Source: Tubulanus polymorphus
Lineage: Eukaryota > Animalia > Nemertea
Length of the DNA: 64,000 nt
Direction of reading: 5' to 3'
NCBI RefSeq assembly: GCF_964204645.1
Contig: NC_134034.1
Span: forward strand, 7,290,914 to 7,354,913
Part shown: piece by piece, positions 1 through 64,000 of the stretch
How the letters are laid out: every line of letters starts with the position of its first letter
Numbering within the stretch: the stretch's first letter is position 1
Made by a program: the position numbers and the translations under genes
Notes under the pieces: model-generated
What the model saw: the letters and a program-made list of their open reading frames with translations, nothing else
Told to the model about the DNA's origin: nothing
Databases searched by the model: none

Positions 1-520
1 TGCTAAACCAAGGAAAGATCGAGTCTCTGTGACGTTCTTAGGAGTGGGCCAATTCTGGATTATTTCGATTTTGCTTTCTGAACATGATATACCATCAGCG
101 GAGATATGGTGTCCAAGAAAATTGACTGACGTTCTAAACAGCTCACATTTCTTAGGTTTTAGTTTTAGGCCAGCCTGTCGCAGACGGTTGAAGACAGTAC
201 GTAGGTTGGTCATCATCCCAAGGAAACTACCAGCATGAACAATAACGTCGTCCAGGTAAACTAGAGCAATTTCTGGGATAAGACTTCTGAATACCTTTTC
301 CATTAGCCTTTGAAACGTGGCACCACTATTCTTCAAGCCCATGGGCATCTTACGGAATTGGTATAGGCCTTTCCCGCCCACAACAAAAGCTGTCTTTTCC
401 TTAGAGTTTTCGTGTACCTTCACCTGCCAGTATCCCGATGCTAGATCAAGGGTGCTGAGGTACTTCACGTCAGCCAGTGATCTGATAGTGTCGTTGATAA
501 TAGGTAAAGGATAACTATCT
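1..520 (-). pseudogene. Gypsy reverse transcriptase segment downstream of a disrupting insertion
   Basis: Minus strand reads DSYPLPIINDTIR...LDLASGYWQV...FRKMPMGLKN...IALVYLDDVIV; continues ORF 654-1904 once the 521-663 insert is removed. Confidence 0.9.
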
Positions 521-663
521 ACATTATTCCTGAAGATGACTATTAGGATATAGTCGAAACGTTGAATAAACTACTATCTCGAAGTTTCATTTTCGGACTT
601 TTTATTATCATTGTGGGATTCTCTCCTCATCGCGTCAACACGGATATTGTGTTTTACCTATCG
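521..663 (+). mobile_element. Penelope-like pLTR/retrozyme-type short insertion
   Basis: 143 bp flanked by 9-bp direct repeat TAACTATCT (512-520, 664-672); contains hammerhead core followed by AATAAA. Confidence 0.75.
524..569 (+). ncRNA. Minimal type I hammerhead ribozyme
   Basis: Stem I TTATTC/GAATAA; core CTGAAGA; stem II GACTAT-taggat-ATAGTC; GAAA; palindromic stem III (AACGTT); cleavage triplet GTT. Confidence 0.85.
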
Positions 664-1904
664 TAACTATCTGCCTTGGTTACAGCATTAACATCACGAT
701 AATCTAAACACAGTCGAATAGTGTTATCCGGCTTACGAACCACGACAATACTGCTGCACCACGGACTATCAGATTCTTCAATCACGCGTGCTTTCAGCAT
801 GTCATCGACTAACTTATTGACTTCTTCTTGTGTTGCTAGGGGCAACCGCCGGAAGCGTTGTTTTGTCGGAACAGCGTTACCTACGTCGATGACGTGTAAA
901 GTCTCTGAGGCCTCTCCAAGATCTAAATTAGAGGAGGCGAAAACGTCCGAAAATTCAGATAGTAGTTGTTTCACATCGTGACATTCATCAGTGGACAGAC
1001 CTTCGCAACTCCGGTGGTACAAATCTTGTAGAAATTCAGGTAATTGGTCGTTTGAATTCGACGTTTTCGATGTACTAGTTTCAGTATATATTTTAGAAAT
1101 TTGTCCGATTACCCCTAAGGGTGTCCCTTTATGAATGATCTTCGGATGCGAGCTAAGGTTCACCATACGAACAGGAATACGACTACTATTTATATTAACG
1201 ACCTCTTTAGCGACGAGTACTTCTGGCCCTAGCCTCCAGTTAATGCTAGATTCTATTAAACCCCATTGTCCAGGTGGTAACGCCGTCTTTACATGACCCG
1301 ATACCACAACTTCAGAATTCGGAGGTAAGACTAATTTCTCATAGTTACGAACGTAGGTAGAGTTCTGTTCGAGATGGCCCGTCGGATTAGAAAAAGCTTG
1401 ATTCCCCCGGCATGTCACAGTGCCGGTACCCGGGTGGATATGGCAGTCATATGCGACAAGAAAATCCATTCCTAGAATAGCATCATCTGTGATGTCAGCG
1501 ACTATCACGTCCCACATTATGTTAGAAGAAACGAGACCCAACGGAACTCTAGCTGTCCCTGCGACATCCAGGGAGCTATTATCAGCAGTATATAAATTAT
1601 ACTTTGTGTCCCTCAAGGTGAGTTTCTTCTTTTCGCTGATTTCAGAAAATAATTTCTTACTCCACACTGTGAAGTGTGCGCCCGTATCTACTAAATACTT
1701 CGTGTCACGGCCGAGAATTCTTGCAGACAGATGTATAGATTCAGGTAAAGCATTCTCATATGAAAGAACCTTGATCTTTCCTGGCTGATTAAATTCGATA
1801 GGTAGGTGAGGATGTGTCTGTCCGGGTGTTACCCCTTCCCTCTCAGGAGTAACGGTATCTAGTTTCCCTGCTTCTTTGTGTAACTCGGCTTGGATTGTTC
1901 CCAT
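654..1904 (-). CDS. Gypsy pol N-terminal part: aspartic protease and start of RT (truncated by insertion)
   Basis: LVDTGA and ILGMDFL protease motifs; VIEESDSPWCSSIVVVRKPDNTIRLCLDYR RT start. Confidence 0.92.
   Translation of the reverse strand: MGTIQAELHKEAGKLDTVTPEREGVTPGQTHPHLPIEFNQPGKIKVLSYENALPESIHLSARILGRDTKYLVDTGAHFTVWSKKLFSEISEKKKLTLRDTKYNLYTADNSSLDVAGTARVPLGLVSSNIMWDVIVADITDDAILGMDFLVAYDCHIHPGTGTVTCRGNQAFSNPTGHLEQNSTYVRNYEKLVLPPNSEVVVSGHVKTALPPGQWGLIESSINWRLGPEVLVAKEVVNINSSRIPVRMVNLSSHPKIIHKGTPLGVIGQISKIYTETSTSKTSNSNDQLPEFLQDLYHRSCEGLSTDECHDVKQLLSEFSDVFASSNLDLGEASETLHVIDVGNAVPTKQRFRRLPLATQEEVNKLVDDMLKARVIEESDSPWCSSIVVVRKPDNTIRLCLDYRDVNAVTKADSYDR
1828..1868 (-). promoter_or_regulatory. 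-1 programmed ribosomal frameshift signal (gag-pol)
   Basis: G GGA AAC heptamer (1862-1868) in phase just before the gag stop; 9-bp stem-loop 8 nt downstream (1828-1853); pol is in the -1 frame. Confidence 0.8.
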
Positions 1905-2908
1905 GGTCTATTGGGAGCTTGTCTTCGACCTCCGAGGTGGGGACAATTGACTCGGATGTGGCCCTGTTGGTCGCAGTTAAAACATCTTCGATTTTCTGCA
2001 GAGGTTGGGTTCTGAGTTTTAATAGCCCGGACGTCAGCGGCCAACCGGGTAACAGCATCCGTCAGTTGTTGGATAGCCCTGGAATCATCAGAGTTCGCGA
2101 GAGGCGTGGAGGTGACCGCGTTTATTTGCGACCTGACGTTCTCATGGTGTCGATTATTTTCCATCGCGTGTATGCTCTCTAATTCGAGCGCATAATTTAC
2201 CAGTGCATCATATGAGCATGTATCCTTCTGATACATCAGAACCCGAGTCTCGACTTCTGGAAGGGCCTCGATAAAATGATTCCGACAGAGGCGTTCCCTC
2301 TGTTTTGGGGTCAAGTCCGGATAGGCTAATCTTCCCATAGAAATGATCGTCTGACCAAGTTCCCTCAGTGACTCGCCTCGTTTACGTCGACGAGATCGTA
2401 ATTCTGCAAGATGAATTTCTGCTCTATGGCTTGGTCCGAATCTACTCTCCAGAGCTGCACATAATTGAAAATAGTTAGTTATTTTATCTCCCATCAGATT
2501 GCAAGCTAATTGTCTGGCAGCACCACGTAGATGAGAAAACAGCATATCAGCTTTAGTTGGCGAGTCCCATCCGTTCAGACGAGACACTGTCTCGAACGTT
2601 AAAAAGTAATCATTCCACGGTTCATCACCATTGTAACACTCAGGTTTTATTTTGCAGGTCAAAATACACGACACTTGACCCGAAACATCAGTGTGGGAAG
2701 ATCGAGACCTGTTCACTTCAACAGGTCGAGGAAACTCATCAACGACTGGAGCATCAGCGGGTCTAGGGGCCCCGGCATCAGGATAGTCTCCAGAACTTCG
2801 GTTTACGAGCTCAGCAGGCAACAAAGCTCTGTCTCCTAGGACCAAACTCTCGGAGCTACGACTCCGCGTCACACTTCGAGACATCCCTCGAGTTTCACGA
2901 CGACTCAT
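1859..2908 (-). CDS. Gypsy gag
   Basis: Retrotransposon capsid-like region (KPECYNG..W..Y...FE) and CFNCDQQGHIRVNC zinc knuckle. Confidence 0.92.
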   Translation of the reverse strand: MSRRETRGMSRSVTRSRSSESLVLGDRALLPAELVNRSSGDYPDAGAPRPADAPVVDEFPRPVEVNRSRSSHTDVSGQVSCILTCKIKPECYNGDEPWNDYFLTFETVSRLNGWDSPTKADMLFSHLRGAARQLACNLMGDKITNYFQLCAALESRFGPSHRAEIHLAELRSRRRKRGESLRELGQTIISMGRLAYPDLTPKQRERLCRNHFIEALPEVETRVLMYQKDTCSYDALVNYALELESIHAMENNRHHENVRSQINAVTSTPLANSDDSRAIQQLTDAVTRLAADVRAIKTQNPTSAENRRCFNCDQQGHIRVNCPHLGGRRQAPNRPWEQSKPSYTKKQGN

Positions 2909-3129
2909 AATTGCGTTAATAGTATTTCCGGACTATACGAAAACCTATCGTATTAGATAAGAGAAACTAGAGTCATTTCACGCGTCACGCAATTTGTATG
3001 TATTTTAGTATAACTAACTAATGCGCCTAATGTTTAAGTGTTATTATATATGGTAATCACTGTCATGGGAAGGGTAAGAGAACCAAAAAAAAAGTGAATT
3101 TAAAAAAAAAAGTCTCTGAAAGCAATCCA

Positions 3130-3143
3130 TCCCACCGCTGCCA
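3130..3143 (-). promoter_or_regulatory. Primer binding site (tRNA-Leu)
   Basis: TGGCAGCGGTGGGA on minus strand, 6 nt inside the LTR end; complementary to tRNA-Leu 3' end. Confidence 0.85.
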
Positions 3144-3149
3144 CGAGTT

Positions 3150-4586
3150 TGTAGCCGGTACGCGTCCGCGATTTAGTGTCATCCTCTGGTAGCGACCGAT
3201 AGGTGTCGTGATCATCAGGTCTCCTCAATAAGCGTGGCTACAGGGTCCGCCTTGGTCCTGTAGTCCCGGGGAGTGGAACTACAAAGGGGAAATCCTCAGA
3301 AAGTTTCCGCCGAAGGGATGGACAGCTTCAGAGACAAAAAGTTTATAGTTCGTAAAAAAGGAATAGGAGAGAAGGGAGCGAGTGTCAGAGGTAAGTCTTA
3401 GCTATTGACCCAATTACACGGACCAGACAGGACAGGTGTCCGCCATGAGGTCTATCGAGTCAGGGCCCTTGACTCGATGTCGGAACCTCACAGTCACCCG
3501 AGCTCCGGCGCATCTTTTCCTCGGGTCCTCACGGTGTAACATCATATCGAGTGCCTCCCTGCACGATCTCCTCGTCCTGGCGTAGTATCTTGCCCCCATC
3601 TATGTGTCTAAAGACACCCCGACACTCGCCACTTCATTAAGAATAAGATTTATAGACCTGGCCTCAAGAAAGTGGATCCTACTTCGTCCAGACGCCACCC
3701 CCCACGACAGTGATAAGGCTTGTATTGAATGATATAGAAAATTATTATTTCAGAAACGAATAACTACTGTATAATTTATATACATTTTTACATATTGCAC
3801 GTGAAGTTTTTATCACAATAATTGAATTTGTACACCTCATTCAAATAAAAAAAAAGGTTAAATAAATGGTTTCAAAAAAAATCATAATCTATCTTTGTTA
3901 TAAATTATTTATAATCTATAAAAGGGCTAGTGCAAGGATCTCTCCTTCCTTGCAAAAATCCACGATTAATGACTCAATGGTCGCCCACGAAGACCCAAAA
4001 TAATGCTCATGGCATAAAAGTAAAAAGGTAAAAGGAAAAAGCCGCCAGGTGTTCCCGATGGATTAAAAATAGGTACATATCGTCGAGTTGACTAACGTCA
4101 GAGCCCGGCCTGACCTGGGTTTCCCCAGGCCAGGAGAGCGCGTGTTATTGTTTACCTCTAATCAATGTAGGTCGAGACGAGAGCGACGTTTGCGCGCGCT
4201 GACCCATTTTTATAGATTCCGCGCAGTGTAACGTCACCGTGCATGGAGGATGACGTCACACAGCACAAAAAACATGGCCGCCGCGCAAAAGCTCCGAGTT
4301 TAAAAGTTTAGACGACTATACAAATAGTAAATCGGGATCTTACATAGTAAAATAAGGTGAGAGCGAAAAGTGATCAACCTAAAGTTTTGATTGTTAAAAG
4401 CTGAAATTAATTATACTACTATATGCAGAGAAAATGAGGTGCACAGAATGTGAAATGAAAGGGGCGAGCTAATTATCGCCCAAAAACATTACAATTAAAA
4501 AAAATGAGGAGGGCTCCGTAGCGGAAAAACAGAAACTATACATTAACGACAACATTTTAAACTATTTAACAGGAATTTCCGCTACA
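3150..4586 (-). repeat. Gypsy 5' LTR (~1.44 kb)
   Basis: TGTAGC...GCTACA inverted termini; adjacent PBS; abrupt switch to Polinton sequence at 4587. Confidence 0.8.
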
Positions 4587-6212
4587 ATATAGAAGATTGG
4601 GAGAATCATCAATTCCGTAAAGCACATAAAGATAAAATTTCTAATAAATTTGAAGCAGAATTTAATGAAAGAAAAAATAATATATTAGAAAAAATAAAAT
4701 AAGAGAAAAAGTTACCAAATAATAAAGAAACACTTGAAAAGTTGGAAAAACAATATAATGAATTAGTAAGAAAAACATTATTGCAAATATTGTAAATTGA
4801 TAATTAAAACAAGTAATTCAAATCTACATAATATAACAATAATAATAATAATAATAATAAATTGTCATTTATATAGCGCAAGGCTCCTTAAGAAATATAA
4901 GTTCAAATGGGCTCCTCTAGAAACTATAAGTAGCTGGCACGGAATAGAACGGTTTTGAGTGTTCGCTGGAATGATTCACAAGACAAAGACATGGGTTCAG
5001 GTATGTCCGCAAGAAGGTTATTCCACAGTCTGGGGGCATATGTGGAGAATGTTCTGCCACCATATGAAGACAAGCAGAAAATAGGAACAACCAGTCTCTC
5101 CTGATTGGCAGAACGTAGAAGTCTGACAGGTACATAGACTTGTAATAATCCGGATAAGTATACGGGAGCCAGGTTATTCAATGCCTTGGACGTTAACAGA
5201 GCGACTTTATACTGGATTCTTGCAGAAACAGGTAGCCAGTGTAGGTCCTTAAGAACTGGGGTGATATGGTCGAATTTGTGTGACCTAGATACCAAACGTG
5301 CAGCTGAATTCTGGAGAACTTGGAGTTTAAGCGTTAAGTCTGCAGATCCAATTAACAAACTGTTGCAATAGTCGATGCGAAATAGGACTAGTGCCTGCAC
5401 ACACCTGATTATCGTCCGCAAATCCATGGCGGCGCATATCATGTGAATTTATTAGCTCACCAAGAGGCATATAAAGGACAATAAAGCATAAAGAAAACGT
5501 AAGAAAATACCAAGAATTTAATGAAGATCTATTACCAAGATATGATAGAAAAAAATGCAATGTATGTATGTGTACTTAAGACAAGAAGATTCTGTGATAT
5601 TTTGTAATGAATGTGGATGGCAAAAAAATTTATGGGGTGATGAAAAAAACTAGAGATATCATTATAGAACCAAAATTAAAATATCTAGATGAATTTCTTA
5701 AGATATTTTCTATCGAAGATCATACACCAAAATATAAGCAATGGCTTGAAAAAATGAAAATGATAGAAAATAAAAATGTCGAAATAACTAAGAAAGATAT
5801 AAAAAAAACAATTATTCCATCAACATGTAACACAAAAGAAAAGAAAATGTATTTATATTAATTATTTAACGATTAATATAAAAAACCTAAATTAACAAAA
5901 GAAGGTATGGAAAATATAAAAGAAACATTCACAAACATATTAAAATATTATGTGGATAATAAAATAACAGATTCAATTAATTATGAATTCTTTTTAAATA
6001 AGATTGTAAATTTTTTAAACATCGATATTATAATTCCATTTGATGAATTAACAAACAAAAACTAACAAAGAGAGCGTGATGAAATGTGGAATAATATAGA
6101 ATTTTATTTAAAATAAAGAAATAGAGAATAATGAAATGGAAGAACCTACAAAAGTAAATGAATATGAAGAAACCAATGGTGATTTCGAGTATGATGATAT
6201 TGATTTTCTGTT
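4587..6212 (+). pseudogene. Polinton family B Zn-finger/VLTF3-like gene, degraded copy
   Basis: Nucleotide homolog of ~51480-52470; interrupted by LINE, stops and frameshifts. Confidence 0.8.
4838..5477 (-). mobile_element. 5'-truncated L2/CR1-group LINE
   Basis: RIDYCNSLL...LQNSAARLV...HITPVLKDLHWLPV RT C-terminus; (TTA)n tail at 4838-4860; ACAATAA direct repeat at 4836-4842 and 5478-5484. Confidence 0.88.
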
Positions 6213-6669
6213 TTAATGGCCATAAGGTAATGTTTTTATTCCATCACCCAAAATATATCTTTTATCGTCGAATTGATTTAAGCTAGTTTTTTCAACTTCA
6301 TTAATGTACATCTCGTGATCTTCTGATCTTAAACAATTCATTTTATGTTTCATTACAATTGAGTTATATAAACACTTTATATAATCTTGAAATTCTATAT
6401 GTTTATCAACCACATGCTTTGTTATTACTTTTAACTGTTTTGCTTCATGATGCTTTTGTTCTAAAACTATATATTGTACTTCTTATCCCAACAAATTCAA
6501 TCATTTCATCGCCCCCTAATTCATCTTTGAATTTACCAGGAATTGTCTTATTATCATTACTAAATAATTCATGATCTTTTGGATAATTGCTAAAATCAAA
6601 ATGATGTTTACATGTTTTTAAGTCTTTTGTTATATCATTTGTCTTGATTTTTAGTATGTACGCATCCGT
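6213..6669 (-). pseudogene. Protein-primed PolB C-terminal extein (family B)
   Basis: TDAYILKIK...DFSNYP...GKFKDE...EFVGIRS..YS...DDKRYIL....TLPYGH; homologous to 23346-24107. Confidence 0.92.
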
Positions 6670-8050
6670 ATTGACTAGGATTAATGGGAACCCAGAATTG
6701 AATGTTCCATCTTCAGTTGATAAATCATAAACATAATCAGTTGGGTTATATATTTCAAATAAATCTCTAACTTCTTCAATTAACTCATTTTCTACATGGC
6801 TTAAATTAAAGCAATTTGGTTTAGATTTAATCAATCCAATATTCATATTAAAACCTAATGAATTGCATAATATATTTAATCCTCATATAGCAACTTTTCC
6901 TTTTTGTGCTAAGGTTATTACTGGAGATCTATAAAAATTTTTAGCACCATCTGCAGCATACAATCCTATAAAATACCATTTTCTTAAATTATATTTTGCA
7001 TTTGATACATAATCTGGCACTATCTTTTCTTTGGTTGAAGTATTACTTTTCACTATTGCATGAATATAGAATTCATCATTATGTTTTATAGCAAAATCTT
7101 TAGGATTATTCACAAGTATTCTATGAACTGTTGATGATTTCATATGATCCACGATTCTAAATGTTTTAAGTGAATAAACTTCTTCACAGTATTTCTTTAT
7201 TCTTTCTAATTATTTCAAATCTTGATTGCATAAATACCAACAATATTTATTACCACTAACACTATTATACACACTTCCTGAACCATCACCCATAAAAAAT
7301 CCTTAGATAAAATATTGTCAGATAAATTAAAATCAGTTGGGTTATATATTTCAAATAAATCTTTAACTTCTTCAATTAACTCATTTTCTACATGGCTTAA
7401 ATTAAAGCAATTTGGTTTAGATTTAATCAATCCAATATTCATATTAAAACCTAATGAATTGCATAATATATTTAATCCTCATATAGCAACTTTTCCTTTT
7501 TGTGCTAAGGTTATTACTGGAGATCTATCAAAATTTTTAGCACCATCTGCAGCATAAAATCCTATAAAACACCATTTTCTTAAATTATATTTTGCATTTA
7601 ATACATAATCTGGCACTATCTTTTCTTTGGTTGAAGTATTACTTTTCACTATTGCATGAATATAGAATTCATCATTATGTTTTATAGCAAAATCTTTAGG
7701 ATTATTCACAAGTATTCTATGAACTGTTGATGATTTCATATGATCCACGATTCTAAATGTTTTAAGTGAATAAACATCTTCAAAGTATTTCTTTATTCTT
7801 TCTAATTATTTCAAATCTCGATTGCATAAATACCAACAATATTTATTACCACTAACACTATTATACACACCTCCTGAACCATCACCCATAAAAAATCCTT
7901 TGATAAAATATTCTTTTTCTTCTAATGTTTCAGGTTCTCTATTATAAATAGTATCAAATGACATTTCATCAAATGACATATGATCCATTCTTGGGTAAAA
8001 TCTTTTATGTAATAATTCATCTCCAATTTTGATATCAGTTGGTTTTATTA
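6670..8050 (-). mobile_element. LAGLIDADG intein in PolB (pseudogenised, N-terminus lost, internally duplicated)
   Basis: C-terminal splice blocks YVYDLSTEDGTFNSGFPLILVN|T; endonuclease motifs GFFMGDG, KIVPDYV.N, IGLYAADG, GLNILCNSLG. Confidence 0.88.
6735..7911. repeat. ~596-bp tandem duplication inside the intein
   Basis: 6735-7313 repeated at 7331-7911 with few mismatches; ORFs 6883-7152 and 7479-7748 near identical. Confidence 0.92.
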
Positions 8051-9390
8051 TGGTCAAAGACCATATAGGGATCGTTGCTGATAAAAATTCACCGAACGAC
8101 ACCCGTAGTATCTCTACTGCCATGGATATAGTCCTATAATGCTGTACCGATATAGAACTGATAATCCAATAAAAAGTTGTCTGTAACGCGTCATTTGCCT
8201 ATATGCTTGATCCTAGCTGAAAAACTGAAAAGCTGAAATAAAAACGATGACATTTCAGGGAATTTCCGAAAAACGCCGAAATTTCAGGGAATTCCCGAAA
8301 AACGCTGAAATCGTGCTAGGTACCGACAATACACGTTTTGAAATGTTTTCGGGGCCGGTGTCCGCTGACGAGTCCTGAACCGTGTTTTATGCTCTACCTT
8401 GGGTTACAGAGACATGCCTTAAGGTCGTCGTCATGTTCGACTTGATCGATTGCGGATTGGCAATTTGGTTGATGTTTGCCTGTGAACGGAATCTTTTGAC
8501 GAGCTAATGCTATACAGTGTGAGTAGGTTCGAATCCCATTTTGTGCTTCGGGCGCAATTTATACCTACTTTGCGGTCTGTTCATAGCGGGTGTACAATCA
8601 TAGCTTCCAACTGTAATTTCCACTCATGCTACGGTTATTGCCGTTGTTTAATTAAACCCCAGAAGTTTGATTTTTGGTTCTGGCCGTGGAGAATAGAATA
8701 CACGGAATTTAGAGAATTGGACCATCTACCGCCACGACTGAACCTCTAAGTGAAGATCGAAACAATACAGTAATACTTTTTCACGTTTGAAATTTATTTT
8801 ATCAATAAGAAAAATGAATAGCAAAAAACAAAAACTTGACAATAATCAAAATAAAAACGATTTACGTTGCTCAAAAGATTAAAAAATTCGATAAATTCGG
8901 ATCACCAGCAGGGGATGGGAAATTTTGTCAATTGAACGAAATGCGAATAATGTGTTTTCGAACTTAAAAACGTTTTTCACTAGCAAAACGTTTTCTGTTT
9001 GATTTAATTTGATTTAATGTTTCTTTGATTTCTTTGATTTAATGTTATTAATTTACAGTAGGCCTACCGGCCCTACACCAAGACGAAATCATTTTAGAAA
9101 GCACCATGGTGCCTTCTAAAGCCTCACGGAAAATTATCGTAATAAATGGATTCCGTATCCTATATTTACAGTGAATCAAGAGGTTTTAAACCTATATCTA
9201 ATGCACATAGAACCAAAGTCAGTGCGACTTATAATAAAAATAAACTATAAATTATCATGTGAGTTATCATTTGACATCAACCGATATCAGTTTTTGTATC
9301 GGCTAAAGCCCAACGCACACGGCAAAACATTTGTTTAGCCGAAACAAAAAACGTTTTTTTCACGAGGAAAAAACGTTTTTTTTCGGTGCT
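8046..9390 (+). mobile_element. Non-coding interspersed repeat(s), possible Helentron-associated element start
   Basis: T-run followed by TGGTC-aaa-GACCA palindrome where the intein is truncated; GC shift; right boundary uncertain. Confidence 0.35.
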
Positions 9391-9393
9391 GTG

Positions 9394-9796
9394 AGTAATA
9401 GGGAATATGTTGTTTCAGATCAAAGGTCGAACGGTCGAGTTCATTAAAAACAAAACATTAAAAGTAATTTAAAACTATAATATATTTTCATAACCGTGTG
9501 CATTTTATATTATAACTAAATATTTATTCTAAGATATCAATAATTTTAAAAGCATATTGTATTAAATCAATTGGTCGCTCCACTTCGCTACCGCTCCGCT
9601 CCGCGACCAATTGATTTATTTACAATAAACACATTCATATAATCAAATATATTCAAATAATAATAATTATTCTATTATTCAACTGAAATACACACGGTTA
9701 TGAAAATATATTATAGTTTTAAATTACTTTTAATATTTGTTATTAATGAACTCGACCATTCAACCTTTAACCTGAAACAACATATTCCCTATTACT
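9394..9796. repeat. Left terminal imperfect palindrome of family A
   Basis: ~115-bp outer inverted arms AGTAATAGGG.../...CCCTATTACT; inner arms AAATCAATTGGTCGC/GCGACCAATTGATTT around a GC-rich CGCT-repeat loop. Confidence 0.85.
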
Positions 9797-9875
9797 CTCA
9801 AAATATTCATATATATGAATAAAATATAAATGAATAACTTCTAAAATCAATTTTAATAAAAAATTTAGTATTAAA

Positions 9876-10127
9876 ATGGAAGCAAATAAGTACTACTGCC
9901 CAACATGTAATATCAATATAGATAAATCCCAAAAAGCAAGACACAATAAAACTAAAACACATTTAGAGAATAAATTGAAATTAGAATATTTACAGTTATA
10001 TTCAGAACAGTTAACAAAGGCAAAGAAATTTATTGAATTATGGAATAATGATCCAAATAATGAACAATACGTTGAGGAATTTGATATCAAGGATCCGATG
10101 TTTATACTAGAACATGATTGTATTTGA
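9876..10127 (+). CDS. Chimeric small ORF: PolB N-terminal Zn finger plus HNH C-terminal tail
   Basis: First 38 aa identical to PolB start at 31384; tail LQLYSEQLTKAKKFIELWN matches end of ORF 11620-12285. Confidence 0.6.
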   Translation: MEANKYYCPTCNINIDKSQKARHNKTKTHLENKLKLEYLQLYSEQLTKAKKFIELWNNDPNNEQYVEEFDIKDPMFILEHDCI

Positions 10128-10210
10128 ACCTATATACATTCCATGTACAGAGCTATGGAATAAATCTATAAATTCACAGCTGTTACAGCCGTTACTATGA
10201 CGCCGAGACA

Positions 10211-10382
10211 TATGAGTCATAATACTGCAAACGCGTAGAACATTCTAGAAGGTGTACCGGAACTCTGAATAGAGATGACATGTCATAATCAGAAACGTGT
10301 AGAATATTCTAGAATAGGCGCGCCGGAACCAGATGACGTGGCATAATCAACGGCGTGTTCATTCTAGAAATCGCCCCGGAAA
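10211..10382 (+). promoter_or_regulatory. Triplicated ~60-bp enhancer-like unit (bZIP site, heat-shock element, ETS core)
   Basis: TGAGTCA/TGACATGTCA/TGACGTGG; aGAAcaTTCtaGAAg 10237-10251, aGAAtaTTCtaGAAt 10301-10315, partial third; CCGGAA ends each unit. Confidence 0.6.
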
Positions 10383-10916
10383 TGAACAGGCGCTGTAACA
10401 TTGTGCTCAGGATATTCTATCTATCGAAACGAAATTAGGAGTTTATAGTTTACAATTATAAATCTAAATGTAAGTACTGTTTTTTGTAGTTATTGGGGCT
10501 ATTAAATATGAAACCTTAAGATATATTTAAGTGTATTTAGTATATCTTTTAAATAGCTAGAGTTACCGCTAATATCTTTTAGATTAATAAAACGCCATAC
10601 GCATCAAGAAGTGATAGAGAAACTCAAGATACTCTTTCTGACTGAGGAATCAACAGCAATGGATATCGAACCAATAGAAATTAGCACACAAGAAACACAA
10701 GAATCACCAAAAGATCGACGAAGAAACTATATAAGAATTTCAAAAACATTAAGACTCCAATGATTAAGTTTAACATTTGTTGATGTAGTTAACTATTTAC
10801 CAGCAATTGAAAAAATGATTGTAATTATAAATTGTATTTATAGAAATCAAATGATGTATTGGAAGAAACGACTGAACAAATTGTATAATGTATTGTGTAA
10901 ATCTGTTTGGTGAATT

Positions 10917-11500
10917 TTTATGTTCAGTCGTTTCTATTTCTAGAATGAATATATAATTTTGATTAGCGCATGCGCATTGATCAAAAGCGCGCACGAATGC
11001 GCGGTTTGCTCAGTGGTATGATTCAGATATTTCATGTTCGGTCGTTTCTATTTACATAATGAATATATAATTATGATTAACGCATGCGCATTGAGCAAAA
11101 CCGGGCCTGAATGCGCGGTTTGCTCAGTTGTATGATTTAGATATTTCATGTTCGGTCGTTTCTATTTACATAATGAATATATAATTATGATTAACGCATG
11201 CGCATTGAGCAAAACCGGGCCTGAATGCGCGGTTTGCTCAGTTGTATGATTTAGATATTTCATGTCGGTTGTTTCTATTTACATAATGAATATATAATTA
11301 TGATTAACGCATGCGCATTAAGCAAAAGCGCGCATGAATGCGCGGTTTGCCTAATGCGAACACGTTTAGATATTTCATGTTGGTTGTTTCTATTTACATA
11401 ATTATATATTCATTATGTAAATATAATTATGATTAACGCATGCGCATTGATCCAAACCGGGCCTGAATGCGCGGTTTTGCTCAGTGGTATTATTTAGATA
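10917..11500. repeat. ~114-bp tandem repeat, about 5 copies
   Basis: Unit starts near 10917, 11031, 11145, 11259, 11374; each carries CGCATGCGCA and a GAGCAAA..CCG/CGGTTTGCTC-type inverted pair. Confidence 0.92.
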
Positions 11501-11619
11501 TCAAGGAATCGAAACTGACTTATCAAAAGCAGCGAGGAATGAAAAAGGATGACGTTGGTCGAAGAAATGGAAGAGGATTCTAAAATATTAACCAATTTAG
11601 TAAAAAATACGTATAATAA

Positions 11620-12285
11620 ATGGAACCAGAACAACCACAAACTATCAATATTACAAATAACACTGGTGGTGTTATAAATATATATTACAAGAAGTGTTCT
11701 AAATGTGAATTAGATAAATCATTAACAGAATTTAGTAAGCGTAAGATTAGCAAAGATGGTTTTCAATATTGCTGTAAAACTTGTACTAAACTATATACCA
11801 AACAATACCGAGAAGATAATAGAGAAGCTTATAATGATTATATGACAGAATATATGAGAGAAAGATATCAAACAGATCTTAATTTTAGATTGAAACAATG
11901 CTTAAGATCTAGATTAACACAATTATTCAACAAAGAAACGCATTCAGAAACACTATCTAATCTATTGGGTTGTTCAGATGAATTTCTCAAATCATGGATT
12001 ATATTTCTATTCGATGATAAAATGAATATAGATAATTATGGGGATTATTACCATATTGATCACGTGTTACCAATATCTAAATTTAACATGAATGATGAAT
12101 ACAATAAAAAACTTATTTGGGGTTGGAAGAATTTAAGACCTTTAGAAAAGAAAGAAAATCAAATCAAATCTAATAAACTAGATTTACAGTTATATTTAGA
12201 TCAACTGGATAAAGCAAAGACATTTGTTGAATTATGGAATTCAACACATAATGAACAATACGTTGAGTCTTTAATGAGTGGTTAA
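11620..12285 (+). CDS. HNH-type endonuclease with N-terminal CxxC zinc motifs
   Basis: KKCSKC...DG.QYCCKTC; HIDHVLP...NLRPL...EN..KSNK beta-beta-alpha-metal motif. Confidence 0.82.
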   Translation: MEPEQPQTINITNNTGGVINIYYKKCSKCELDKSLTEFSKRKISKDGFQYCCKTCTKLYTKQYREDNREAYNDYMTEYMRERYQTDLNFRLKQCLRSRLTQLFNKETHSETLSNLLGCSDEFLKSWIIFLFDDKMNIDNYGDYYHIDHVLPISKFNMNDEYNKKLIWGWKNLRPLEKKENQIKSNKLDLQLYLDQLDKAKTFVELWNSTHNEQYVESLMSG

Positions 12286-12533
12286 AGAATAATAGATTTT
12301 TAAATAAAAAATATTAAAAAAACAATAACTTCAACTAGCTAGTGAATTCTATTATATTTTTAATATTTTCTTTTCAAAAAAGAATACTTTATATCACAAA
12401 TAAAAAATACAAAAAAAACAATAACTAATACTAAAATTCTTTACCCTTAACTAAGCTAGTATTAATCTAAAGAGATACTGGTATCATTTGAAGAATACTT
12501 ATAATATTTTTTTGCTTTTTTTCTCTAATATAA

Positions 12534-13127
12534 ATGTCAAAGAAATCTAAAAAGAATAGTATTGATATTGAAAAGACATTAGATGATTTGGGTATAAGTG
12601 ATAATAAAGATACAGTTGTTTCTAATTCTATTCAAGTTAATAACAATATAGATTATGAATACTATTTGTATTGTAAGCATCATCTAGAACTATTGATTGC
12701 CGGTGGAAAAACTAAGGAGTTTTTAACTAAGACTATTATTTTTCAAGAATTAGATGCTATGAAACCAGATAAAGTAATAAAATATTTTAAGATTTATGAA
12801 GAGGCAAGATAAGCCCGAATAAATGATTCTATTTCAGATGGCATTGTCAAATGTTATTCTAAGTTATGTAACCAGTTAATACCAATTGATGATGAAAATA
12901 AATTATATAGTGATTTAAAAAATGACTCCTTAGTTATGACTGAATTACAAAAATGGGTTGGTTATGCTTCATTTCAATTAGGATCGGTTATGACATTAAT
13001 TTCTACTGGTGTCATAACATTTTCGAATATCAAGCCTATGGAATATAAATCAGGTAAGAACGAAACAGATGTACTACAACCAAGCGGCGAAACAGAAAAT
13101 GAATCAGAACAAAAATTAACTAAATAA
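12534..13127 (+). pseudogene. Conserved Polinton hypothetical protein (one internal stop)
   Basis: ORFs 12534-12812 and 12936-13127 together match intact 45592-46182. Confidence 0.75.
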
Positions 13128-13496
13128 ATGAGTGATGGCGTTAAGAAAAAGGTTAGATCCGAGAAACAAATTAAATGGGCAAGAGAATTAGGTAAAAGAT
13201 CTTCAGAATTAAAAAAAGCTAAGAAAAAGAAATTAACTGATATAAATGAATCACAGACTTTATCTGATATTGATTCAAATAATAATCCATCTGATTCTTC
13301 TAATAGTGGACGAAATAATTACTTATATATTACAATTGGATTAGTAACAGTTATTATATTATCCGGTGTAATATATAAATCAAAATTCAAATCTGATGAT
13401 AAAGATGATTCCAATGACAATAAACCTATCATACCAGAAAATAAGTCAAATCATAAAGTCATTGAAACTAAATCTGAATTATTATTAATGGATTAA
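13128..13496 (+). CDS. Small basic protein with single TM helix
   Basis: RSEKQIKWARELG motif shared with 45291-45644; hydrophobic segment YITIGLVTVIILSGVI. Confidence 0.7.
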   Translation: MSDGVKKKVRSEKQIKWARELGKRSSELKKAKKKKLTDINESQTLSDIDSNNNPSDSSNSGRNNYLYITIGLVTVIILSGVIYKSKFKSDDKDDSNDNKPIIPENKSNHKVIETKSELLLMD

Positions 13497-13502
13497 AATA
13501 AG

Positions 13503-14608
13503 ATGAAAAAAGAACAATATTTAAGAGAGTTATATTATAACCCAGAAAGTGAAGTATCATATTCTAACGTTACAGAATTATGGGGTAAAATTAAATCTGA
13601 TAAGGAAAATGGCAATGGTGCCGTATGGCACCCACATGGTGATATAAAATATAGTGAATTAAAATCATGGTTACAAAATCAACCAACATATCAAATCCAC
13701 AAGAAAATGGATAAAAATTATTTAACAAGAAAAGTTATGGTTTCATATATTGATCAACAATGGCAAGCAGATTTAATAGACATGAAGAACTTAGAGGAAT
13801 ACAACAAAGGATATTTCTGGATACTGAATGTTATAGACATATTCAGTAGATACGCATGGTCAATTCCAATCAAAAATAAAACTGGAATAGAAGTAACAAA
13901 TGCTTTTAAATCTATATTTAAAGAAGCTATTCCAGATAAGATACAATTTGATGAAGGTAAGGAATTTTATAACAAACATTTCAAAAAAATATTATCTGAT
14001 AACGATGTAGATTATTTTTCAACACATTCAGATAAAAAAGCATCTATTATAGAAAGATTTAATAAAACATTGAAAACTAGAATGTGGAAATATTTTACTG
14101 CTAATGAAACATATAAATATATCGATGAGTCTATAAATATATCAGATGATTTAGTGAAAGGTTATAATAATTCTAAACATTCAAGTATTGGTATGAAACC
14201 TATACAAGCTAGAAAAGAAGATAATTCGGAAATAGTTTGGAATAATTTATATGGCGCATTTGTCACACATGATTTCGGTGAACCTAGATTCAAAATTGGA
14301 CAACACGTAAGAATATCTAAATATAGAAAAACATTTTATAAAGGTTATACTCCAAATTTTACAGAAGAAATATTCAAGATTAAAAAGATAATATTAACTA
14401 AACCATTTGTTTATAAATTAGAAGATCTAAAAGACGAAGAAATATTAGGTTATTTTTATGAACAAAAATTATCACTTGTACCAAATCCAGAGGAAATAGA
14501 ATACAAAATAGAAAACTCTTAAAGGAAAAAAGTATTCTTTGGTGAAATATAAAGGATACGATGATAAATTTAATGAATGGATTTTATCTTGTAAAATTAA
14601 ACGAATAA
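13503..14608 (+). CDS. Polinton retroviral-type integrase, C-terminal chromodomain frameshifted
   Basis: WQADLID, IDIFSRYAW, IQFDEGKEF, ERFNKTLK; chromo remnant LVKYKGYDDKFNEWI after 14522. Confidence 0.95.
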
Positions 14609-15220
14609 ATGGAAAAAGATTTATTTATATTTGAACCGCATAATATGTTAGTTACTGGAGTAACCAATTGTGGTAAAACACATTTCATATTAGATTTGTT
14701 AGAAACTATTTATAAGAATCATTTTGATAATATAATATTATTCTGTCCTACTTATGAAATGAATAAAACATATAATAGAGATATAGTTAAGATGAAAAAG
14801 TTTATTATATTAGATCCTAAAACAGTAAAAGAAAATTTAGATAATTGTATAAAAATAGCAATTGATACTTATAAAGGATCAAATACATTATTCATTATAG
14901 ATGATTGCGCAAATTTACATGATTCAAAAGTTAAAGAAAGTGAGTTATGTTATCTAGCTTTCTCTGGGAGACATTTTGGGATAACAACATGGGTTTTAAA
15001 TCAAAAATATAATTCAATTGTTAAAGACTTTAGGGAGAATATAAGATTTCTAGTTTTATTTTATAACAAAGATAGAAAATCTATGCAACAATCATTGGAA
15101 GAAAATCAAATTATACCTACTGAGTTACATGATGAATATATGAATAAATTAAAGAATAATAAAGGTTCAAAATTATTACTGAGATTACAATTTCCCTATG
15201 AATATAAATTTATAAAATAA
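14609..15220 (+). CDS. A32/FtsK-like DNA packaging ATPase
   Basis: Walker A GVTNCGKT, Walker B FIIDD, GRHFGI arginine-finger motif, conserved Q. Confidence 0.93.
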   Translation: MEKDLFIFEPHNMLVTGVTNCGKTHFILDLLETIYKNHFDNIILFCPTYEMNKTYNRDIVKMKKFIILDPKTVKENLDNCIKIAIDTYKGSNTLFIIDDCANLHDSKVKESELCYLAFSGRHFGITTWVLNQKYNSIVKDFRENIRFLVLFYNKDRKSMQQSLEENQIIPTELHDEYMNKLKNNKGSKLLLRLQFPYEYKFIK

Positions 15221-15239
15221 CTATTTATATATCTATGTA

Positions 15240-15326
15240 TTAGATACCCTATTAGATACCCTAATACCTGATACCCTATTAGATACCCTAATACCTGATA
15301 CCCTAATACCTGATACCCTATTAGAT
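15240..15326. repeat. GATACCCTA minisatellite between convergent genes
   Basis: Six GATACCCTA units with TTA or ATACCT spacers. Confidence 0.85.
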
Positions 15327-15419
15327 AAAAAAATAGAAACTAAAAACTTAAATAGAAACTTAAATACTTAAAACCCCCTTTTTTATTTACTATTATTTTA
15401 TACAATTTTCAACCTTTAT

Positions 15420-16291
15420 TATTATTTGATTGTTAGATAATTAATTTCTGAATCACTTTCACTATCAGACCCTAACAATTTATTCAAATACTCTACCGTA
15501 TCTTCATGAATAATTGGTTTATTGATATACTTATTAGGCATCTCAACTATATCTTTATTTTCTGATTTAAGTTTCATAGAATCTTTATTATCAATGCGCT
15601 TTCCTGTATTTTCATTATTATATTTATTAGTGTTTGCTCCTTATATTTCATTTACAGTGTTTGATCCTAATATTTCATTAGCATCAGTTAAATCTAATTC
15701 ATCTTTATTAGGTGTTGCTAATAAAAAATCTTCATATAATTCTTTACCATTTACTTTTTTATTTGAAACAAATTTTGTAACATATCTAAATGGGTGTTCT
15801 TTAAATTCTCTTAAACCAACACGTTCTATAACATTAGTAATATGTGAATTTGTATTCATATGTTTATTTCAATTTGATGGAGCGTTTGAAAATTCACCTT
15901 TACAATAATCACAATAATTTCTATTTTTACTAACATTTAATATTATTGCATTATTATATGTAGAAGGTATTACATTATTAGATGTAGTAGGTATTACATT
16001 ATAAGATGTAGTAGGTATTACATTATTAGATGTAGAAGGTATTACATTATTAGATGTATTAGGTATTACATTATTAGATGTAGTAGGTATTACATTATTA
16101 TCAATTACATTACTTAAATTATCAACAACTTCACTTTTATTATTATCGATTTCTATTAGTTTAGTTTTATAAATTTTGAAAATAGGATCAAATATCAAAG
16201 CTATATTACAAGGTATTACATAATATAAACGATCATTATTTTCATGTGTATCGATGTATGGAATATGTTTATATACTTTACCTCCTTCCAT
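15420..16291 (-). pseudogene. Zn-finger protein with NNVIP(T/S)TS repeats (broken by stops)
   Basis: 24-bp tandem repeats ~15950-16110; YCDYC...H.....H finger spanning a stop; downstream end approximate. Confidence 0.6.
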
Positions 16292-16323
16292 TTAATATAA
16301 GATTTTTTATTAAAGTTTAAATT

Positions 16324-17572
16324 TTAATACATAACACTATCTAATTGTGAATTTACAATATTTAATTGCGCGTCAGATATAATATAAATGTGCATTTTGA
16401 AATTTAGACTTCCTTTTTTCTTTGTCATGAATAATTGTATTCCATCTTTAGTGTTTTGTAATTTTTTTCCAGAACCATGTAATGAATTATCCTCTGTTGT
16501 TCTAAAATCTAACCATAATGCATATTTATTACCGGTATAATAATCAATTTGATTAATGTTACAATTTTCAGATGATTTCACTTTTTCATTCATAAAATGT
16601 TTTCTAATTTCTGGCCATTGATCAATCATTCTCATTCCTTGACAAAATATTTTGTTTGCTATTCCTTCGATAGTTATTTCTACTTTTGTTATTTCAGGAT
16701 TATAATACTTATCAACTTGTATTGCACCATTAGAATATGTTGCAATGGTAAAAAATATTAATATACCTTTAATAGATCTTCTTGGGAAGTTAATATTCTC
16801 ATTAATTATTTCATCATTTGCATTAATAGTTACAGTTTTAAATTTATCAATATAATCATATAATAATAAAAATCCTTGATTGTATTTAGTTTGAATTATA
16901 CTTGCAATATTTTCATCAGTTACTGTATCATATTCTAAACATATATTCGATAATTTATAACTCATATCTTTAACAACGCTAGATAATACAATTTCATTTA
17001 CAGGAGCAAATGTTATTTCGAATATAACGTCTTCTTGAATTGCGTATTTATATAAAGGTGCATTATTATTTATCAATTCAAAGTCTCATGGAATTTTATA
17101 TTTGCTTCCATAAATCTTTTTTATCAAATTATCTGCGGTACGAGTTACTATTGCGTCATTAGCTCCTGATCTTAATTTATTTTGGTTTTCTGATTGGATG
17201 CCTTGAAATATCATATTATTTCTATTTTCTTTAGTTAACCATAAATCTTTATAATGCATAAATAGATTATAATCATCTAATGAGAAAACTGTTTCTGGAC
17301 CAATCTTTATAGTTAACTTTTTTAATCAAATATCTTCCAACATTATCAACAACATAATTAATATCATGACCTGTTAATTTTATATCAGCTGATAAATAAA
17401 TACTATTTGGAACATAAAAAGTATTTTGTGTTAATCTAGGAATTCTAACATATAAAGTTTCATCGGGATTAATATTAGAAGGGTTATGAGTAATTATATG
17501 ATGTGATCTTTCTGCTTTAATAGCATTAGATATTCTATGATTCTTCGAAGGATTGATATAACTCCCACTCAT
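16324..17572 (-). pseudogene. Major capsid protein (putative double jelly-roll), frameshift and stop
   Basis: ~415 codons, beta-rich; HNPSNINP..LYVRIPRL, LWLDFRT..D..LHGSG, YIISDAQLNI motifs recognised from invertebrate Polinton-like MCPs; further copies at 48250-48800 and 52631-53480. Confidence 0.75.
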
Positions 17573-17592
17573 TTATTTAACAAAAGAATTAA

Positions 17593-19283
17593 TTATTTAT
17601 TTTTGATCATGTTTACTAACCCAAAAATAATTGCACTTACAACTGTAATTAAAAATAAAATAATATGTTCAGCAGCAAAGTTAAGAATATTCCCTGCAGA
17701 TTTTAAAACAAACCCAACAATCGATGCAATAACTCCAGGTAAAGCTGCAGCAGATTTTTTAGATAGTTCCCATAAATATTTTGCTAATTTTTTTAAACCA
17801 TCCTTAACTTTATCTTGTGTAGAATTATTATCTGGGGGTTTATCTGGTTTTTTTGGAGTAGGAGTAGATTTTAATGAATTTGATATTGCTAAACCAATTG
17901 TTGTAAATAACATAGTTACAGCTGTTAGAATTGAAAGAATTGTTATTCCTTCTAACTTAAATAATAATCTTATTCTATCTTTCAATGATAGTTTAGAATC
18001 TGATTTTATTATTAAATCTGTAAAATAACTTTTAATTTTTTGATATGATTAAGATCATATGATTTCAATAATATGTCTCTTTCTTCTTTTTGTAAATTTA
18101 TGTTATATTTTAAATCATCTATTTCTTTTTCTAAAGCTAACTTTCTGCTTTCATAATCAGGTTCATCTCTATTTAATTCTAATTGTTCTAATTTTTCATT
18201 TGCAATAGCTAATTCTTTTTCTAACATGGTTATTTAAGAAAATCTCATATTAATATTAGCATTTACATCGGCTGATTCTTGTATACCTTTAATTTCTCTA
18301 CGTGTTTGTTCAGGAAATGCTTCTAATTCTTCATCAGTTAATTTAAGTAATCCTTTTTCTAGTAAAGATTGTATTCGATTTATTCCAGTTTCAGTACCGG
18401 GCGTATCTAAAACACTAATCATATCTTCTTCAAATGAATTCATTGTATCCAGTAAGTTATCTAAACGTTTTCCTAATTGTAATTGACTTGAATCATTATC
18501 AATTGGTTGAGTGTCTCTTCTCGATGTTTCTGGTGTTGAAGATCTTAATCTATCTGATCGATCTCCATATTCTTCCATTTCTGGATCAACATCAGTAGGA
18601 TTTAAATTTGGATTTTTAAATGGTAAATATTTGTTAATATCAATTTTAGGAATTGGTTTTTCTTTATTTATTCTATCGATTGCATTCCATATAATTCTGA
18701 GAAATTCTCTACCACCTTTTGAACCTTCAATTGTAGATCTATATCGCATTCCAGGTTCAAAAATATTTTCTTGACCCATTCTAGATAATTGAATTGATAC
18801 ATTTTTGTTATTGAATTCAACATTATAATACCATGCATCATTTTTAAATTCTAAATTATTCATGAAAAATGGGTCATCTTTTAAAATTTGTTCTACAACA
18901 CCTTCTGAACCAATTTCATCTATTTCATCTTTTGGTAATAATACGTTAACAATTGTATATATTACTCTATTTTTCATTAATTTTAATTGATATTTCATAA
19001 GAGGATCAGTTGTATTTACTAATCTTTCCATTAAATCCTTTCTAGATGTTGCGGTTCTAATAACTAACCTTTCGGTAGCTGTCATATATTCTTTAAATTC
19101 TTTACGCGTTTCATAATCATAATCATCACCATCATCATCATAATCGGGTATATTTAAATTATTATTATATCCTGGCTCATAACCATCATTAAAACTTGTT
19201 TCACTAAAATCAGGTTGTTGTTCATCACTTATACCGGGTTCATCTAAAGGATCCAATGGAATATCTTCTCCACCTTCTGCCAT
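17593..19283 (-). pseudogene. Acidic/coiled-coil protein with C-terminal membrane helices (split into 3 ORFs)
   Basis: ORFs 18234-19283, 18012-18227, 17593-17985 contiguous; hydrophobic/amphipathic C-terminus. Confidence 0.65.
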
Positions 19284-19338
19284 TTACATAATAAAAAAAT
19301 TAAAATTTAAAATATAATATTCCTATAATATAGTATTT

Positions 19339-20658
19339 TCATGATTTATTATCATCATTTAGTTTAATTATTTCATGTTGAATAATATCAGTTTTTATAT
19401 CTTCTGATGTATCGTAATCTTTTATTTTAGAATCATTATTTAATTTAATATAATTTGTTTTAGTTTCAGTTGATTGAATGTGTTTTTTATTTTTTTCACC
19501 TTCCATTAATTTTGGAGCAGTAATAATCTTTTTATTTATATCATTTAATCCAAATGAATTATTTATTTTTGCAGTCTTGATTAAATTATTATAACCAATT
19601 ATATTTCCCATCTTTAGTACTAAATCATTAGAAATAATTAATAGATTAGGACCAATACAATAATTTAATCTAATATGTGATTTATCTAAATAATTTTGAT
19701 ATCTTACAATGTTTTCTGGAATCGATCTATTTTTATCATTATGAATTGAATCTTCAAATAATACTTTGAATTGTTTCTGCGTATCAAATGATGTATTCAA
19801 ATTTCCAATTATTGGGGATCTTGTTTCAACTTGCGCACCTAAAATACATATCAAATAAGTTCTAATAGATTGATTTATTCTTTGTATACCTGATTTTGTA
19901 AAACCTTCATTATTTTCTAAAATGAAATAAACCCAACCGTTATTGTTTTCTTGTTTTAAATTATCATAAAATTTCGGTAATTTATTGAAATTTAATGTTT
20001 CTAAATCCTTAGTTTCTATTTTACCATAACCTAATTTATTATTATAGATATTATAAAAACTATTAGATGGTATGGGAAGTGCACAATATTCTGCAATCTT
20101 TTTAGGGCAAGGAAGTGATCTTATTGTTCCAATTTTTGTTCTAAAATCAGAATTATTTATATCTATATTAAATTCATTACAAATTTTATAAAACTTTGAT
20201 AAATTAATATTATTATCTAATTCTTTAAAATACCTAGATCCTGGTAAAGCGCACTCTTATTCATTTAATATTATTCTGATTTGAAAGTATGTATGAAATC
20301 TAAATAAACTTTGAATTAATTTATATTTAGAATTATTCAAATGATCATTCCAACTAATTCCACAACCTGTTGTTGCACAATAAACAGCAAAATTTGATTG
20401 GTTCTGCCAATACTTCATATTAGATTTTAATAACCATTGTTTTTCATCTTTCAATTTTTTAAAATCAATTAAATATACATGAAATATATTTTCCATCTTT
20501 GCATTAAAATTATTAGTTTCAGTGACATAAATTTCTAAATTAGTTAATGAATCTAAAACTTCATTTCTATTTGTAATATCTTTATTAAAATCTATTGCTG
20601 GAATATTATATTTAATTGATTTATTATATTGGAAAGCTTTTGGAAAACTATCTACCAT
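19339..20658 (-). pseudogene. Conserved Polinton-like hypothetical protein
   Basis: WQNQ.NFAVYCATTGCGIS..HL...FRFH.Y motif; ORFs 20257-20658 and 19339-19854 flank a disrupted middle. Confidence 0.65.
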
Positions 20659-20674
20659 TTATATAATAAAAAAA

Positions 20675-21116
20675 TTAATAATTTATCAATTCTTTTAATA
20701 ATTTATCTTGTTCTTCAACTGTTATATGGCCATTTAAACTTATTATATAATCTAGTGTATTCTTTAATTTATTAATTTCTTTTATATTAGTTTTAATTTT
20801 TTCTTTATTACTTTTTATATTTAATTTTTAACTTATACCAGTTAAAACACTTAACTAACGAACTTAATCCTAATACGCCAATTGATATAGCTAAAGGTGT
20901 TAATGGACTGAATATTGCTAGAAATGTTATTACAGAACTAATTGTAACCGAACCGCTTATAATAAGATAATATATAATTTTACTTTTTAAATATTTTTTC
21001 TTTTTAACTTTTAAGTCACTTTCAAATTCTAATATTTGTTTTTCTAAATATGTTTTTAATTTAGTTTTATTTATATCATGAGGAATAATATCAATATTAT
21101 CAACTTTATCTTCCAT
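20675..21116 (-). pseudogene. Two-TM small protein (frameshifted)
   Basis: Hydrophobic hairpin; homolog at 48837-49263. Confidence 0.65.
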
Positions 21117-21132
21117 TTATTTAGAAAAAAAA

Positions 21133-21558
21133 TTACTGATTAGTAAATTTATATGCTACAAATATAACAATAACAGTTCCGCCTAAAATCCATATTATTT
21201 CATATTTCTGTTGTTCTTTACTTGGGGTATAATAATCTGATAATTTAGGTTTGTATAGATGTAATTTTTCTTTATTTGTTACCGCGTTATATAAACTCAT
21301 TGCATCATCAACTGATTGAAAATCTCTATGCGAAATCTTCTGATCATATAATTCCTTGTTAATATAATCCATATAGTTTTGTCTTTTTTCTCTATATTCT
21401 TCTGCTGCTTTATTGTATTTCTCTAATGCTAAGTTATGTCTTCTTTGTTCTCCTAATGAACTATTTTTATAAATATGCTTAAATAAATAACCACCACCAG
21501 TAAATGCTAAAGCGTTTACAATTGCCGATCCTATAATAGTTATAATTGCAGAAGCCAT
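21133..21558 (-). CDS. Conserved small membrane/virion protein
   Basis: Hydrophobic N and C termini, central RRHNLALEKY helix; near-identical to 49282-49704. Confidence 0.8.
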   Translation of the reverse strand: MASAIITIIGSAIVNALAFTGGGYLFKHIYKNSSLGEQRRHNLALEKYNKAAEEYREKRQNYMDYINKELYDQKISHRDFQSVDDAMSLYNAVTNKEKLHLYKPKLSDYYTPSKEQQKYEIIWILGGTVIVIFVAYKFTNQ

Positions 21559-21582
21559 TTATTTAGCAAAAAAATTATGCAT

Positions 21583-21804
21583 TTATATGGGAGGAATATA
21601 TTTTTGTTTTTCCAAATAATCAATAGTTAAATTAGATAAAGTAACTGCTAATGTTAACTTTAAAATATCATTTATATCAAATCTATCAACATTAACACTT
21701 CCCATTTTGAATACTTTTTTTAATACCATTGAATAACCAACAGTTCCAACTGATAGTAATGCTCCATTATATAATCCAGTTATTATCCACTTATTATCAC
21801 TCAT
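21583..21804 (-). CDS. Small hydrophobic protein
   Basis: 73 aa, TAAATG start, homolog at ~49730-49948. Confidence 0.7.
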   Translation of the reverse strand: MSDNKWIITGLYNGALLSVGTVGYSMVLKKVFKMGSVNVDRFDINDILKLTLAVTLSNLTIDYLEKQKYIPPI

Positions 21805-22161
21805 TTATTTATCAAAAAAATTACTATCATCAAAATATTTAGTTATCTTATTTATGATTAATTCAACATTTATTTCATTACTAGTTTCATTTGTATATAT
21901 TTCAATTATTATTTTTTTAATATCATCGATGATAAAATCTTCATCTAAATTATAAAATCTTAAAGATTCTCTAATTAAATTAGTAATCTTTTCTACATTT
22001 AAAGTTTCTTTATCTATTGTTGTTTCATACTCAAATGTTGTTTCATTAGAAAATGTAATATTTTTGATATGTGTAATTACATAATTAATGTTAAATTTCA
22101 TTTCTTTCTCACGTTTAAAATCAAATCCAAAACATATACTCGGTCCAATAGTTATATTCAT
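21805..22161 (-). CDS. Hypothetical protein
   Basis: Conserved with 49953-50306; TAAATG start. Confidence 0.72.
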   Translation of the reverse strand: MNITIGPSICFGFDFKREKEMKFNINYVITHIKNITFSNETTFEYETTIDKETLNVEKITNLIRESLRFYNLDEDFIIDDIKKIIIEIYTNETSNEINVELIINKITKYFDDSNFFDK

Positions 22162-22177
22162 TTATATAATGAAAAAA

Positions 22178-22945
22178 TTACTCTTTACATCTTATAACTA
22201 ATTCATAAATTACAGGAAAGTTATTCAAATCAATTAAATAACCATTATGATTTCTTATTTCTAATTTAAAATTATTAAATTGAAGAATGCAAGGTTTAAA
22301 ATCACATTCTCTTAAATTATAATTTATTTGAGTTCCAAATTGTTTAACATTTTTCAGCGGTAAAATATTTAATATACTAGAATTACAAATTGTATCTTTA
22401 GTTGCTTCAAATGTTTTTGTTGGGTCATTTAAATTGCAATAAATATAAAAATGCGTAAAAGGTATTATATTTGTATAAGTTTCGATACTTGAATAATGTC
22501 TATCCGGAAGAATTCCAAACAGTTTAGCTAAAGGTTTTCTTACTAGAAATCTATGTTGTTCATTAGTTAACTTTATTCTTATTTTATTCGAACTATCATT
22601 TTTGATGAATTTAATTTCAAATCGAGCAGCTGAGCCCATTTTTAAACGAGCTCTTTTATTAATTTCTTGCGCTAATGTTTCTAAATTGTATAATCCTGGT
22701 TTTAGATAAAGATGAAACCATTTATTCAAATTTCTAACATAAATTTTAAAAGCTAAATGATCAAGACTTTTATTCGATATATTATGAAAAGAATTACATA
22801 AAGAATTACATAAACTTATATTTACTAATGTTAAATCTACACAATTCTTAAATTCTCTATCTAATTGTACTAGTAAATTATGAGATTTATAATTTGTAAG
22901 CCTTCTTGAATCAACAAATATTCTGTATTCTTTTAATTCCGCCAT
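22178..22945 (-). CDS. Putative minor capsid (penton) protein
   Basis: IFVDSR, NSFHNIS, PGLYN, YIYCNL, LEIRN..G..IDLNN motif pattern typical of single jelly-roll pentons of Polintons/virophages. Confidence 0.7.
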   Translation of the reverse strand: MAELKEYRIFVDSRRLTNYKSHNLLVQLDREFKNCVDLTLVNISLCNSLCNSFHNISNKSLDHLAFKIYVRNLNKWFHLYLKPGLYNLETLAQEINKRARLKMGSAARFEIKFIKNDSSNKIRIKLTNEQHRFLVRKPLAKLFGILPDRHYSSIETYTNIIPFTHFYIYCNLNDPTKTFEATKDTICNSSILNILPLKNVKQFGTQINYNLRECDFKPCILQFNNFKLEIRNHNGYLIDLNNFPVIYELVIRCKE

Positions 22946-22962
22946 TTATTTTACATATTTTC

Positions 22963-23316
22963 TTATTCGAAATCTATTTCATGGTGCCCTTTTTCATTCT
23001 TACCTTTGTATACGAAATAGAAATCTCCAGAACATAATTCTTCTAAATCTTCACTTGATAATCTATGAAATCTATCTGGTAAATATGTTCTAAATTTATA
23101 TGTATTTCCTTTTAATCCTTCATATTCTAAGTGTATAACTAATTTATCTCCATATTTGTTAGTAACTGTATCAATATTTGTAATTAGATATCTCTTATGG
23201 ATTGTTAATTCTGTTAACTTTTTGAATTTATAATCTACAGATTTTACATTTGTGATATCTTTTATTCTATCTAGAAATAATTTGTTGTTCTCACTGTGCG
23301 CTTGTTTACTCTCCAT
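22963..23316 (-). CDS. Small putative OB-fold/ssDNA-binding protein
   Basis: NKYGDKLV...YLPDRF motif directly downstream of PolB; homologs at 44411 and 56537; function inferred. Confidence 0.55.
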   Translation of the reverse strand: MESKQAHSENNKLFLDRIKDITNVKSVDYKFKKLTELTIHKRYLITNIDTVTNKYGDKLVIHLEYEGLKGNTYKFRTYLPDRFHRLSSEDLEELCSGDFYFVYKGKNEKGHHEIDFE

Positions 23317-24293
23317 TTATAATACATATTTTTATTAGAATTTGATTAACACGTTAGAATTCTTTTCATTATCTCGTTCTCTTTTGTTTCTTCTCTTTTA
23401 AATTTTAAGTATTCATCTAAATTACAACCATAAGCAACTGTATGAATTCCATCATCTAAAATATATCTTTTATCATCAAATGGGTTTTGAATTATCTTTT
23501 CAATTTCTTCAATAAACATTTCATGATCTTCAGATCTTAAACATTTCATCTTATGTTTTCTAACTTCTTCATTGAATATACAATTGATGTAATCTTTGAA
23601 ATGAATATTCTTTTCTACTACACTTTTGGTTATTCCTTTTAACTTTTTAGCTTCATGTTCTTTAGTTTTATATGAATACATTTTAGATCTAATACCTATG
23701 AACTCTATCATTTCTTCACCACCTAATTCATCCTTAAACTTCCCTGGAAGTTTTTTATTATCATTGCTAAACAATTCATGATTTTTAGGATAATTACTAA
23801 AATCAAAATGATGTTTTAATGCTTTTAAATCATCAGTTATGTTATCAGTTTTTATCTTTAATATGTAAGAATCTATATCAAAATATAATATTTCTATATG
23901 TTTTTCTCCAAAAAGTGGTTGTAATATATTATAATAGAATTCATACATTAGTAATTTTGATAATTCTAAAACTGAAGCGCCAACATAGATTGGTTTATTA
24001 AATTTCATTGATGTTCTTCTCATTTTAACTGCAGCTAAATTTTCATCAAATATTCTGTTACCAATGAACTTTAGGATATGTTTGTAAATGTCTAATTCTT
24101 TTACCATTACTAACTAACTCAATATCATTTCTATTTCTAATATTTTCACAAGTCTTACCATAGAATGCATTATTCATTAACTTGAAGAAATCTTTCTCAA
24201 AATCAGTTTTAGCTTCAGTTCTCTGTTTGGTGTTAAAATCTATATATTTTTCTAACCACTTAGATTGACTAAATGAAATATATCTATGTACTT

Positions 24294-26531
24294 TTTAGGC
24301 CAGCCGTAGGCTGAGCCTATTACTATACAAATGGAGCGAATTTAAATGACATGGTTTCCACACAAAAGGCTCTTTTGCTTGCCAAGTGAGGGCATATTCG
24401 AACAAATCACGTATTTAAGCGTAATCCATTCTCGGAATCGTAGCGAGCAGAATTTTGAAATAGGGTCTCATAAAAATGTTTTCTGCATTTTTCACGAAAG
24501 TTAAATCGGGAAAATTTCAATTTTTATCAGCCAATCAGGAAGTTGTGTCTTCCCTGTGATTGGTTTATCTGAAAATATCAGCAGCTGTTCACGTGAATTA
24601 TCGCGATTTCATTACTGGCGCTTTTGCGCATGACGTCATGTATCAACACGCGACAATACTTCCGCGTTCGCTACGTGTTCGCTGATTGGCCCATTTACTG
24701 GGAAATTCCACAGAAGCCTAATGTGGTTTGTTACAAGCGCTGTGATTGGCCCGACCCGATTCTGGCATGGCTTTAGCTTAGTGGGTTCGAATCCCTTGAC
24801 GGGTGAAGATGATGGATCCTATCAATATCTATTGAAACAAATAAGTTTCCCGGTTGGGCAGCCGCGGATATCTACCGGAAGTGTTCCGGTTCGATATTTC
24901 GAGGTTTCTTTGAATTTTGGAGTGATATTGAAATCCGGTAAATACCAGCGGTAGATTGTGAAAACCCATTGCATGATATTTGTATTACTTAATCAACGAA
25001 AAGCGTCGGGGCCGCGCCAGGAGTTTTCGTGATTCAAGTAGCGCAATAGCCTACTTCTTCGTGTTCGTCCACCTCAATTTTTACTCCGCCGATCTCTGAC
25101 ACGGCTCTGTCCCCGTCGGCGCTGTGATTGCACTTTCGTACCACCAAAATTTTTTATTTCTATATCAGGGAGGTCTGGAGAATAAAAAAGTCAAAATTTG
25201 GATATCACATAGGCCTGATTTCATCGAATAAGTCGACCATGGTCGTTACGTTTCCGTACTTATTACCACCTAAAACCGTCTGAACAATTTTGTCACAACC
25301 AACATTTCGTTTACAGAAATCAGGTGTTCACGTGAATCCGCGATATCGTCTACTGTTTTACTTCCGGGTTTTATTTTAAGGTTTAAAATTGTATTTCAAG
25401 ATCGATTTCTATGAAATCTTTAGTTGATTTGGTGTTTGGGAGGAATTTTTATTTGCTCTACAGAAAATTCATCCTTGACAATTGCGCAAGGTTCGCGAAA
25501 AAAAGGTTTTACCAAATCGGGTGTATGACCTTGATATGCTAATTAGCCATGTGCCCGAATTGCAAATTCAATCAAATTTTATTCTGCCAAAAAATGTTAA
25601 ATACAATTCGCTTTCCGAGAGTTAATGGTATGGTGATGGAACAAAGTTGTTTTGAGATGGGTCTTGAAGCTATTGAGGTCGAGAGATAACCATCTAGATA
25701 GTTCGTGTTAGTTCCAAAGTTTTGAAGACGCTTCAAGGTAATGTCTTGATATTTGTTTTATACGTGTATCTACCCTAGACACATCTTCAGGCCAAAAACT
25801 GGCCCTGTCAGATTCAAGATGGCCGACTGGCAGCCATTGTTGTTCGCCAAAATCAGCACTTTTTACACATTTTTGAAGTTTTCGAGGGAAATTTTGAAGA
25901 CACTTTTATCAATAACCTTGATCATTCGTATATATTTGTAGCCCCCAAGGGCCCATCGGCATGAGAAAAATTGAGTCGATCGGACTCAAGATGGCCGTAC
26001 TGTGACCTTTTTTGTTCCCAAAAATGTCAATTTTGGCCTGAATTCTGAGTACTGTAGCTTTCTAATGGTGCGCCATGTTTCATTGCAATTTGTAATGGGT
26101 ATTCTTTGGAAAGGGATCTTTTATATCCGAGAGGGTATTTTTGACCAGGCAATTATGACGCACTTGGCAGCCATCTTGGGGTCATCAGTACTCATTCGTA
26201 GGTGGAAAAAAAGTTTTTCCACATCATAATTGATACTTAAGCATATTTTGCTACTATAATCAATTGGAAAGTTGTAGCTCATGACATGTTCTATGATCGA
26301 GGTGAGTTTCAAGCTCATTGGTTTTTTTATGGCCACCAGGGGGCGTTGAACAATACAATAACTTAGTATTTCTATATTACATTCGTTCCTGCTGTCTGTG
26401 TTAACACACGATTTTACTATGTAAATGATATTGAGCAGGGAGTGTATATTGATAAATATAACCCACAGATTACATCATTTATAAAAAGCAAATCTGACAG
26501 GCTGGCCATTGTGCCCCTTGGGGCTCTTGTT
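24294..26531 (+). mobile_element. Helentron-associated non-autonomous element (HINE/DINE-like)
   Basis: Inserted in a T-run within PolB (GMILK|KVHRY); subterminal IR GGCCAGCC/GGCTGGCC; 3' hairpin GCCCC-tt-GGGGC followed by TCTTGTT. Confidence 0.78.
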
Positions 26532-29500
26532 TTAGGATCATTCCTTGTTTTAGATAAAACTTTAACATTCTATAGTGTACAACATAATTATATTTATCTT
26601 GTTGAGTTACCATTAACTTTTCTGTACGAATATGATTTTCGGGTTTAATTCTTTTTTGATACTTTGATAATTCTTCATGAGTTACATTTTTATGTTCGGG
26701 ACAGTAAGCTAGATTTCTGGATTTAAATTTAATATGTTCAGGATATTCTAAATCTACAACAAAGAAGTAACCAGTATCTGAATCATCTGCAATATCTAGG
26801 ATTCTTTTCTTCCAATCAAATTTATCATTATTTTCATTCTGTAAAACTTCAGTTAATTCAAATACTCCATAAGGTTGTGATTCCATCATTGCCCAACCAT
26901 ACAAATTATTTGCATCTATATATAATAATTTATATCCAGGGTTATCATTTACATTGAAATATCTATCACCTAATACACCTGAAACTCCTCCTCTTATAGA
27001 TTTTTCAAATAAAAATAATTGATCTATATTTGTTAACAAATCCATTTTTATATCTGTAAATTTTAATCCACAATCCCATGTTAAACCTGGTGATGAATAA
27101 CAATGACATGGATCAATATTGAAATATTTTAGGTTTACATCTCTAAACCTTTCAAATATATCGGTTAATAATAATACATCTGATTTTAGATATAAATCTA
27201 CTAATTGCCCATGATTTTCTATTTTGAAATGATTCCAAATATTCAATGTTCTATTATATACTTCATCTTTAACATATTCATTTTTTAATTCATCATAGAA
27301 TTGTTCTTTCAATAATTCAGTTATATTGAAATCATTATGTGATTTATAAAATGAATATGGAATTGCGCCTTTATATCTCATTAATTGAAAATCATCATTA
27401 TTTGGGTAGTGTTGCTTTAATATTTTCAATTCATCATCAACTAATGATTTTGATAAGTTATCTAATGAACTATTTAAAAATCTATATGAATCTATAAATC
27501 TTAGGCATCCAAATTGGAAAGATATATAATTCGCAGATGTTTTAGCTAACATTCTAAATTTATAAGTTGGTATTTTATCTTTTGATCTATTTGAATTTAA
27601 TCTTTCTATTTCATTATTAATTCTTCTATTTTATGGCATAACTGTTTGATAAATAAATGTGCATCATATCCTGATAGATTATGAAATATAACTGGTACAA
27701 AATTAATTTTCTTAGCTTGTAAGTTACAATTCTCATGTGCAGCGCCTCTCAACTTTCCGTTCAAATGATCATGGTCTCTTACTTTTTTATCTTTAAAATT
27801 AAATATCTTTTCACAATAATAACATTTATCTGCAAACGCAAATTCTTCTTTATCTTTTTCTGTCATTATAATTTCTATATTTGTATTCAATAATTTACTA
27901 AATCTTATTTCATATTCAATTAATAAGTCACAAAAATGATTAATAACATTTTCATTTCTGTAATGATAATATTCACTTTCAATTAGTTCTGGATTATCAG
28001 ATTTAATATATAACCCGAAAGCTGCAGCTGATTGATGAATCTTTTTAATAGTATTTGTTTTTGGTGGTTCATCTGAATAATCATTTTCATTAGAATTTAA
28101 TTTCTTTCTTTTATAATATATTTCTTTTCTATCTTGATCAGTTAATTCTTTATTTAATGATTCAAAATCTGAATAATCATTTTCATTAGAATTTAATTTC
28201 TTTCTTTTATAATATATTTCTTTTCTATCTTGATCAGTTAATTCTTTATTTAATGAATCATAATCTTTTGATAGATATAAAGGTTCTAATGTATAATGTT
28301 TTATATTGTTACCTTTTGTATTTGGTAATTTGATTAAATCAAATACATTTATCTTTATATTATTATCTCTTTCTATTTTTGGGATGTTTTTAATTCTAAC
28401 AGGATACTTATCTATCTTATAATTATTTTCAAATGGTTTATAATGAGTTAATCTAAAACTATGTGTAATATCTTCTGTTGGATGTAAGCAACTTATAATT
28501 GTCCACAGAAAACATTTATCATCTTCATTTTGTACATTAATAACAGCATTAGTTGTAAATGGTAGTTTAATATAACTCGATGCTTCAATATCTGGTTCTT
28601 TATAATATGATACATTATTTTCATCTATTGGTTTTGATTTAGTTAACTTATTATATTTTGTGTTATAAACATGTAAAGTCATAAATATTATTTCATCAAA
28701 TATTAAACCAGATCCTTCAAAATATTTCTCTTCTATTTTAGTTTTTACTTCATTATAACATTTATCTAATTTATCATCTATATGTTGTTTAGATATAATA
28801 TGTTGTGAATGAGAATTTATATTATATATTGGTTTATCTTCAGATTTTATAAACTTAACTTTAGAAGATATACTTATTTTAGGATATTCAACATCAGTTA
28901 TTATTTTTATAATATTTTTCATATTTTCTAAATGTTTTTTATTTTCTTCTAATGTTTTTCCTTTATGCAATTTAAACTCGATAGCTGCTGGACCAATATC
29001 ACTTTTAAATGCTTCGGTTATCTCTATATCTTTTTTATTATCTAATGAATTAATATAATTTCTTACATCTTCCATGTATGGCCTTTTATTGTTTAATTTA
29101 TTTTTTATGCTTTTAATTGTCTTCTGTTTCTTATCATTATCTTTATCAAAATAATCTTCACCTAAAATAACATTATTCATATTTCTAATATGACTTTTAG
29201 ATTTTAAATGTTCTTTATAATATCTTTTATCACTGAATGATTGATTACATGTATCACATTTGTATGTTTCTTTTTCATTCTTTAATTCATCTAATTTAGT
29301 TTCTAATATATCATCTTTATATTCTAGTTTCAATTTATTCTCTAAATGTGTTTTACTTTTATTGTGTCTTGCTTTTTGGGATTTATCTATATTGATATTA
29401 CCATGTTGGGCAGTAGTACTTATTTGTTTCCATTTTAATATCAAATTTTTTTTTAAATTGATTTTTAGAAGTTCAATGATATATAGGCTCAAATAGAATC

Positions 29501-29557
29501 ATGTTCTAGTATAAACAGCTATGCATTATTTCAATCACACTTTAATAATATTTTAAG

Positions 29558-29775
29558 AGTAATAGGGGTAATGGGCTTTCATATCAAAGGTTGAATGGTC
29601 GAGTTCATTAAAAACATATATTAAAAGTAATTCAAAACTATAATATATTTTCATAACCGTGTGTATTTCAGTTGAATATTATTATTATTTGAATATATTT
29701 GATTATATGAATTTGTGTATTGTAAATAAATCAATTGGTCGCGGAGCGGAGCGGTAGCGAAGTGGAGCGACCAAT
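29558..29775. repeat. Internal copy of terminal palindrome half (marks tandem duplication of right end)
   Basis: Reverse complement of ~9570-9796, sitting between two PolB N-terminal copies. Confidence 0.85.
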
Positions 29776-31463
29776 ATAACCCGAAAGCTGCAGCTGATTG
29801 ATGAATCTTTTTAATAGTATTTGTTTTTGGTGGTTCATCTGAATAATCATTTTCATTAGAATTTAATTTCTTTCTTTTATAATATATTTCTTTTCTATCT
29901 TGATCAGTTAATTCTTTATTTAATGATTCAAAATCTCCATATATAACAAATGGAACTTTATTTTTGTAATCATATTTTTTGAATTCTAATATTTTATCTT
30001 TTTCATTTGGTAAAACTAATTTACAATAATCATGATTTTCACATAAATGTTTATGATTAAATAATGTACTTTCATTACTGAATCTATGTAAACATTTTCT
30101 TCAAAGATATATTTTATGGTGATCATTTTCTGATTTAAAAAATAAATCTATTTGTTTAATCCACATATAATGATTTTCATAATATAGTATATCTATAACA
30201 TCGTTTGAATCATAATCTTTTGATAGATATAAAGGTTCTAATGTATAATGTTTTATATTGTTACCTTTTGTATTTGGTAATTTGATTAAATCAAATACAT
30301 TTATCTTTATATTATTATCTCTTTCTATTTTTGGGATGTTTTTAATTCTAACAGGATACTTATCTATCTTATAATTATTTTCAAATGGTTTATAATGAGT
30401 TAATCTAAAACTATGTGTAATATCTTCTGTTGGATGTAAGCAACTTATAATTGTCCACAGAAAACATTTATCATCTTCATTTTGTACATTTATAACAGCA
30501 TTAGTTGTAAATGGTAGTTTAATATAACTCGATGCTTCAATATCTGGTTCTTTATAATATGATACATTATTTTCATCTATTGGTTTTGATTTAGTTAACT
30601 TATTATATTTTGTGTTATAAACATGTAAAGTCATAAATATTATTTCATCAAATATTAAACCAGATCCTTCAAAATATTTCTCTTCTATTTTAGTTTTTAC
30701 TTCATTATAACATTTATCTAATTTATCATCTATATGTTGTTTAGATATAATATGTTGTGAATGAGAATTTATATTATATATTGGTTTATCTTCAGATTTT
30801 ATAAACTTAACTTTAGAAGATATACTTATTTTAGGATATTCAACATCAGTTATTATTTTTATAATATTTTTCATATTTTCTAAATGTTTTTTATTTTCTT
30901 CTAATGTTTTTCCTTTATGAAATTTAAACTCAATAGCTGCTGGGCCAATATCACTTTTAAATGCTTCGGTTATCTCTATATCTTTTTTATTATCTAATGA
31001 ATTAATATATTTTCTTACATCTTCCATGTATGGTCTTTTATTGTTTGATTTATTTTTTATGCTTTTAATTGTCTTCTGTTTCTTATCATTATCTTTATCA
31101 AAATAATCTTCACCTAAAATATCATTATTCTTATTTCTAATATGACTTTTAGATTTTAAATGTTCTTTATAATATCTTTTAAAACTGAATGATTGATTAC
31201 ATGTATCACATTTGTATGTTTCTTTTTCATTCTTTAATTCATCTAATTTAGTTTCTAATATATCATCTTTATATTCTAGTTTCAATTTATTCTCTAAATG
31301 TGTTTTCGTTTTATTGTGTCTTGCTTTTTGGGATTTATCTATATTGATATTACATGTTGGGCAGTAGTACTTATTTGCTTCCATTTTAATACTAAATTTT
31401 TTATTAAAATTGATTTTAGAAGTTATTCATTTATATTTTATTCATATATATGAATATTTTAAG

Positions 31464-31638
31464 AGTAATAGGGAATATCTTGTTTCATATCAAAGGTTCG
31501 CACACTCGAATTTATTTTTCATTTTATATGAGTTTCACTCCTAATTCAAATAGAAATTATTATTATTTTCATATTTTTCATTTTTTAATGAGCTCGACCT
31601 TTCGACCTTTGGTATGAAACAAGATATTCCCTATTACT
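31464..31638. repeat. Right terminal palindrome of family A
   Basis: AGTAATAGGGAATATCTTGTTTCATA...TATGAAACAAGATATTCCCTATTACT. Confidence 0.85.
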
Positions 31639-34203
31639 CACCAGTCAGCCCCGGTAGCTCGATAGGGATGGAATTTAGCTGGGGATTTCAAACCTTGAGA
31701 GAGAGCACGGGAGTTCTTAATCTGGATACCAGGGCGATGTACGGGTTCCCGGGTTGTTTGGGATTCAAGAACTCAGGCAGGGGTGTCAAACAGCCGAGGC
31801 GTACACTAGAGGGCCGGGATTTCCGGCTGCGGAGTTTTTTTTTAGAATTTTGATTTCTAATGCAGAAAAGCCGGCGATCTAGCGGGCGGTTAACATAGTT
31901 ATTTTTTCTGCAGGCAGTGAGTAACCGGAACTCCGGCTCCTGAACACCAGGCCGTTTTCAGACCAAAGGAAGACAAGAAATAGCATAATATTATGAACTT
32001 GAACAGTTTGATATCTTTTGAAAATCTTTTGATTTGAAAAACTTTGTCGCCTGCGGGAGAGGAACGGCCGGCGCGCCTAGGCCAGGGTGTTCACAGTATG
32101 GCCTAATATCGTTGTGTCCGGTCCAGGTGTCCATTATCCAAAAGAAATATATTTCTGGTTTGAATAAAATGTTGACTATGTTGGTTTCATATAATTGACG
32201 ATGACTGTACGAGTCACCGTATTAAACGATTTATATGCAGTAAATATTGAAAAAACATACACTGCGGTGGCGCTAGCGGACGGACACCCGTACTGTAAAT
32301 AAGTCGTATCTCGCATGTCATATGTCGTATCTCGTATGTTGCATCTCATATCTCGTATGTTATATCTCATATCTCGTATGTCGTCTGAGGTCTTCCATAA
32401 TATTCCGATATATATTTGCGTTCATGTTTGTCCGATGAAGCTTATTCTTGTATATCGACCTCCGCCGATAACTACACAATTGCCGTTGATCTACTGAAGT
32501 CACGATTTGGGGAAACTTCGCGCTTAATATCAGCCTATATGAAAGCTCTATTAGAGTTAACCGAGCCATCTAATACCGCAGCTAGCATTCGAGCATTCTA
32601 CGATAAGCTTATTTTATATGTCCGATTGCTCGAAGGTCTTGGAAAAACTCCAGACAGTTATGGTGAATTATTGATTCTGGTCTTGCTTGAACGGTTGCCA
32701 GTCACATTAGTACAAAATATGACCCGGGGTCGGAATTCGACTATTTGGTCATTCCCGAATTTATTAATATGCTTAAAGAATGAATTGGATATACTTGAAT
32801 TATGTAACAAAACCTCTGTAAAGCCTGATTTTGAAGCCTCTGTGTTTATTGCATCAGGGCAGGTGGATAAATATCCGTTTTCTTCTCGAAATTGTGTATA
32901 TTGTGGAGCGAAACACTCATCTATAAATTGAATAAAATATGATGTAGAAGCCAAGGTGAAATTTATACGAGAAAATCGTCTTCGTTTCAACTGTTTACTT
33001 ACAGGACATATATCCCTTAACTGTAAATCAGAAACTAGGTGCAAATTTTGTAGGAAAAAGCATCATAGCAGTATTTGTGTTTCTAATAATTCTAATTCGG
33101 TAGGCTCGAACGATCATAAACATACTCAAAATTTGCAACTGGGTTCACCGGCGCGTAGCCAGAATCATAAAGGCCACAATAGTTCTCTACATAAAGTTGG
33201 TCCTCAACGAAATAATGTTTATTCAACGCCAAAGGTTGACAGATCGACTCAATGTTCTCAGCGTTTTAATAATTGTGTTCTTTTAAAAACGGCTGTTATT
33301 CATGTTTTTAGCAAAGATTATTCAACTGAAATTGGCGCTTTATTTGTCGACGGTTCTCAGAGGACGTTTGTCAATAGATCTTTGGTTGATTTTTTAGGCT
33401 TGAAACCCATTCGAGCTGATCAGATAAATATTACTGGTTTTGGTGGTGTCAATTCAAATCCACAAATCCGTTGTCTGGACGTCGTCAGTTTAAAGGTCAA
33501 GTGTACCGATCAATCCATAATAAACATTGAAGCTTTAGTGGTGCCACAAATAGCACAACCTATTAATCTTGGTGATAGAACCATACTTAAAGATTACAAT
33601 TATCTACAAGGTTTAATCTTAGCTCATCCTATTGATGATGATGAGACATTTTCAATTGATTTATTGATAGGTTGTGATTTTTATTACGATTTTGTTATGG
33701 AGTATCAGATCCGCCCGGATAATAAGCTATGGTCCTATTGCGTTAGAGTCCAAGGTTGGGTATTTTGTTAGTGGCCCTGTGGCGGATTTTTCTCAAACTA
33801 GCATTTCTTCATTTCTCAGTACGTTAACAACGCTAGATGACACTGAGGCGACCCAGTACCATGATTTTTGGACTCTTGAATCCCTAGGCATACAGCATCC
33901 CGATGACTCACCTGAAACCTCGGCAGTTTATGATTATTGCGAGGACCTTTTGACTTATGACGCTGATCGAAAAAAATACATAGCCAGATGACGGATACTA
34001 TGACAAGAGTAAGACAAGGAGTTTGGATTCCCAAATTAAGACAGTTAACTAAGAAAGTACTCAGTAAGTGTATAACCTGTAAGAGAGACCAGGGTAAACC
34101 TTACTTATATCCTGACCCTCCTCCGTTACAAACCTATAGGGTTTAAGATGCTCCACCTTTTTCGGTTACGGGAGTTGACTACACGGGAGTTATCTATTGT
34201 AAA

Positions 34204-35190
34204 ATGAATACTGTATCGTACATTTGTTTGTTTACGTGCGCTTTGACGCGTCGCATTCATTTAGAGGTTACACCTGATTTATCAACACACTCGTTTATGT
34301 TGGCTTTTAGAAAATTTTGTAGCCGTCGATCAGTCCCTAGTCTTATGTTATCTGATAATGCCACAACATTTGAGTGTAGTGCTAGTATTTTAAAGAAATT
34401 ATGTCAAAGTGATGATATTGTGAATTACTTATCAGCTAAATCATGTGAGTGGCGTTTTATACCGAAAAGAGCCCCTTGGTTTGGCTGTCTATGCGAACGT
34501 TTAATCGGCATGACAAAACGCTTATTTAAAAAAATGTTGAACCGAAATAAATTAGATCGTGATGAATTAACCGCTTTGGTCGTCGAAATCGAAGCCATTA
34601 TGAATGATAGACCTTTAACGTATGTTCCAAGCGAGATAAATGAACCCAATCCAATTACTCCGTCTCAGTTGTTCCAGGGAAGACGCATATCCACGGTACC
34701 GTATCCGATTGTAGATGTTGAGGATATACGAGATGCAGATTTCAACGAAGATATTACGCGATCAAGGGCTAAACACCGTCAACACTTCGTTAAAAGGTGG
34801 CAACAGGAGTGCTTGACCGCTTTGCGCGAATCTCACGCACGGTCAGGAACTAGAGAAATTTCAGTGAAAATCGGGGACGTAGTTCTGATTCATAACGATG
34901 GACCGCGAATCGCGTGGAAACTTGCGACAGTAACTAAACTTAATTTCGGTGCCGATAACATCGTTCGTTCTGTACAACTTAAAATGGCTACAGGGGTCAC
35001 CAACAGACCTCTCATAAAATCATATCCGTTGGAGATCCGTGCCGACCGATCGTTTAATTTAGAAAACCGTTCGGAGGATGACGATAGTGTACGTGAGGAA
35101 CGTTCGCCGCGCCCGCAGCGCCGTGCTGCCGAAATAGCACGTCAGAGGATCAGACAAACCGCGGAGCACCGTGAAAGCGAAAGCGATTAG
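34204..35190 (+). CDS. BEL/Pao integrase core and C-terminal domain
   Basis: CLFTCALTRRIHLE, SDNATTF, EAIMNDRPL, IGDVVLI. Confidence 0.88.
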   Translation: MNTVSYICLFTCALTRRIHLEVTPDLSTHSFMLAFRKFCSRRSVPSLMLSDNATTFECSASILKKLCQSDDIVNYLSAKSCEWRFIPKRAPWFGCLCERLIGMTKRLFKKMLNRNKLDRDELTALVVEIEAIMNDRPLTYVPSEINEPNPITPSQLFQGRRISTVPYPIVDVEDIRDADFNEDITRSRAKHRQHFVKRWQQECLTALRESHARSGTREISVKIGDVVLIHNDGPRIAWKLATVTKLNFGADNIVRSVQLKMATGVTNRPLIKSYPLEIRADRSFNLENRSEDDDSVREERSPRPQRRAAEIARQRIRQTAEHRESESD

Positions 35191-35459
35191 TTGCGATTAT
35201 TGTGTCTTGTGTTATAAGTCAATCGTGGAGCCTTTTTAGGCACCACACATACCGCTGTTTTGGTTTATAATTTTGCGTATTTTCTGAAGTATTCTTGTAT
35301 TGAATTTGTGTATTAAATAATGTTGTGATTATTCGTTGTATTAATCGTATTATGTGATGTGTTAACGGATAAGATTTGGAATTTACTTATTGCTGGTTAA
35401 TTAATATTTAGTTATAATTGTTAGTTGATGTATGTAGATTACCTTAAGTGCCCGGAGTA

Positions 35460-35684
35460 TGTCGGGAATATTTTCCCGCCACGAATTATATTGTATTATT
35501 ATTTTCGCGTTATTATTATTTTCCCGCGTGACATGCGCGGTTGTGTTGTAGAGGGCGTTGTATGGTGTGTGTGCTAGAGCTCTCGCAAGCAGGGTGGAAG
35601 TGTATGAAATTACTCTAATAAACCTTGTACGTATATACGTTGAATGGAATTCGTTATATGTTAGTTATTTATGCCTTCCTGACA
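35460..35684 (+). repeat. BEL 3' LTR
   Basis: TGTCGGGAA...TTCCTGACA termini, internal AATAAA, short purine tract upstream. Confidence 0.75.
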
Positions 35685-35831
35685 GTTAGTGTAACAACTC
35701 TTTGATGCACCGCGGTCATAACTACTGGGATAGACTATAGAGGTACTTATTCCTTACTGAAATTAATTATGCTTCAGTCACCCTGTTTCATACATGTACA
35801 TGTTCATTTAAACCGCATTGTTGTCTTTCAG

Positions 35832-36296
35832 AGGGTGGTGCATGTGAAGCTGCAAATAAAAAGAAAGAAGAAATGCCTGATGGGGCTGTCCGTTTATTAA
35901 TTGTTATTATTCGTTATTATATAATCGTTATTATTAAACTTCACAAAAAGTATAGCAGCAAAATGAACGACAAGAAAACTATTTAAAAAAAACATGTATG
36001 TGTGGGGATTAATAGCTTCGAATATGCAGAAACTAAATATAAAATATTGTTACACGTGGATTCAACTCAAAATGAAGTGGAACAATATTCTAACGCCGTA
36101 CAAGAATTGCGTAAAACACAACGGAAAGACGGGAGTTGATCCTAAATATTGCAAGTACTATGATGATCTTGATGAATATATTGGGTGTCGGCCATTCGTA
36201 AGACCAAGTGTAGTTCTGTCGTCATCGTCGTCGTCGTTTTCCAATATTCAGAAGTCCCAGACTCGTGAAGAGGTTGATGTGCAAAAAATACAGTAA
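35832..36296 (+). pseudogene. Harbinger Myb/SANT-like DNA-binding protein
   Basis: W..IA..M...QLKMKWNNI...YK....HN.KTG.....C.YYDDLD; convergent with transposase. Confidence 0.78.
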
Positions 36297-37478
36297 ATTC
36301 TACCTAGTTTGGATTGGTCTCAGTAGTCAGGAGTAAATCACAGGTCCCGTTTCTTGATTTTAAATAGTAGACCTTGTATAGTTTACTGTAGTAAGTCAAT
36401 TCTCGATTGTCAGCAGCTGTATGATTGAGTTCATCGTTAATTCTTGTAGTTGCTGACAATCGAGAAATCTATTTTATAAGCTTTATTTTTCTTGTTTATG
36501 TTTTAACAAAATAATTTAGCAATTTATCATCTCTCAAAGACTTAAAAAGACGATTGTCTCGTTATGTTATTTTATCACTGTAATTTTTAAGCTTTTGTTC
36601 TTAATTGGTATTTTAATAGGAAGTTTATTACCGTTATTGAAGCTTCTATACATTTAGATATAGAGTTGTTGACTTATTGACTGCAGCAGTGTGCAACTTG
36701 TATGTATATGGCATAGATAAAACCTTTCCACCTACCGGTATAAGTAGTAAGGAACTATGGCTAGTGCATTCGGACTCATCCACATACTTAATAGTTGGTG
36801 ACTAGAAAGGTCGTTGTCGGCGTACTCATGTGTTTAAGTGAACTTCGTTACAGATGATTTACTTAGACTTTACAAGAAGTGGTTTTAATAGAATTGCCAA
36901 TTTGGGACCAGAAAAATTTCTACAATTTGGACGATACTGACTGAGGAAATCTGAGTTATAGAGGAAAGTTTATTTGAAAACAAGAAGGCAAGATCGGGAC
37001 TGATGATTTTTCTCCGTTTACCATACTCGTCACCAATGCAATTTTCAATAACTTTTGGACAGCAATTTACCATGATGAACTGTGGTCTAGTCCTAATCAA
37101 TAGAGAAGTACAGAGAGAGAACAATTCTTTTTCTTCTGACAATTATAGACGGACACTTTATTGAAGTTTTCAAATCAATGGTTTTATCAGATCATTGTTC
37201 ACAAATATATACTGGTTGGTACTGGGTGCTGAACTTGTCAATCATAGCCAAAATCTGAAAATTTTCACTTTCTCTGAACTATATATGTACATTTATTTGA
37301 TAAGCATTTTTTCATAGACAAAATAAAAAGATGGAACTACATACACGTGGTTGGTAGAACCGGTACTGGAAAAGTTTGATTTATAAAACCTTTAGACAAA
37401 CATGCATAAACTTTTAAACAAACATGCATGAAGATAATTAAGCCAGAGGAGGGTGATAACTGTATTAACATTTGGAAT

Positions 37479-38800
37479 TTACAAAGAAAGTAGCAAGCTG
37501 ATGACATTACGCTTTTGTTCACCATTGGGTTGAGGATAATCTCCAAAATATTCGTTTTTATCGCCAGCCACTTCTTCACCTAAACCATCACGCAGATATT
37601 CGTCAAGTGATGTCTCGTGCTGTAGACAGATGTTATGTAAAACAAAACAGCTGGTTAAAAAGTTAATTAGCCGATTATGGTCATGCATGTCAATATATTT
37701 CAACCGTCTGAACCGCCCCTTCAGAGTACCGAAAGCATGCTCGATATGCCTATTCGCGTTGAACTATGTTTGAAATTGTAATTTCTCTGATTGTTTGACA
37801 AATTACCGAAATCTTTATAAGGCACTAAAACATGCTCCTCTAGGGCATAAGCCGAGTCAGCTACAAGGTGAGAATTATCTAGGAATAATTTCCGTCGAAC
37901 TGCGACATCCCCTGAATCTATGTATGAGGAGAGTTTTGAAAAACTCTGGAATCGTGTGCTGAACCAGGCCACCCGAATGAACAGATGTGAAAAAGCCTAC
38001 ATGGTCACACACAGCCATCACATTAATACTGTGAATTTTTTTCCTGTTAATATAGTTCTCAGGATATTCTTTCGGTGCTTTTATCGGAATGTGGGTGCCA
38101 TCTAAGGCTCCTATTGCACCCGGAAAACCTTGCAATTCTTTGAACCCTTCAATGATTTCACGCTGTCTGTCCCCAGATTGCCAACTAATAACTTTGGGTA
38201 GCACATGATTCACCAATATCTTTGACATCAGACCTAAAAAGAAATAAAAATAATGCTTTGACGTCCATTTGCCTATTATGTAATGTCACGACGCACACAG
38301 CCCCAACAAAAATTAACTGTACCGTGCCGGTAAAAACTCAGCCACTTACCAACAATTTTGAAAACAGTAGCTTCACACACACCAAACACATCTCCTATAC
38401 GTATCAATGGAAGTTGGCATGAAGCATAATATAGAAATATCAGTAACTGTTTTTCAGCGCTTATTTCGACATAATTTATATACAACTCGTCGATAAATGG
38501 TTGAATATATTCAATCATTACAGCATACGTTGTCTTCTCACAGCGGAAACTTCGTCTGAATTCTTCTTCGTTATATTGTTCAACAGTTTTTTCAACATAA
38601 TCAGTAATCCGCGGTTTTTTATAGATACTTTTTGTATGTTTCATTACTTCTGTTTCAAGAAATATACTGGAACTCGTAGGGCATAACAGATTATTTCTGA
38701 CGGCTGTAATCTTCCCATTTTTATTTTGGTATGGGTATTTGTCAGTTTTCAGCAGCTCATTGATAATAAGAAGCGCTGAACTCTTTTTCTTGTTGTCCAT
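37479..38800 (-). pseudogene. PIF/Harbinger DDE transposase with intron 38234-38349
   Basis: FRRSFR, GALDGTHIPI, YINRK, VADSAY, YNFKHSSTR, CFVLHNIC; GT-AG intron restores frame KIVG|LMSKIL. Confidence 0.9.
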
Positions 38801-38880
38801 GGAGGCAGCCTTGTTACCTAATCGTAGTTACTAAACTGCTCATTTGTGGACCAAAGCTAATCAAATCAAAATTGTGCCTA

Positions 38881-39102
38881 AGGCTAAACAAAAATGATAC
38901 CTTGTTTCTCCGCAGCGGCCGGGTCATTTTTGTAAAATATGATAAAATTTATAAACAGTTCATTTCTATAGCGGCCGGGTCTGTTATGGTACAATGGATC
39001 ACGATTTTTAAAAAAAGTAATGTATAGGGAAGATAGGAGGCCGGCCGGGTCAACATTTAAGCTCAGCAGAGCGGAAAAAGAAGGTATCAATTTTTTTAGC
39101 CT
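38881..39102. mobile_element. MITE (~220 bp)
   Basis: AGGCTAAACAAAAATGATACC...GGTATCAATTTTTTTAGCCT terminal inverted repeats. Confidence 0.7.
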
Positions 39103-39769
39103 AATCGCACTAGCTAATCAAAACCTAATCTATTCAGCTCACAAAAACGCCTTTTGTTTATTAGCGACCTTGCAGAAGATACCTTTCCCCTTACTCCAGC
39201 GCCGGCGATAACCGCGGCTGCTTAGTCCCGAAATTGTTCCCGGTGGTAAATAGTACCGCCGCCGTATTTATCTCGCCTTTTACACACGAAATAATTATCA
39301 AAAGCTATCATGTACGATACCGTTTGAAACGGGTTAAAAAGTCTTGACTCGGTGAAAGTATCTACGAAATTCATCGTTTTTAGGCGACACGAGCTGTAGT
39401 TTATCAGTTGAGCCGATTTCGCCGGTTTGTTTACTTCCGGTACGAGCACCGACGTCTTACGGCTATCATTATAAGTTATCACCCTAATTTCTAGTCACAA
39501 AGTTAACGTCCTTATATAATCCTCAATATTACAAATCCAGTAGATGATTTCGGCACATTCATATCCTAAAAATACCGAGAATTCGACGATTGAATCGACG
39601 GTCCTGAACGCGGTCACGCATGACGACCGCCTTTCGAGACCTTATTAATCTTTACGAATGGACGATCCTGCACACATTTCACACCAAATCGGAATATTAA
39701 TTCCGATTTTAGAACGCATGGTTAATTGCAAACAGGTGAACAGTTTGTTGTTATTACTTTTTTTACCTT

Positions 39770-40555
39770 TATATATTTCTCTAGTAAAATTAAGATCGTA
39801 TTCTTTGTGAAATATCTTTTATATTTTAAAAATTCTAACATTTTGACCAATTTTATATTTAAGTTTACAAAAATCATCTAAAAGAAATGCTTCATAAAAA
39901 TAATTGCAAACAATTTCGGCATTTTCAGGTTTTCTAGCATCAATAGGTTTCATTCCAATGAATGATAAGATTTATTATAACCTATTAATTTTGGTAAAAT
40001 GTCATTCCATTTAAAAGTATTATTTGCTGTAAAATATTTCCACACTCTTGTTCTTAATGTTTTATTAAATCGTTCAACAACTGCTGCTTTTTCATCCGAT
40101 TTTGTTGAAAAATATTTGATATTATGATAATCGAAGAGTCCATGGACTAATGAATTATCAAATTCTTTTCCATCATCAAATTGTATTTTTCTCTCTCTGG
40201 TTTCACTGTCCCTGAAAGAAATTTTCTTAAAACTTTTGATATTTGTACAGCATCTTTTCGGGATTGTGGGAAACTCCATACATAACGACCAAATATATCA
40301 ATTATTATGGTTATTATCTTTTTAAAGATTTTTTCATATCAATTAAATCTCCCTGCCATTGTTGATCTACATAACTAACCATAGCTTTACGAGTTCAATA
40401 TTTTCTTACAATTTGTTTACGTGTTATGTATGGTTGTTCTCATATAAATTCATTTATATCTTAAAATTTAACTTAATTTTGCGGGATCATCTTATTCAAT
40501 TCATCTTGTTTTACTTGACGCCATATATATTTTTTTACAGAAGGATTGGCAACTG
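39770..40555 (-). pseudogene. Degraded Polinton integrase (family B-like)
   Basis: QFDDGKEF, ERFNKTLR; colinear with ~47330-48150. Confidence 0.85.
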
Positions 40556-40566
40556 AGGATTACAAT

Positions 40567-40679
40567 AGTAATAGGAATAATAGGGGTTCAAGCCAAAGGT
40601 CGAAAGGTCGAAAAATAAATTCCGCACACTCGAATTTATTTTTCGACCTTTGATGTGAACCCCTATTATCCCTACTACT
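40567..40679. repeat. Terminal palindrome of a third, family A-like Polinton end
   Basis: AGTAATAGG...AAAGGTCGAAAGGTCGA...CCCTACTACT followed by the same leader as 9800-9876. Confidence 0.8.
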
Positions 40680-40749
40680 CTTAAAATATTCATATATATG
40701 AATATGAATAACTTCTAAAATCAATTTTAATAAAAAATTTGATATTAAA

Positions 40750-41442
40750 ATTGAAGCAAATAAGAAGTACTTCTGTCCGTCAGAACAACCACAAAGCAAA
40801 GATATTACAAATAATAACGGGGTTATAAATATTTACTACAAGAAATGTTCAAAATGTGAATTGAATAAACAATTCTCGGAATACTATAATTATAAAACTC
40901 AGAAAGATGGTAAGCAAAATTATTGTAGAACTTTTGTTAAGGAAATTAATAAGCAATACCGAGCAAATAACCCAGATTAACAAAAGGAATGGAGAGAAAA
41001 TCACCCCGAATATATGAGAGAATGGAGGGATAATAATCATGAACATTTTAATGAATATAATAAAGAAAGATATAAAACGGATCTTAATTTTAAAATGCAA
41101 CAATGTTTAAGTTCTAGATTAACAAAATAATTCAGTAAAGAAGCGCATTCAGTTACACTATCTAATTTATTGGGGTGTTCAGATGAATTTCTCAAATCAC
41201 GGTTTATATATCAATACGATGATAAAATGAATATAGATAATTATGGTGAATACTTTCATATTCATCACGTGTTACCAATATCGATATTTGATATGAATGA
41301 TGAATACAATCAAAAGATAATCTGGAATTGGAAAAACCTGAGACCTCTTGAAAAGAAGGAAAATATTATGAAAGGAAATGAACTAGATTTAGACTTGTAT
41401 TTAGACCAGTTGGTTAAAGCAAAGACATTTGTTGAATTATGA
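40750..41442 (+). pseudogene. HNH endonuclease, degraded paralog of 11620-12285
   Basis: GCSDEFLKS...HIHHVLP...WKNLRPLEKKEN. Confidence 0.82.
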
Positions 41443-41903
41443 AATAGTCTTCCACAGAACGAAAAATACGTTGAATCTTTATAAACGCCCGATAATACTC
41501 AGCTATATAGCTGGTCGTATTAGCTCTAGTTTGGTAAACATCTGTTACCAGCTTACATTTCAATTGTAAAGAATTAATTAATTTCATTAAGCCTATAAAA
41601 GAACAGCTGTCACCAGCGCTGAATGGCACCGGACAGTGCCTGGATGTATTGAGTCATAGTGAATTACCGAAGGCGCAGATCATTCTGGAACGTGCACCCG
41701 AACCGAACAGACGGCATATACAGAACGCATAGGATATTCTCTCTCGAAACACAATTAGGAGTTACAGTTCTAAATGTAAGTACCGTTTTTGTTGTTATTA
41801 AGACGTCGGGAAACGTTAAACATGTTTAAGTGCTGTAATTCATATTCGACAACTACAACTTCAAGTAAGTTTTATTCTACATTCTAGATATTTAGTAAAG
41901 AAA

Positions 41904-42284
41904 ATGTCATACACATCAAGAAGTCAACCATCTATTTCAAGTCAAACGCCAGATAGTGAGGAACCAGAAAAGATGGATATTAATACACCATCCCAAGAGA
42001 CCGTAAAAGAAATAGACGACAAAAATATCGAAAAACTCAAGAAACATTTGGATTATTATAAACAATTAGTAACAATTTTGGACGAAGTAATTACAACTAA
42101 ACAATCAACGATACAAGAATTGCCGAAAATACCAACTCCGAGTTTAAAAACATTATTAGGACTTAAAGAAAATAGAAGCAAATTGAGCAGTTATGAACTA
42201 CACGAATACTTGAAATCAACATCTACAAATGCATCTAAAGATACTGAAATAATTCGGTTTTATTTTTCTAGTCTTATACTCTAA
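41904..42284 (+). CDS. Hypothetical coiled-coil protein downstream of AP-1/HSE-like unit
   Basis: 126-aa ORF; upstream 41650-41800 homologous to 10210-10490. Confidence 0.5.
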   Translation: MSYTSRSQPSISSQTPDSEEPEKMDINTPSQETVKEIDDKNIEKLKKHLDYYKQLVTILDEVITTKQSTIQELPKIPTPSLKTLLGLKENRSKLSSYELHEYLKSTSTNASKDTEIIRFYFSSLIL

Positions 42285-43404
42285 CCACAACTAAAGGACG
42301 GTTGACTGTTGTTTCTCGATTTCAAGCTAGGAACAGGAGTCGGAATCGGGAAGTTGGAAGTAGGCCTACTGAGGCGAGGTCCGACATAGAAAACCCTATA
42401 CATTCAGAATATCTTGGAATAATCATAACACCCCCTGAGACAATGTGTCAATTTCAGTGGTACATTGGTAGTAGAGTTAATCCTTCCGTGAAAGTGAACA
42501 CGGGCACCGTAGCACGACAATCCTAAAATGAAATATCACAAAACAACCTTCTAAGAAACATTCAAACTCGCCTGAATTATCATTTGGTTGATTTATCAAC
42601 ATAATGACAGTTTTAAATTACCAGAAAAGCTAGTTAGCCTAATATTAAATTTCGTTTATCGTACCGAAGGTACGTTCGGCAAATCTTTCCAGATCCGTTC
42701 TAACTTACGATAGCTGAAATCACAGGAAAAAGATATTTCCTGCAAGTTAATATTTTTGTGCCCAAAAAGGTCAAAGAAATTCTGAAAGACATCACTACTT
42801 TTCAGCTGCACCAAAGTATACGGTGCCAACTTGTCTTACTCCTGCGCTGCATCTATGAACCCTGCATAGATTTTGAATGACGCGCTCGTGGTACCGGGAT
42901 TAGATCTGTAGAAGTAACATTAGCAATAAATGGTGAATGTTGAACCTGGTACTATCATTCACGGTACCGCTTCATTCTGTTCACAGGCAAACATCATCCT
43001 TTTATAGATTCACTGGTAGTCTAAAAATAAAAGAATCGGTACATTTTTCTAACAGTTGGAAGGCCTATGTCATTTCTTTAAAAAAAACTAATTATTGTCA
43101 CACCACAGCAAATAAATTATTCACAGTTATTGAATGGTTTGCCCGATTTAGATTAATTGGTTGACGCTAATCAGTATGACCCATACGTAGGGGCCTACTG
43201 CATGCCGTTGGCGTCAATCCATTCCATTCCACAGTGATTTAAAAAGAAATTTAGTTAGATCCCTTTTGTCCAAAAGCTGCATCATTTATATAACTAGCTG
43301 TCAAATTTAATTTACCTCCTTCAAAGAATACCGATACGCCGGTCACAATCCTCTCCTTAGTCGTATAATAATATAAGCAATAATCGGTCCCTGGCGAGAG
43401 AACG

Positions 43405-43980
43405 TGTCCGCGCACAAACCCAAGTAAACTAGAATACCGGAAATTTTGAATGGATATAACAATACAAGATGAATTTATTTACCTTAATATTTAAACACAG
43501 CTCTCCAGTTTAACACAATCCAAATCCTAGCTCTAAATTCCTATTGCACTCTCCTGCTGGTAACCCGTCCTGAATCAAGTCCCAAACAAGCTTTTAGCAA
43601 GTAACTATCGAATCTCTATCGAGTGTCTTTTGAGTGTCTACCGAGTGTCTGCTCTCTCAAGATTCGGGTCCCTTTTATAGAAAGAATCGGCATTCTTAAA
43701 ATACCAACTCTCCCACTCGACTTTTGGCAAGGAGCAGCAACCTAACTGTCATGACTGTTTTGGTCATACAAAATTTAGCCTTAATGATTCGCTGATCTGA
43801 AATTATTTGAGAAACTGATTTGCTAAACTAACTTTTTCCTTCCAACCCTTCTGTCATGACGCGGAATGATTTACTCACTCCTTGCTTATCATCGTTGAAA
43901 GAACAGCTATTCTATGCGAGTTACCAACAGCCGTATACAACAAGAGAAACTTTAGAGAGCTAGTATTATCATTTAACACA
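43405..43980 (-). repeat. Possible LTR remnant
   Basis: TG/CA-type ends; minus-strand TATAAAAG (~43675) then AATAAA (~43476). Confidence 0.35.
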
Positions 43981-44065
43981 AGTAATTGTAAAAGTGGGGT
44001 TTCAGATCAGAGGTCGAGAGGTCGAGACACCACTCATCACCACAAATAATTTTTTTCCCTTATAA

Positions 44066-44272
44066 ATGGAAGAGAATAAGACAGAACAAATTGATGTTAA
44101 TGAAAATCAATATCATTGTCCATATTGTAAAAAATACATCGATAAATCAAATAAACCTTACATGGAAAATGTTAGAAATTATATTGATTCACTAGAAATA
44201 AAAGATACAATTGAAATTTTAGAAATATTACGCAGTAAAATTGTGACACACATAAACAGTGAGTGCGCGTAA
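44066..44272 (+). CDS. Small ORF resembling PolB N-terminus (TIR-borne); inverted copy 57001-57207
   Basis: YHCPYCKKYIDKSNK / PYMENVRNYIDSL match family A PolB N-terminal segments. Confidence 0.55.
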   Translation: MEENKTEQIDVNENQYHCPYCKKYIDKSNKPYMENVRNYIDSLEIKDTIEILEILRSKIVTHINSECA

Positions 44273-44410
44273 CAACAGCTGCGCGTGTGTTAACTGTACC
44301 CGGATAAATAGATGCTGTGAGACTTGGGTGAGAACGGTTAATAGCGTGTTTGTTATATACAGGGGAAGTAATCCCCACTCATCACCACAAGTAATTTGTT
44401 TTCCTTATAA

Positions 44411-44737
44411 ATGGGAGATAGAAAAGCATTCTTAGCAACAATAAATAACAGAATAAAACCAGCAAAAAAACAATTTGAAATAAAAAAGTTAGTTGATGTT
44501 ACAAAAGAAATTGAACATAAAATATTGAAATTAGAAAAGATAAAAACTAAATATGGAGAGAAAGTATCAGCTAATTTAAGCTACTGTAATGTTAGTACAT
44601 CACGAGAATTTAAAGTGTTTTTACCCGATAAATGGGTTTCATTGAGTACAGAGGAATTGAAAGATTAAGTAGGATTTAAAATAATATATCATGGGAAAAA
44701 TGAAGATGGTCATCATGATTTAGAAATTGTTGATTAA
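44411..44737 (+). pseudogene. Putative ssDNA-binding protein homolog (premature stop)
   Basis: TKYGEKV...VFLPDKW; inverted copy ~56537-56862. Confidence 0.6.
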
Positions 44738-45290
44738 ATAAAAAATAAAAATAATGAATATCTAGAATCCAAAATGACCTTAGTCGTTTTAAAAACAACT
44801 ACAATCATACAGTCAAACATTTGTTATATGTTATTATAAGAGAGTGCTTCATTTGAATATTGATCAATCAAACAGGTGTTGCACAACGTTGTTGTTATAT
44901 TGGATAGCTAGCAGTTTTATAATAAGCACGCAGTACATACAACACACACAAGCCAGTTAGCCGGCATTGAACTACCACGTTTTCATTGGTTGCTGAAAGC
45001 GAGGTTTATTTAAATTAGCTATTACTATGTTAATTGATTAACAAATTCAAATTCAAATATTCATTTTAGCATACTCAGTGCTGTCATCTTTCAATTTAAG
45101 AAAAAACTAATAATAAGAAACGACTGTAATACAATATTCAAGTAAAAACAAAATAAATTAATAAAAATAATGAATATCTAGAATCCGAAATGACTTATCT
45201 GGACAATTTAATTGCTCCGCATAGATAGACAAAAGTAGTGAGATATTCAATTAATTAAAAAAATTATTTTTTTTGCTTTTTTCTAAAATA

Positions 45291-45644
45291 TTAATCCATT
45301 TTCTTTATTATCAATTTTGGAATTTCAGAAGTATTTTCATTTTTGATAGCAGTTGTTTCAGAATTATTAATATTATGAATTTTATTTGATTTCTTATACC
45401 AATTACACCCAATCAAAATGAATACAATTACAAATCCAACTGTAAAATATAGACATTTATCAAATATTCTATCATTAGAAGGATTAGAAATAACAATATT
45501 TTCACTATTTTTATTAACATTTTTATTACTTATTTTTTCTTTTACAGCTTTTTTATATTCTTGTGATTTAATTCCTAATTGCCGAGACCATTCAATTTGT
45601 TTCTGTGATCTCGGTTTTTTCTTCACTTCTTCCACCTCGCTCAT
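45291..45644 (-). CDS. Small basic TM protein
   Basis: Homolog of 13128-13496. Confidence 0.7.
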   Translation of the reverse strand: MSEVEEVKKKPRSQKQIEWSRQLGIKSQEYKKAVKEKISNKNVNKNSENIVISNPSNDRIFDKCLYFTVGFVIVFILIGCNWYKKSNKIHNINNSETTAIKNENTSEIPKLIIKKMD

Positions 45645-46182
45645 TTATTGTAGAAATATTTTTACTTTCAATATTTGAAAATTTTATAACCCCAGTTGAT
45701 AATAATGTCATAAATCCACCTAATTGAAATGATAAATATCCAATCCATTTATTTAATTCAGTCATAACTAAATAATCATTTTTTAAATCGGAATATAATC
45801 TATTTTCATCTTCAATTGGTAGTATATAATTACATAATTTACTATAACCTTTTACTACATTTTCTGATATCGCGTCATTAATTCTAGCTGTTCTCGCGGC
45901 TTCATAAATCTTAAATAATCTAATAATTTCATCTGATTTCATTGTATCTAATTCATTATAAGTTAAATTTTTACCGACAAAATTTTTACATTTTCCAGAT
46001 GCTATTAATATTTCTAATTGATGTTTACAGTAAAGATAATATTCATAATTATTATTTGTTGTAACATTATTTAAAACACCATCATCTGGAATTAATTTGT
46101 TTTCTGTTATTCCTAAATCATCTAAAGTTTTTTCAATTGGAACATCACCATTTTTAGATTTTATTTTCTTTTCACCTACCAT
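45592..46182 (-). CDS. Conserved hypothetical protein
   Basis: Homolog of 12534-13127 and 55442-56047. Confidence 0.75.
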   Translation of the reverse strand: MVGEKKIKSKNGDVPIEKTLDDLGITENKLIPDDGVLNNVTTNNNYEYYLYCKHQLEILIASGKCKNFVGKNLTYNELDTMKSDEIIRLFKIYEAARTARINDAISENVVKGYSKLCNYILPIEDENRLYSDLKNDYLVMTELNKWIGYLSFQLGGFMTLLSTGVIKFSNIESKNISTINERGGRSEEKTEITETN

Positions 46183-46209
46183 TTATATAACAAAAAAATT
46201 ATTTGTGAT

Positions 46210-46480
46210 GTTGCAACTACTAGAATTCAACTAGAATGTAACTAGAATTCAACTAGATTAACAAGCTAGTTGAAATATTGTTATTTTTGTTTATTTCTTG
46301 TTAAATCTAGTTGATTTTTGTTCCAACTACCAATAACTAGAATTCAACTAGAATGTAACTAGAATTAAACTAGATTAACAAGCTAGTTACAATATTGTTA
46401 AAATCTAGTTGAATTCTAGTTACAACTACCAATAACTAGAATTGTAACTAAATATGTAATTGATTAACAAACTAATTGAA
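46210..46480. repeat. AACTAG-rich short-period repeat/palindrome cluster
   Basis: Repeated AACTAGAATTC/AACTAGAATGT units and inverted CTAGTTG; shorter inverted copy ~55240-55410. Confidence 0.8.
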
Positions 46481-46481
46481 T

Positions 46482-47090
46482 TTAAATAAATTCATATTTA
46501 AATGGGTGTTGTAATCTAAATAGTAATTTTGATCTTTTAATATTTTTCAACTTATCCATATATTCATTATGTAAATCATGTGGAATAATATCATTTTCCT
46601 CAAGTGCATTTTTCATCGATTTTCTATCTTTATTGTAGAATAAAACTAGAAATCTAATGTTTTCTCTAAAGTCTTTAACAATTGAATTATATTTTTGATT
46701 TAAAACCCAAGTTGTTATCCCAAAATGTCTCCCGGAGAAAGCTAAATAACATAACTCACTTTCTCTAACTTTTGAATCATGTAAATTTGCGCAATCATCT
46801 ATGATAAATAATGTATTTGATCCTTTATGAATATCAATTGCTATTTTTATACAATTATCTAAATTTTCTTTTACTGTTTTAGGATCTAATATAATAAATT
46901 TATTATTTCTAGTAATATTTCTATCATAAGTTTGATTAAATTCATATGTTGGACAAAATAATACTATATTATCAAAATAGTTTTCATAAACAGTTTCTAA
47001 TAAATTTAATATAAAATAAGTTTTTCCACAATTTGTTACACCAGAAATTAACATATTATGAGGCTCAAATATGAATAATTCCTTATTCAT
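46482..47090 (-). CDS. Packaging ATPase (family B)
   Basis: GVTNCGKT, FIIDD, GRHFG; intact 202 aa. Confidence 0.93.
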   Translation of the reverse strand: MNKELFIFEPHNMLISGVTNCGKTYFILNLLETVYENYFDNIVLFCPTYEFNQTYDRNITRNNKFIILDPKTVKENLDNCIKIAIDIHKGSNTLFIIDDCANLHDSKVRESELCYLAFSGRHFGITTWVLNQKYNSIVKDFRENIRFLVLFYNKDRKSMKNALEENDIIPHDLHNEYMDKLKNIKRSKLLFRLQHPFKYEFI

Positions 47091-48218
47091 TTATATATTT
47101 TTAATTTTACTTGATAATATCCATTCATTGAATTTATCTGGCCATCCAACCCATTTTACTAAAGAATATTTTTTTCTTTTAATAGTTTTTGTTTTTAATA
47201 CTTTTTCAATTTTATATTCTTGTTCTAGATTTTCAGTAGTTAAACTTAATTCTTCTTCGTAAAAGTAGCCATCAACTTCTTCACCATCTAAATCTTCTAA
47301 TTTATAGACATATGGTTTTGTTGTTATTACCTTTTTTATTTTATATATTTCTCTAGTAAAATTTCGATCGTATCCTTTATCAAATATCTTTTTATACTTA
47401 GAAATTCTAACATTTTGACCAACTTTAAATTTATGTTCACCAAAATCATCTACAAGAAATACTCCATATAAATTATTCCAAACAATTTCAGCATTTTCAG
47501 GTTTTCTAGCATCAATAGGTTTCATTCCAATAGAAGAATGATAAGAATTATTATATCCTTCTATCAATTTTGGTAAAACATCAATCCATTTAAAAGTATT
47601 ATTTGCTGTAAAATATTTCCACATTCTTGTTCTTAATGTTCTATTAAATCGTTCAACAACTGCTGCTTTTTTATCTGATTTTGTTGAAAAATATTTAATA
47701 TTATGATTATCTAAGAGTTCATGAACAAGTGAATTATCAAACTCTTTTCCATCGTCAAATTGTATTTTTTCTGGTTTTAGTTTATCATCCGAAAGAAATT
47801 TTCTTAAAACATTTGATGTTTGTACAGCATCTTTTCTATAAAGTGGGAAGCTCCATACATAACGACTAAAAATATCAATTATATTCAATAACCACCAATA
47901 ATCATCATTATCTTTCTTAACATTTTTCATATCAATTAAATCTCCTTGCCACTGTTGATCTACATAACTTACCATAGTTTTACGAGTTTTATATTTTCTA
48001 ACAATTTTTTTATGTGTTGTATATGTTGGTTGTTCTAACATAAATTCATTTATGTCTTTATATTTAACAAAATTTTGTGGGATTATCTTATCTAATTTAT
48101 CTTGTTTTACTTTACGCCATATATTTTTAGTAGAAGAATAAGCAACCGAACTCTCAGGGTTGTAATATAAATTTCTTAAATATTTTTCTTTAGTATTAGG
48201 AGTTTTTTTACCTCCCAT
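47091..48218 (-). CDS. Integrase with chromodomain (family B), intact
   Basis: WQGDLID, QFDDGKEF, ERFNRTLR; YKIEKVL...LVKWVGWPDKFNEWI chromodomain. Confidence 0.95.
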   Translation of the reverse strand: MGGKKTPNTKEKYLRNLYYNPESSVAYSSTKNIWRKVKQDKLDKIIPQNFVKYKDINEFMLEQPTYTTHKKIVRKYKTRKTMVSYVDQQWQGDLIDMKNVKKDNDDYWWLLNIIDIFSRYVWSFPLYRKDAVQTSNVLRKFLSDDKLKPEKIQFDDGKEFDNSLVHELLDNHNIKYFSTKSDKKAAVVERFNRTLRTRMWKYFTANNTFKWIDVLPKLIEGYNNSYHSSIGMKPIDARKPENAEIVWNNLYGVFLVDDFGEHKFKVGQNVRISKYKKIFDKGYDRNFTREIYKIKKVITTKPYVYKLEDLDGEEVDGYFYEEELSLTTENLEQEYKIEKVLKTKTIKRKKYSLVKWVGWPDKFNEWILSSKIKNI

Positions 48219-48249
48219 TTATATATCGTTAATTTTAACTTTATATTTC

Positions 48250-48800
48250 TAATATTGAATACTATCTAACTGTGAATTTACAATATTTAATTGCGCGTCA
48301 GATATAATATAAATGTACATTTTGAAATTTTGTCTCCTTTTTTCTTTTTCATGAATAATTGTATTCCATCTTTAGTGTTCTGTAGTTTTTTTCCAGAACC
48401 ATGTAATGAATTATCCTCTGTTGTTCTAAAATCTAACCATAATGCATATTTATTACCGGTATAATAATCAATTTGATTAATATTACAATTTTCAAATGAT
48501 TTTACTTTTTCATTCATAAAATATTTTCTAATTTCTGGCCATTGATCTATCATTCTCATTCCTTGGCAAAATATTTTATTTGCTATTCCTTCGATAGTTA
48601 TTTCTACTTTTGTTATTTCAGGATTATAATAATTATCAACCTTTATTGCGCCATTAGAATATGTTGCAATGGTAAAAAATATTAATATACCTTTAATAGA
48701 TCTTCTTGGGAAGTTAATATTCTCATTAATTATTTCATCATTTGCATTAATAGTTACAGTTTTAAATTTATCAATATAATCATATAATAATGAAAATCCT
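48250..48800 (-). pseudogene. Major capsid C-terminal part (upstream genes deleted)
   Basis: Near-identical to 16324-16880; fused by deletion to a start at 48820. Confidence 0.75.
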
Positions 48801-48836
48801 TGCAATTTTTCATCTGCCATTTATATAACTAAAAAA

Positions 48837-49263
48837 TTAATAATTTATTAATTCTTTTAATAATTTATCTTGTTCTTCAACTGTTATATGGCCATTTAAA
48901 CTTATGATATAATCTAGAGTGTTCTTTAATTTATTAATTTCTTTTATATTAGTTTTAATTTTTTCTTTATTACTTTTTATATTTAATTTTGAACTTATAC
49001 TAGTTACAACACTTGAACTTAATCCTAACACACCGATTGATATAGCTAAAGGTGTTAATGGACTGAATATTGCTAGAAATGTTATTACAGAACTAATTGT
49101 AACCGAACCACTTATAATAAGATAATATATAATTTTACTTTTTAAGTATTATTTCTTTTTTATCTTTAAGTCACTTTCAAGTTCTAATATTTGTTTTTCT
49201 AAATATGTTTTTAATTTAGTTTTATTTATATCATGAGGAATAATATCAATATTATCTTCCATT
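48837..49263 (-). pseudogene. Two-TM small protein
   Basis: Homolog of 20675-21116. Confidence 0.65.
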
Positions 49264-49281
49264 TATTTAGAAAAAAAATTA

Positions 49282-49704
49282 CTAATTAGTAAACTTATAA
49301 GCAACAAATATAACAATAACAGTTCCACCTAAAATCCATATTATTTCATATTTCTGTTGTTCTTTACTTGGGGTATGATAATCTGATAATTTGGGTTTGT
49401 ATAGATGTAATTTTTCTTTATTTGTTACCGCGTTATATAAACTCATTGCATCATCAACTGATTGAAAATCTCTATGTGAAATCTTCTGATCATATAATTC
49501 TTTGTTAATATAATCCATATAGTTTTGCCTCTTTTCTCTATATTCTTCTGCTGCTTTATTGTATTTCTCTAATGCTAAGTTATGTCTTCTTTGTTCTCCT
49601 AATGAACTATTTTTATCAATATGTTTAAATAAATATCCACCACCAGTAAATGCCAAAGCGTTAACAATTGCTGATCCTATAATAGTTATAATTGCAGAAG
49701 CCAT
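49282..49704 (-). CDS. Conserved small membrane/virion protein
   Basis: Near-identical to 21133-21558. Confidence 0.8.
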   Translation of the reverse strand: MASAIITIIGSAIVNALAFTGGGYLFKHIDKNSSLGEQRRHNLALEKYNKAAEEYREKRQNYMDYINKELYDQKISHRDFQSVDDAMSLYNAVTNKEKLHLYKPKLSDYHTPSKEQQKYEIIWILGGTVIVIFVAYKFTN

Positions 49705-49952
49705 TTATTTAGTAAAAAAATTATGCATTTATATGGGAGGAATATATTTTTGTTTTTCCAAATAATCAATAGTTAAATTAGATAAAGTAATTGCTAATGT
49801 TAACTAAAAATATCATTTATATCAAATCTATCAACATTAACACTTCCCATTTTGAATATTTTTTTTAATACCATTGAATAACCAACAGTTCCAACTGATA
49901 GTAATGCTCCATTATATAATGCAGTTATTATCCACTTATTATCACTCATTTA

Positions 49953-50306
49953 TTAATCAAAAAAATTACTATCTTCAAAATATTTAGTTATCTTAGTGAT
50001 GATTAATTCAACATTTATTTTATTACTAGTTTCATTTGTATATATTTCAATTATTATTTTTCTAATATCATCAATGATAAAATCTTCATCTAATTCATAA
50101 AATCTTAAAGATTCTCTAATTAAATTAGTAATCTTTTCTACATTTAAAGTTTCTTTATCTATTGTTGTTTTATACTCAAATGTTGTTTCATTAGAAAATG
50201 CAATATTTTTAATATGTGTAATTACATCATTAATGTTAAATTTCATTTCTTTCTCACGTTTAAAATCAAATCCAAAACATATACTCGGTCCAACAGTTAT
50301 ATTCAT
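49953..50306 (-). CDS. Hypothetical protein
   Basis: Homolog of 21805-22161. Confidence 0.72.
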   Translation of the reverse strand: MNITVGPSICFGFDFKREKEMKFNINDVITHIKNIAFSNETTFEYKTTIDKETLNVEKITNLIRESLRFYELDEDFIIDDIRKIIIEIYTNETSNKINVELIITKITKYFEDSNFFD

Positions 50307-50322
50307 TTATATAGTGAAAAAA

Positions 50323-51081
50323 TTACTCTTTACATCTTATAACTAATTCATAAATTACAGGAAAGTTATTCAAATCAATTAAATAACCATTATGATTTCT
50401 TATTTCTTATTTAAAATTATTGAAATGTGGAATACAAGGTTTGAAATCACATTCAGTTAAATTATAATTTATTTAAGTTCCAAATTGTTTGACATTTTTT
50501 AATGGTAAAATATTTAATAAACCAGAATTACAAATTGTATCTTTAGTTGCTTCAAATGTTTTTGTTGGGTCAATCAAATTGCAATAAATATAAAAGTGTG
50601 TAAAAGGTATTAAGTTTGATCTACCTTCTGCGTGTGCTGTAACAATATTTGGGTTAATTCCTAACAGTTTAGCTAAAGGTTTTCTTACTGTAAATTTAAA
50701 TTGTTCGTTATTATCTAACCTAATCTTTATTTTATTAGAACTATCACTTTTTAAAATTCTAATATTAAATTTAGAATCACTTCCTAATTTAGCTCGAGCT
50801 TTTCTATTAATTTCTTGTGCTAATGTATCTAAATTATATAATCCTGGTTTTAAATATATAAAATACCATTCATTCATTTTTTTGTAAAAGATTGAAAAAA
50901 TTAAATGTTCTAGACTTTTATCCGATATATTGTAAAATGAGTTACATAAACTTATATTTACTAATTTTAAATCAACACAATTCTTAAATTCTCTATCTAA
51001 TTGTACTAGTAAATTAATTGATTTATAATTTGTAAGTTTTCTAGAATCAACAAATATTCTGTGTTCTTTTAATTCTACCAT
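50323..51081 (-). pseudogene. Putative penton (family B), premature stop at 50473
   Basis: Homolog of 22178-22945. Confidence 0.68.
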
Positions 51082-51149
51082 TATTTATAACATAAAAAAA
51101 TTACCGCTCATCACTAAAAATTAATTTTAATAAAATTTTTCCTAAATAA

Positions 51150-52472
51150 ATGGATGAGAAGATAGCATGCGAAATTAGTGGTGAACTTCTAAGAAAAAGT
51201 AATATGGCTCGATATATGAAAAAACATGATGAAAATTATAAACCCCCTAAAATAAACTTTCCAAAATGTAATAGATTATTCTCAAGAAATTATGTTAAAA
51301 AACATTCAGAGAAGTGTAGAATTAATGGTGCAACGGCTAATGTTGATAGTAATGAAAGTAATAGTAATTGCTGAAGTTGAACCTGAAGTTATTTGGAAAA
51401 GACCTTTCTTATTCTATGATAAGGATAATATAAAAGATCATTTCTGTGAGCCTTGTCGAATAAAATATAACCCTGAAAATATAGAAGATTGGGAGAATCA
51501 TCAATTTCGTAAAGTACATATAGATAAAAGTTCTAATAAATTTGAAACTGAATTTAATGAAAGAAAAAATAATTTATTAGAAAAAATAAAATATGAGAAA
51601 ACGTTACCAGATAATAAAGAAACAGTTGAAAAGTTAGAAAAACAATATAATGAATTAACAAGAAAAACATATTATTGTAAATATTGTAAATTGATTATTA
51701 CAACAAGTAATTCAAATCTACATAATAGAACAATAAAACATAAAGAAAACGTAAGAAAATACCAAGAGCTTAATGAAGATCTATTACCAATAAATTATAA
51801 ACAAAAATGCCCACAATGTATTTATGCGACCTTAAGACAAGAAGGTACTGTGTTATTTTGTGTTGATTGTGGATGGCAAAAGAATTTATGGGGTGAAGAA
51901 AAAACTAGAAATTTTCTCATAGATCCAAAATTAAATTATCTAGATGAAATTTTTAAAATATTTTCTATAGAAGATCATACACCAGAATATATGCAATGGC
52001 TTGAAAAAATGAAAATAATAGAAAATAAAAATGGTGAAATAACTAAAAAAGACATTATAAATACAATTATTCCATCAACATTTAACACAAAACAAAAGAA
52101 AATGTATTTATATATATTATTTAACGATTATTATGAAAAACCTAAATTAACAGAAGAAGATACGGAAAATATAAAAAAAAAATATTCAAACAAATATTAA
52201 TGTATCATTTGGAAAATAGAATAACAGATTCAATAAATTATGAATTCTTTTTAAATAAGATAAATAAGATTGTAAATTATTTAAACCTAGATATTATAAT
52301 TCCATTTGACGAATTAACAAACAAAAAGAAACAAAGAGAGCGAGATGAAATGTGGAACAAGATAGAACTTTATTTAAATGAAAAAAATGGAATGGAAGAA
52401 GAACCTAAACAATTAAATGAAAATGAAGAAGCCAGTAGTGATTTCGAGTTTGATGATATAGATCCATTTTAA
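51150..52472 (+). pseudogene. Multi-Zn-finger protein with C-terminal VLTF3-like (poxvirus A2-type late transcription factor) domain, split by frameshifts
   Basis: CPQC...EG...CVDCG ribbon; KLNYLDEIF; INYEFFLNKI...KKKQRERDEMWNKI resembles the VLTF3 C-terminus. Confidence 0.6.
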
Positions 52473-52630
52473 TAAATAACCATAAGGTAATGTTTTTATA
52501 CCATCATCTAAAATATGCCTTTTATCATCAAATGGATTTAAACTAGTTTTTTCAACTTCATTAATGTACATCTCATGATCTTCTGATCTTAAACAATTCA
52601 TTTTGTGTTTCATTACAATTGATTTATATA
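52449..52630 (-). pseudogene. PolB extreme C-terminus (family B)
   Basis: KTSLNPFDDKRHILDDGIKTLPYG; matches 6213-6370. Confidence 0.88.
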
Positions 52631-53480
52631 TTGGAAGATATTTGATTAAAAAATTAATTATAAAGATTGGTCCGGAAACAGTTTTCTCATTAGATGATTA
52701 TAATTTATTCATGCATTATAAAGATTTATGATTAACTAAAGAAAATAGAAATGATATGATATTTCAAGGAATCCAATCAGAAAACCAAAATAAATTAAGA
52801 TCAGAAGCTAATAATGCAGTAGTAACTAATAACGTAGATAATTTGATTAAAAAGATTTATGGAAGCAAATATAAAATTCCATTAGACTTTGAATTGATAA
52901 ATAACAATGCACCTTTATATAAATATGCAATTCAAGAAGATATTATTTTTGAGATAACATTTGCTCCTGTAAATGAAATTGTATTATCTAGCGTTGTTAA
53001 AGATATGAATTATAAATTATCGAATATATGTTTAGAATATAACACAGTAACTAATGAAAATATTGCTAGCACAATTCAAACTGAATACAATCAAGGATTT
53101 TCAATCCTGAAATAACAAAAGTAGAAATAACTATCGAAGGAATAGCAAATAAAATATTTTGTCAAGGAATGAGAATGATTGATCAATGGCCAGAAATTAG
53201 AAAACATTTTATGAATGAAAAAGTAAAATCATTTGAAAATTGTAACATTAATCAAATTGATTTTTATACCGGTAATAAATATGCATTATGGTTAGATTTT
53301 AGAACAACAGAGGATAATTCATTACATGGTTCTGGAAAAAAACTACAAAACACTAAAGATGGAATACAATTATTCATGAAAAAGAAAAAAGGAGACAAAA
53401 ATTTCAAAATGCATATTTATATTATATCTGACGCCCAATTAAATATTGTAAATTCACAATTAGATAGTATTCAATATTAG
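52631..53480 (+). pseudogene. Major capsid fragment of the inverted arm
   Basis: Homolog of 16324-17340 with internal deletion near 53100. Confidence 0.75.
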
Positions 53481-53509
53481 AAAGATAAAGTTAAAATTAA
53501 GGATATATA

Positions 53510-54642
53510 AAAGGGCGGTAAAAAAACTCCTAATACTAAAGAACAATATTTAAGAAATTTATATTACAACCCTGAGAGTTCGGTTGCTTATTCTTCTACT
53601 AAAAATATATGGCGTAAAGTAAAACAAGATAAATTAGATAAGATAATCCAACAAAATTTAGTTAAATATAAAGATATAAATGAATTTATGTTAGAACAAC
53701 CAACATATACAACACATAAAAAAATTGTTAGAAAATATAAAACTCGTAAAACTATGGTAAGTTATGTAGATCAACAGTGGCAAGGAGATTTAATTGATAT
53801 GAAAAATGTTAAGAAAGATAATGATGATTATTGGTGGTTATTGAATATAATTGATATTTTTAGTCGTTATGTATGGAGCTTCCCACTTTATAGAAAAGAT
53901 GCTGTACAAACATCAAATGTTTTAAGAAAATTTCTTTCGGATGATAAACTAAAACCAGAAAAAATACAATTTGATGATGGAAAAGAGTTTGATAATTCAC
54001 TTGTCATGAACTCATGTTGAAGATAATCATAATATTAAATATTTTTCAACAAAATCGGATAAAAAAGCAGCAGTTGTTGAACGATTTAATAGAACATTAA
54101 GAACAAGAATGTGGAAATATTTTACAGCAAATAATACTTTTAAATGGATTGATGTTTTACCAAAATTTATAGAAGGATATAATAATTCTTATCATTCTTC
54201 TATTGGAATGAAACCTATTGATGCTAGAAAACCTGAAAATGCTGAAATTGTTTGGAATAATTTATATGGAGCATTTCTTGAAGATGATTTTGGTGAACCT
54301 AAATTTAAAGTTGGTCAAAATGTTAGAATTTCTAAGTATAAAAAGATATTTGATAAAGGATACGATCGAAATTTTACTAGAGAAATATATAAAATAAAAA
54401 AGGTAATAACAACAAAACCATATGTCTATAAATTAGAAGATTTAGATGGTGAAGAAGTTGATGGCTACTTTTACGAAGAAGAATTAAGTTTAACTACTGA
54501 AAATCTAGAACAAGAATATAAAATTGAAAAAGTATTAAAAACAAAAACTATTAAAAGAAAAAAATATTCTTTAGTAAAATGGGTTGGATGGTCAGATAAA
54601 TTCAATGAATGGATATTATCAAGTAAAATTAAAAATATATAA
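53510..54642 (+). pseudogene. Integrase, inverted arm (frameshift ~54010)
   Basis: Inverted copy of 47091-48218. Confidence 0.9.
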
Positions 54643-55233
54643 ATGAATAAGGAATTATTCATATTTGAGCCTCATAATATGTTAATTTCTGGTGTAACAA
54701 ATTGTGGAAAAACTTATTTTATATTAAATTTATTAGAAACTGTTTATGAAAACTATTTTGATAATATAGTATTATTTTGTCCAACATATGAATTTAATCA
54801 AACTTATGATAGAAATATTACTAGGAATAATAGATTTATTATATTAGATCCTAAAACAGTAAAAGAAAATTTAGATAATTGTATTAAAATAGCAATTGAT
54901 ATTTATAAAGGATCAAATACATTATTCATTATAGATGATTGTGCTAATCTACATGATTCAAAAGTTAGAGAAAGTGAGTTGTGCTATTTAGCTTGGGATA
55001 ACAACTTGGGTTTTAAATCAAAAATATAATTCAATTGTTAAAGACTTTAGAGAAAGCATTAGATTTCTAGTTTTATTCTACAATAAAGATAGAAAATCGA
55101 TGAAAAATGCACTTGAGGAAAATGATATTATTCCACATGATTTACATAATGAATATATGGATAAGTTGAAAAATATTAAAAGATCAAAATTACTATTTAG
55201 ATTACAACACCCATTTAAATATGAATTTATTTA
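54643..55233 (+). pseudogene. Packaging ATPase, inverted arm (deletion removes GRH motif)
   Basis: Inverted copy of 46482-47090. Confidence 0.9.
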
Positions 55234-55441
55234 AATTTAATTAGTTTGTTAATCAATTACATATTTAGTTACATTCTAGTTGAATTCTAGTTATTGGTAG
55301 TTGGAACAAAAATCAACTAGATTTAACAAGAAATAAACAAAAATAACAATATTTCAACTAGCTTGTTAATCTAGTTGAATTCTAGTTACATTCTAGTTGA
55401 ATTCTAGTTGCAACATCACAACTAATTTTTTTGTTATATAA

Positions 55442-56047
55442 ATGGTAGGTGAAAAGAAAATAAAATCTAAAAATGGTGATGTTCCAATTGAAAAAACTTT
55501 AGATGATTTAGGAATAACAGAAAACAAATTAATTCCAGATGATGGTGTTTTGAATAATGTTACAACAAATAATAATTATGAATATTATCTTTACTGTAAA
55601 CATCAAATAGAAATATTAATAGCATCTGGAAAATGGAAAAATTTTGTCGGTAAAGATTTAACTTATAATGAATTAGATACAATGAAATCAGATGAAATTA
55701 TTAGATTATTTAAGATTTATGAAGCCGCGAGAACAGCTAGAATTAATTACGCGATATCAGAAAATGTAGTAAAAGGTTATAGTAAATTAATTAATTATAT
55801 ACTACCAATTGAAGATGAAAAAAGATTATATTCCGATTTAAAAAATGATTATTTAGTTATGACTGAATTAAATAAATGGATTGGATATTTATCGTTTCAA
55901 TTAGGAGGATTTATGACATTATTATCAACTGGGGTTATAACATTTTCAAATATTGAAAGTAAAAATATTTCTATAATAAATGAGCGAGGTGAAAGAAGTG
56001 AAGGAATTAACTGTGAAGAAAAAACCGAGAACTCAGAAACAAATTGA
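55442..56047 (+). CDS. Conserved hypothetical protein, inverted arm
   Basis: Inverted copy of 45592-46182. Confidence 0.72.
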   Translation: MVGEKKIKSKNGDVPIEKTLDDLGITENKLIPDDGVLNNVTTNNNYEYYLYCKHQIEILIASGKWKNFVGKDLTYNELDTMKSDEIIRLFKIYEAARTARINYAISENVVKGYSKLINYILPIEDEKRLYSDLKNDYLVMTELNKWIGYLSFQLGGFMTLLSTGVITFSNIESKNISIINERGERSEGINCEEKTENSETN

Positions 56048-57586
56048 ATGGTCTCGGCAATTAGGAATTAAACCACAAGAATATAAAAAAAGCTGTAAAA
56101 GAAAAAATAAATAATAAAAATGTTAATAAAAATGGTGAAAATATTGTTATTTCTACTCCTTCTGATAATAGAATATTTGATAAATATTTATATTTTACAG
56201 TTGGATTTGTAATTGTATTCATTTGATTGGGTGTAATTGGTATAAGAAATCAAATAAAATTCATGATATTAATAATTCTGAAACAACTGCTATCAAAAAT
56301 GAAAATACTTCTGAAATTCCAAAATTGATAATAAAGAAAATGGATTAATATTTTAGAAAAAAGCAAAAAAAATAATTTTTTTAATTAATTGAATATTAAT
56401 TGAATATCTCACTACTTTTGTCTATCACTGTGTGGGTGCCGTTTATGGCACCATCTACGCGGAGCAATTAAATTGTCCAGATAAGTCATTTCGGATTCTA
56501 GATATTAATCATTTCCATTAATTTATTTTTTTAAATTTAATGAAAAATTTCTAAATCATGATGGCCGTCTTCATTTTTTCCATGATAGATTATTTTAAAT
56601 CCTTCTAAATCTTTTAATTGCTCTGTACTCAATGAACCCCATTTATCAGGTAAAAATACTTTAAATTCTCGCGATGTACTAACATTACAGTAGCTTAAAT
56701 TAGCTGATACTTTCTCTCCATATTTAGTTTTTATCTTTTCTAATTTCAATATTTTATGTTCAATTTCTTTTGTAACATCAACTAACTTTTTTATTTCAAA
56801 TTGTTTTTTTGCTGGTTTTATTCTGTTATTTATTGTTGCTAAGAATGCTTTCTATCTCCCATTTTTAAGGAAAACAAATTACTTGTGGTGATGAGTGGGG
56901 ATTACTTCCCCTGTATATAACAAACACGCTATTAACCGTTCTCACCCAAGCCTCACAGCATCTATTTATCCGGGTACAGTTAACACACGCGCAGCTGTTG
57001 TTACGCGCACTCACTGTTTATGTGTGTCACAATTTTACTGCGTAATATTTCTAAAATTTCAATTGTATCTTTTATTTCTAGTGAATCAATATAATTTCTA
57101 ACATTTTCCATGTAAGGTTTATTTGATTTATCAATATATTTTTTACAATATGTACAATGATATTGATTTTCATTAACATCAATTTGTTCTGTCTTATTCT
57201 CTTCCATTTATAAGGAAAAAAAATTATTTGTGGTGATGAGTGGGGATTACTTCCCCTTGTATATAACAAGCACGCTATTAACCGTTCTCACCCAAGCCTC
57301 ACAGCATCTATTTATCTGGGTACAGTTGACACGCAATCACTGTACTACAGTAATAGCACACGCGTTAATAACCGTTCTCAGTAGAGACTCACTGTATCGT
57401 TCAATCCACGCGCAGATGTTGTTACGCGCACTCACTGTATATGTGTATCACAGAGCAATCGTCCGTTCTCACTAGAGCCTAGCTGTGATGAGTGGTGTCT
57501 CATACTCAATTGAATTATTACTTGTGGTGATGAGTGGTGTCTCGCCCTCTCGCCCTCTGATCTGAAACCCCACTTTTACAATTACT

Positions 57587-58603
57587 AAAACAGTAGGCCC
57601 TGAGCATGGCCTTCAACGTTTGATGGAATCTTTCAATTGCACCTTGACTCTCGGGATGATACGCAGACGAACAATGTTGTGATATACCCAATTGGTCCAT
57701 TACTTGTTGAAAGACCCCACTGACGAAGTTTGACCCTTGGTCACTTTGGATGTGAGCTGGAAGACCAAAAACCGTAAAAAACTTAGTTAATGCCTTGAGA
57801 ACAACAGGGGCAGTAATCTTTCTGAGCGGAACTGCCCCAGGAAACCGTGTCCCCTTGCACATAATCGTAAGCAAATATTCGTTTCCGTTACGTGACTTAG
57901 GGAGTGGCCCTACACAATCACACAGAATTTCACTAAAAGGTTCTCCAAAAGCCGGGACTGGGATCAAGGGTGCACGCGGTATAACTTGATTAGGACTATT
58001 GCCAGAGACTTGACATGTATGACACGTAGCACAAAATGCCGACACATCACCCTTCATCCCAGGCCAATAGAAATGTTGGAGAATTTTCTTATAAGTTTTC
58101 TCAACCTTTAAATGACCACCAAATGTGTTAGGATCACCACCAGCTGATGAAAATACCTAAGCCAAAAATGTATCGGACAAATCAACGGCTTCGATAGCCT
58201 TCTTTTCACAGGCGGGAATAACTGTTACATTATTTCCAGTGGGTCTAGTATCTACTTCAGAAGTCTTCTTCGAGATAGAGCGAGTAACTACACAATGAGG
58301 GAATAGACCAGGTATCTCCGTTATCAAGGTCTCTACTCTATCGTCCGTCCGTGGCTTAGCCGAAACAATAGGATTGGCGTTATGTACATTATCGCCCGCC
58401 AAATCATTTCCTAGAAGAAATGACACGCCAGGAACTGGAAGAAATGGGCGTACCCCAACCTCTACCCATCCAGTGTATAAGTCACACTGCAAAAACAAAT
58501 TATGAATGGGACATTCAATTATCTCAGGTCCTAAACCACGGAGCAAGACATCTTTACCGTTGTTTTCATTTCCCGGAATACATAAAACCCGGAATGGAAT
58601 CAT
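57587..58603 (-). mobile_element. Gypsy (Gmr1-like) fragment: protease end followed by integrase
   Basis: FLLGNDLAG...CVVTRS, then GGHL..HFYWPG..C..C, DCVGPLP, SDQGSNF, YHPESQGAIERFH; cut by Polinton terminus. Confidence 0.85.
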
Positions 58604-60355
58604 AAAACCTGGAATCTTAAGTTAAAACCCGGAAACGTAAAATAAATGCTCCCCGAAAAAAATAAAAACTGAAACACGGAACGACGTGGAAAGTTATTTT
58701 GAATTGAATTTGTTATGCAGATTATGTATTATCAGACTATACATCCGATCTAAACATCGTCAAACCCAGAGTTCGCGGACGTTGTTTTTTTGTTTGTAAA
58801 TAGGACCTACCGGCCGGTGTGTAATGGGGCCGTTTGGAATATCCTAACGAGCGCGTATTGTACGTAGGGCTACACGGCCTTGAGTTACTCCAGTTTAGGT
58901 ACAGTCGAAGAACGATTTTTTAAATACGAAACTCCCGGTTTGACGATGATTTTATTATTTTTTAATCCAATCCTCCAAAAACAGAAATAGGCCAATATCC
59001 TCAAAGAACTTATTGCAAAGACAAAGAATCTTCATTAAAATATTTTATTTATTTTGAAGCTGCCTTCACAACTGTTTTCACATACATAACCGGTACATTA
59101 CATAAACAGAACTATTATTACATATTATCATACCTACCACAAGTATTACGTAGTTATCCATATTACTTTACTTTAACATACGATCTACAAAGTGTGTCAG
59201 AAAGTAAGTTCATTTCCATTGTATTAGTTTTTTTAAATATTTGTAATCATAGTAAAATTTATATGATACTGGTAAATATTTAAATCAAATATATATGGAC
59301 TGTGGATTGTAGTAGTTTAAATTCAGAAATGATCACGAAAATGGTAAGGGTGATTAATATTACAATCCAACTCCGGTAGTACGTAGGATTCTTCTCAATA
59401 CGAAACCATGTTTGTACGATATTTTTCTCATCCTGAAAAATCTTAATTATGTCTTACATTATTATGGTTGACAAAGATTAAAATATAGACTAACAATTGC
59501 CTGAATAAGCACACACTATGCAAAAACACACTATGCAAAATGCACTAAGCAAGCTGTTCAGTAAAGCATCAGCACTATATTATCAGCACTACTTAATTAA
59601 AACATAAAAACTTTTGGTTAGAATTGGGTAAGGTTTAAATAAGACACGTGTAATCATATTCAAAGTCTTGTGGAGATAATGACCATATAGTAGAGGATTG
59701 ACAAGTATGTACATAGCAAAAGCTGGAGAACCCTGATTTCAGATTTCATAGATACATGTATCTTAGTTTTTGAAGCCGAAGTTAGTCACTGACTAAACAG
59801 ATTCGACTTATCCATACTCCTAGTCTACACGCATTGTATAGTTTGTGAAAGCATAGAGTTAGAACACAAGTGTTAAAAGTGAAGCCGACCACCACAATAC
59901 AAAATGTTGGCACCCCTAAACAATACGCAGTATTCAACTCAAAAACCAGTGCACATTAGATTCAACCAAAAAATGTATTCATTGAACATTTTCTAGAATT
60001 ATTTTCAACCATAAATGTATTCATATATTAGTGTTCAAGCATTTCTTATCCAGTTTCCACACTTCTGGGGTACCAACCAACCCTCCACAGACCCAACACC
60101 AACATGAATAAAGGATAGCGAGAAGATGGTGCACTGTAACATATGCAGTGCTAATTATTACCATAGAATCTGATAGACACACCACTACACTCATTGATAT
60201 AGCACAAGTAAACAAACAATTTGACAAGTACAAAATTAAATCAAATGAAATTTTCCATGAAAAAGCTTATACAAGTTTGACATACCAAACAGTAGCAGCA
60301 AACTGTAAATTTACAAGAAAGATAATTGAAATTAAACAATATTCATAACCAGATA

Positions 60356-62887
60356 TCAACCAGAGCCATACATTAAGAAACGATCATAACGTGTAGCGTG
60401 TGATTGCTGTAAATTATTCCGCATTTCTGGGGTACAATTTACCTGTGTGGGAACAAAGTTCTTATATCTTTTTTGAACACACTTTCGATTGAGATGGTAA
60501 TAAGTATTTTGTGGTTTATTGCTTTGAGTAGGTACACCAGTTATTTGATGTTTATAGAATCGGTAATCAATCTTTTTCAGGATCAGATCATTTGGGGGAT
60601 TTCTCTCACTTTCGTCAAATGGTACACCACAGCCATAACATTTTTTTATTTGATAACCGTGAAGAAAAGTTAACTGAAAGTCTGTTGAGGTACCGGTGGT
60701 ATTCGCTTCTGTAATATTTGTTACTGCGGGTGTTTGATTTCTGCGAGGATTGTTCCCCTTGCGACCAACAGAGAGCATATTTACATCGCAAGTGGCAACG
60801 GCCAGTCTATTTGGCTTTTTGCATGAAGATTTGTACCAATTTAAAAACTGACTTAATTTTCCAGACTTCTCACACACGGCAAGTATATGTGAACAAACAT
60901 AGTAATATTTATATCGTTTACAAGTGCAAGTTGATTTTGCAGTGCTTAAATACACCTGAACTTCATTATTATTTGTAGACGAGTAACTAATGGTGCTGAA
61001 CTTTAAAATAGTTGGGTCCCTACTAGGAGCAGGAGCTATGAGTGAATGGTTGCTAGTAAGCTCACAAGCCTTTTTCCACATGCCTTCAAAAACCGATTTA
61101 GTTATTGATGATACAAAGCTGTAAGCTTTGTCCAATGATATGGACAAAGATGTTTGGCTAGGGCGAACTGAGTTAAACTGATTGTGCAAGTGATGCAAAG
61201 TTAATAACCTGATGTCACTTAAACGTGAAGAACGCTGTTCAGGAGTCATTTGGAAGTAATTGATACGCAATGCATCTTTAAATTCATTGCGTACCTCATA
61301 TAATTCCGAGATTCCAGCATAAGCTTTTACTACCTCCTCTCGCTCAGACTCTATCATATGGCGGCAGGACTTAGTAAATGAACTCAGACCATGTTCTGTA
61401 GCTCCCATCCATTTTCGCATTCGCGAATTTGTAGCTTCAGAATCGTTAGTATAAAAGGTATCAGGTGGAGATCCAAGGCCAGCTTGTGATCGAACACCGG
61501 CTATCATATTTTCTTTAATGACTGGAATCAAGTCTGCAAAATATGTGCTAAATTGAGGGCAAACACGATCCCACCGACAGCGCAGCTCGGAGAATTTTTT
61601 TTTCTGCCGATGACGGTGTCAATTCATCAATTAGCCCTGAATTATTTTTATCGCCAAATATTTCAGCAAGAATTTTGATGATCTCATTACTATCACACCT
61701 GAGCTTTGACAATTTTAATTGACAATTTGCCATTAAATGCCTTGTGCAGCGCAAGTGTATGGCATCAGGCAAGGCACTATGGACAGCCGAACTCAACGCC
61801 GTTTCACCATCGGTGCCAAATGCTAATATGTTACTCAGTTCAGGGTACTTGCATATCAAGCAGCTAAACAATTTCCCATAAGCTTCTTGGGTTTTTTAAA
61901 ATGTACCAACATAGGCCCAGTAAATATAGGGTTTTTTTCCAGTCCGTTTGCATAATAAATGTTTATGCCTGTACGTTATTGGCGTTACATTAAATTTTCC
62001 AAATTTAAATGTTGGATCAACACTGATTGGATGGAAGTCTATAGGATCTGTGCAAAAGAAACCTATATCCTCAGCCTGCTGTGGTGTAAAGAGTACAACA
62101 TTTAAATTCGGACAAACCTCAATACTCTGTATAAAATCAGCTAGTTCACCACTCGCCAATTCCATCATGGCTGCAAGTTCATCTTCTTCATTGCAGTGAT
62201 GAACCTGTCTCGCGTTATGCTTTATTTTATAGGCTGATGCCAAGGTTGGCACGTCTGCCAGGCCATCCGCTTCAGAGAGAGGTGTCATGACAGCTTCTCT
62301 TGGAGACACACCAACTAACTTATCTTTAACTTTATTAATAACTTATGGCTTGATTCTAGTATAAGGCCTCTTACTTTTTTTGCTGTTGCCATGTGGTCGA
62401 ACGATGATTGGGTGGGGCTCACCATCAAAAGCATATGATATGAGTGCAGTGTCATTTACAGTCTTTCCCTGATTGTTGACAAAATAAACAATTTTCTTAG
62501 AAAAATCAGGATAGTCGGCATGTCTATAATAAATACGGACAATATGGTAATTGTCGCCAGAGCTACCCAAAGATAATTTTCTTTTAGACGTTATAGTGAT
62601 AGTATCAACTTGTTTTCTGACTGTCATTGTAGACTTGCCTTTATGTTCGTAAACACCATTGCTGTCACATTTTAATTCTTTCAAAGGTACATTCTCCAAA
62701 TCAATAAGGAAGAACACACTGTGACAAATATTGGCTGGCACTTTTTTACACTTTTTTTCGCTTTTCTTATGGCGAAGAACATTTCATTGATTGTGTGGTC
62801 TTTCTTACCATCGAAAAATATTGGTAACTGTTCATCACCCTTGTAATACCGGTATGTCTGAAAAGAAAAATATTTATAAAACAACAA
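60356..62887 (-). pseudogene. MULE-like transposase with SWIM zinc finger (frameshifted)
   Basis: VDPTF.FG.F.VT, AFGTDGE.AL, LRCTRHL, YTND.E..N, CTC......VCSH SWIM, C-terminal CYGCG...YHL...C. Confidence 0.8.
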
Positions 62888-64000
62888 GCAGTCTATCGCG
62901 TGATATAGCTCCGCTGCTTGTTAGATGGCCTTGATCCATATCGATGTGAAGAAATAAGTCCCACCCACAGGGGTCGCCCCTAGAGAACATTCATAGCAAA
63001 TTCATATCGATTTGAAGAAATAACAGTCCCAACGACAGGGCAAATGAGAAAAACAGCCCTCTTATTGGAGGTTCCATAGAAAATTCATAGCATTTGGAAT
63101 TGAAGGACTAGTAGGGAATTGATTGAATATATTCAGCCTAGTGAAGGAAAAATATTTGAGTTCAGTAGAAATAAGTCATAACGATTCAGAAACGAAACAT
63201 ACCTGGTCGTTTGCACTACTGTCATCTTCATTTGAATCTTGTTCAACATCTGATATGACATGAATAACTGGTGAACATCTTGAAAAAAAGTGTTACATTA
63301 AGTACTAGGTGTCAAAGATTTGAGGAAGGCAATAAAAATGTGTGGAATCAAAGAGTTATAATTGGGTAACAGATTGACTGAACTCAACCTGGATGGAATA
63401 AATAATACAACATACTGCATGACTATCATGATTTCGGCAAGATTATTGGTTAAAATAATGCATAATTATACTGTATTGTTCACTGGTTACAGCCACTGTT
63501 ACCACAGCCAATTTTCTTGGGGAAATATATATGGTTTCACCAATAAACAGAAAACAGTCACGTTAATACACATACACCTACCCTGAAATCGAGTTGCCAT
63601 CATCAGAGTCAGATATAATTATGGTGTCACGCTTGGATGAGTCCGATAATCTTACCATATCAGTGCATTTTGTTGAGACAGAATTTTCTCTGAGTTCACG
63701 AGACAATTCTGAAGCTTGAACATCACTGCGAAACAACAAAAAGAGATGTACGGTACTGGTATTATAGATATTGACAGCTCAAATATAAATAAATATAAAT
63801 ATAAATTTGTAGTGTCTCTGGAAGAAACATGTACATACCAATGATGGCATGCTGAAAATATCGTACTGTCGGAAAGACAGATGAATTGACGCAAACTTCA
63901 AAATCTTACCTTTCCCCGGACAGTTCTTCCATGTAATAGTCTAAGTGGGTCACCTGATGATCTGTCATTTCCTGGCGAGTGGCACACACAAAGCTGCACA

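Follow-up and report, generated by a model that had tools for sequence, protein, structure and literature searches.

A dead, truncated and duplicated intein lies in motif C of a Polinton protein-primed PolB (pPolB) in the 64-kb stretch of DNA analyzed in this study, referred to as the window. The Polinton intein clade to which it belongs likely goes back to a single capture from a giant virus and has likely moved by homing between Polintons, and the account as a whole is regarded as probable with considerable confidence. On the minus strand, positions 8048-6670 encode the last 73% of a LAGLIDADG intein, which passes through an Asn|Thr join into the C-extein of the polymerase. All motifs quoted in a preliminary description of this DNA were located on the minus strand in the order it gave. 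Its central proposal, that motif C (pol-c) of a protein-primed Polinton PolB hosts an intein whose LAGLIDADG domain has two motifs, is borne out by intact relatives, fold, and tree.

The relic and its Polinton surroundings

The relic is arranged in two tandem copies. Copy 1 (7331-8048, minus strand) reads IIKPTDIKIGDELLH...GFFMGDGS...MKSS...GFYAADG, comprises the end of the N-terminal Hint part and both LAGLIDADG motifs, and corresponds to amino acids 97-329 of the intein of the intact relative P0003 (tblastn, 54% identity, E 1e-72; P0001 when stops are read as X). Copy 2 (6670-7316, minus strand) repeats these motifs and continues through block F (YVYDL) and block G to the end YVYDLSTEDGTFNSGFPLILVN|TDAYILKIK, with the terminal Asn at 6672-6670; together with the extein, and with stops read as X, it is designated P0002. 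In a self-BLAST, the 596-bp tandem duplication aligns 6735-7316 with 7331-7912 over 582 nt at 98.3% identity. Searching the window with P0003 by tblastn returned the two copies at E 1e-72 and 5e-92 with 54% identity, so the likeness is not due to chance.

Two in-frame stops are common to both copies, at 7808-7806 and 7481-7479 in copy 1 and at 7212-7210 and 6885-6883 in copy 2, and therefore predate the duplication. The differences between the copies all alter the amino acid (10 out of 10), as expected in the absence of selection. Copy 1 is 5'-truncated at about 8049, and neither the N-terminal 96 intein residues nor the N-extein were found by tblastn anywhere in the 64-kb window, so that block A Ser/Cys1 and block B TxxH are missing through truncation. 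The block F Asp, the terminal Asn, and Thr +1 are retained (YVYDL...LVN|T), which agrees with the splice junction described earlier, and GFFMGDG, MKSS, and GFYAADG preserve the two-helix pattern of the LAGLIDADG acidic motifs. The penultimate residue is Val, which occurs in no other pPolB record compared and may reflect decay. With two stops per copy, the duplication, and the missing N-extein, no continuous frame includes both exteins; what the window preserves is a dead relic, not a working intein. A free-standing or intron-borne endonuclease was excluded, as Hint blocks F and G continue in frame into the extein.

Profile searches of the relic gave faint signals. Pfam LAGLIDADG_3 matched at E 0.0024 with 18.5 bits, below its cut-off of 22.5, the Pfam Intein_splicing profile did not match the relic, and the NCBIfam scan gave a weak match only (E 0.036). 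A sequence search of the PDB yielded four matches, all at E 0.13 or above and none significant. In place of the 5' part of the intein stands GC-richer sequence at 8050-8540 (43% over 8050-8460), of which 8226-8540 is a very high-copy repeat in the reads of organism A.

The C-extein (6212-6669, minus strand) starts with Thr (TDAYILKIK), can be followed by tblastn up to amino acid 1689 of P0003, and contains a stop and a frame change near 6430-6460. It is followed by Polinton sequence 3' of the PolB (5471-6211, minus strand), which is 85.4% identical over 920 nt to a second Polinton remnant at 51722-52630. This Polinton flank downstream of the intein-bearing PolB is interrupted at 4843-5470 by a tail that we take to be LINE-like, in which an ORF (4924-5448) had no Pfam match. 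The relic also matched P0004, an RNA-primed PolB with an NCLDV-type intein, with 32% identity and E 3e-26, as an endogenous giant-virus PolB fragment beside Polinton debris would. However, the match to P0004 covers essentially the intein alone, while the residues after the Asn are those of a pPolB, with 78% identity to the pPolB P0167 over 74 columns and 72% to P0161 across the junction, and the C-extein continues into the Polinton flank. The pPolB C-extein refutes a giant-virus fragment, to which virtually no probability is assigned.

A further pPolB, family A, lies in pieces at 23346-31426 on the minus strand (PF03175 E 9.8e-10; tblastn), interrupted at about 24300-26480. Its motif C is empty and reads YFD|IDSYILKIK at junction 23877/23876, with no insert and Ile as the +1 residue, just as had been reported. 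Its designation as an empty allele had to be given up, since family A is only 74.7% identical at the nucleotide level to the C-extein of the intein copy and thus represents a paralogous family. Family A carries an internal 1.2-kb duplication (28254-29473 and 30206-31424, 98.4%) of an age similar to that of the intein duplication, and large inverted duplications link 45147-48625 with 53103-56532.

A Polinton rve integrase (13497-14522, plus strand; PF00665 E 3.2e-9) with 44-46% identity to pPolB-adjacent integrases in loci L001 and L002, and a packaging ATPase of the A32 type (14609-15220, plus strand; PF04665 E 4.9e-12) were identified nearby. Polintons/Mavericks (adintoviruses; PMC8502044, in part) share the pPolB, integrase, and ATPase with the window, where all three occur in neighbouring remnants and are not linked with the intein copy as one intact element. 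A capsid candidate at 16327-17085 had no Pfam match and a model pLDDT of 36. Comparing the window with itself revealed no clear terminal-repeat pair bounding the intein copy, the remnants being scrambled. The window is a Polinton graveyard of 21-27% GC amid retrotransposons near 40% GC, and Gypsy, BEL/Pao-type, Harbinger-type, and LINE-like remnants are also found. One LTR retrotransposon remnant (32401-35190, plus strand), with PF03564 at E 2.9e-15 and PF18701 at E 1.9e-15, is presumably of the BEL/Pao type given these two domains.

Imperfect AT-rich palindromes with arms 82-96% complementary occur at 9390-9800, and related ones at 29319-29775, 31562-31641, 40564-40682, and 46219-46424. They adjoin pPolB 5' ends, have very high read depth in organism A, and are possibly a high-copy hairpin element of Polintons. 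A free-standing ORF at 11620-12285 (plus strand), with a second copy at 40781-41481 (74% at the nucleotide level), has a Cys-rich start and a weak HNH_4 match (E 0.035) and may represent another selfish nuclease, the second of these Polintons.

Intact relatives at the pol-c site

Searching longer proteins with P0001 returned two of 1528 candidates. P0003 is a 1693-aa pPolB (PF03175 E 5e-17) with a 354-aa intein, YGD|SVT...ISN|TDS, 54% identical to the window, and P0004 carries an insert at the same site that is 37% identical to that of P0003. A search with the P0003 intein gave 1302 matches among 2604 candidates, and the best 120 of these 1302 included five pPolBs (P0003, P0007, P0017, P0021, and P0022), the remainder being PF00136 proteins except for P0015. 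Further fragments came from a search of representatives, in which the best 150 of 545 matches at E <= 1e-30 were examined, and from a search of shorter proteins, in which 43 of 1205 matched, P0161 among them. Altogether, pPolB-type intein stretches were present in 81 of 383 collected proteins, two of these being the window's own. No relative turned up when viral contigs were scanned with P0001 (23 candidates) and with P0003 (57 candidates), and a pPolB alignment search gave three loci (L001-L003), none with an intein match. A junction-pattern search gave no hits in viral contigs or prokaryote genomes and one in metagenome contigs, L005, a pPolB with a 340-aa intein and two in-frame stops. The atlas search with the intein recovered generic viral LAGLIDADG/intein clusters only (0.91-0.93).

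Both junctions were contained in a single ORF in 22 records, many of which are near-copies from few clusters. The N-side junction was YMD in 17, SSD in two, and YGD, YLD, and ASD in one each, so the N-terminal junction YxD|S that had been predicted from the relic does occur in intact relatives (YGD|S in P0003). P0021 and P0022 lack the motif-C Tyr, their N-exteins ending in SSD or ASD, but are otherwise intact pPolBs. The insertion point lies within the catalytic YxD|TDS motif, which is thereby split. Blocks A, B, F, and G are in frame within the host protein in P0003, P0007, P0017, P0021, and P0022, and the five aligned full pPolB inteins retain Ser1, TEDH, the block F Asp, the terminal Asn, and Thr+1. 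Both LAGLIDADG acidic motifs are kept in the intact relatives; P0007 has Glu and P0022 has Asn in place of the block D Lys.

Pfam matched P0003 with Intein_splicing at E 4.5e-7 and LAGLIDADG_3 at E 5.8e-7. Six pPolB records scanned with the Hint profile PF14890 matched at E 2e-9 to 1e-5, with P0007 alone over the curated cut-off (Intein_splicing 37.7 against 35.8 bits) and P0003 and P0021 below it. An AlphaFold model of P0003 residues 1141-1693 reached a pLDDT of 79, and its top PDB matches in Foldseek were TliVMA (7qsu, E 1.9e-18), PhoVMA (7qst), PI-PfuI (1dq3), and PI-SceI (1vde), with E-values ranging to 7e-10. These solved intein-endonucleases have the same two-domain Hint plus LAGLIDADG fold, but are only 12-19% identical to P0003 and belong to other host proteins and sites. 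Among the top nine rows of a BFVD comparison, seven were named NCLDV DNA polymerases.

Nuclease inserts are known from Polinton pPolBs, where they are of the HNH or VSR type (PMC10748475 and PMC11071308, both in part), in contrast to the full Hint plus LAGLIDADG within motif C reported here. An unspliced, permanently fused nuclease domain, like the HNH/VSR insertions of nematode and mollusc pPolB2 (PMC10748475, in part), could also account for the absence of the penultimate His in several relatives. Such a domain would leave the two motif-C aspartates about 350 residues apart. Every splice-junction residue is conserved in records that share about 43-47% identity with P0003, and the fold matches Hint plus LAGLIDADG. 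The missing His is ordinary for this group, as Lys-Asn is the commonest ending in viral site-c inteins; of the 232 that end in Asn, 123 have Lys and 91 have His before it. A fused nuclease is therefore considered very improbable. On sequence and modelled fold, the family would qualify by every test as a pol-c class-1 intein with a LAGLIDADG endonuclease.

The site is that of the PolB inteins of Nucleocytoviricota (Mimivirus R322) and of archaeal PolI position III, YGD|TDS, as pol-c is defined in PMC549080 (in part). The likeness to pol-c inteins extends to size (337-354 aa compared with 351), Ser1, the terminal Asn, Thr+1, TxxH, and two LAGLIDADG motifs, and the Polinton inteins are 30-42% identical to the listed inteins of RNA-primed PolB. 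Unlike in Nucleocytoviricota, the host protein is the protein-primed PolB (PF03175) of an integrating Polinton and not an RNA-primed PolB (PF00136).

Some of the collected records hold more than one intein. The RNA-primed PolBs P0005, P0008, P0010, and P0060 have two tandem inteins within motif C, spaced by the two residues TD, and P0018 has an intein at the second motif-C position only. Several of these PolBs also carry one at an SAN|S site. P0015 is a 1897-aa protein (PF00204/PF02518), presumably a type II topoisomerase, with two related inteins, one of them at a DQD|S...N|TDG junction.

Giant-virus kinship and probable spread among Polintons

A total of 305 intein stretches was extracted and 299 were used for FastTree after six near-duplicates were dropped; 90 rows chosen from the FastTree groups were analyzed with IQ-TREE. 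The rows were gathered by likeness to P0003, the tree was rooted at the midpoint, and archaeal and Mimivirus references lay outside the row set. All 11 Polinton-type inteins, including P0274, an intein fragment without extein, formed one clade in the 90-row tree (100/99), with which FastTree was concordant and which, as far as the tree goes, fits one capture event. The sister group of this clade consists of 27 rows of RNA-primed PolB inteins (98/94), and the two are nested together in wider site-c groups (100/97 twice). The Polinton inteins group with site-c inteins, apart from those at other sites. Within the sister group, P0044 matches with 100% identity a contig of GVMAG-M-3300020169-51, which is listed as Imitervirales IM_01, Mesomimiviridae (PMC8575486, in part), and a named virus was thereby assigned to one of the 27 sister rows. 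The proposed kinship with giant viruses is upheld, as the nearest non-Polinton relatives are inteins of giant-virus RNA-primed PolBs. The choice of Mimivirus as the closest model is unsupported as stated, the sole named sister member being of IM_01 and Mimivirus lying outside the alignment.

The nesting of the Polinton clade points to a giant-virus donor. Forcing the 55 enclosing viral rows together cost 30 log units (p-AU 0.028), for a group that was named post hoc. A reverse transfer of the pol-c intein, from Polinton-like viruses to Mesomimiviridae-like ones, or a derivation of both from an unsampled third pool, would agree with the long stem leading to the pPolB clade (0.61) and with a p-AU that is modest and obtained on a midpoint root without an archaeal outgroup. 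Against this, the pPolB clade lies within three widening, well-supported groups of RNA-primed PolB inteins, and diversity is much greater among the viral inteins, with 236 site-c rows compared with 14. The reverse direction is thus judged to be quite unlikely, and because the nesting is post hoc and the tree lacks an archaeal outgroup, a giant-virus donor is likely and not proven.

Over the stretch compared, the window copy is 41-70% identical to the top pPolB rows and at most 38.6% identical to viral inteins. Because its nearest kin are other Polinton inteins and not viral ones, an older transfer out of giant viruses would have been followed by spread among Polintons. The jump from NCLDV to Polintons put forward in the preliminary description is likely; its placement in this genome is not supported. 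The intein appears to have crossed between two polymerase families whose DNA around the site matches at just 13-14 of 18 bases (11 of 18 for L001). Ordinary homing would require more similar flanks, which makes a rare, non-standard event the probable means of the first capture; direct homing over such distances is called implausible in PMC549080 (in part).

Filled and empty alleles were compared in the cluster of P0007, which has 136 members. Among the best 15 of 136, seven were filled (1537-1539 aa) and five empty (1121-1193 aa), three fragments being left out of the comparison, and the exteins were 94-99% identical to P0007. The contigs that carry these 15 members range from 57 kb to 1 Mb. 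All 10 fixed differences between filled and empty alleles fall within -6 to +44 of the site, with none elsewhere in 1191 residues. Divergence between filled and empty alleles was 0.17 and 0.12 in the two site bins and no more than 0.031 in 20 bins upstream. Confinement of the divergence to the site is the pattern that homing with co-conversion by a foreign donor would be expected to leave, but escape mutations in the empty alleles could produce it as well. In a C-extein tree of 31 rows and 156 columns, from which P0017 was excluded as a long branch, the 16 filled rows formed no single clade (p-AU 2.4e-5) and required at least four state changes. Repeated loss could also scatter the filled exteins, as change counts do not separate gain from loss. 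Judging from these sequences, intact relatives likely still splice and spread between Polintons.

We infer a course of events that involves splicing, cutting, co-infection, and an animal host. The precursor polymerase would splice by the class-1 route, with an N-O shift at Ser1, transfer to Thr+1, and Asn cyclisation, which would restore motif C. Once released, the intein would cleave the unoccupied motif-C site of a second Polinton genome sharing the nucleus, and repair of the break would copy the intein plus some flank. The first capture may have taken place from an Imitervirales-like virus in a shared cell, through a rare event of the microhomology type. Integrating Polintons would bring the intein into animal chromosomes, where the window copy would have decayed.

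Host genome and known inteins

Four runs of one study on organism A contained 15-26% of the sampled window words, a share that may mean that organism A is another individual or a relative. In the genomic WGS raw-read run X5, of which 12% was read, reads covered the whole intein, most at 90-99% likeness. The uncalibrated depth was roughly 200 for the single-copy part of the intein and roughly 380 for the C-extein. In copy 2, one base of the first stop codon differed from the window in 84 of 85 and 72 of 72 reads, and contigs from X1 and X3 continue past 8049 with letters that differ from the window. The read likeness, the differing stop base, and the contigs past 8049 together indicate that many other, differently preserved copies exist.

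The host of the window is likely an animal, mainly because of the BEL/Pao-type domains, BEL/Pao being called metazoan in PMC3118150 (in part). The intein and the Polinton could be real and the host a protist, an alga, or a mixed assembly, which would extend the intein world of protists and giant viruses and leave intact the rule that metazoans have no inteins. Endogenous viral polymerases with inteins do occur on nuclear scaffolds of Klebsormidium, Tetrabaena, and a labyrinthulid (PMC10710043, in part), and the relatives found here stem from metagenome collections without a host label, the sole label being that of P0296, a symbiont MAG from a Ctena clam. A non-animal host is nevertheless unlikely, as the window holds Gypsy, Harbinger-type, and LINE-like remnants beside the BEL/Pao-type domains, reads of one genomic WGS run are present in 30 of 30 bins across the intein and the sequence on either side, and P0296 was filed from a clam symbiont record. 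The algal and protist cases are alike in nuclear entry by integration and differ in their hosts from the multicopy Polinton in a likely animal; Polintons, Mavericks, animals, and metazoa had no matches in the available text of PMC10710043.

The literature covered, outside of which lie most subscription journals and Repbase reports, yielded no account of a Polinton pPolB with a Hint-bearing intein. The word "intein" occurs zero times in the available main text of PMC10748475 and PMC8502044. One sentence in the available text of PMC11071308 suggests nuclease inserts in polinton pPolBs as intein invasions, with no Hint domain there, and PMC12220804 and PMC5718144 (both in part) offer a general treatment only. 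A eukaryote-wide survey recorded inteins in fungi, algal plastids, and NCLDVs (PMC5784728, in part), and a 2021 review described metazoan genomes as free of inteins, which forms part of the case for intein-targeted drugs (PMC8529194, in part).

A clade of inteins in Polinton polymerases would be an exception among animals and add a new host class, the protein-primed polymerases. We lean slightly toward a living, mobile family of true inteins in animal chromosomes, derived from one giant-virus intein that jumped to a Polinton pPolB and still homing in germ lines. If true, the statement that metazoan genomes have no inteins would be overturned, and the clade would record, as a molecular fossil, that Polintons shared cells with Imitervirales in the way virophages do. 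It would provide independent evidence of a meeting of Polintons and giant viruses in one cell and bear on how Polintons replicate. With filled and empty alleles in one family, homing is directly testable.

Polinton pPolB pieces were also present under bacterial names, namely P0296, P0321, P0324, P0328, and P0334 (Thiodiazotropha MAG from the Ctena clam; Bartonella), and probably represent host DNA in those assemblies. P0296 bears the intein, and the Bartonella-labelled P0321 and P0328 are empty.

Follow-up and report, generated by a model that had tools for sequence, protein, structure and literature searches.

Poxvirus-late-type TAAATG motifs at the gene starts of decayed Polintons in the nemertean Tubulanus polymorphus

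A genomic stretch of Tubulanus polymorphus (Nemertea) carries decayed integrated Polintons encoding a protein-primed polymerase, an integrase, an A32 ATPase, and a double-jelly-roll capsid, and nearly all of their genes start with a TAAATG motif that is built in two parts and resembles, at the level of sequence, the vaccinia late promoter. As the starts are poxvirus-style and a motif scan showed no RNA polymerase gene, we infer, with moderate confidence, that active forms of the elements would rely for transcription on a still unseen poxvirus-type large DNA virus that co-infects the cell and supplies its cytoplasmic RNA polymerase. The Polinton gene content itself is known; new here is the motif at the gene starts, for which a literature search found no published report in Polintons.

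Architecture and gene content of the elements

The window, that is the whole stretch analysed, comprises 64,000 nt (GCF_964204645.1, NC_134034.1:7,290,914-7,354,913, forward strand), and the elements described here lie mainly at positions 9391-57586. Element A, a decayed Polinton, was given a start at 9391 in the preliminary description; contigs of run X4 depart from the window at 9393, and the element occupies 9394-31638. Both of its ends begin with AGTAAT, and no target-site duplication is present between them. The left end forms a terminal fold-back (9394-9797), an imperfect palindrome of about 400 nt (−113 kcal/mol, z −25), the right end one of about 176 nt with a different loop (31463-31638; z −9.4), and five tandem repeats of 114 bp each with GCATGCGC palindromes are located at 10916-11501. 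Element B (43981-57586) is a Polinton that has undergone rearrangement, with arms that duplicate each other in inverted orientation; five of six flanking bases match, a possible target-site duplication. Between the two elements, a fragment at 39744-42284 preserves remnants of an integrase and of an HNH gene, another terminal fold-back, the third one (40565-40680), and a second copy of a host-type unit described below. Fragment E0 (4550-6220, plus strand), outside 9391-57586, holds a second broken VLTF3-like gene that is split by a retroelement piece.

The copies are decayed as described before: besides stops and frame breaks, they show deleted and duplicated stretches and an insertion of 2.2 kb. 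Also, the viral genes are very AT-rich (21-27% GC compared to 35-47% in the flanks). The proposed division into families A and B is not a clean one, since both elements are mosaics with a capsid module 91-94% alike and an integrase/ATPase module about 74% alike. The family is very numerous in the DNA of this organism, with 17,908 contig records aligning to 15 kb; such a copy number is easily explained by nuclear spread and is a point against dependence on a helper. Run X5, presumed to be RNA, yielded two short pieces.

On the plus strand, element A encodes an HNH/endonuclease VII-type nuclease with a TAAATG start (11620-12285; PHROG phrog_1035, E 3.5e-19), an rve integrase broken near its C-terminus (13503-14590; E 3e-9), and an A32-type packaging ATPase, again with a TAAATG start (14609-15220; Pox_A32, E 5e-12). 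The nuclease is present as claimed, but it matches phage-type endonuclease VII and is not NCLDV-specific, and it was rejected as a marker of helper dependence. The major capsid gene (16324-17572, minus strand) has a TAAATG start, a frame break, and a stop. An intact homologue (P0001) was modelled as a double jelly roll (pLDDT 87) that matched solved capsids of this fold with E 7e-16, and in the structure comparison of the 415-aa capsid, NCLDV capsids rank above virophage capsids, the latter sharing about 10% identity. There follows, on the minus strand, a run of conserved genes (small, membrane, and unknown ones; 17593-23316), in which all eight curated starts are TAAATG and which includes a candidate minor capsid gene (22178-22945); the B copy gave a weak DUF5901 match. 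The protein-primed DNA polymerase B gene (23346-31384, minus strand; PF03175, E 2e-9), without intein, is split by the insertion of 2.2 kb (24300-26530) and by a duplicated stretch of 1.95 kb. In element B, integrase (rve and chromodomain, rve above cutoff) and ATPase are open and have TAAATG starts (46482-48218, minus strand). No Pfam match to a minor capsid or a Ulp1-type protease was obtained among 52 ORFs of these deletion-bearing copies, and no Ulp1/adenain protease was detected in the window elements. The claim that the elements lack an RNA polymerase of their own agrees with a six-frame scan for a set of RNA polymerase motifs, which gave none. A deoxynucleoside kinase in two TAAATG-positive relatives was counted in favour of a helper.

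The gene content is thus that of a member of the Polintoviricetes: PF03175 polymerase, rve integrase with chromodomain, A32 ATPase, and double-jelly-roll capsid. Ends of the AG..CT type and inverted repeats are present too, alongside the missing target-site duplication of A and the match in five of six bases of B. On the PF03175 match, the elements may belong to the Alpha class, which is placed with Group 2. The term virophage-like holds as a description of the proposed lifestyle, but not of the genes.

One part of the left arm differs from the viral genes. The GC-richer block at 10128-10760 (plus strand) has an ORF remnant, a conserved splice-donor-like GTAAGT, and host-type, Pol II-like motifs (TTCTAGAA, 3 compared to 0.01 expected; CCGGAA, 3 compared to 0.14 expected). 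A second copy (41680-42284) is 69% alike. Judged by these motifs, the block is likely a nuclear-expressed, spliced unit; the viral genes are intronless in general, with this unit as one likely exception. Its Pol II-driven, spliced appearance was counted against a helper.

The TAAATG start motif

TAAATG was found at 26 of 29 curated gene starts (14/16 in element A, 12/13 in element B), and the three exceptions are the near-variants TAAAATG, TAAGATG, and TAAATAATG. As background, 110 of 1566 ATGs (7%) in the same viral DNA are preceded in this way, gene starts counted in, which bears out the earlier observation of TAAATG on nearly all viral genes. Across related elements, the motif stands at 49 of 55 starts anchored by homology, compared to 9 of 104 in other capsid relatives, and in a GC-matched subset (28-45%) 23 of 27 compared to 9 of 64, the loci in both comparisons not being independent. 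Starts of flanking transposon ORFs do not carry it (0/13), and in 12 IMG/VR viral contigs with polymerase relatives and a GC content of 19-42% it occurs at 6 of 118 starts. TAAATG is thus not enriched in the flanking host transposons, the other capsid relatives, or the equally AT-rich polymerase-related contigs; it is confined to certain lineages and is not an artefact of AT composition, an explanation rejected because equally AT-rich controls lack it. A count of 0/29 for AT-rich negative loci was not used, since positive loci were excluded from it by construction.

The motif consists of an A/T core, a near-fixed T at −12, a spacer, and TAAATG followed by a purine. Of the 61 positive starts, 93% have the T at −12 and 59 have a purine at +4. 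Divergent gene pairs of positive loci are tight, with 15-30 nt between the ATGs in 8 of 10 cases, which was counted in favour of a helper; such spacing is also seen in some pairs of negative relatives (5/15 at 30 nt or less), which was counted against one.

The distribution of the motif was mapped on a quick mixture tree made up solely of 50 capsid rows, namely the window piece and those 49 of the 83 loci whose capsid ORF reached at least 230 aa. The TAAATG label required 4 changes compared to 16.1 for shuffles. The clade of the window has 15 rows (SH-aLRT 99), 14 of them motif-positive; a group of four loci (L038, L045, L042, L051) was joined to this clade at 83 in a simpler tree, but not in the mixture tree. 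ATPase and capsid scans of viral contigs as well as a terminal-motif search yielded zero loci. Two further signals did not separate positive from negative lineages and were therefore not used as support: the poly(A) signal AATAAA (167 compared to 173.5 expected and 66 compared to 74.8 expected), whose similar counts in both groups were held against a helper, and TTTTTNT, depleted in positive and negative lineages alike (23 compared to 44.7 expected; 39 compared to 53.3).

The VLTF3-like gene

Element B contains a VLTF3-like gene (51150-52472, plus strand) that has a TAAATG start and is broken at two places, near 51300 and near 52180; it encodes zinc fingers, a zinc ribbon, and a cyclin/TFIIB-like helical domain. 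Against the VLTF3 profile PF04947, its pieces reached 18.7-19.1 bits at a cutoff of 25, and intact homologues gave no match at E 0.1. A word search for protein homologues found none, a full HMMER search two real ones; P0169, a third candidate, was a repeat artefact and was dropped. The model of homologue P0168 (pLDDT 62) had late-transcription-factor entries in 12 of the 50 top BFVD rows (best E 6e-4) and middling similarity to cyclin/TFIIB chains (Z 5-6.4). The VLTF3-like identity is supported by this predicted fold of zinc ribbon and cyclin/TFIIB-like helical domain, which was counted in favour of a helper. The gene is also carried by the TAAATG-negative relatives L015, L016, L019, and L060, and element A in its present state has the motif and no VLTF3 gene; both were counted against a helper. 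The VLTF3-like factor is thus present, as previously described, but occurs with and without the motif, so that it was rejected as a converging sign of helper dependence. VLTF3 has already been reported in a subgroup of coral polintoviruses (among PMC8502044, PMC11131425, and 10.64898/2026.06.19.733378), while PMC5499653, apparently the source of the coral study for VLTF3 in Polintons, does not contain "VLTF" in its main text.

Proposed transcription by a helper and alternative explanations

In the proposed mechanism, the helper polymerase would initiate in the AAA of TAAAT, slip, and add a poly(A) leader. The T at −3 runs opposite to the usual eukaryotic start context, and slippage at TAAAT would account for it as well as for the missing room for a 5′-untranslated region. 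The VLTF3-like factor may help to recruit or redirect the helper polymerase; the element would copy its DNA with its own polymerase, package it in its own capsid, and insert it via its own integrase, and the host-type unit might, speculatively, act in a nuclear phase. Transcription by a helper, as inferred in the preliminary description, withstands the DNA-level comparison of motif frequencies, but the listed features VLTF3, HNH, and intein do not converge on it. Antiviral defence as a shown function was rejected, as nothing here supports it.

The strongest alternative, which we consider unlikely, is that of nuclear viruses or transposons acting autonomously: Pol II, redirected by their own TFIIB-like VLTF3, would read a poxvirus-like initiator acquired by descent or convergence, a helper being unneeded. 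The occurrence of the VLTF3-like factor in positive and negative lineages alike, the high copy number, the Pol II-like unit in the arm, and the fact that no helper virus was seen speak for this, whereas element A has the motif without the factor, AATAAA is frequent on coding strands (3.9 per kb) and undepleted in relatives, and where the initiator runs into the start codon, a leader can arise only by slippage, as documented for the enzymes of poxviruses and yeast plasmids (PMC6211774).

Less probable still is a cytoplasmic helper other than a poxvirus that uses a TAAAT-like initiator, whether a linear plasmid encoding an RNA polymerase or a large DNA virus, asfarvirus-like or of another kind. 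TAAAN initiators with slippage in yeast cytoplasmic linear plasmids (PMC6211774) imply that the helper need not be a poxvirus, a TAAAT motif lies upstream of ranavirus polymerase genes (PMC5294985), and sister lineages have TATA near the ATG (38/73 compared to 20 expected), similar to late promoters of ASFV; however, poxvirus late genes are the ones described as combining a TAAATG that exactly overlaps the start codon with a T core upstream of it (PMC11980589, PMC5294985).

That TAAATG is a translation feature, by stop-start coupling or an AT-rich start context, is very improbable: TAA is a stop codon, and in 3 of 26 cases the start comes immediately after the stop of a preceding ORF with at least 100 codons, but in 23 of 26 it does not, for which reason coupling was rejected, and the motif on both genes of divergent pairs, the motif-free AT-rich controls, the T at −3, and the fixed T at −12, which coupling does not predict, all argue against it.

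Comparison with known systems

Vaccinia late and intermediate promoters share with the motif TAAAT(G/A) over the start codon and an upstream T- or A-rich core (PMC11980589, PMC5294985). Both parts are present here as a likeness of sequence, with the fixed T 9 nt upstream of TAAAT and not 10 nt as conserved in vaccinia, a difference counted against a helper. Polintons/Mavericks (Polintoviricetes; Alpha adintoviruses, Group 2 type; PMC8502044, PMC11131425, 10.64898/2026.06.19.733378) have the same PF03175 polymerase, rve integrase, A32 ATPase, double-jelly-roll capsid, and AGT..ACT ends; distinct here are the poxvirus-late-type motif, fold-back termini, the undetected protease, and, in one subfamily, a polymerase with an intein-like insert. 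The word "promoter" is absent from the main texts of these three studies.

Mavirus and the EMALEs of Cafeteria (PMC10945749) are likewise integrated, encode polymerase and integrase, and carry the late promoter motif of their helper, which varies by type and from which the helper was predicted. They belong to the virophage class, with a protist host, a mimivirid helper, and experimentally established dependence, whereas the present elements likely reside in an animal and their dependence is deduced. Polinton-like viruses present in entomopoxvirus occlusion bodies (PMC11296320) are also proposed poxvirus hyperparasites in an animal, but are about 12 kb in size, have an adenovirus-type protease and capsids described as highly divergent, with no integrase found in those that bear PolB; the main text does not mention promoter, TAAAT, VLTF3, or intein.

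More broadly, and only tentatively, animal Group-2-type Polintons could be integrated hyperparasites of cytoplasmic large DNA viruses rather than nuclear transposons, with TAAATG lineages tuned to poxvirus-type and TATA-at-start lineages to asfarvirus-type enzymes. On that view, the promoters of these elements would preserve, in invertebrate genomes, traces of poxvirus relatives not yet discovered. A helper-specific promoter, if confirmed, would bear on how animal Polintons are expressed and why their virions are unseen, and would help to forecast which element is woken by which large DNA virus. It would bring a widespread class of elements in animal genomes under a virophage-like lifestyle and point to poxvirus-type viruses not yet known.

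An intein-like insert in a third fragment

The intein assigned to the elements as NCLDV-type lies outside 9391-57586, in the E0 polymerase. The C-terminal part of this polymerase (6216-6669, minus strand) begins at the Thr of the motif-C equivalent, and the insert (6670 to about 8049, minus strand) is located at the site equivalent to the YGD/TDS junction, with Asn as its last residue followed by Thr. It contains two motifs that we take to be LAGLIDADG-like, is broken, has a 596-bp internal duplication, and lacks the N-terminal junction in this copy. Searches of its broken pieces gave no match to intein profiles, intein homologues, or NCLDV homologues, and the NCLDV designation could not be substantiated. 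The insertion site, terminal Asn, and downstream Thr are shared with the Mimivirus PolB pol-c intein (PMC549080), whereas here a protein-primed polymerase carries the insert, in a broken copy without detected sequence homology to a known intein. Under the hyperparasite reading, it would be a relic of life in the factory of the helper, now residing in an animal genome. As inteins were absent from metazoan genomes in a 2018 survey (PMC5784728), an intein in an animal-borne Polinton polymerase would, if real, be of importance.

TAAATG at gene starts

Gene starts in the window were picked by homology to intact relatives. TAAATG was present at 14 of 16 starts in element A and at 12 of 13 in element B, the remaining three being near-variants, so that the preliminary description was right to place it on nearly all viral genes. 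Since A and B share orthologues, these 29 starts are not independent cases; for element A alone the binomial p is 7e-15. As background, TAAATG occurred at 110 of 1566 ATGs in viral DNA and at 27 of 872 in the flanks.

A capsid alignment search yielded 80 metagenome and 3 genome-collection loci, in which the motif was all-or-none by element. Positive loci (GC 20-44%) carried it at 14/15 (L001), 7/7 (L002), 5/5 (L038) and 6/6 (L045) starts, negative loci at 0/12 (L036), 0/14 (L015) and 0/23 (L032). The motif was not equally enriched in flanking host transposons or other elements: it was absent from the starts of all 13 flanking transposon ORFs, and among homology-anchored starts, whose counts are inflated by near-duplicate contigs, it was found at 49/55 in 18 loci grouped by a first tree vs 9/104 in the rest (23/27 vs 9/64 within 28-45% GC). 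In 12 IMG/VR contigs fetched via the polymerase (19-42% GC), 6 of 118 starts had TAAATG (per-locus sums); three of these relatives (L084, L085, L086) show TAAAA right before most start codons, plus an upstream T-run. A mixture-model capsid tree placed the window inside a clade of 15 rows (SH-aLRT 99), 14 of them positive, with further positive lineages standing apart. On the capsid tree, the motif label changed 4 times vs 16.1 times with shuffled labels.

Putative promoter architecture and proposed mode of transcription

A profile of 61 positive starts, themselves selected on TAAATG, revealed a second element upstream, consisting of A at -18/-17, a T-run and T at -12 (93%); in 59 of the starts, position +4 is a purine. 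According to the parts available of PMC11980589 and PMC5294985, TAAAT(G/A) overlaps the start codon in vaccinia late promoters and a conserved T lies 10 nt upstream, whereas the fixed T lies 9 nt upstream in these elements. Poly(A) leaders through slippage are described, in the accessible text of PMC6211774, for TAAAT in vaccinia and TAAAN in yeast cytoplasmic plasmids. Divergent gene pairs were tightly spaced in both groups, with at most 30 nt between ATGs in 8 of 10 pairs from positive loci and in 5 of 15 pairs from negative loci. A set of RNA polymerase motifs gave no hit in the window, in agreement with the claim that the elements have no such enzyme. We somewhat favor transcription by the poxvirus-type polymerase of a helper virus, a reading suggested by sequence. 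An antiviral defence role, proposed by analogy, would be doubtful; the copies in the window are broken. The available part of PMC11296320 proposes poxvirus hyperparasites of another lineage and contains no promoter analysis. A literature search of mainly open-access main texts returned no report of TAAATG-type promoters or inteins in Polintons.

Autonomous elements using Pol II together with their own VLTF3 are an unlikely alternative, on which two features bear. First, a GC-richer block in the left arm of A (10128-10760; second copy 41680-42284, 69% alike) contains a short ORF and a host-type motif cluster, presumably heat-shock-like, ETS-like and CRE-like. The motifs and a splice-donor-like site kept in both copies favor some expression in the nucleus and speak against the assertion that all genes are intronless. 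The block was not found among 95 fetched loci. Second, two VLTF3-like C-terminal pieces match PF04947 below cutoff (E ~1e-3), while the intact homologues P0167 and P0168 gave no match at E 0.1. With a predicted model of P0168 (pLDDT 62, from an 8-row alignment), late-transcription-factor entries, including cowpox and an entomopoxvirus, made up 12 of the best 50 rows in BFVD, and cyclin/TFIIB folds were matched with Z 5-6.4. The window gene is thus probably VLTF3-like, as proposed, but it lends no specific support to a helper: such genes also occur in motif-negative L015, L016, L019 and L060, and have been reported in coral polintoviruses (PMC11131425, part of the text). It is no marker of TAAATG lineages.

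A cytoplasmic helper other than the poxvirus type appears quite improbable for the TAAATG elements; the motif-negative relatives, which are not proven nuclear controls, bear on it. After 9 near-duplicate loci were dropped, TATA lay within 22 nt of the ATG at 38 of 73 motif-negative starts (L015, L016, L019, L036, L037, L058, L064, L069 and others) vs 20.0 +/- 3.5 by shuffling, and in the adjacent upstream interval at 11 of 73. This distance is too short for a Pol II TATA box. As far as the consulted source text goes, the arrangement resembles the late initiator of the asfarvirus ASFV. In EMALEs, motifs differ by type, and the accessible part of PMC10945749 describes a response to CroV only in the type with the CroV motif. 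Finally, TAAATG as a translation feature is very improbable; only 3 of 26 positive starts come directly after the stop codon of an ORF of at least 100 codons.

Anatomy of the window

Polinton-derived sequence makes up four AT-rich blocks, namely fragment E0 (4550-8049), element A (9394-31638), a further fragment (39744-42284) and element B (43981-57586). Remnants of ordinary host transposons (Gypsy, BEL/Pao-type with DUF1759 and DUF5641, Harbinger-type, SWIM) lie at 654-2908, 32539-35190, 35994-38800, 57587-58603 and 60356-62627; from this content of the flanks (GC 35-47%), the window is likely animal DNA. Pfam matches above cutoff were rve integrase, Pox_A32 ATPase and DNA_pol_B_2. A search with a stretch of the capsid gene that is still open retrieved 226 homologues, and the predicted model of the intact homologue P0001 (pLDDT 87) matches solved double-jelly-roll capsids. 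Capsid homologues P0008 and P0124-P0131 and loci L081-L083 appear in the databases as parts of Bartonella draft assemblies and prokaryotic MAGs, which were likely contaminated with animal-host DNA. The reported HNH nuclease gene is present, its match being phage endonuclease VII; four of the 83 loci, each of them positive, contain a homologue. Two positive relatives carry a deoxynucleoside kinase (L001:10343-10981, L008:2898-3380). In L058 (160-1462), VRR-NUC and Bro-N genes adjoin a TAAATG-negative Polinton capsid.

Stops, frame breaks and deletions, together with a 2.2 kb insertion and large duplications, have broken the copies, whose decay had been noted. Two elements do exist, but A and B are mosaics rather than clean families, their integrase/ATPase modules being ~74% and their capsid modules 91-94% alike. 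The element family is very numerous in this organism: 17,908 contig records of run X1 (public DNA contigs) align to 15 kb, and summed contig depth, which is not a copy number, exceeds that of the flanks by one to two orders of magnitude. Family A ends are imperfect fold-backs of 115-400 nt with different loops (9394-9797, 31463-31638, 40565-40680, 29557-29775), resembling an opened terminal hairpin. All A and B ends have a short repeated core in common, located ~25-45 nt inward of the tip. In B, an array of 11-bp ACTAG palindromic repeats separates the ATPase from the gene that follows (46190-46460 and 55240-55410).

Intein-like insert of E0

The polymerase C-terminus of E0 starts with the motif-C Thr. 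Before it comes an insert of 1.38 kb or more of unrelated coding DNA, of which 596 bp are internally duplicated and whose last residue is Asn. The insert contains what we take to be two LAGLIDADG-like motifs and an intein C-terminal block; profile and database searches with the broken insert pieces gave no match. In element A and in seven polymerase relatives from the fetched loci, the site is continuous and has no insert; an eighth match, L042, was left out, not being a shown polymerase homologue. The site corresponds to the Mimivirus pol-c site (PMC549080, text available in part). The insert is likely an intein, as described earlier, its NCLDV type being putative; it lies outside 9391-57586, to which it had been assigned. 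Inteins are absent from metazoan genomes according to the accessible part of a 2018 survey (PMC5784728). In this organism the insert exists in multiple copies, and at 8049 other copies continue differently.

What the first reader, a model, noticed from the sequence alone, without database searches (positions are those of the whole stretch)
11617..23319. TAAATG at almost every viral start codon
Seen: 14 family A ORFs start in TAAATG (11620, 12534, 13128, 14609, 16291, 17572, 19283, 20658, 21116, 21558, 21804, 22161, 22945, 23316), usually with a T-run just upstream (e.g. TTTTTTGCTAAATAAATG). Family B does the same (44066, 44411, 45644, 46182, 47090, 48218, 49704, 50306, 51150). PolB-type starts use TAAAATG instead (9876, 31384). 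Established: TAAATG is the poxvirus late initiator and TAAA(A/T) the intermediate one. Only a few cases are explained by an abutting upstream stop codon.
Basis: partly seen in the sequence, partly recalled or inferred. Interest (0 to 1): 0.8.

Follow-up and report, generated by a model that had tools for sequence, protein, structure and literature searches.

The report
Maverick elements with poxvirus late promoters
Virus-like jumping elements in this likely animal genome, and over two dozen related sequences from other samples, begin almost every gene with the two-part DNA signal that poxviruses use for their late genes, so they likely borrow the transcription machinery of a co-infecting poxvirus-type virus, which no RNA data has yet tested.

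Summary
Confirmed. All 23 listed starts read TAAATG. In family A, 14 of 16 gene starts carry it, against 43 of 598 ATGs (p 1e-14). The genes belong to broken Maverick/Polinton-like elements: pPolB, rve integrase, A32 ATPase, double-jelly-roll capsid, and no RNA polymerase found. The motif has a second part, a T tract fixed at -14 to -12. Non-start TAAATG sites lack it (TTT 15 of 26 vs 5 of 69), and it matches the vaccinia late promoter's upstream T within one base. Across 41 related loci, three capsid clades show TAAATG at 34/43, 42/43 and 5/6 starts, also in GC-richer loci and head-to-head genes 14-37 nt apart. Two other groups show 0/23 and 0/19 and have TATA close upstream, like the ASFV late initiator. 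Best reading (0.6): a virophage-like life using a poxvirus-type helper's RNA polymerase. Main rival (0.2): an element-encoded VLTF3-like factor steering host polymerase; its hits are below cut-off. There are no transcript data and no helper was found. The 'PolB = intermediate' idea is not supported.

The parts
11606..11622 (+). Start signal (-14 to ATG) of an HNH/endonuclease VII-like gene
12520..12536 (+). T tract + TAAATG of conserved unknown gene (fam4); nearest upstream ORF ends about 250 nt away
13114..13130 (+). TAAATG whose TAA is also the stop of the upstream frame
13503..14522 (+). rve integrase; start lacks TAAATG in this copy, has it in copy 48218
14595..14611 (+). TAAATG of the packaging ATPase
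14609..15220 (+). A32-like packaging ATPase (PF04665, E 5e-12)
16289..16305 (-). TAAATG with A run upstream (fam24)
16324..17572 (-). Major capsid protein gene, broken over several frames; longest frame 78% identical to intact relatives whose model is a double jelly roll
17570..17586 (-). T tract + TAAATG of the capsid gene
19281..19297 (-). T tract + TAAATG (conserved 'MAEGG' gene)
20656..20672 (-). T tract + TAAATG (fam7)
21114..21130 (-). T tract + TAAATG (fam19)
21556..21572 (-). T tract + TAAATG (conserved 'MASA' gene)
21802..21818 (-). T tract + TAAATG lying inside the end of the upstream ORF, whose stop is the TAA
22159..22175 (-). T tract + TAAATG (fam41)
22943..22959 (-). TAAATG with A run upstream; candidate minor capsid gene (unconfirmed)
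23314..23330 (-). TAAATG with A run upstream (fam28)
23346..31384 (-). Protein-primed DNA polymerase B in pieces, interrupted and partly duplicated; start at 31384 reads TAAAATG
44052..57221 (.). Family B: rearranged copies with TAAATG starts at 44066, 44411, 45644, 46182, 47090, 48218, 48820, 49262, 49704, 49949, 50306, 51150, 54643, 55442, 57207
51150..52472 (+). Broken zinc-finger gene whose last part gives a sub-cut-off Pox_VLTF3 hit (inconclusive)

Best explanation
These Maverick/Polinton-like elements put a two-part signal, a T tract at -14 to -12 and TAAATG, on nearly every gene start, and it is likely a late promoter that would be read by the RNA polymerase of a co-infecting poxvirus-type virus. 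Shown: the motif, its fixed spacing, its spread over three capsid clades, and the absence of a detectable RNA polymerase gene. Inferred from vaccinia: the polymerase starts inside the AAA, slips, and adds an untemplated poly(A) head, so the mRNA has no templated leader and the T at -3 never reaches the ribosome. Inferred by analogy with mavirus/CroV and Gezel-14T/PgV: integrated copies stay quiet until the helper infects the cell, and are then expressed, copied by pPolB and packaged in the helper's cytoplasmic factory. The helper itself is not identified.
For: (1) TAAATG at homology-anchored starts: clade A 34 of 43, B 42 of 43, C 5 of 6; background 5.7-9.0%. (2) TTT at -14..-12, start vs non-start TAAATG: window 15/26 vs 5/69, A 29/56 vs 5/77, B 21/45 vs 4/52; vaccinia late promoters have a conserved T ten nt upstream of TAAAT, i.e. 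-13 (PMC11980589 passage). (3) 26 of 28 starts in the 8 loci of at least 35.5% GC, background 61 of 1132. (4) T at -3 in 81-98% of starts, where the two groups without the motif keep A (74%, 95%). (5) 10 head-to-head pairs 14-37 nt apart and 5 pairs overlapping by 22-28 nt keep TAAATG on both strands. (6) TAA is an upstream frame's stop in only 2/36, 3/42, 1/5, 3/22; TAG/TGA stand there in 1 of 92 starts. (7) No RNA polymerase, TBP or TFIIB hit among the ORFs and family profiles scanned. (8) A sister group has TATA within 16 nt of ATG in 18 of 23 starts vs 97 of 1099, like the ASFV late initiator TATA with a median 9-nt leader (PMC7163114 passages). (9) Helper-promoter sharing is documented for virophages and PLVs, and PLVs were found in entomopoxvirus occlusion bodies.
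Against: No transcript, start-site or reporter data. No helper virus found; IMG/VR scans returned no relatives. The T peak is at -12 in the window and clade A (88-89%) rather than -13 (69-75%), and clade C alone (5 sites) is not significant at -13. Sub-cut-off Pox_VLTF3 hits suggest some elements may carry their own late factor. AATAAA is not depleted in coding strands of TAAATG clades, but neither in the AAAATG group, so that test does not separate nucleus from cytoplasm; TTTTTNT depletion is seen in clade A (O/E 0.29) but not clade B (0.86). No pox early promoter could be assigned. The true poxvirus-associated PLV genomes could not be fetched as a positive control.
Confidence: 0.6

Rival explanations
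1. The element makes its own late factor (a VLTF3-like protein) that steers host RNA polymerase II to TAAATG in the nucleus, as is proposed for mriyaviruses that have VLTF2/3 but no polymerase; no helper is needed.
For: Sub-cut-off Pox_VLTF3 hits on the same C-terminal part of the profile in window 52146-52469 (E 1.2e-3), window 5907-6062 (E 0.012), L017 (E 3.6e-5, 24 bits vs cut-off 25) and L018 (E 6.4e-4). Mriyaviruses: PMC11253617 passages. Unchecked notes of this scan describe other Mavericks with their own TBP/TFIIB.
Against: Intact natural homologues P0167-P0170 give no Pox_VLTF3 hit. The two candidate groups align poorly (hhalign probability 4.6%). No such ORF was found in the fullest clade B loci L035 and L043, which score 9/9 and 8/8. 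The best hits are in the group that lacks TAAATG.
Confidence: 0.2
2. The helper is another Nucleocytoviricota lineage (not a poxvirus) whose late initiator happens to be TAAAT-like.
For: TAAAT/AAAAT motifs are reported near iridovirus and ranavirus polymerase genes (PMC5294985 passages); yeast virus-like elements use TAAAN initiators (PMC6211774 passages); poxvirus relatives remain undersampled (egovirus preprint passages).
Against: The overlap of TAAAT with ATG plus the upstream T at fixed distance is the description given for vaccinia and mpox late promoters; TAAATG starts are also listed for salmon gill poxvirus.
Confidence: 0.1
3. TAAATG is an RNA-level signal on host-made transcripts: a stop guarding the start, stop-restart coupling, or an overlapping poly(A) signal of the upstream gene.
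For: AATAAA or ATTAAA overlaps the start in 15 of 34 (A), 20 of 42 (B), 5 of 5 (C); G at +4 is enriched as in Kozak contexts.
Against: 19 of 34 and 22 of 42 match neither hexamer; head-to-head genes have no upstream same-strand gene yet keep it; TAG/TGA are almost never used; T at -3 is a poor Kozak base; a fixed upstream T tract is not predicted.
Confidence: 0.08
4. AT-rich composition and first-ATG calling produce the pattern by chance.
For: TAA is the commonest triplet before ATG in region A (43 of 598); the elements are about 21-27% GC.
Against: p 1e-14 in the window; 26 of 28 in GC-richer loci; loci of 26-31% GC such as L020, L026, L031, L047, L048 have none.
Confidence: 0.02

Closest known systems
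Vaccinia/mpox late promoter (PMC11980589 passages; PMC5294985 passages)
   Same: TAAAT overlapping the start codon, followed by G; T tract centred about ten nt upstream.
   Different: Found on a small polymerase-less integrating element, on nearly all genes including integrase and (in relatives) pPolB; start sites and poly(A) heads not shown.
Mavirus/CroV, EMALEs (PMC8547959 passages) and Gezel-14T/PgV (bioRxiv 10.1101/2022.07.28.501842 passages)
   Same: Small double-jelly-roll elements that carry the helper giant virus's promoter motif; different EMALE types carry different motifs.
   Different: Protist hosts and mimivirus-type helpers (TCTA, AAAATTGA); there the helper is known, here it is only inferred.
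Entomopoxvirus-associated PLVs (PMC11296320: abstract, 2 of 7 parts of the text, passages, first part of the supplement)
   Same: Polinton-like viruses of animals tied to poxviruses.
   Different: Those carry an adenoviral-type protease and no rve integrase; the main text has 0 hits for promoter, motif, TAAAT or transcription. Relationship of their capsids to this one was not tested.
Adintoviruses / animal Mavericks (PMC8502044 passages)
   Same: pPolB, rve integrase, packaging ATPase, capsid; endogenous copies.
   Different: No adenain protease found here; that paper has 0 hits for promoter or helper.
ASFV late initiator TA(+1)TA (PMC7163114 passages)
   Same: Resembles the TATA found 4-16 nt before ATG in the sister group.
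   Different: Applies to the sister group, not the window's elements; TATA offset is variable.

Membership tests
Maverick/Polinton (polintovirus-like) | Protein-primed DNA polymerase B | tested here: met
   PF03175 E 1e-9 in the window piece; E 1e-49 in L035
Maverick/Polinton (polintovirus-like) | rve integrase | tested here: met
   PF00665 above cut-off at 13503 and 48218
Maverick/Polinton (polintovirus-like) | A32 packaging ATPase | tested here: met
   PF04665 E 5e-12
Maverick/Polinton (polintovirus-like) | Double-jelly-roll major capsid protein | tested here: met
   Model of relative P0001 (78% identical), pLDDT 87; Foldseek hits PBCV-1, SGIV, mavirus capsids, E 4e-16 to 7e-11
Maverick/Polinton (polintovirus-like) | Terminal inverted repeats and target-site duplication | tested here: inconclusive
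   Copies are broken, nested and rearranged; foldback units lie near pPolB-type starts; no intact ends established
Maverick/Polinton (polintovirus-like) | Minor capsid protein | tested here: inconclusive
   Candidate 22178-22945 has no Pfam or PDB sequence hit; not folded
Adintovirus as described in PMC8502044 | Adenain cysteine protease | tested here: not met
   No protease hit in the viral ORFs scanned from the window or from L003, L017, L018, L035; loci are incomplete and a divergent one could be missed
Poxvirus late promoter | TAAAT(G) overlapping the start codon | tested here: met
Poxvirus late promoter | Conserved T ten nt upstream of TAAAT among further T residues | tested here: met
   T at -13: window 18/26 vs 26/69, A 42/56 vs 24/77, B 33/45 vs 16/52; peak at -12 in window and A; C not significant
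Poxvirus late promoter | Start site in the AAA with untemplated 5' poly(A) | not testable with these tools
   Only contigs were available
Poxvirus late promoter | Needs poxvirus RNA polymerase, late factors and DNA replication | not testable with these tools
   Bench test
Poxvirus intermediate promoter (for pPolB) | TAAA with A-rich core and no upstream T, specific to the pPolB gene class | tested here: not met
   Three relatives' pPolB first-ATG starts read TAAATG; A-run and T-run contexts both occur in capsid genes, 4 and 10 of 15
Virophage-like PLV | No RNA polymerase of its own | tested here: met
   No hit among scanned ORFs (one E 0.086 Rpb1 match in an HNH-family ORF is noise-level); loci incomplete
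Virophage-like PLV | Replicates only with a helper virus | not testable with these tools
   No helper identified
Pox_VLTF3 (PF04947) | Score above the Pfam cut-off of 25 bits | tested here: not met
   19.7 bits at best in the window, 24 in L017, none in intact P0167-P0170

The most novel reading that the evidence does not exclude
A whole capsid lineage of animal Mavericks are integrated virophages of poxvirus- and asfarvirus-type viruses, and their start signals are a readable address of the helper that has switched several times (TAAATG versus TATA). This would point to undiscovered poxvirus-like viruses in these hosts and to endogenous copies that wake only on infection, as mavirus does in protists.
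Probability: 0.35. Interest if true: 0.92.

Novelty: new variant of a known kind. Interest (0 to 1): 0.78.

Why it matters
How animal Mavericks are transcribed, and whether they are autonomous or need a helper virus, is open. A near-invariant vaccinia-type late promoter makes this testable with a short reporter fragment in a laboratory vaccinia system. It also gives a sequence-only way to predict the helper class of each Maverick lineage, and would extend virophage-style promoter sharing from protists to animals and poxviruses.

Tried and rejected
No whole genome is held for this window. No RNA holder listed; four contig sets were laid, three cover all 30 bins with many variants and the possible RNA set gave one short piece: no evidence on expression either way. 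IMG/VR scans with the ATPase, the capsid alignment and the zinc-finger gene found no relatives. Protein searches for longer capsid forms and for the zinc-finger region found none. Capsid, fam7, MAEGG, fam4 and minor-capsid profiles gave no convincing PDB sequence hit. A single-sequence fold of the zinc-finger part was unusable, pLDDT 45. The protein atlas gave no answer, so fam7 and the VLTF3-like gene lack that check. KJ683044 is not in the held collections, and the part of the paper's supplement that I saw (1 of 72) held proteins only. Codon-shuffle tests for AATAAA, splice-donor and poly(T) words did not separate the groups. A pox early core upstream of pPolB was rejected: the pattern occurs at many unrelated places and near only one pPolB-type start. 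A late/intermediate split by gene family was rejected. A Pol II TATA-box reading of TATAAATG is rejected by reasoning, since it would put the start downstream of the conserved ATG. One origin of the TAAATG state is rejected by the AU test (p 0.0065), with the caveat that the group was named after seeing the tree. Paper PMC3438937 is not held.
Full report
WHAT THE REGION IS. The window alternates AT-rich blocks (21-27% GC) with 35-47% GC blocks holding retroelement and DNA-transposon pieces. The AT-rich blocks encode rve integrase (13503, 48218), an A32 ATPase (14609), pieces of a protein-primed polymerase B (23346-31384), an endonuclease VII/HNH-like protein (11620) and about ten unknown genes. 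The frame 16327-17085 has 226 relatives. A model of the closest (78% identical, alignment of 51) has pLDDT 87 and matches double-jelly-roll capsids. These are broken, nested Maverick/Polinton-like elements. Many variant contigs in three runs cover the whole stretch, consistent with a multi-copy family (depth is not copy number). An animal host is my inference from the flanking repeats.

THE OBSERVATION. For family A plus pPolB the count is 14 of 16, against 43 of 598 ATGs: p 1e-14, and 2e-11 without the three stop-abutting starts. Long ORFs never start after TAG or TGA (0 of 35; TAA 20 of 35), while very short ORFs do (57 TAA, 33 TAG, 20 TGA of 658). The 35 include internal ATGs of broken frames and antisense frames. 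Family B adds little independent weight where it is 95-96% identical to A.

A SECOND, FIXED ELEMENT. With the A of ATG as +1, TAAATG sites that open an ORF of 60 aa or more have TTT at -14..-12 in 15 of 26 cases in the window, against 5 of 69 other TAAATG sites; 29/56 vs 5/77 in clade A; 21/45 vs 4/52 in clade B; 2/5 vs 0/17 in clade C. A review states that vaccinia late promoters have TAAAT(G) over the start codon and a conserved T at the tenth base upstream among weaker T residues (PMC11980589, passages); that is -13 here. The peak is at -12 in the window and clade A and spread over -14..-12 in clade B, so the match is within one base.

RELATED ELEMENTS. The capsid alignment fetched 82 loci. 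49 loci plus the window had a capsid frame of at least 240 aa and entered the tree. For counts I used 41 tree-placed loci, dropping five near-duplicates (L002, L019, L028, L039, L043), L036, L063 and L065, polymerase/HNH rows, and rows whose Met lay over 45 codons into a frame. Starts were anchored by protein homology, not by motif. TAAATG: clade A (with the window; support 100/97) 34 of 43; clade B (100/100) 42 of 43; clade C (100/100) 5 of 6; TATA group 0 of 23; AAAATG group (100/100) 0 of 19. In the eight TAAATG-clade loci of at least 35.5% GC it is 26 of 28, background 61 of 1132. The state follows the element, not the gene: capsid, ATPase and 'MASA' genes have it in A and B and lack it in the other two groups. 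The tree needs at least three changes; holding the TAAATG rows together is rejected (AU p 0.0065; group named after seeing the tree; deep nodes are weak and the tree is unrooted, so gain versus loss is unknown).

GEOMETRY. Ten head-to-head pairs lie 14-37 nt apart with TAAATG on both strands; at 14-15 nt one gene's initiator supplies T residues at or next to the other's -14..-12 box. Five ATPase/fam7 pairs overlap by 22-28 nt and keep TAAATG for both genes. This fits transcripts that begin at the ATG and argues against upstream-gene poly(A) signals or stop-restart coupling (abutting stops: 2/36, 3/42, 1/5, 3/22). Position -3 is T in 81-98% of starts in these clades, but A in 74% and 95% in the other groups; a purine at -3 as the favoured eukaryotic start context is established knowledge, recalled.

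THE OTHER GROUPS. The TATA group has TATA within 16 nt of ATG in 18 of 23 starts (97 of 1099 ATGs); the AAAATG group in 10 of 19 (157 of 1391). ASFV late genes start at TA(+1)TA with a median 9-nt leader (PMC7163114, passages). The resemblance is a lead: the offset is variable, and AAAATG may be a plain AT-rich translation context or the iridovirus AAAAT motif (PMC5294985, passages).

MECHANISM. Shown: motif, spacing, clade pattern, no polymerase hit among scanned ORFs. Inferred: a poxvirus-type polymerase starts in the AAA and slips to give a poly(A) head, as described for vaccinia and yeast virus-like elements (PMC6211774, passages). Inferred: a helper-dependent cycle like mavirus/CroV, EMALEs and Gezel-14T, where shared promoters mark the helper (PMC8547959 and bioRxiv 10.1101/2022.07.28.501842, passages). 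I put this at 0.6.

RESULTS AGAINST OR UNRESOLVED. No RNA evidence exists and no helper was found. AATAAA observed/expected in coding strands is 0.95 (window), 0.96 (A), 1.04 (B), 1.05 (AAAATG group), 0.71 (TATA group): it does not single out the TAAATG clades. TTTTTNT is depleted in A (0.29) but not B (0.86). Pox_VLTF3 hits below cut-off occur in the window and in L017 and L018, but not in the intact homologues P0167-P0170, and the two sets align poorly. Such factors were said to be undetected outside Nucleocytoviricota (PMC11253617, passages), so the lead deserves a proper fold; it keeps a self-made-factor rival alive at 0.2. Unchecked notes of this scan on Mavericks with their own TBP/TFIIB prompted the check for such genes; none was found by sequence.

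PRIOR WORK. Searches for TAAATG with polinton or maverick gave one unrelated paper and none. Searches listed no paper whose title or abstract start reports poxvirus promoters in Mavericks (listings only; 30 of 224, 20 of 151 and 20 of 1,124 rows seen). The entomopoxvirus-PLV paper has 0 hits for promoter, motif, TAAAT or transcription, and the adintovirus paper 0 for promoter. Subscription papers, figure files, bioRxiv supplements and 71 of 72 parts of the PLV paper's supplement were not seen and could bear on this.

VERDICT. A real, strong and conserved feature. Helper-promoter sharing is a known kind of system; a vaccinia-type late promoter on an integrating Maverick lineage, with lineage-level switches to another initiator, is a new variant. 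Interest 0.78.

Noticed in passing
window 51150-52472 (+) and 5475-6122 (+); L017:5082-5576; L018:6543-7049: ORF ends with sub-cut-off Pox_VLTF3 hits on the same C-terminal part of the profile; intact homologues of the window gene (P0167, P0168) do not hit it.
   Followed up: partly
window 9390-9800, 31463-31639, 40554-40692: Foldback units of about 140-410 bp lie shortly upstream of pPolB-type starts (about 75-80 nt at 9876 and 31384); possibly part of the element's end.
   Followed up: partly
L015, L017-L021, L047-L049, L081: Related elements with TATA 4-16 nt before ATG instead of TAAATG, resembling the ASFV late initiator.
   Followed up: partly
L018:2448-2858; L003:10343-10981; L010:2898-3377: Accessory genes in related elements: a Bcl-2-family protein and deoxynucleoside kinases.
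   Followed up: no
window 10916-11477: Tandem array of about 114-nt units just upstream of the HNH-like gene.
   Followed up: no
window 44030-57243: Family B is a large rearranged inverted duplication, arms 95-99% complementary.
   Followed up: no
P0008 cluster: A capsid protein 58% identical to the window's is filed under Bartonella assemblies on short contigs, likely host contamination.
   Followed up: no
L035, L038, L041, L042, L044: ATPase and fam7 genes overlap head to head by 22-28 nt, each with its own TAAATG.
   Followed up: yes

Follow-up and report, generated by a model that had tools for sequence, protein, structure and literature searches.

A VLTF3-like protein fused to zinc fingers and poxvirus-type gene starts in a Polinton family of the nemertean Tubulanus polymorphus

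Introduction

A long-standing question about the Polintons of animal genomes is whether they live as autonomous nuclear viruses or as parasites of large viruses. A locus of the nemertean Tubulanus polymorphus raises this question in a specific form: an initial annotation proposed, from the DNA letters and their open reading frames, that one of its genes encodes a homolog of VLTF3, a late transcription factor of poxviruses, fused to C2H2-type zinc fingers, and that this captured factor redirects or competes for the RNA polymerase of a helper virus. VLTF3 is kept by viruses that have no polymerase of their own; therefore, a VLTF3 gene alone is no proof of a helper. Here we describe the gene, its homologs and the gene starts in "the window", that is, the whole stretch of 64,000 nucleotides that was analyzed (assembly GCF_964204645.1, contig NC_134034.1, positions 7,290,914 to 7,354,913). 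The occurrence of VLTF3 in polintoviruses is already known (PMC11131425, citing Krupovic and Koonin 2016); what is new here is an element-wide start signal of the poxvirus type.

Results

Polinton copies in the window

Decayed and rearranged copies of Polinton/Maverick elements (~22–26% GC; the DNA is ~77% AT) are clustered in the window and interspersed with the remnants of Ty3, BEL/Pao-type, Harbinger-type and SWIM-bearing transposons. The hallmark set of Polinton/Maverick elements (Polintoviricetes) is present, that is, pPolB (DNA_pol_B_2), RVE integrase (rve) and A32 ATPase (Pox_A32), all of which exceed their Pfam cut-offs. The putative capsid ORFs have no match in Pfam or PHROGs, to a double jelly-roll major capsid or otherwise; their labels as minor and major capsid, as well as the assignment to group-2 Polintons, are our assumption. 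A search for terminal inverted repeats and target-site duplications found no paired ends, the copies being fragmented and rearranged. The features that are discussed below are collected in Table 1.

Table 1. Positions of the VLTF3-like gene, its parts and its Polinton neighbors in the window
Feature	Position	Strand	Remark
Second, more decayed VLTF3-like copy	4586..6217	+	insert at ~4843-5470 splits 4586-4842 from 5471-6217
PolB 3' end with intein/LAGLIDADG-like insert at motif C	6213..8200	-	motifs only
Related Polinton block: integrase, ATPase, putative capsids, pPolB with endonuclease VII	11620..31426	.	TAAATG starts likewise
RVE integrase with chromodomain and A32 packaging ATPase, block of the VLTF3-like gene	46482..48218	-	both starts in TATATAAATG
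Putative minor capsid gene, divergently oriented neighbor of the VLTF3-like gene	50473..51081	-	paralog at 22178-22945
Promoter-like start: CATCAC box, T-run, TAAATAAATG enclosing ATG	51109..51152	+	layout of a poxvirus late promoter
Piece 1: two degenerate C2H2-type fingers	51150..51374	+	every ligand retained in P0001/P0002
Piece 2: finger 3, helical hairpin, U1-type finger 4, C4 Zn ribbon, start of VLTF3 helical core	51373..52200	+	
Finger 3	51445-51519	+	in piece 2
Finger 4, U1-type	51676-51741	+	Pfam zf-U1, 31.4 bits (cut-off of 22 exceeded)
C4 Zn ribbon	about 51808-51870	+	directly precedes helical core
Piece 3: C-terminal VLTF3 core and acidic tail	52194..52472	+	Pox_VLTF3 E 7.5e-4, 19.7 bits; hhalign
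3' remnant of protein-primed PolB, tail-to-tail with the VLTF3-like gene	52480..52630	-	rearrangement of the locus cuts at 52630

Several further features of these blocks were recorded. The N-terminus of pPolB (27606–31426, minus strand, and 9876–10127, plus strand) combines zinc fingers of the U1/UBZ type with an endonuclease VII domain, and its 5' part is duplicated (28254–29473 and 30206–31424, 98%). At 11620–12285 (plus strand) an ORF that starts in TAAATG has a weak HNH-like Pfam match and a 74% identical relative at 40781–41481. Tandem repeats of 114 bp and an imperfect palindrome of 11-bp units occupy 10916–11501 and 46214–46424; these are possibly terminal or origin sequences.

A broken gene with intact relatives

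The window contains three consecutive ORFs (51150–51374, 51292–52200 and 52146/52200–52472) that had been joined into one protein. This assembly into a single gene is borne out: break 2 is crossed in frame by a natural ORF of the second copy (5877–6065), the intact relatives P0001, P0002, P0004 and P0005 match all three pieces with their order kept, and the reads differ from the window at the breaks. The window gene is a decayed, broken pseudogene copy.

The relatives were found by searching a profile built from the window pieces against 1.84 billion representatives; this search gave three matches, P0001 (E 6e-46), P0002 (1e-20) and P0003 (2e-5), and P0004–P0006 were added from the clusters of these three. 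Pieces 1, 2 and 3 are 42%, 44% and 58% identical to P0001 and 30%, 31% and 46% identical to P0002. The intact P0001, P0002, P0004 and P0005 comprise a C2H2 pair, a finger, a helical hairpin, a U1-type finger, a C4 ribbon and a helical core. Thus, the fusion of fingers and VLTF3 is real and conserved and not an artefact of joining frames, because intact relatives carry the whole layout; the order first read from the window (several Zn fingers, then ribbon, then helical core) is the same in P0001 and P0002. P0003 and P0006 consist of ribbon and core alone, without the extra fingers; these proteins have 281 aa, the size of poxvirus A2. The N-terminal finger pair is similar to CTCF fingers (E 8e-6), P0002 has a zf-C2H2_jaz match (E 6.6e-6), and similar fingers are found on the N-terminus of the PolB of the element.

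Other searches were less productive. A word-indexed search found no homologs, protein-based scans of viral contigs and prokaryote genomes gave no usable locus, 2 of the 72 candidates in a metagenome locus scan matched (both by chance), and the ESM Atlas gave at most zinc-finger leads below 0.8. The finger-fused family is missed by Pfam; such genes are, therefore, probably under-counted. The existence of the family also weakens the use of VLTF3 as a diagnostic of Nucleocytoviricota, a claim made in PMC11253617.

The second copy and its PolB

A second copy had been placed at 4587–6212, tail-to-tail with an intein-bearing PolB. The copy is present; its span is 4586–4842 plus 5471–6217 rather than continuous, and it is decayed, with its own stops and frameshifts, no N-terminal fingers and an unrelated insert that is presumably LINE-like. 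Its DNA is 85–92% identical to that of the first copy. Between the two copies dN/dS is 0.62 (95% 0.37–1.12; 271 codons), which is indistinguishable from 1. The tail-to-tail arrangement is true of both copies (from 6213 onward and at 52480–52630), and the intein is supported by motifs only: the insert (6445–8200, with a partial tandem duplication, 6735–7316 and 7331–7912) contains LAGLIDADG-like words and terminates in Asn|Thr at motif C, a site that is uninterrupted in the other PolB (23346–24113). Pfam and NCBIfam scans gave no match for the putative intein. Inserts of the homing-endonuclease/intein type in Polinton PolB are on record (PMC11161782).

Is the protein a VLTF3?

The initial annotation suggested profile searches and structure prediction as checks on the VLTF3 assignment, and the outcome was mixed. 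In Pfam the assignment is sub-threshold: parts of the two copies score 19.7 and 18.7 bits with Pox_VLTF3 (PF04947), short of the gathering cut-off of 25, and the intact P0001–P0003 have no Pfam match to Pox_VLTF3. The homology is nonetheless supported by profile–profile comparison and reciprocal ranking. For these comparisons giant-virus VLTF3 loci were picked by a motif (the three that were checked all score 148–188 bits), and 45 of 70 complete proteins were aligned. With hhalign, the family matches giant-virus VLTF3 (92%, E 6.8e-7) over 186 collinear columns that run from the ribbon up to the C-terminal Trp helix, and after trimming (94%, E 1.4e-7) over 76 columns. In the reciprocal direction, when 117 VLTF3 ORFs and 320 other ORFs were ranked with the family HMM, the top 50 of 50 were VLTF3 ORFs, with a best E of 1.4e-10 vs 0.2 for the others. 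The NCLDV profile gives 8–10 bits for the window gene (with X at the break), P0001 and P0002; shuffled sequences reached these scores in 0/200, 0/200 and 1/200 cases, respectively, and P0003 scores below chance.

The divergence is extensive. Identity to the sampled NCLDV proteins is at most 21–32%. In a 38-row NCLDV sample (a biased sample selected by motif and without poxvirus A2), 41 residues reach a conservation of 90% or more, and 8 of these are present in P0001 as well as in P0002. Two motifs of the sampled giant-virus members, YKRxNHFNE and YYEH, are lost, and NFLxYxYVL belongs to the same set of motifs that the family does not match. Because the NCLDV-conserved residues are mostly lost, the core may serve as a decoy or may have been repurposed.

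The family-only structure model is poor (pLDDT 51) and has no significant fold match, three poxvirus VLTF3 proteins appearing at ranks 28–33 with E ~1.5. A model of the intact P0002 with NCLDV rows added to the alignment reaches pLDDT 77 and matches many VLTF3 entries in BFVD (cowpox, TM 0.61 by target, 217 columns), matches that are partly circular because the NCLDV rows fed the alignment. PDB sequence searches found no solved VLTF3 structure, and Foldseek on the PDB gave nothing with E under 0.001. The core of the P0002 model aligns with a chain of a Pol III initiation complex (9k3b_V, which we take to be BRF2; Z 5.2, rmsd 3.4, 89 aligned) and a chain of a Pol I initiation complex (5n61_Q, presumably Rrn7; Z 4.7, rmsd 4.7, 103 aligned), and the finger-hairpin-finger part best matches a chain of a spliceosomal E complex (6n7p_I, which we assume to be Luc7; Z 5.9, rmsd 5.9, 100 aligned); Z values of 4–6 are background level, so all three are within background. 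Judged by its profiles, the protein is a true but very divergent VLTF3 homolog and not a Pfam-level member of the family.

Copies and arrangements in reads

Depth and variants were taken from a raw read set (X5) that may come from another individual. The depth is ~190–315 over the VLTF3-like gene, ~680 at the start of the putative minor capsid gene and ~780–825 over the putative major capsid gene. Letters specific to the window are rare (2/224 to 7/252 reads across four sampled sites), and the reads have a length unlike that of the window in 124 of 196 cases at break 1 and in 134 of 254 at break 2. From these counts we infer tens of copies per genome, with both breaks private to the window copy.

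At position 51082, 321 reads diverge into the sequence that is seen at 22947; the reads therefore reveal two arrangements between the minor capsid gene and PolB, one with the VLTF3-like gene and one with the 117-aa ORF that fills this slot in the block at 11620–31426 (22963–23316). The VLTF3-like gene accounts for ~1/3 of the slots by reads and the other gene for ~2/3. The factor is thus accessory, because most family copies do without it in this slot and keep identical starts. The 117-aa ORF, encoded on the minus strand beside PolB, has no family match; it has a 27% identical homolog at 44411–44668 (plus strand), that is, in the same block as the VLTF3-like gene, and a simple replacement of the 117-aa ORF by the VLTF3-like gene is accordingly less secure.

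The VLTF3-like gene is also flanked by an inverted duplication (44030–48625 and 53103–57243, arms 92–98% identical). Its junction (52630/52631) is absent from most reads, and 181 reads in X5 carry on as PolB from the remnant at 52630; the duplication is likely a local rearrangement that followed insertion.

TAAATG starts across the element

Of 24 hand-picked Polinton gene starts, 20 lie in TAAATG. When all ORFs in the four Polinton blocks are considered, 24 of 50 ORFs of at least 60 aa start in TAAATG vs 68 of 740 ORFs shorter than 30 aa (Fisher p 2e-11). The 50 long ORFs are not all separate genes: some are duplicates, some are antisense and some are fragments from within broken genes; manual grouping into distinct genes gives 17 of 18 with TAAATG in at least one copy. 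The longer form WAWATAAATG occurs at 18/50 long and 7/740 short ORFs, and a T-run plus TAAATG at 13/50 and 3/740. With this short-ORF control, drawn from the same DNA, p ranges from 2e-11 to 4e-18, and the motif reaches –19. Outside the four blocks TAAATG is found at 0/17 ORFs of at least 100 aa and 3/48 of at least 60 aa; further TAAATG starts at 44066/57207 and 44411 belong to Polinton genes too.

A poxvirus late promoter consists of a T-containing core, a gap of 5–7 bp and TAAAT(G/A) (PMC5294985), and the core of the poxviral polymerase reads TAAA directly, at intermediate promoters (PMC12917281). By sequence, the Polinton starts match the vaccinia late-promoter layout, with TAAAT(G/A) overlapping the start. 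Our literature search turned up no earlier description of TAAAT(G) promoters for animal Polintons; one may exist in subscription papers, in Repbase reports or in supplements.

Of the starts in the block of the VLTF3-like gene, 6/15 have a CATCAC box in the 45 nt upstream, vs 0/15 in the other block; removal of duplicates leaves ~4 independent sites, so that the box is a lead only. A promoter-like block of 44 bp (CATCAC box, T-run and TAAATG) is repeated ahead of two unrelated genes (44030–44073 and 44375–44418) and is possibly a cassette joint.

Discussion

Most genes of the element carry a late signal in the poxvirus style and, therefore, the element may well borrow its transcription machinery from a large helper virus. 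Our preferred reading, held tentatively and with slightly less than even confidence, is that the element is transcribed by the RNA polymerase of a poxvirus-like helper and that the VLTF3-like protein serves as its own initiation factor; the element-wide TAAATG starts support the dependence on a helper polymerase independently. Infection by the helper would bring the DNA of the element to a cytoplasmic virus factory, where the helper polymerase would read TAAA at every gene start of the element. The ribbon and helical core would dock on this polymerase in the manner of TFIIB, displacing the VLTF3 of the helper, and the N-terminal C2H2 pair would tether the factor to the DNA of the element, perhaps at the CATCAC box; this tethering would bias late transcription in favor of the parasite. 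A possible but doubtful extension is that this endogenous Polinton family represents provirophages of a poxvirus-like virus, with poxvirus late-promoter signals on the entire gene set, and that one subfamily captured the late factor of the helper lineage and added DNA-binding fingers that steer the helper polymerase to its own genes. The fixed poxvirus-type start signal makes the question of a helper testable, in sequence and by the 5' ends of RNA, and hints at the type of helper.

A different reading has the element live autonomously in the nucleus: its VLTF3 homolog would be a TFIIB-like late activator that works with host Pol II, the C2H2 fingers would recruit this activator to promoters of the element, and TAAATG would be an inherited initiator. 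We consider this unlikely. It stands because ariadnaviruses retain TFIIB, VLTF2 and VLTF3 without a polymerase (bioRxiv 2026.08.29.747986). The use of VLTF3 with host Pol II is presumed for nucleocytoviricots that retain this factor and have no polymerase. The chromodomain of the integrase, which implies a nuclear stage, and the CTCF-like fingers also favor it. It accounts less well for the identical starts in copies in which another gene occupies the slot (~2/3 of the reads). A further point against host Pol II is the T at –3, in a start that is fused to the ATG, which makes for a weak Kozak context and agrees with initiation inside AAA.

The protein could instead be a decoy with which a helper-dependent element blocks the late transcription of its helper, that is, an anti-helper defense. 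The loss of most NCLDV-conserved surface motifs and the accessory distribution agree with this reading, and the promoter evidence serves it as it serves the preferred one; we judge it quite unlikely, since the late-type starts of the element's own genes would be blocked too, and the ribbon and core remain collinear over 186 columns. It is improbable that the protein has another role in nucleic acid metabolism (RNA or dsRNA binding, or replication), with the VLTF3 core repurposed as a scaffold: fingers 3–4 are of the U1/JAZ type, the finger-hairpin-finger part best matches the spliceosomal chain 6n7p_I and the PolB N-terminus has similar fingers, but the entire VLTF3 module including the ribbon is kept, and P0003 is ribbon and core without extra fingers. 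Finally, that TAAATG is a by-product of AT richness (~77% AT) or of stop-start coupling and the gene a passenger, as the inconclusive dN/dS (0.62, 95% 0.37–1.12) might allow, is very improbable and largely refuted by the short-ORF control (p 2e-11 to 4e-18, motif to –19), by the count of TAG or TGA before the ATG (0 of 50 long ORFs), by an in-frame ORF of more than 60 aa directly upstream at just 4 of 24 TAAATG starts and by an architecture that is kept in intact homologs at 30–58% identity.

Comparison with known systems

The closest relative of the protein is VLTF3 itself (vaccinia A2; PF04947 and PF08792; NCVOG0262), with which it shares the C4 ribbon and, behind it, a helical core that is collinear and ends in a K...W helix, and from which it differs by four extra zinc fingers ahead of the ribbon. 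As to the TFIIB-like factors, which have a Zn ribbon and a cyclin-fold core, the matches of the core to the Pol III and Pol I chains are at background level (Z 5.2 and 4.7).

The VLTF3 homolog is likewise accessory in coral polintoviruses, PLVs and MELD viruses (PMC11131425; bioRxiv 2026.06.19.733378; PMC8502044), for which the accessible parts of these sources mention neither a finger fusion nor a promoter analysis. The accessible parts of PMC12945077, PMC4642659, PMC6960288, PMC3671162 and bioRxiv 2026.10.13.758929 likewise contain nothing on a finger-fused Polinton gene. Small genomes that keep VLTF3 are known from the mriyaviruses (35–45 kb; PMC11253617) and the ariadnaviruses, which have no polymerase (bioRxiv 2026.08.29.747986); these are nucleocytoviricots that have VLTF2 too, whereas the Pfam scans of the window found no VLTF2.

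Two systems bear on the proposed dependence of the element on a large virus. The entomopoxvirus-associated PLVs of the mavpol2 clade are Polinton-clade elements of animals that have been proposed as parasites of a poxvirus (PMC11296320, in whose main text "promoter", "TAAAT" and "VLTF" have 0 occurrences); in their case the link comes from joint occurrence in occlusion bodies, whereas here it comes from the promoter and the gene content. The virophages Sputnik, mavirus and Gezel-14T use promoter motifs of their helper viruses (bioRxiv 2022.07.28.501842), as the element may do with its poxvirus-type starts; they differ from it in their protist hosts, their Imitervirales helpers and the motifs themselves.
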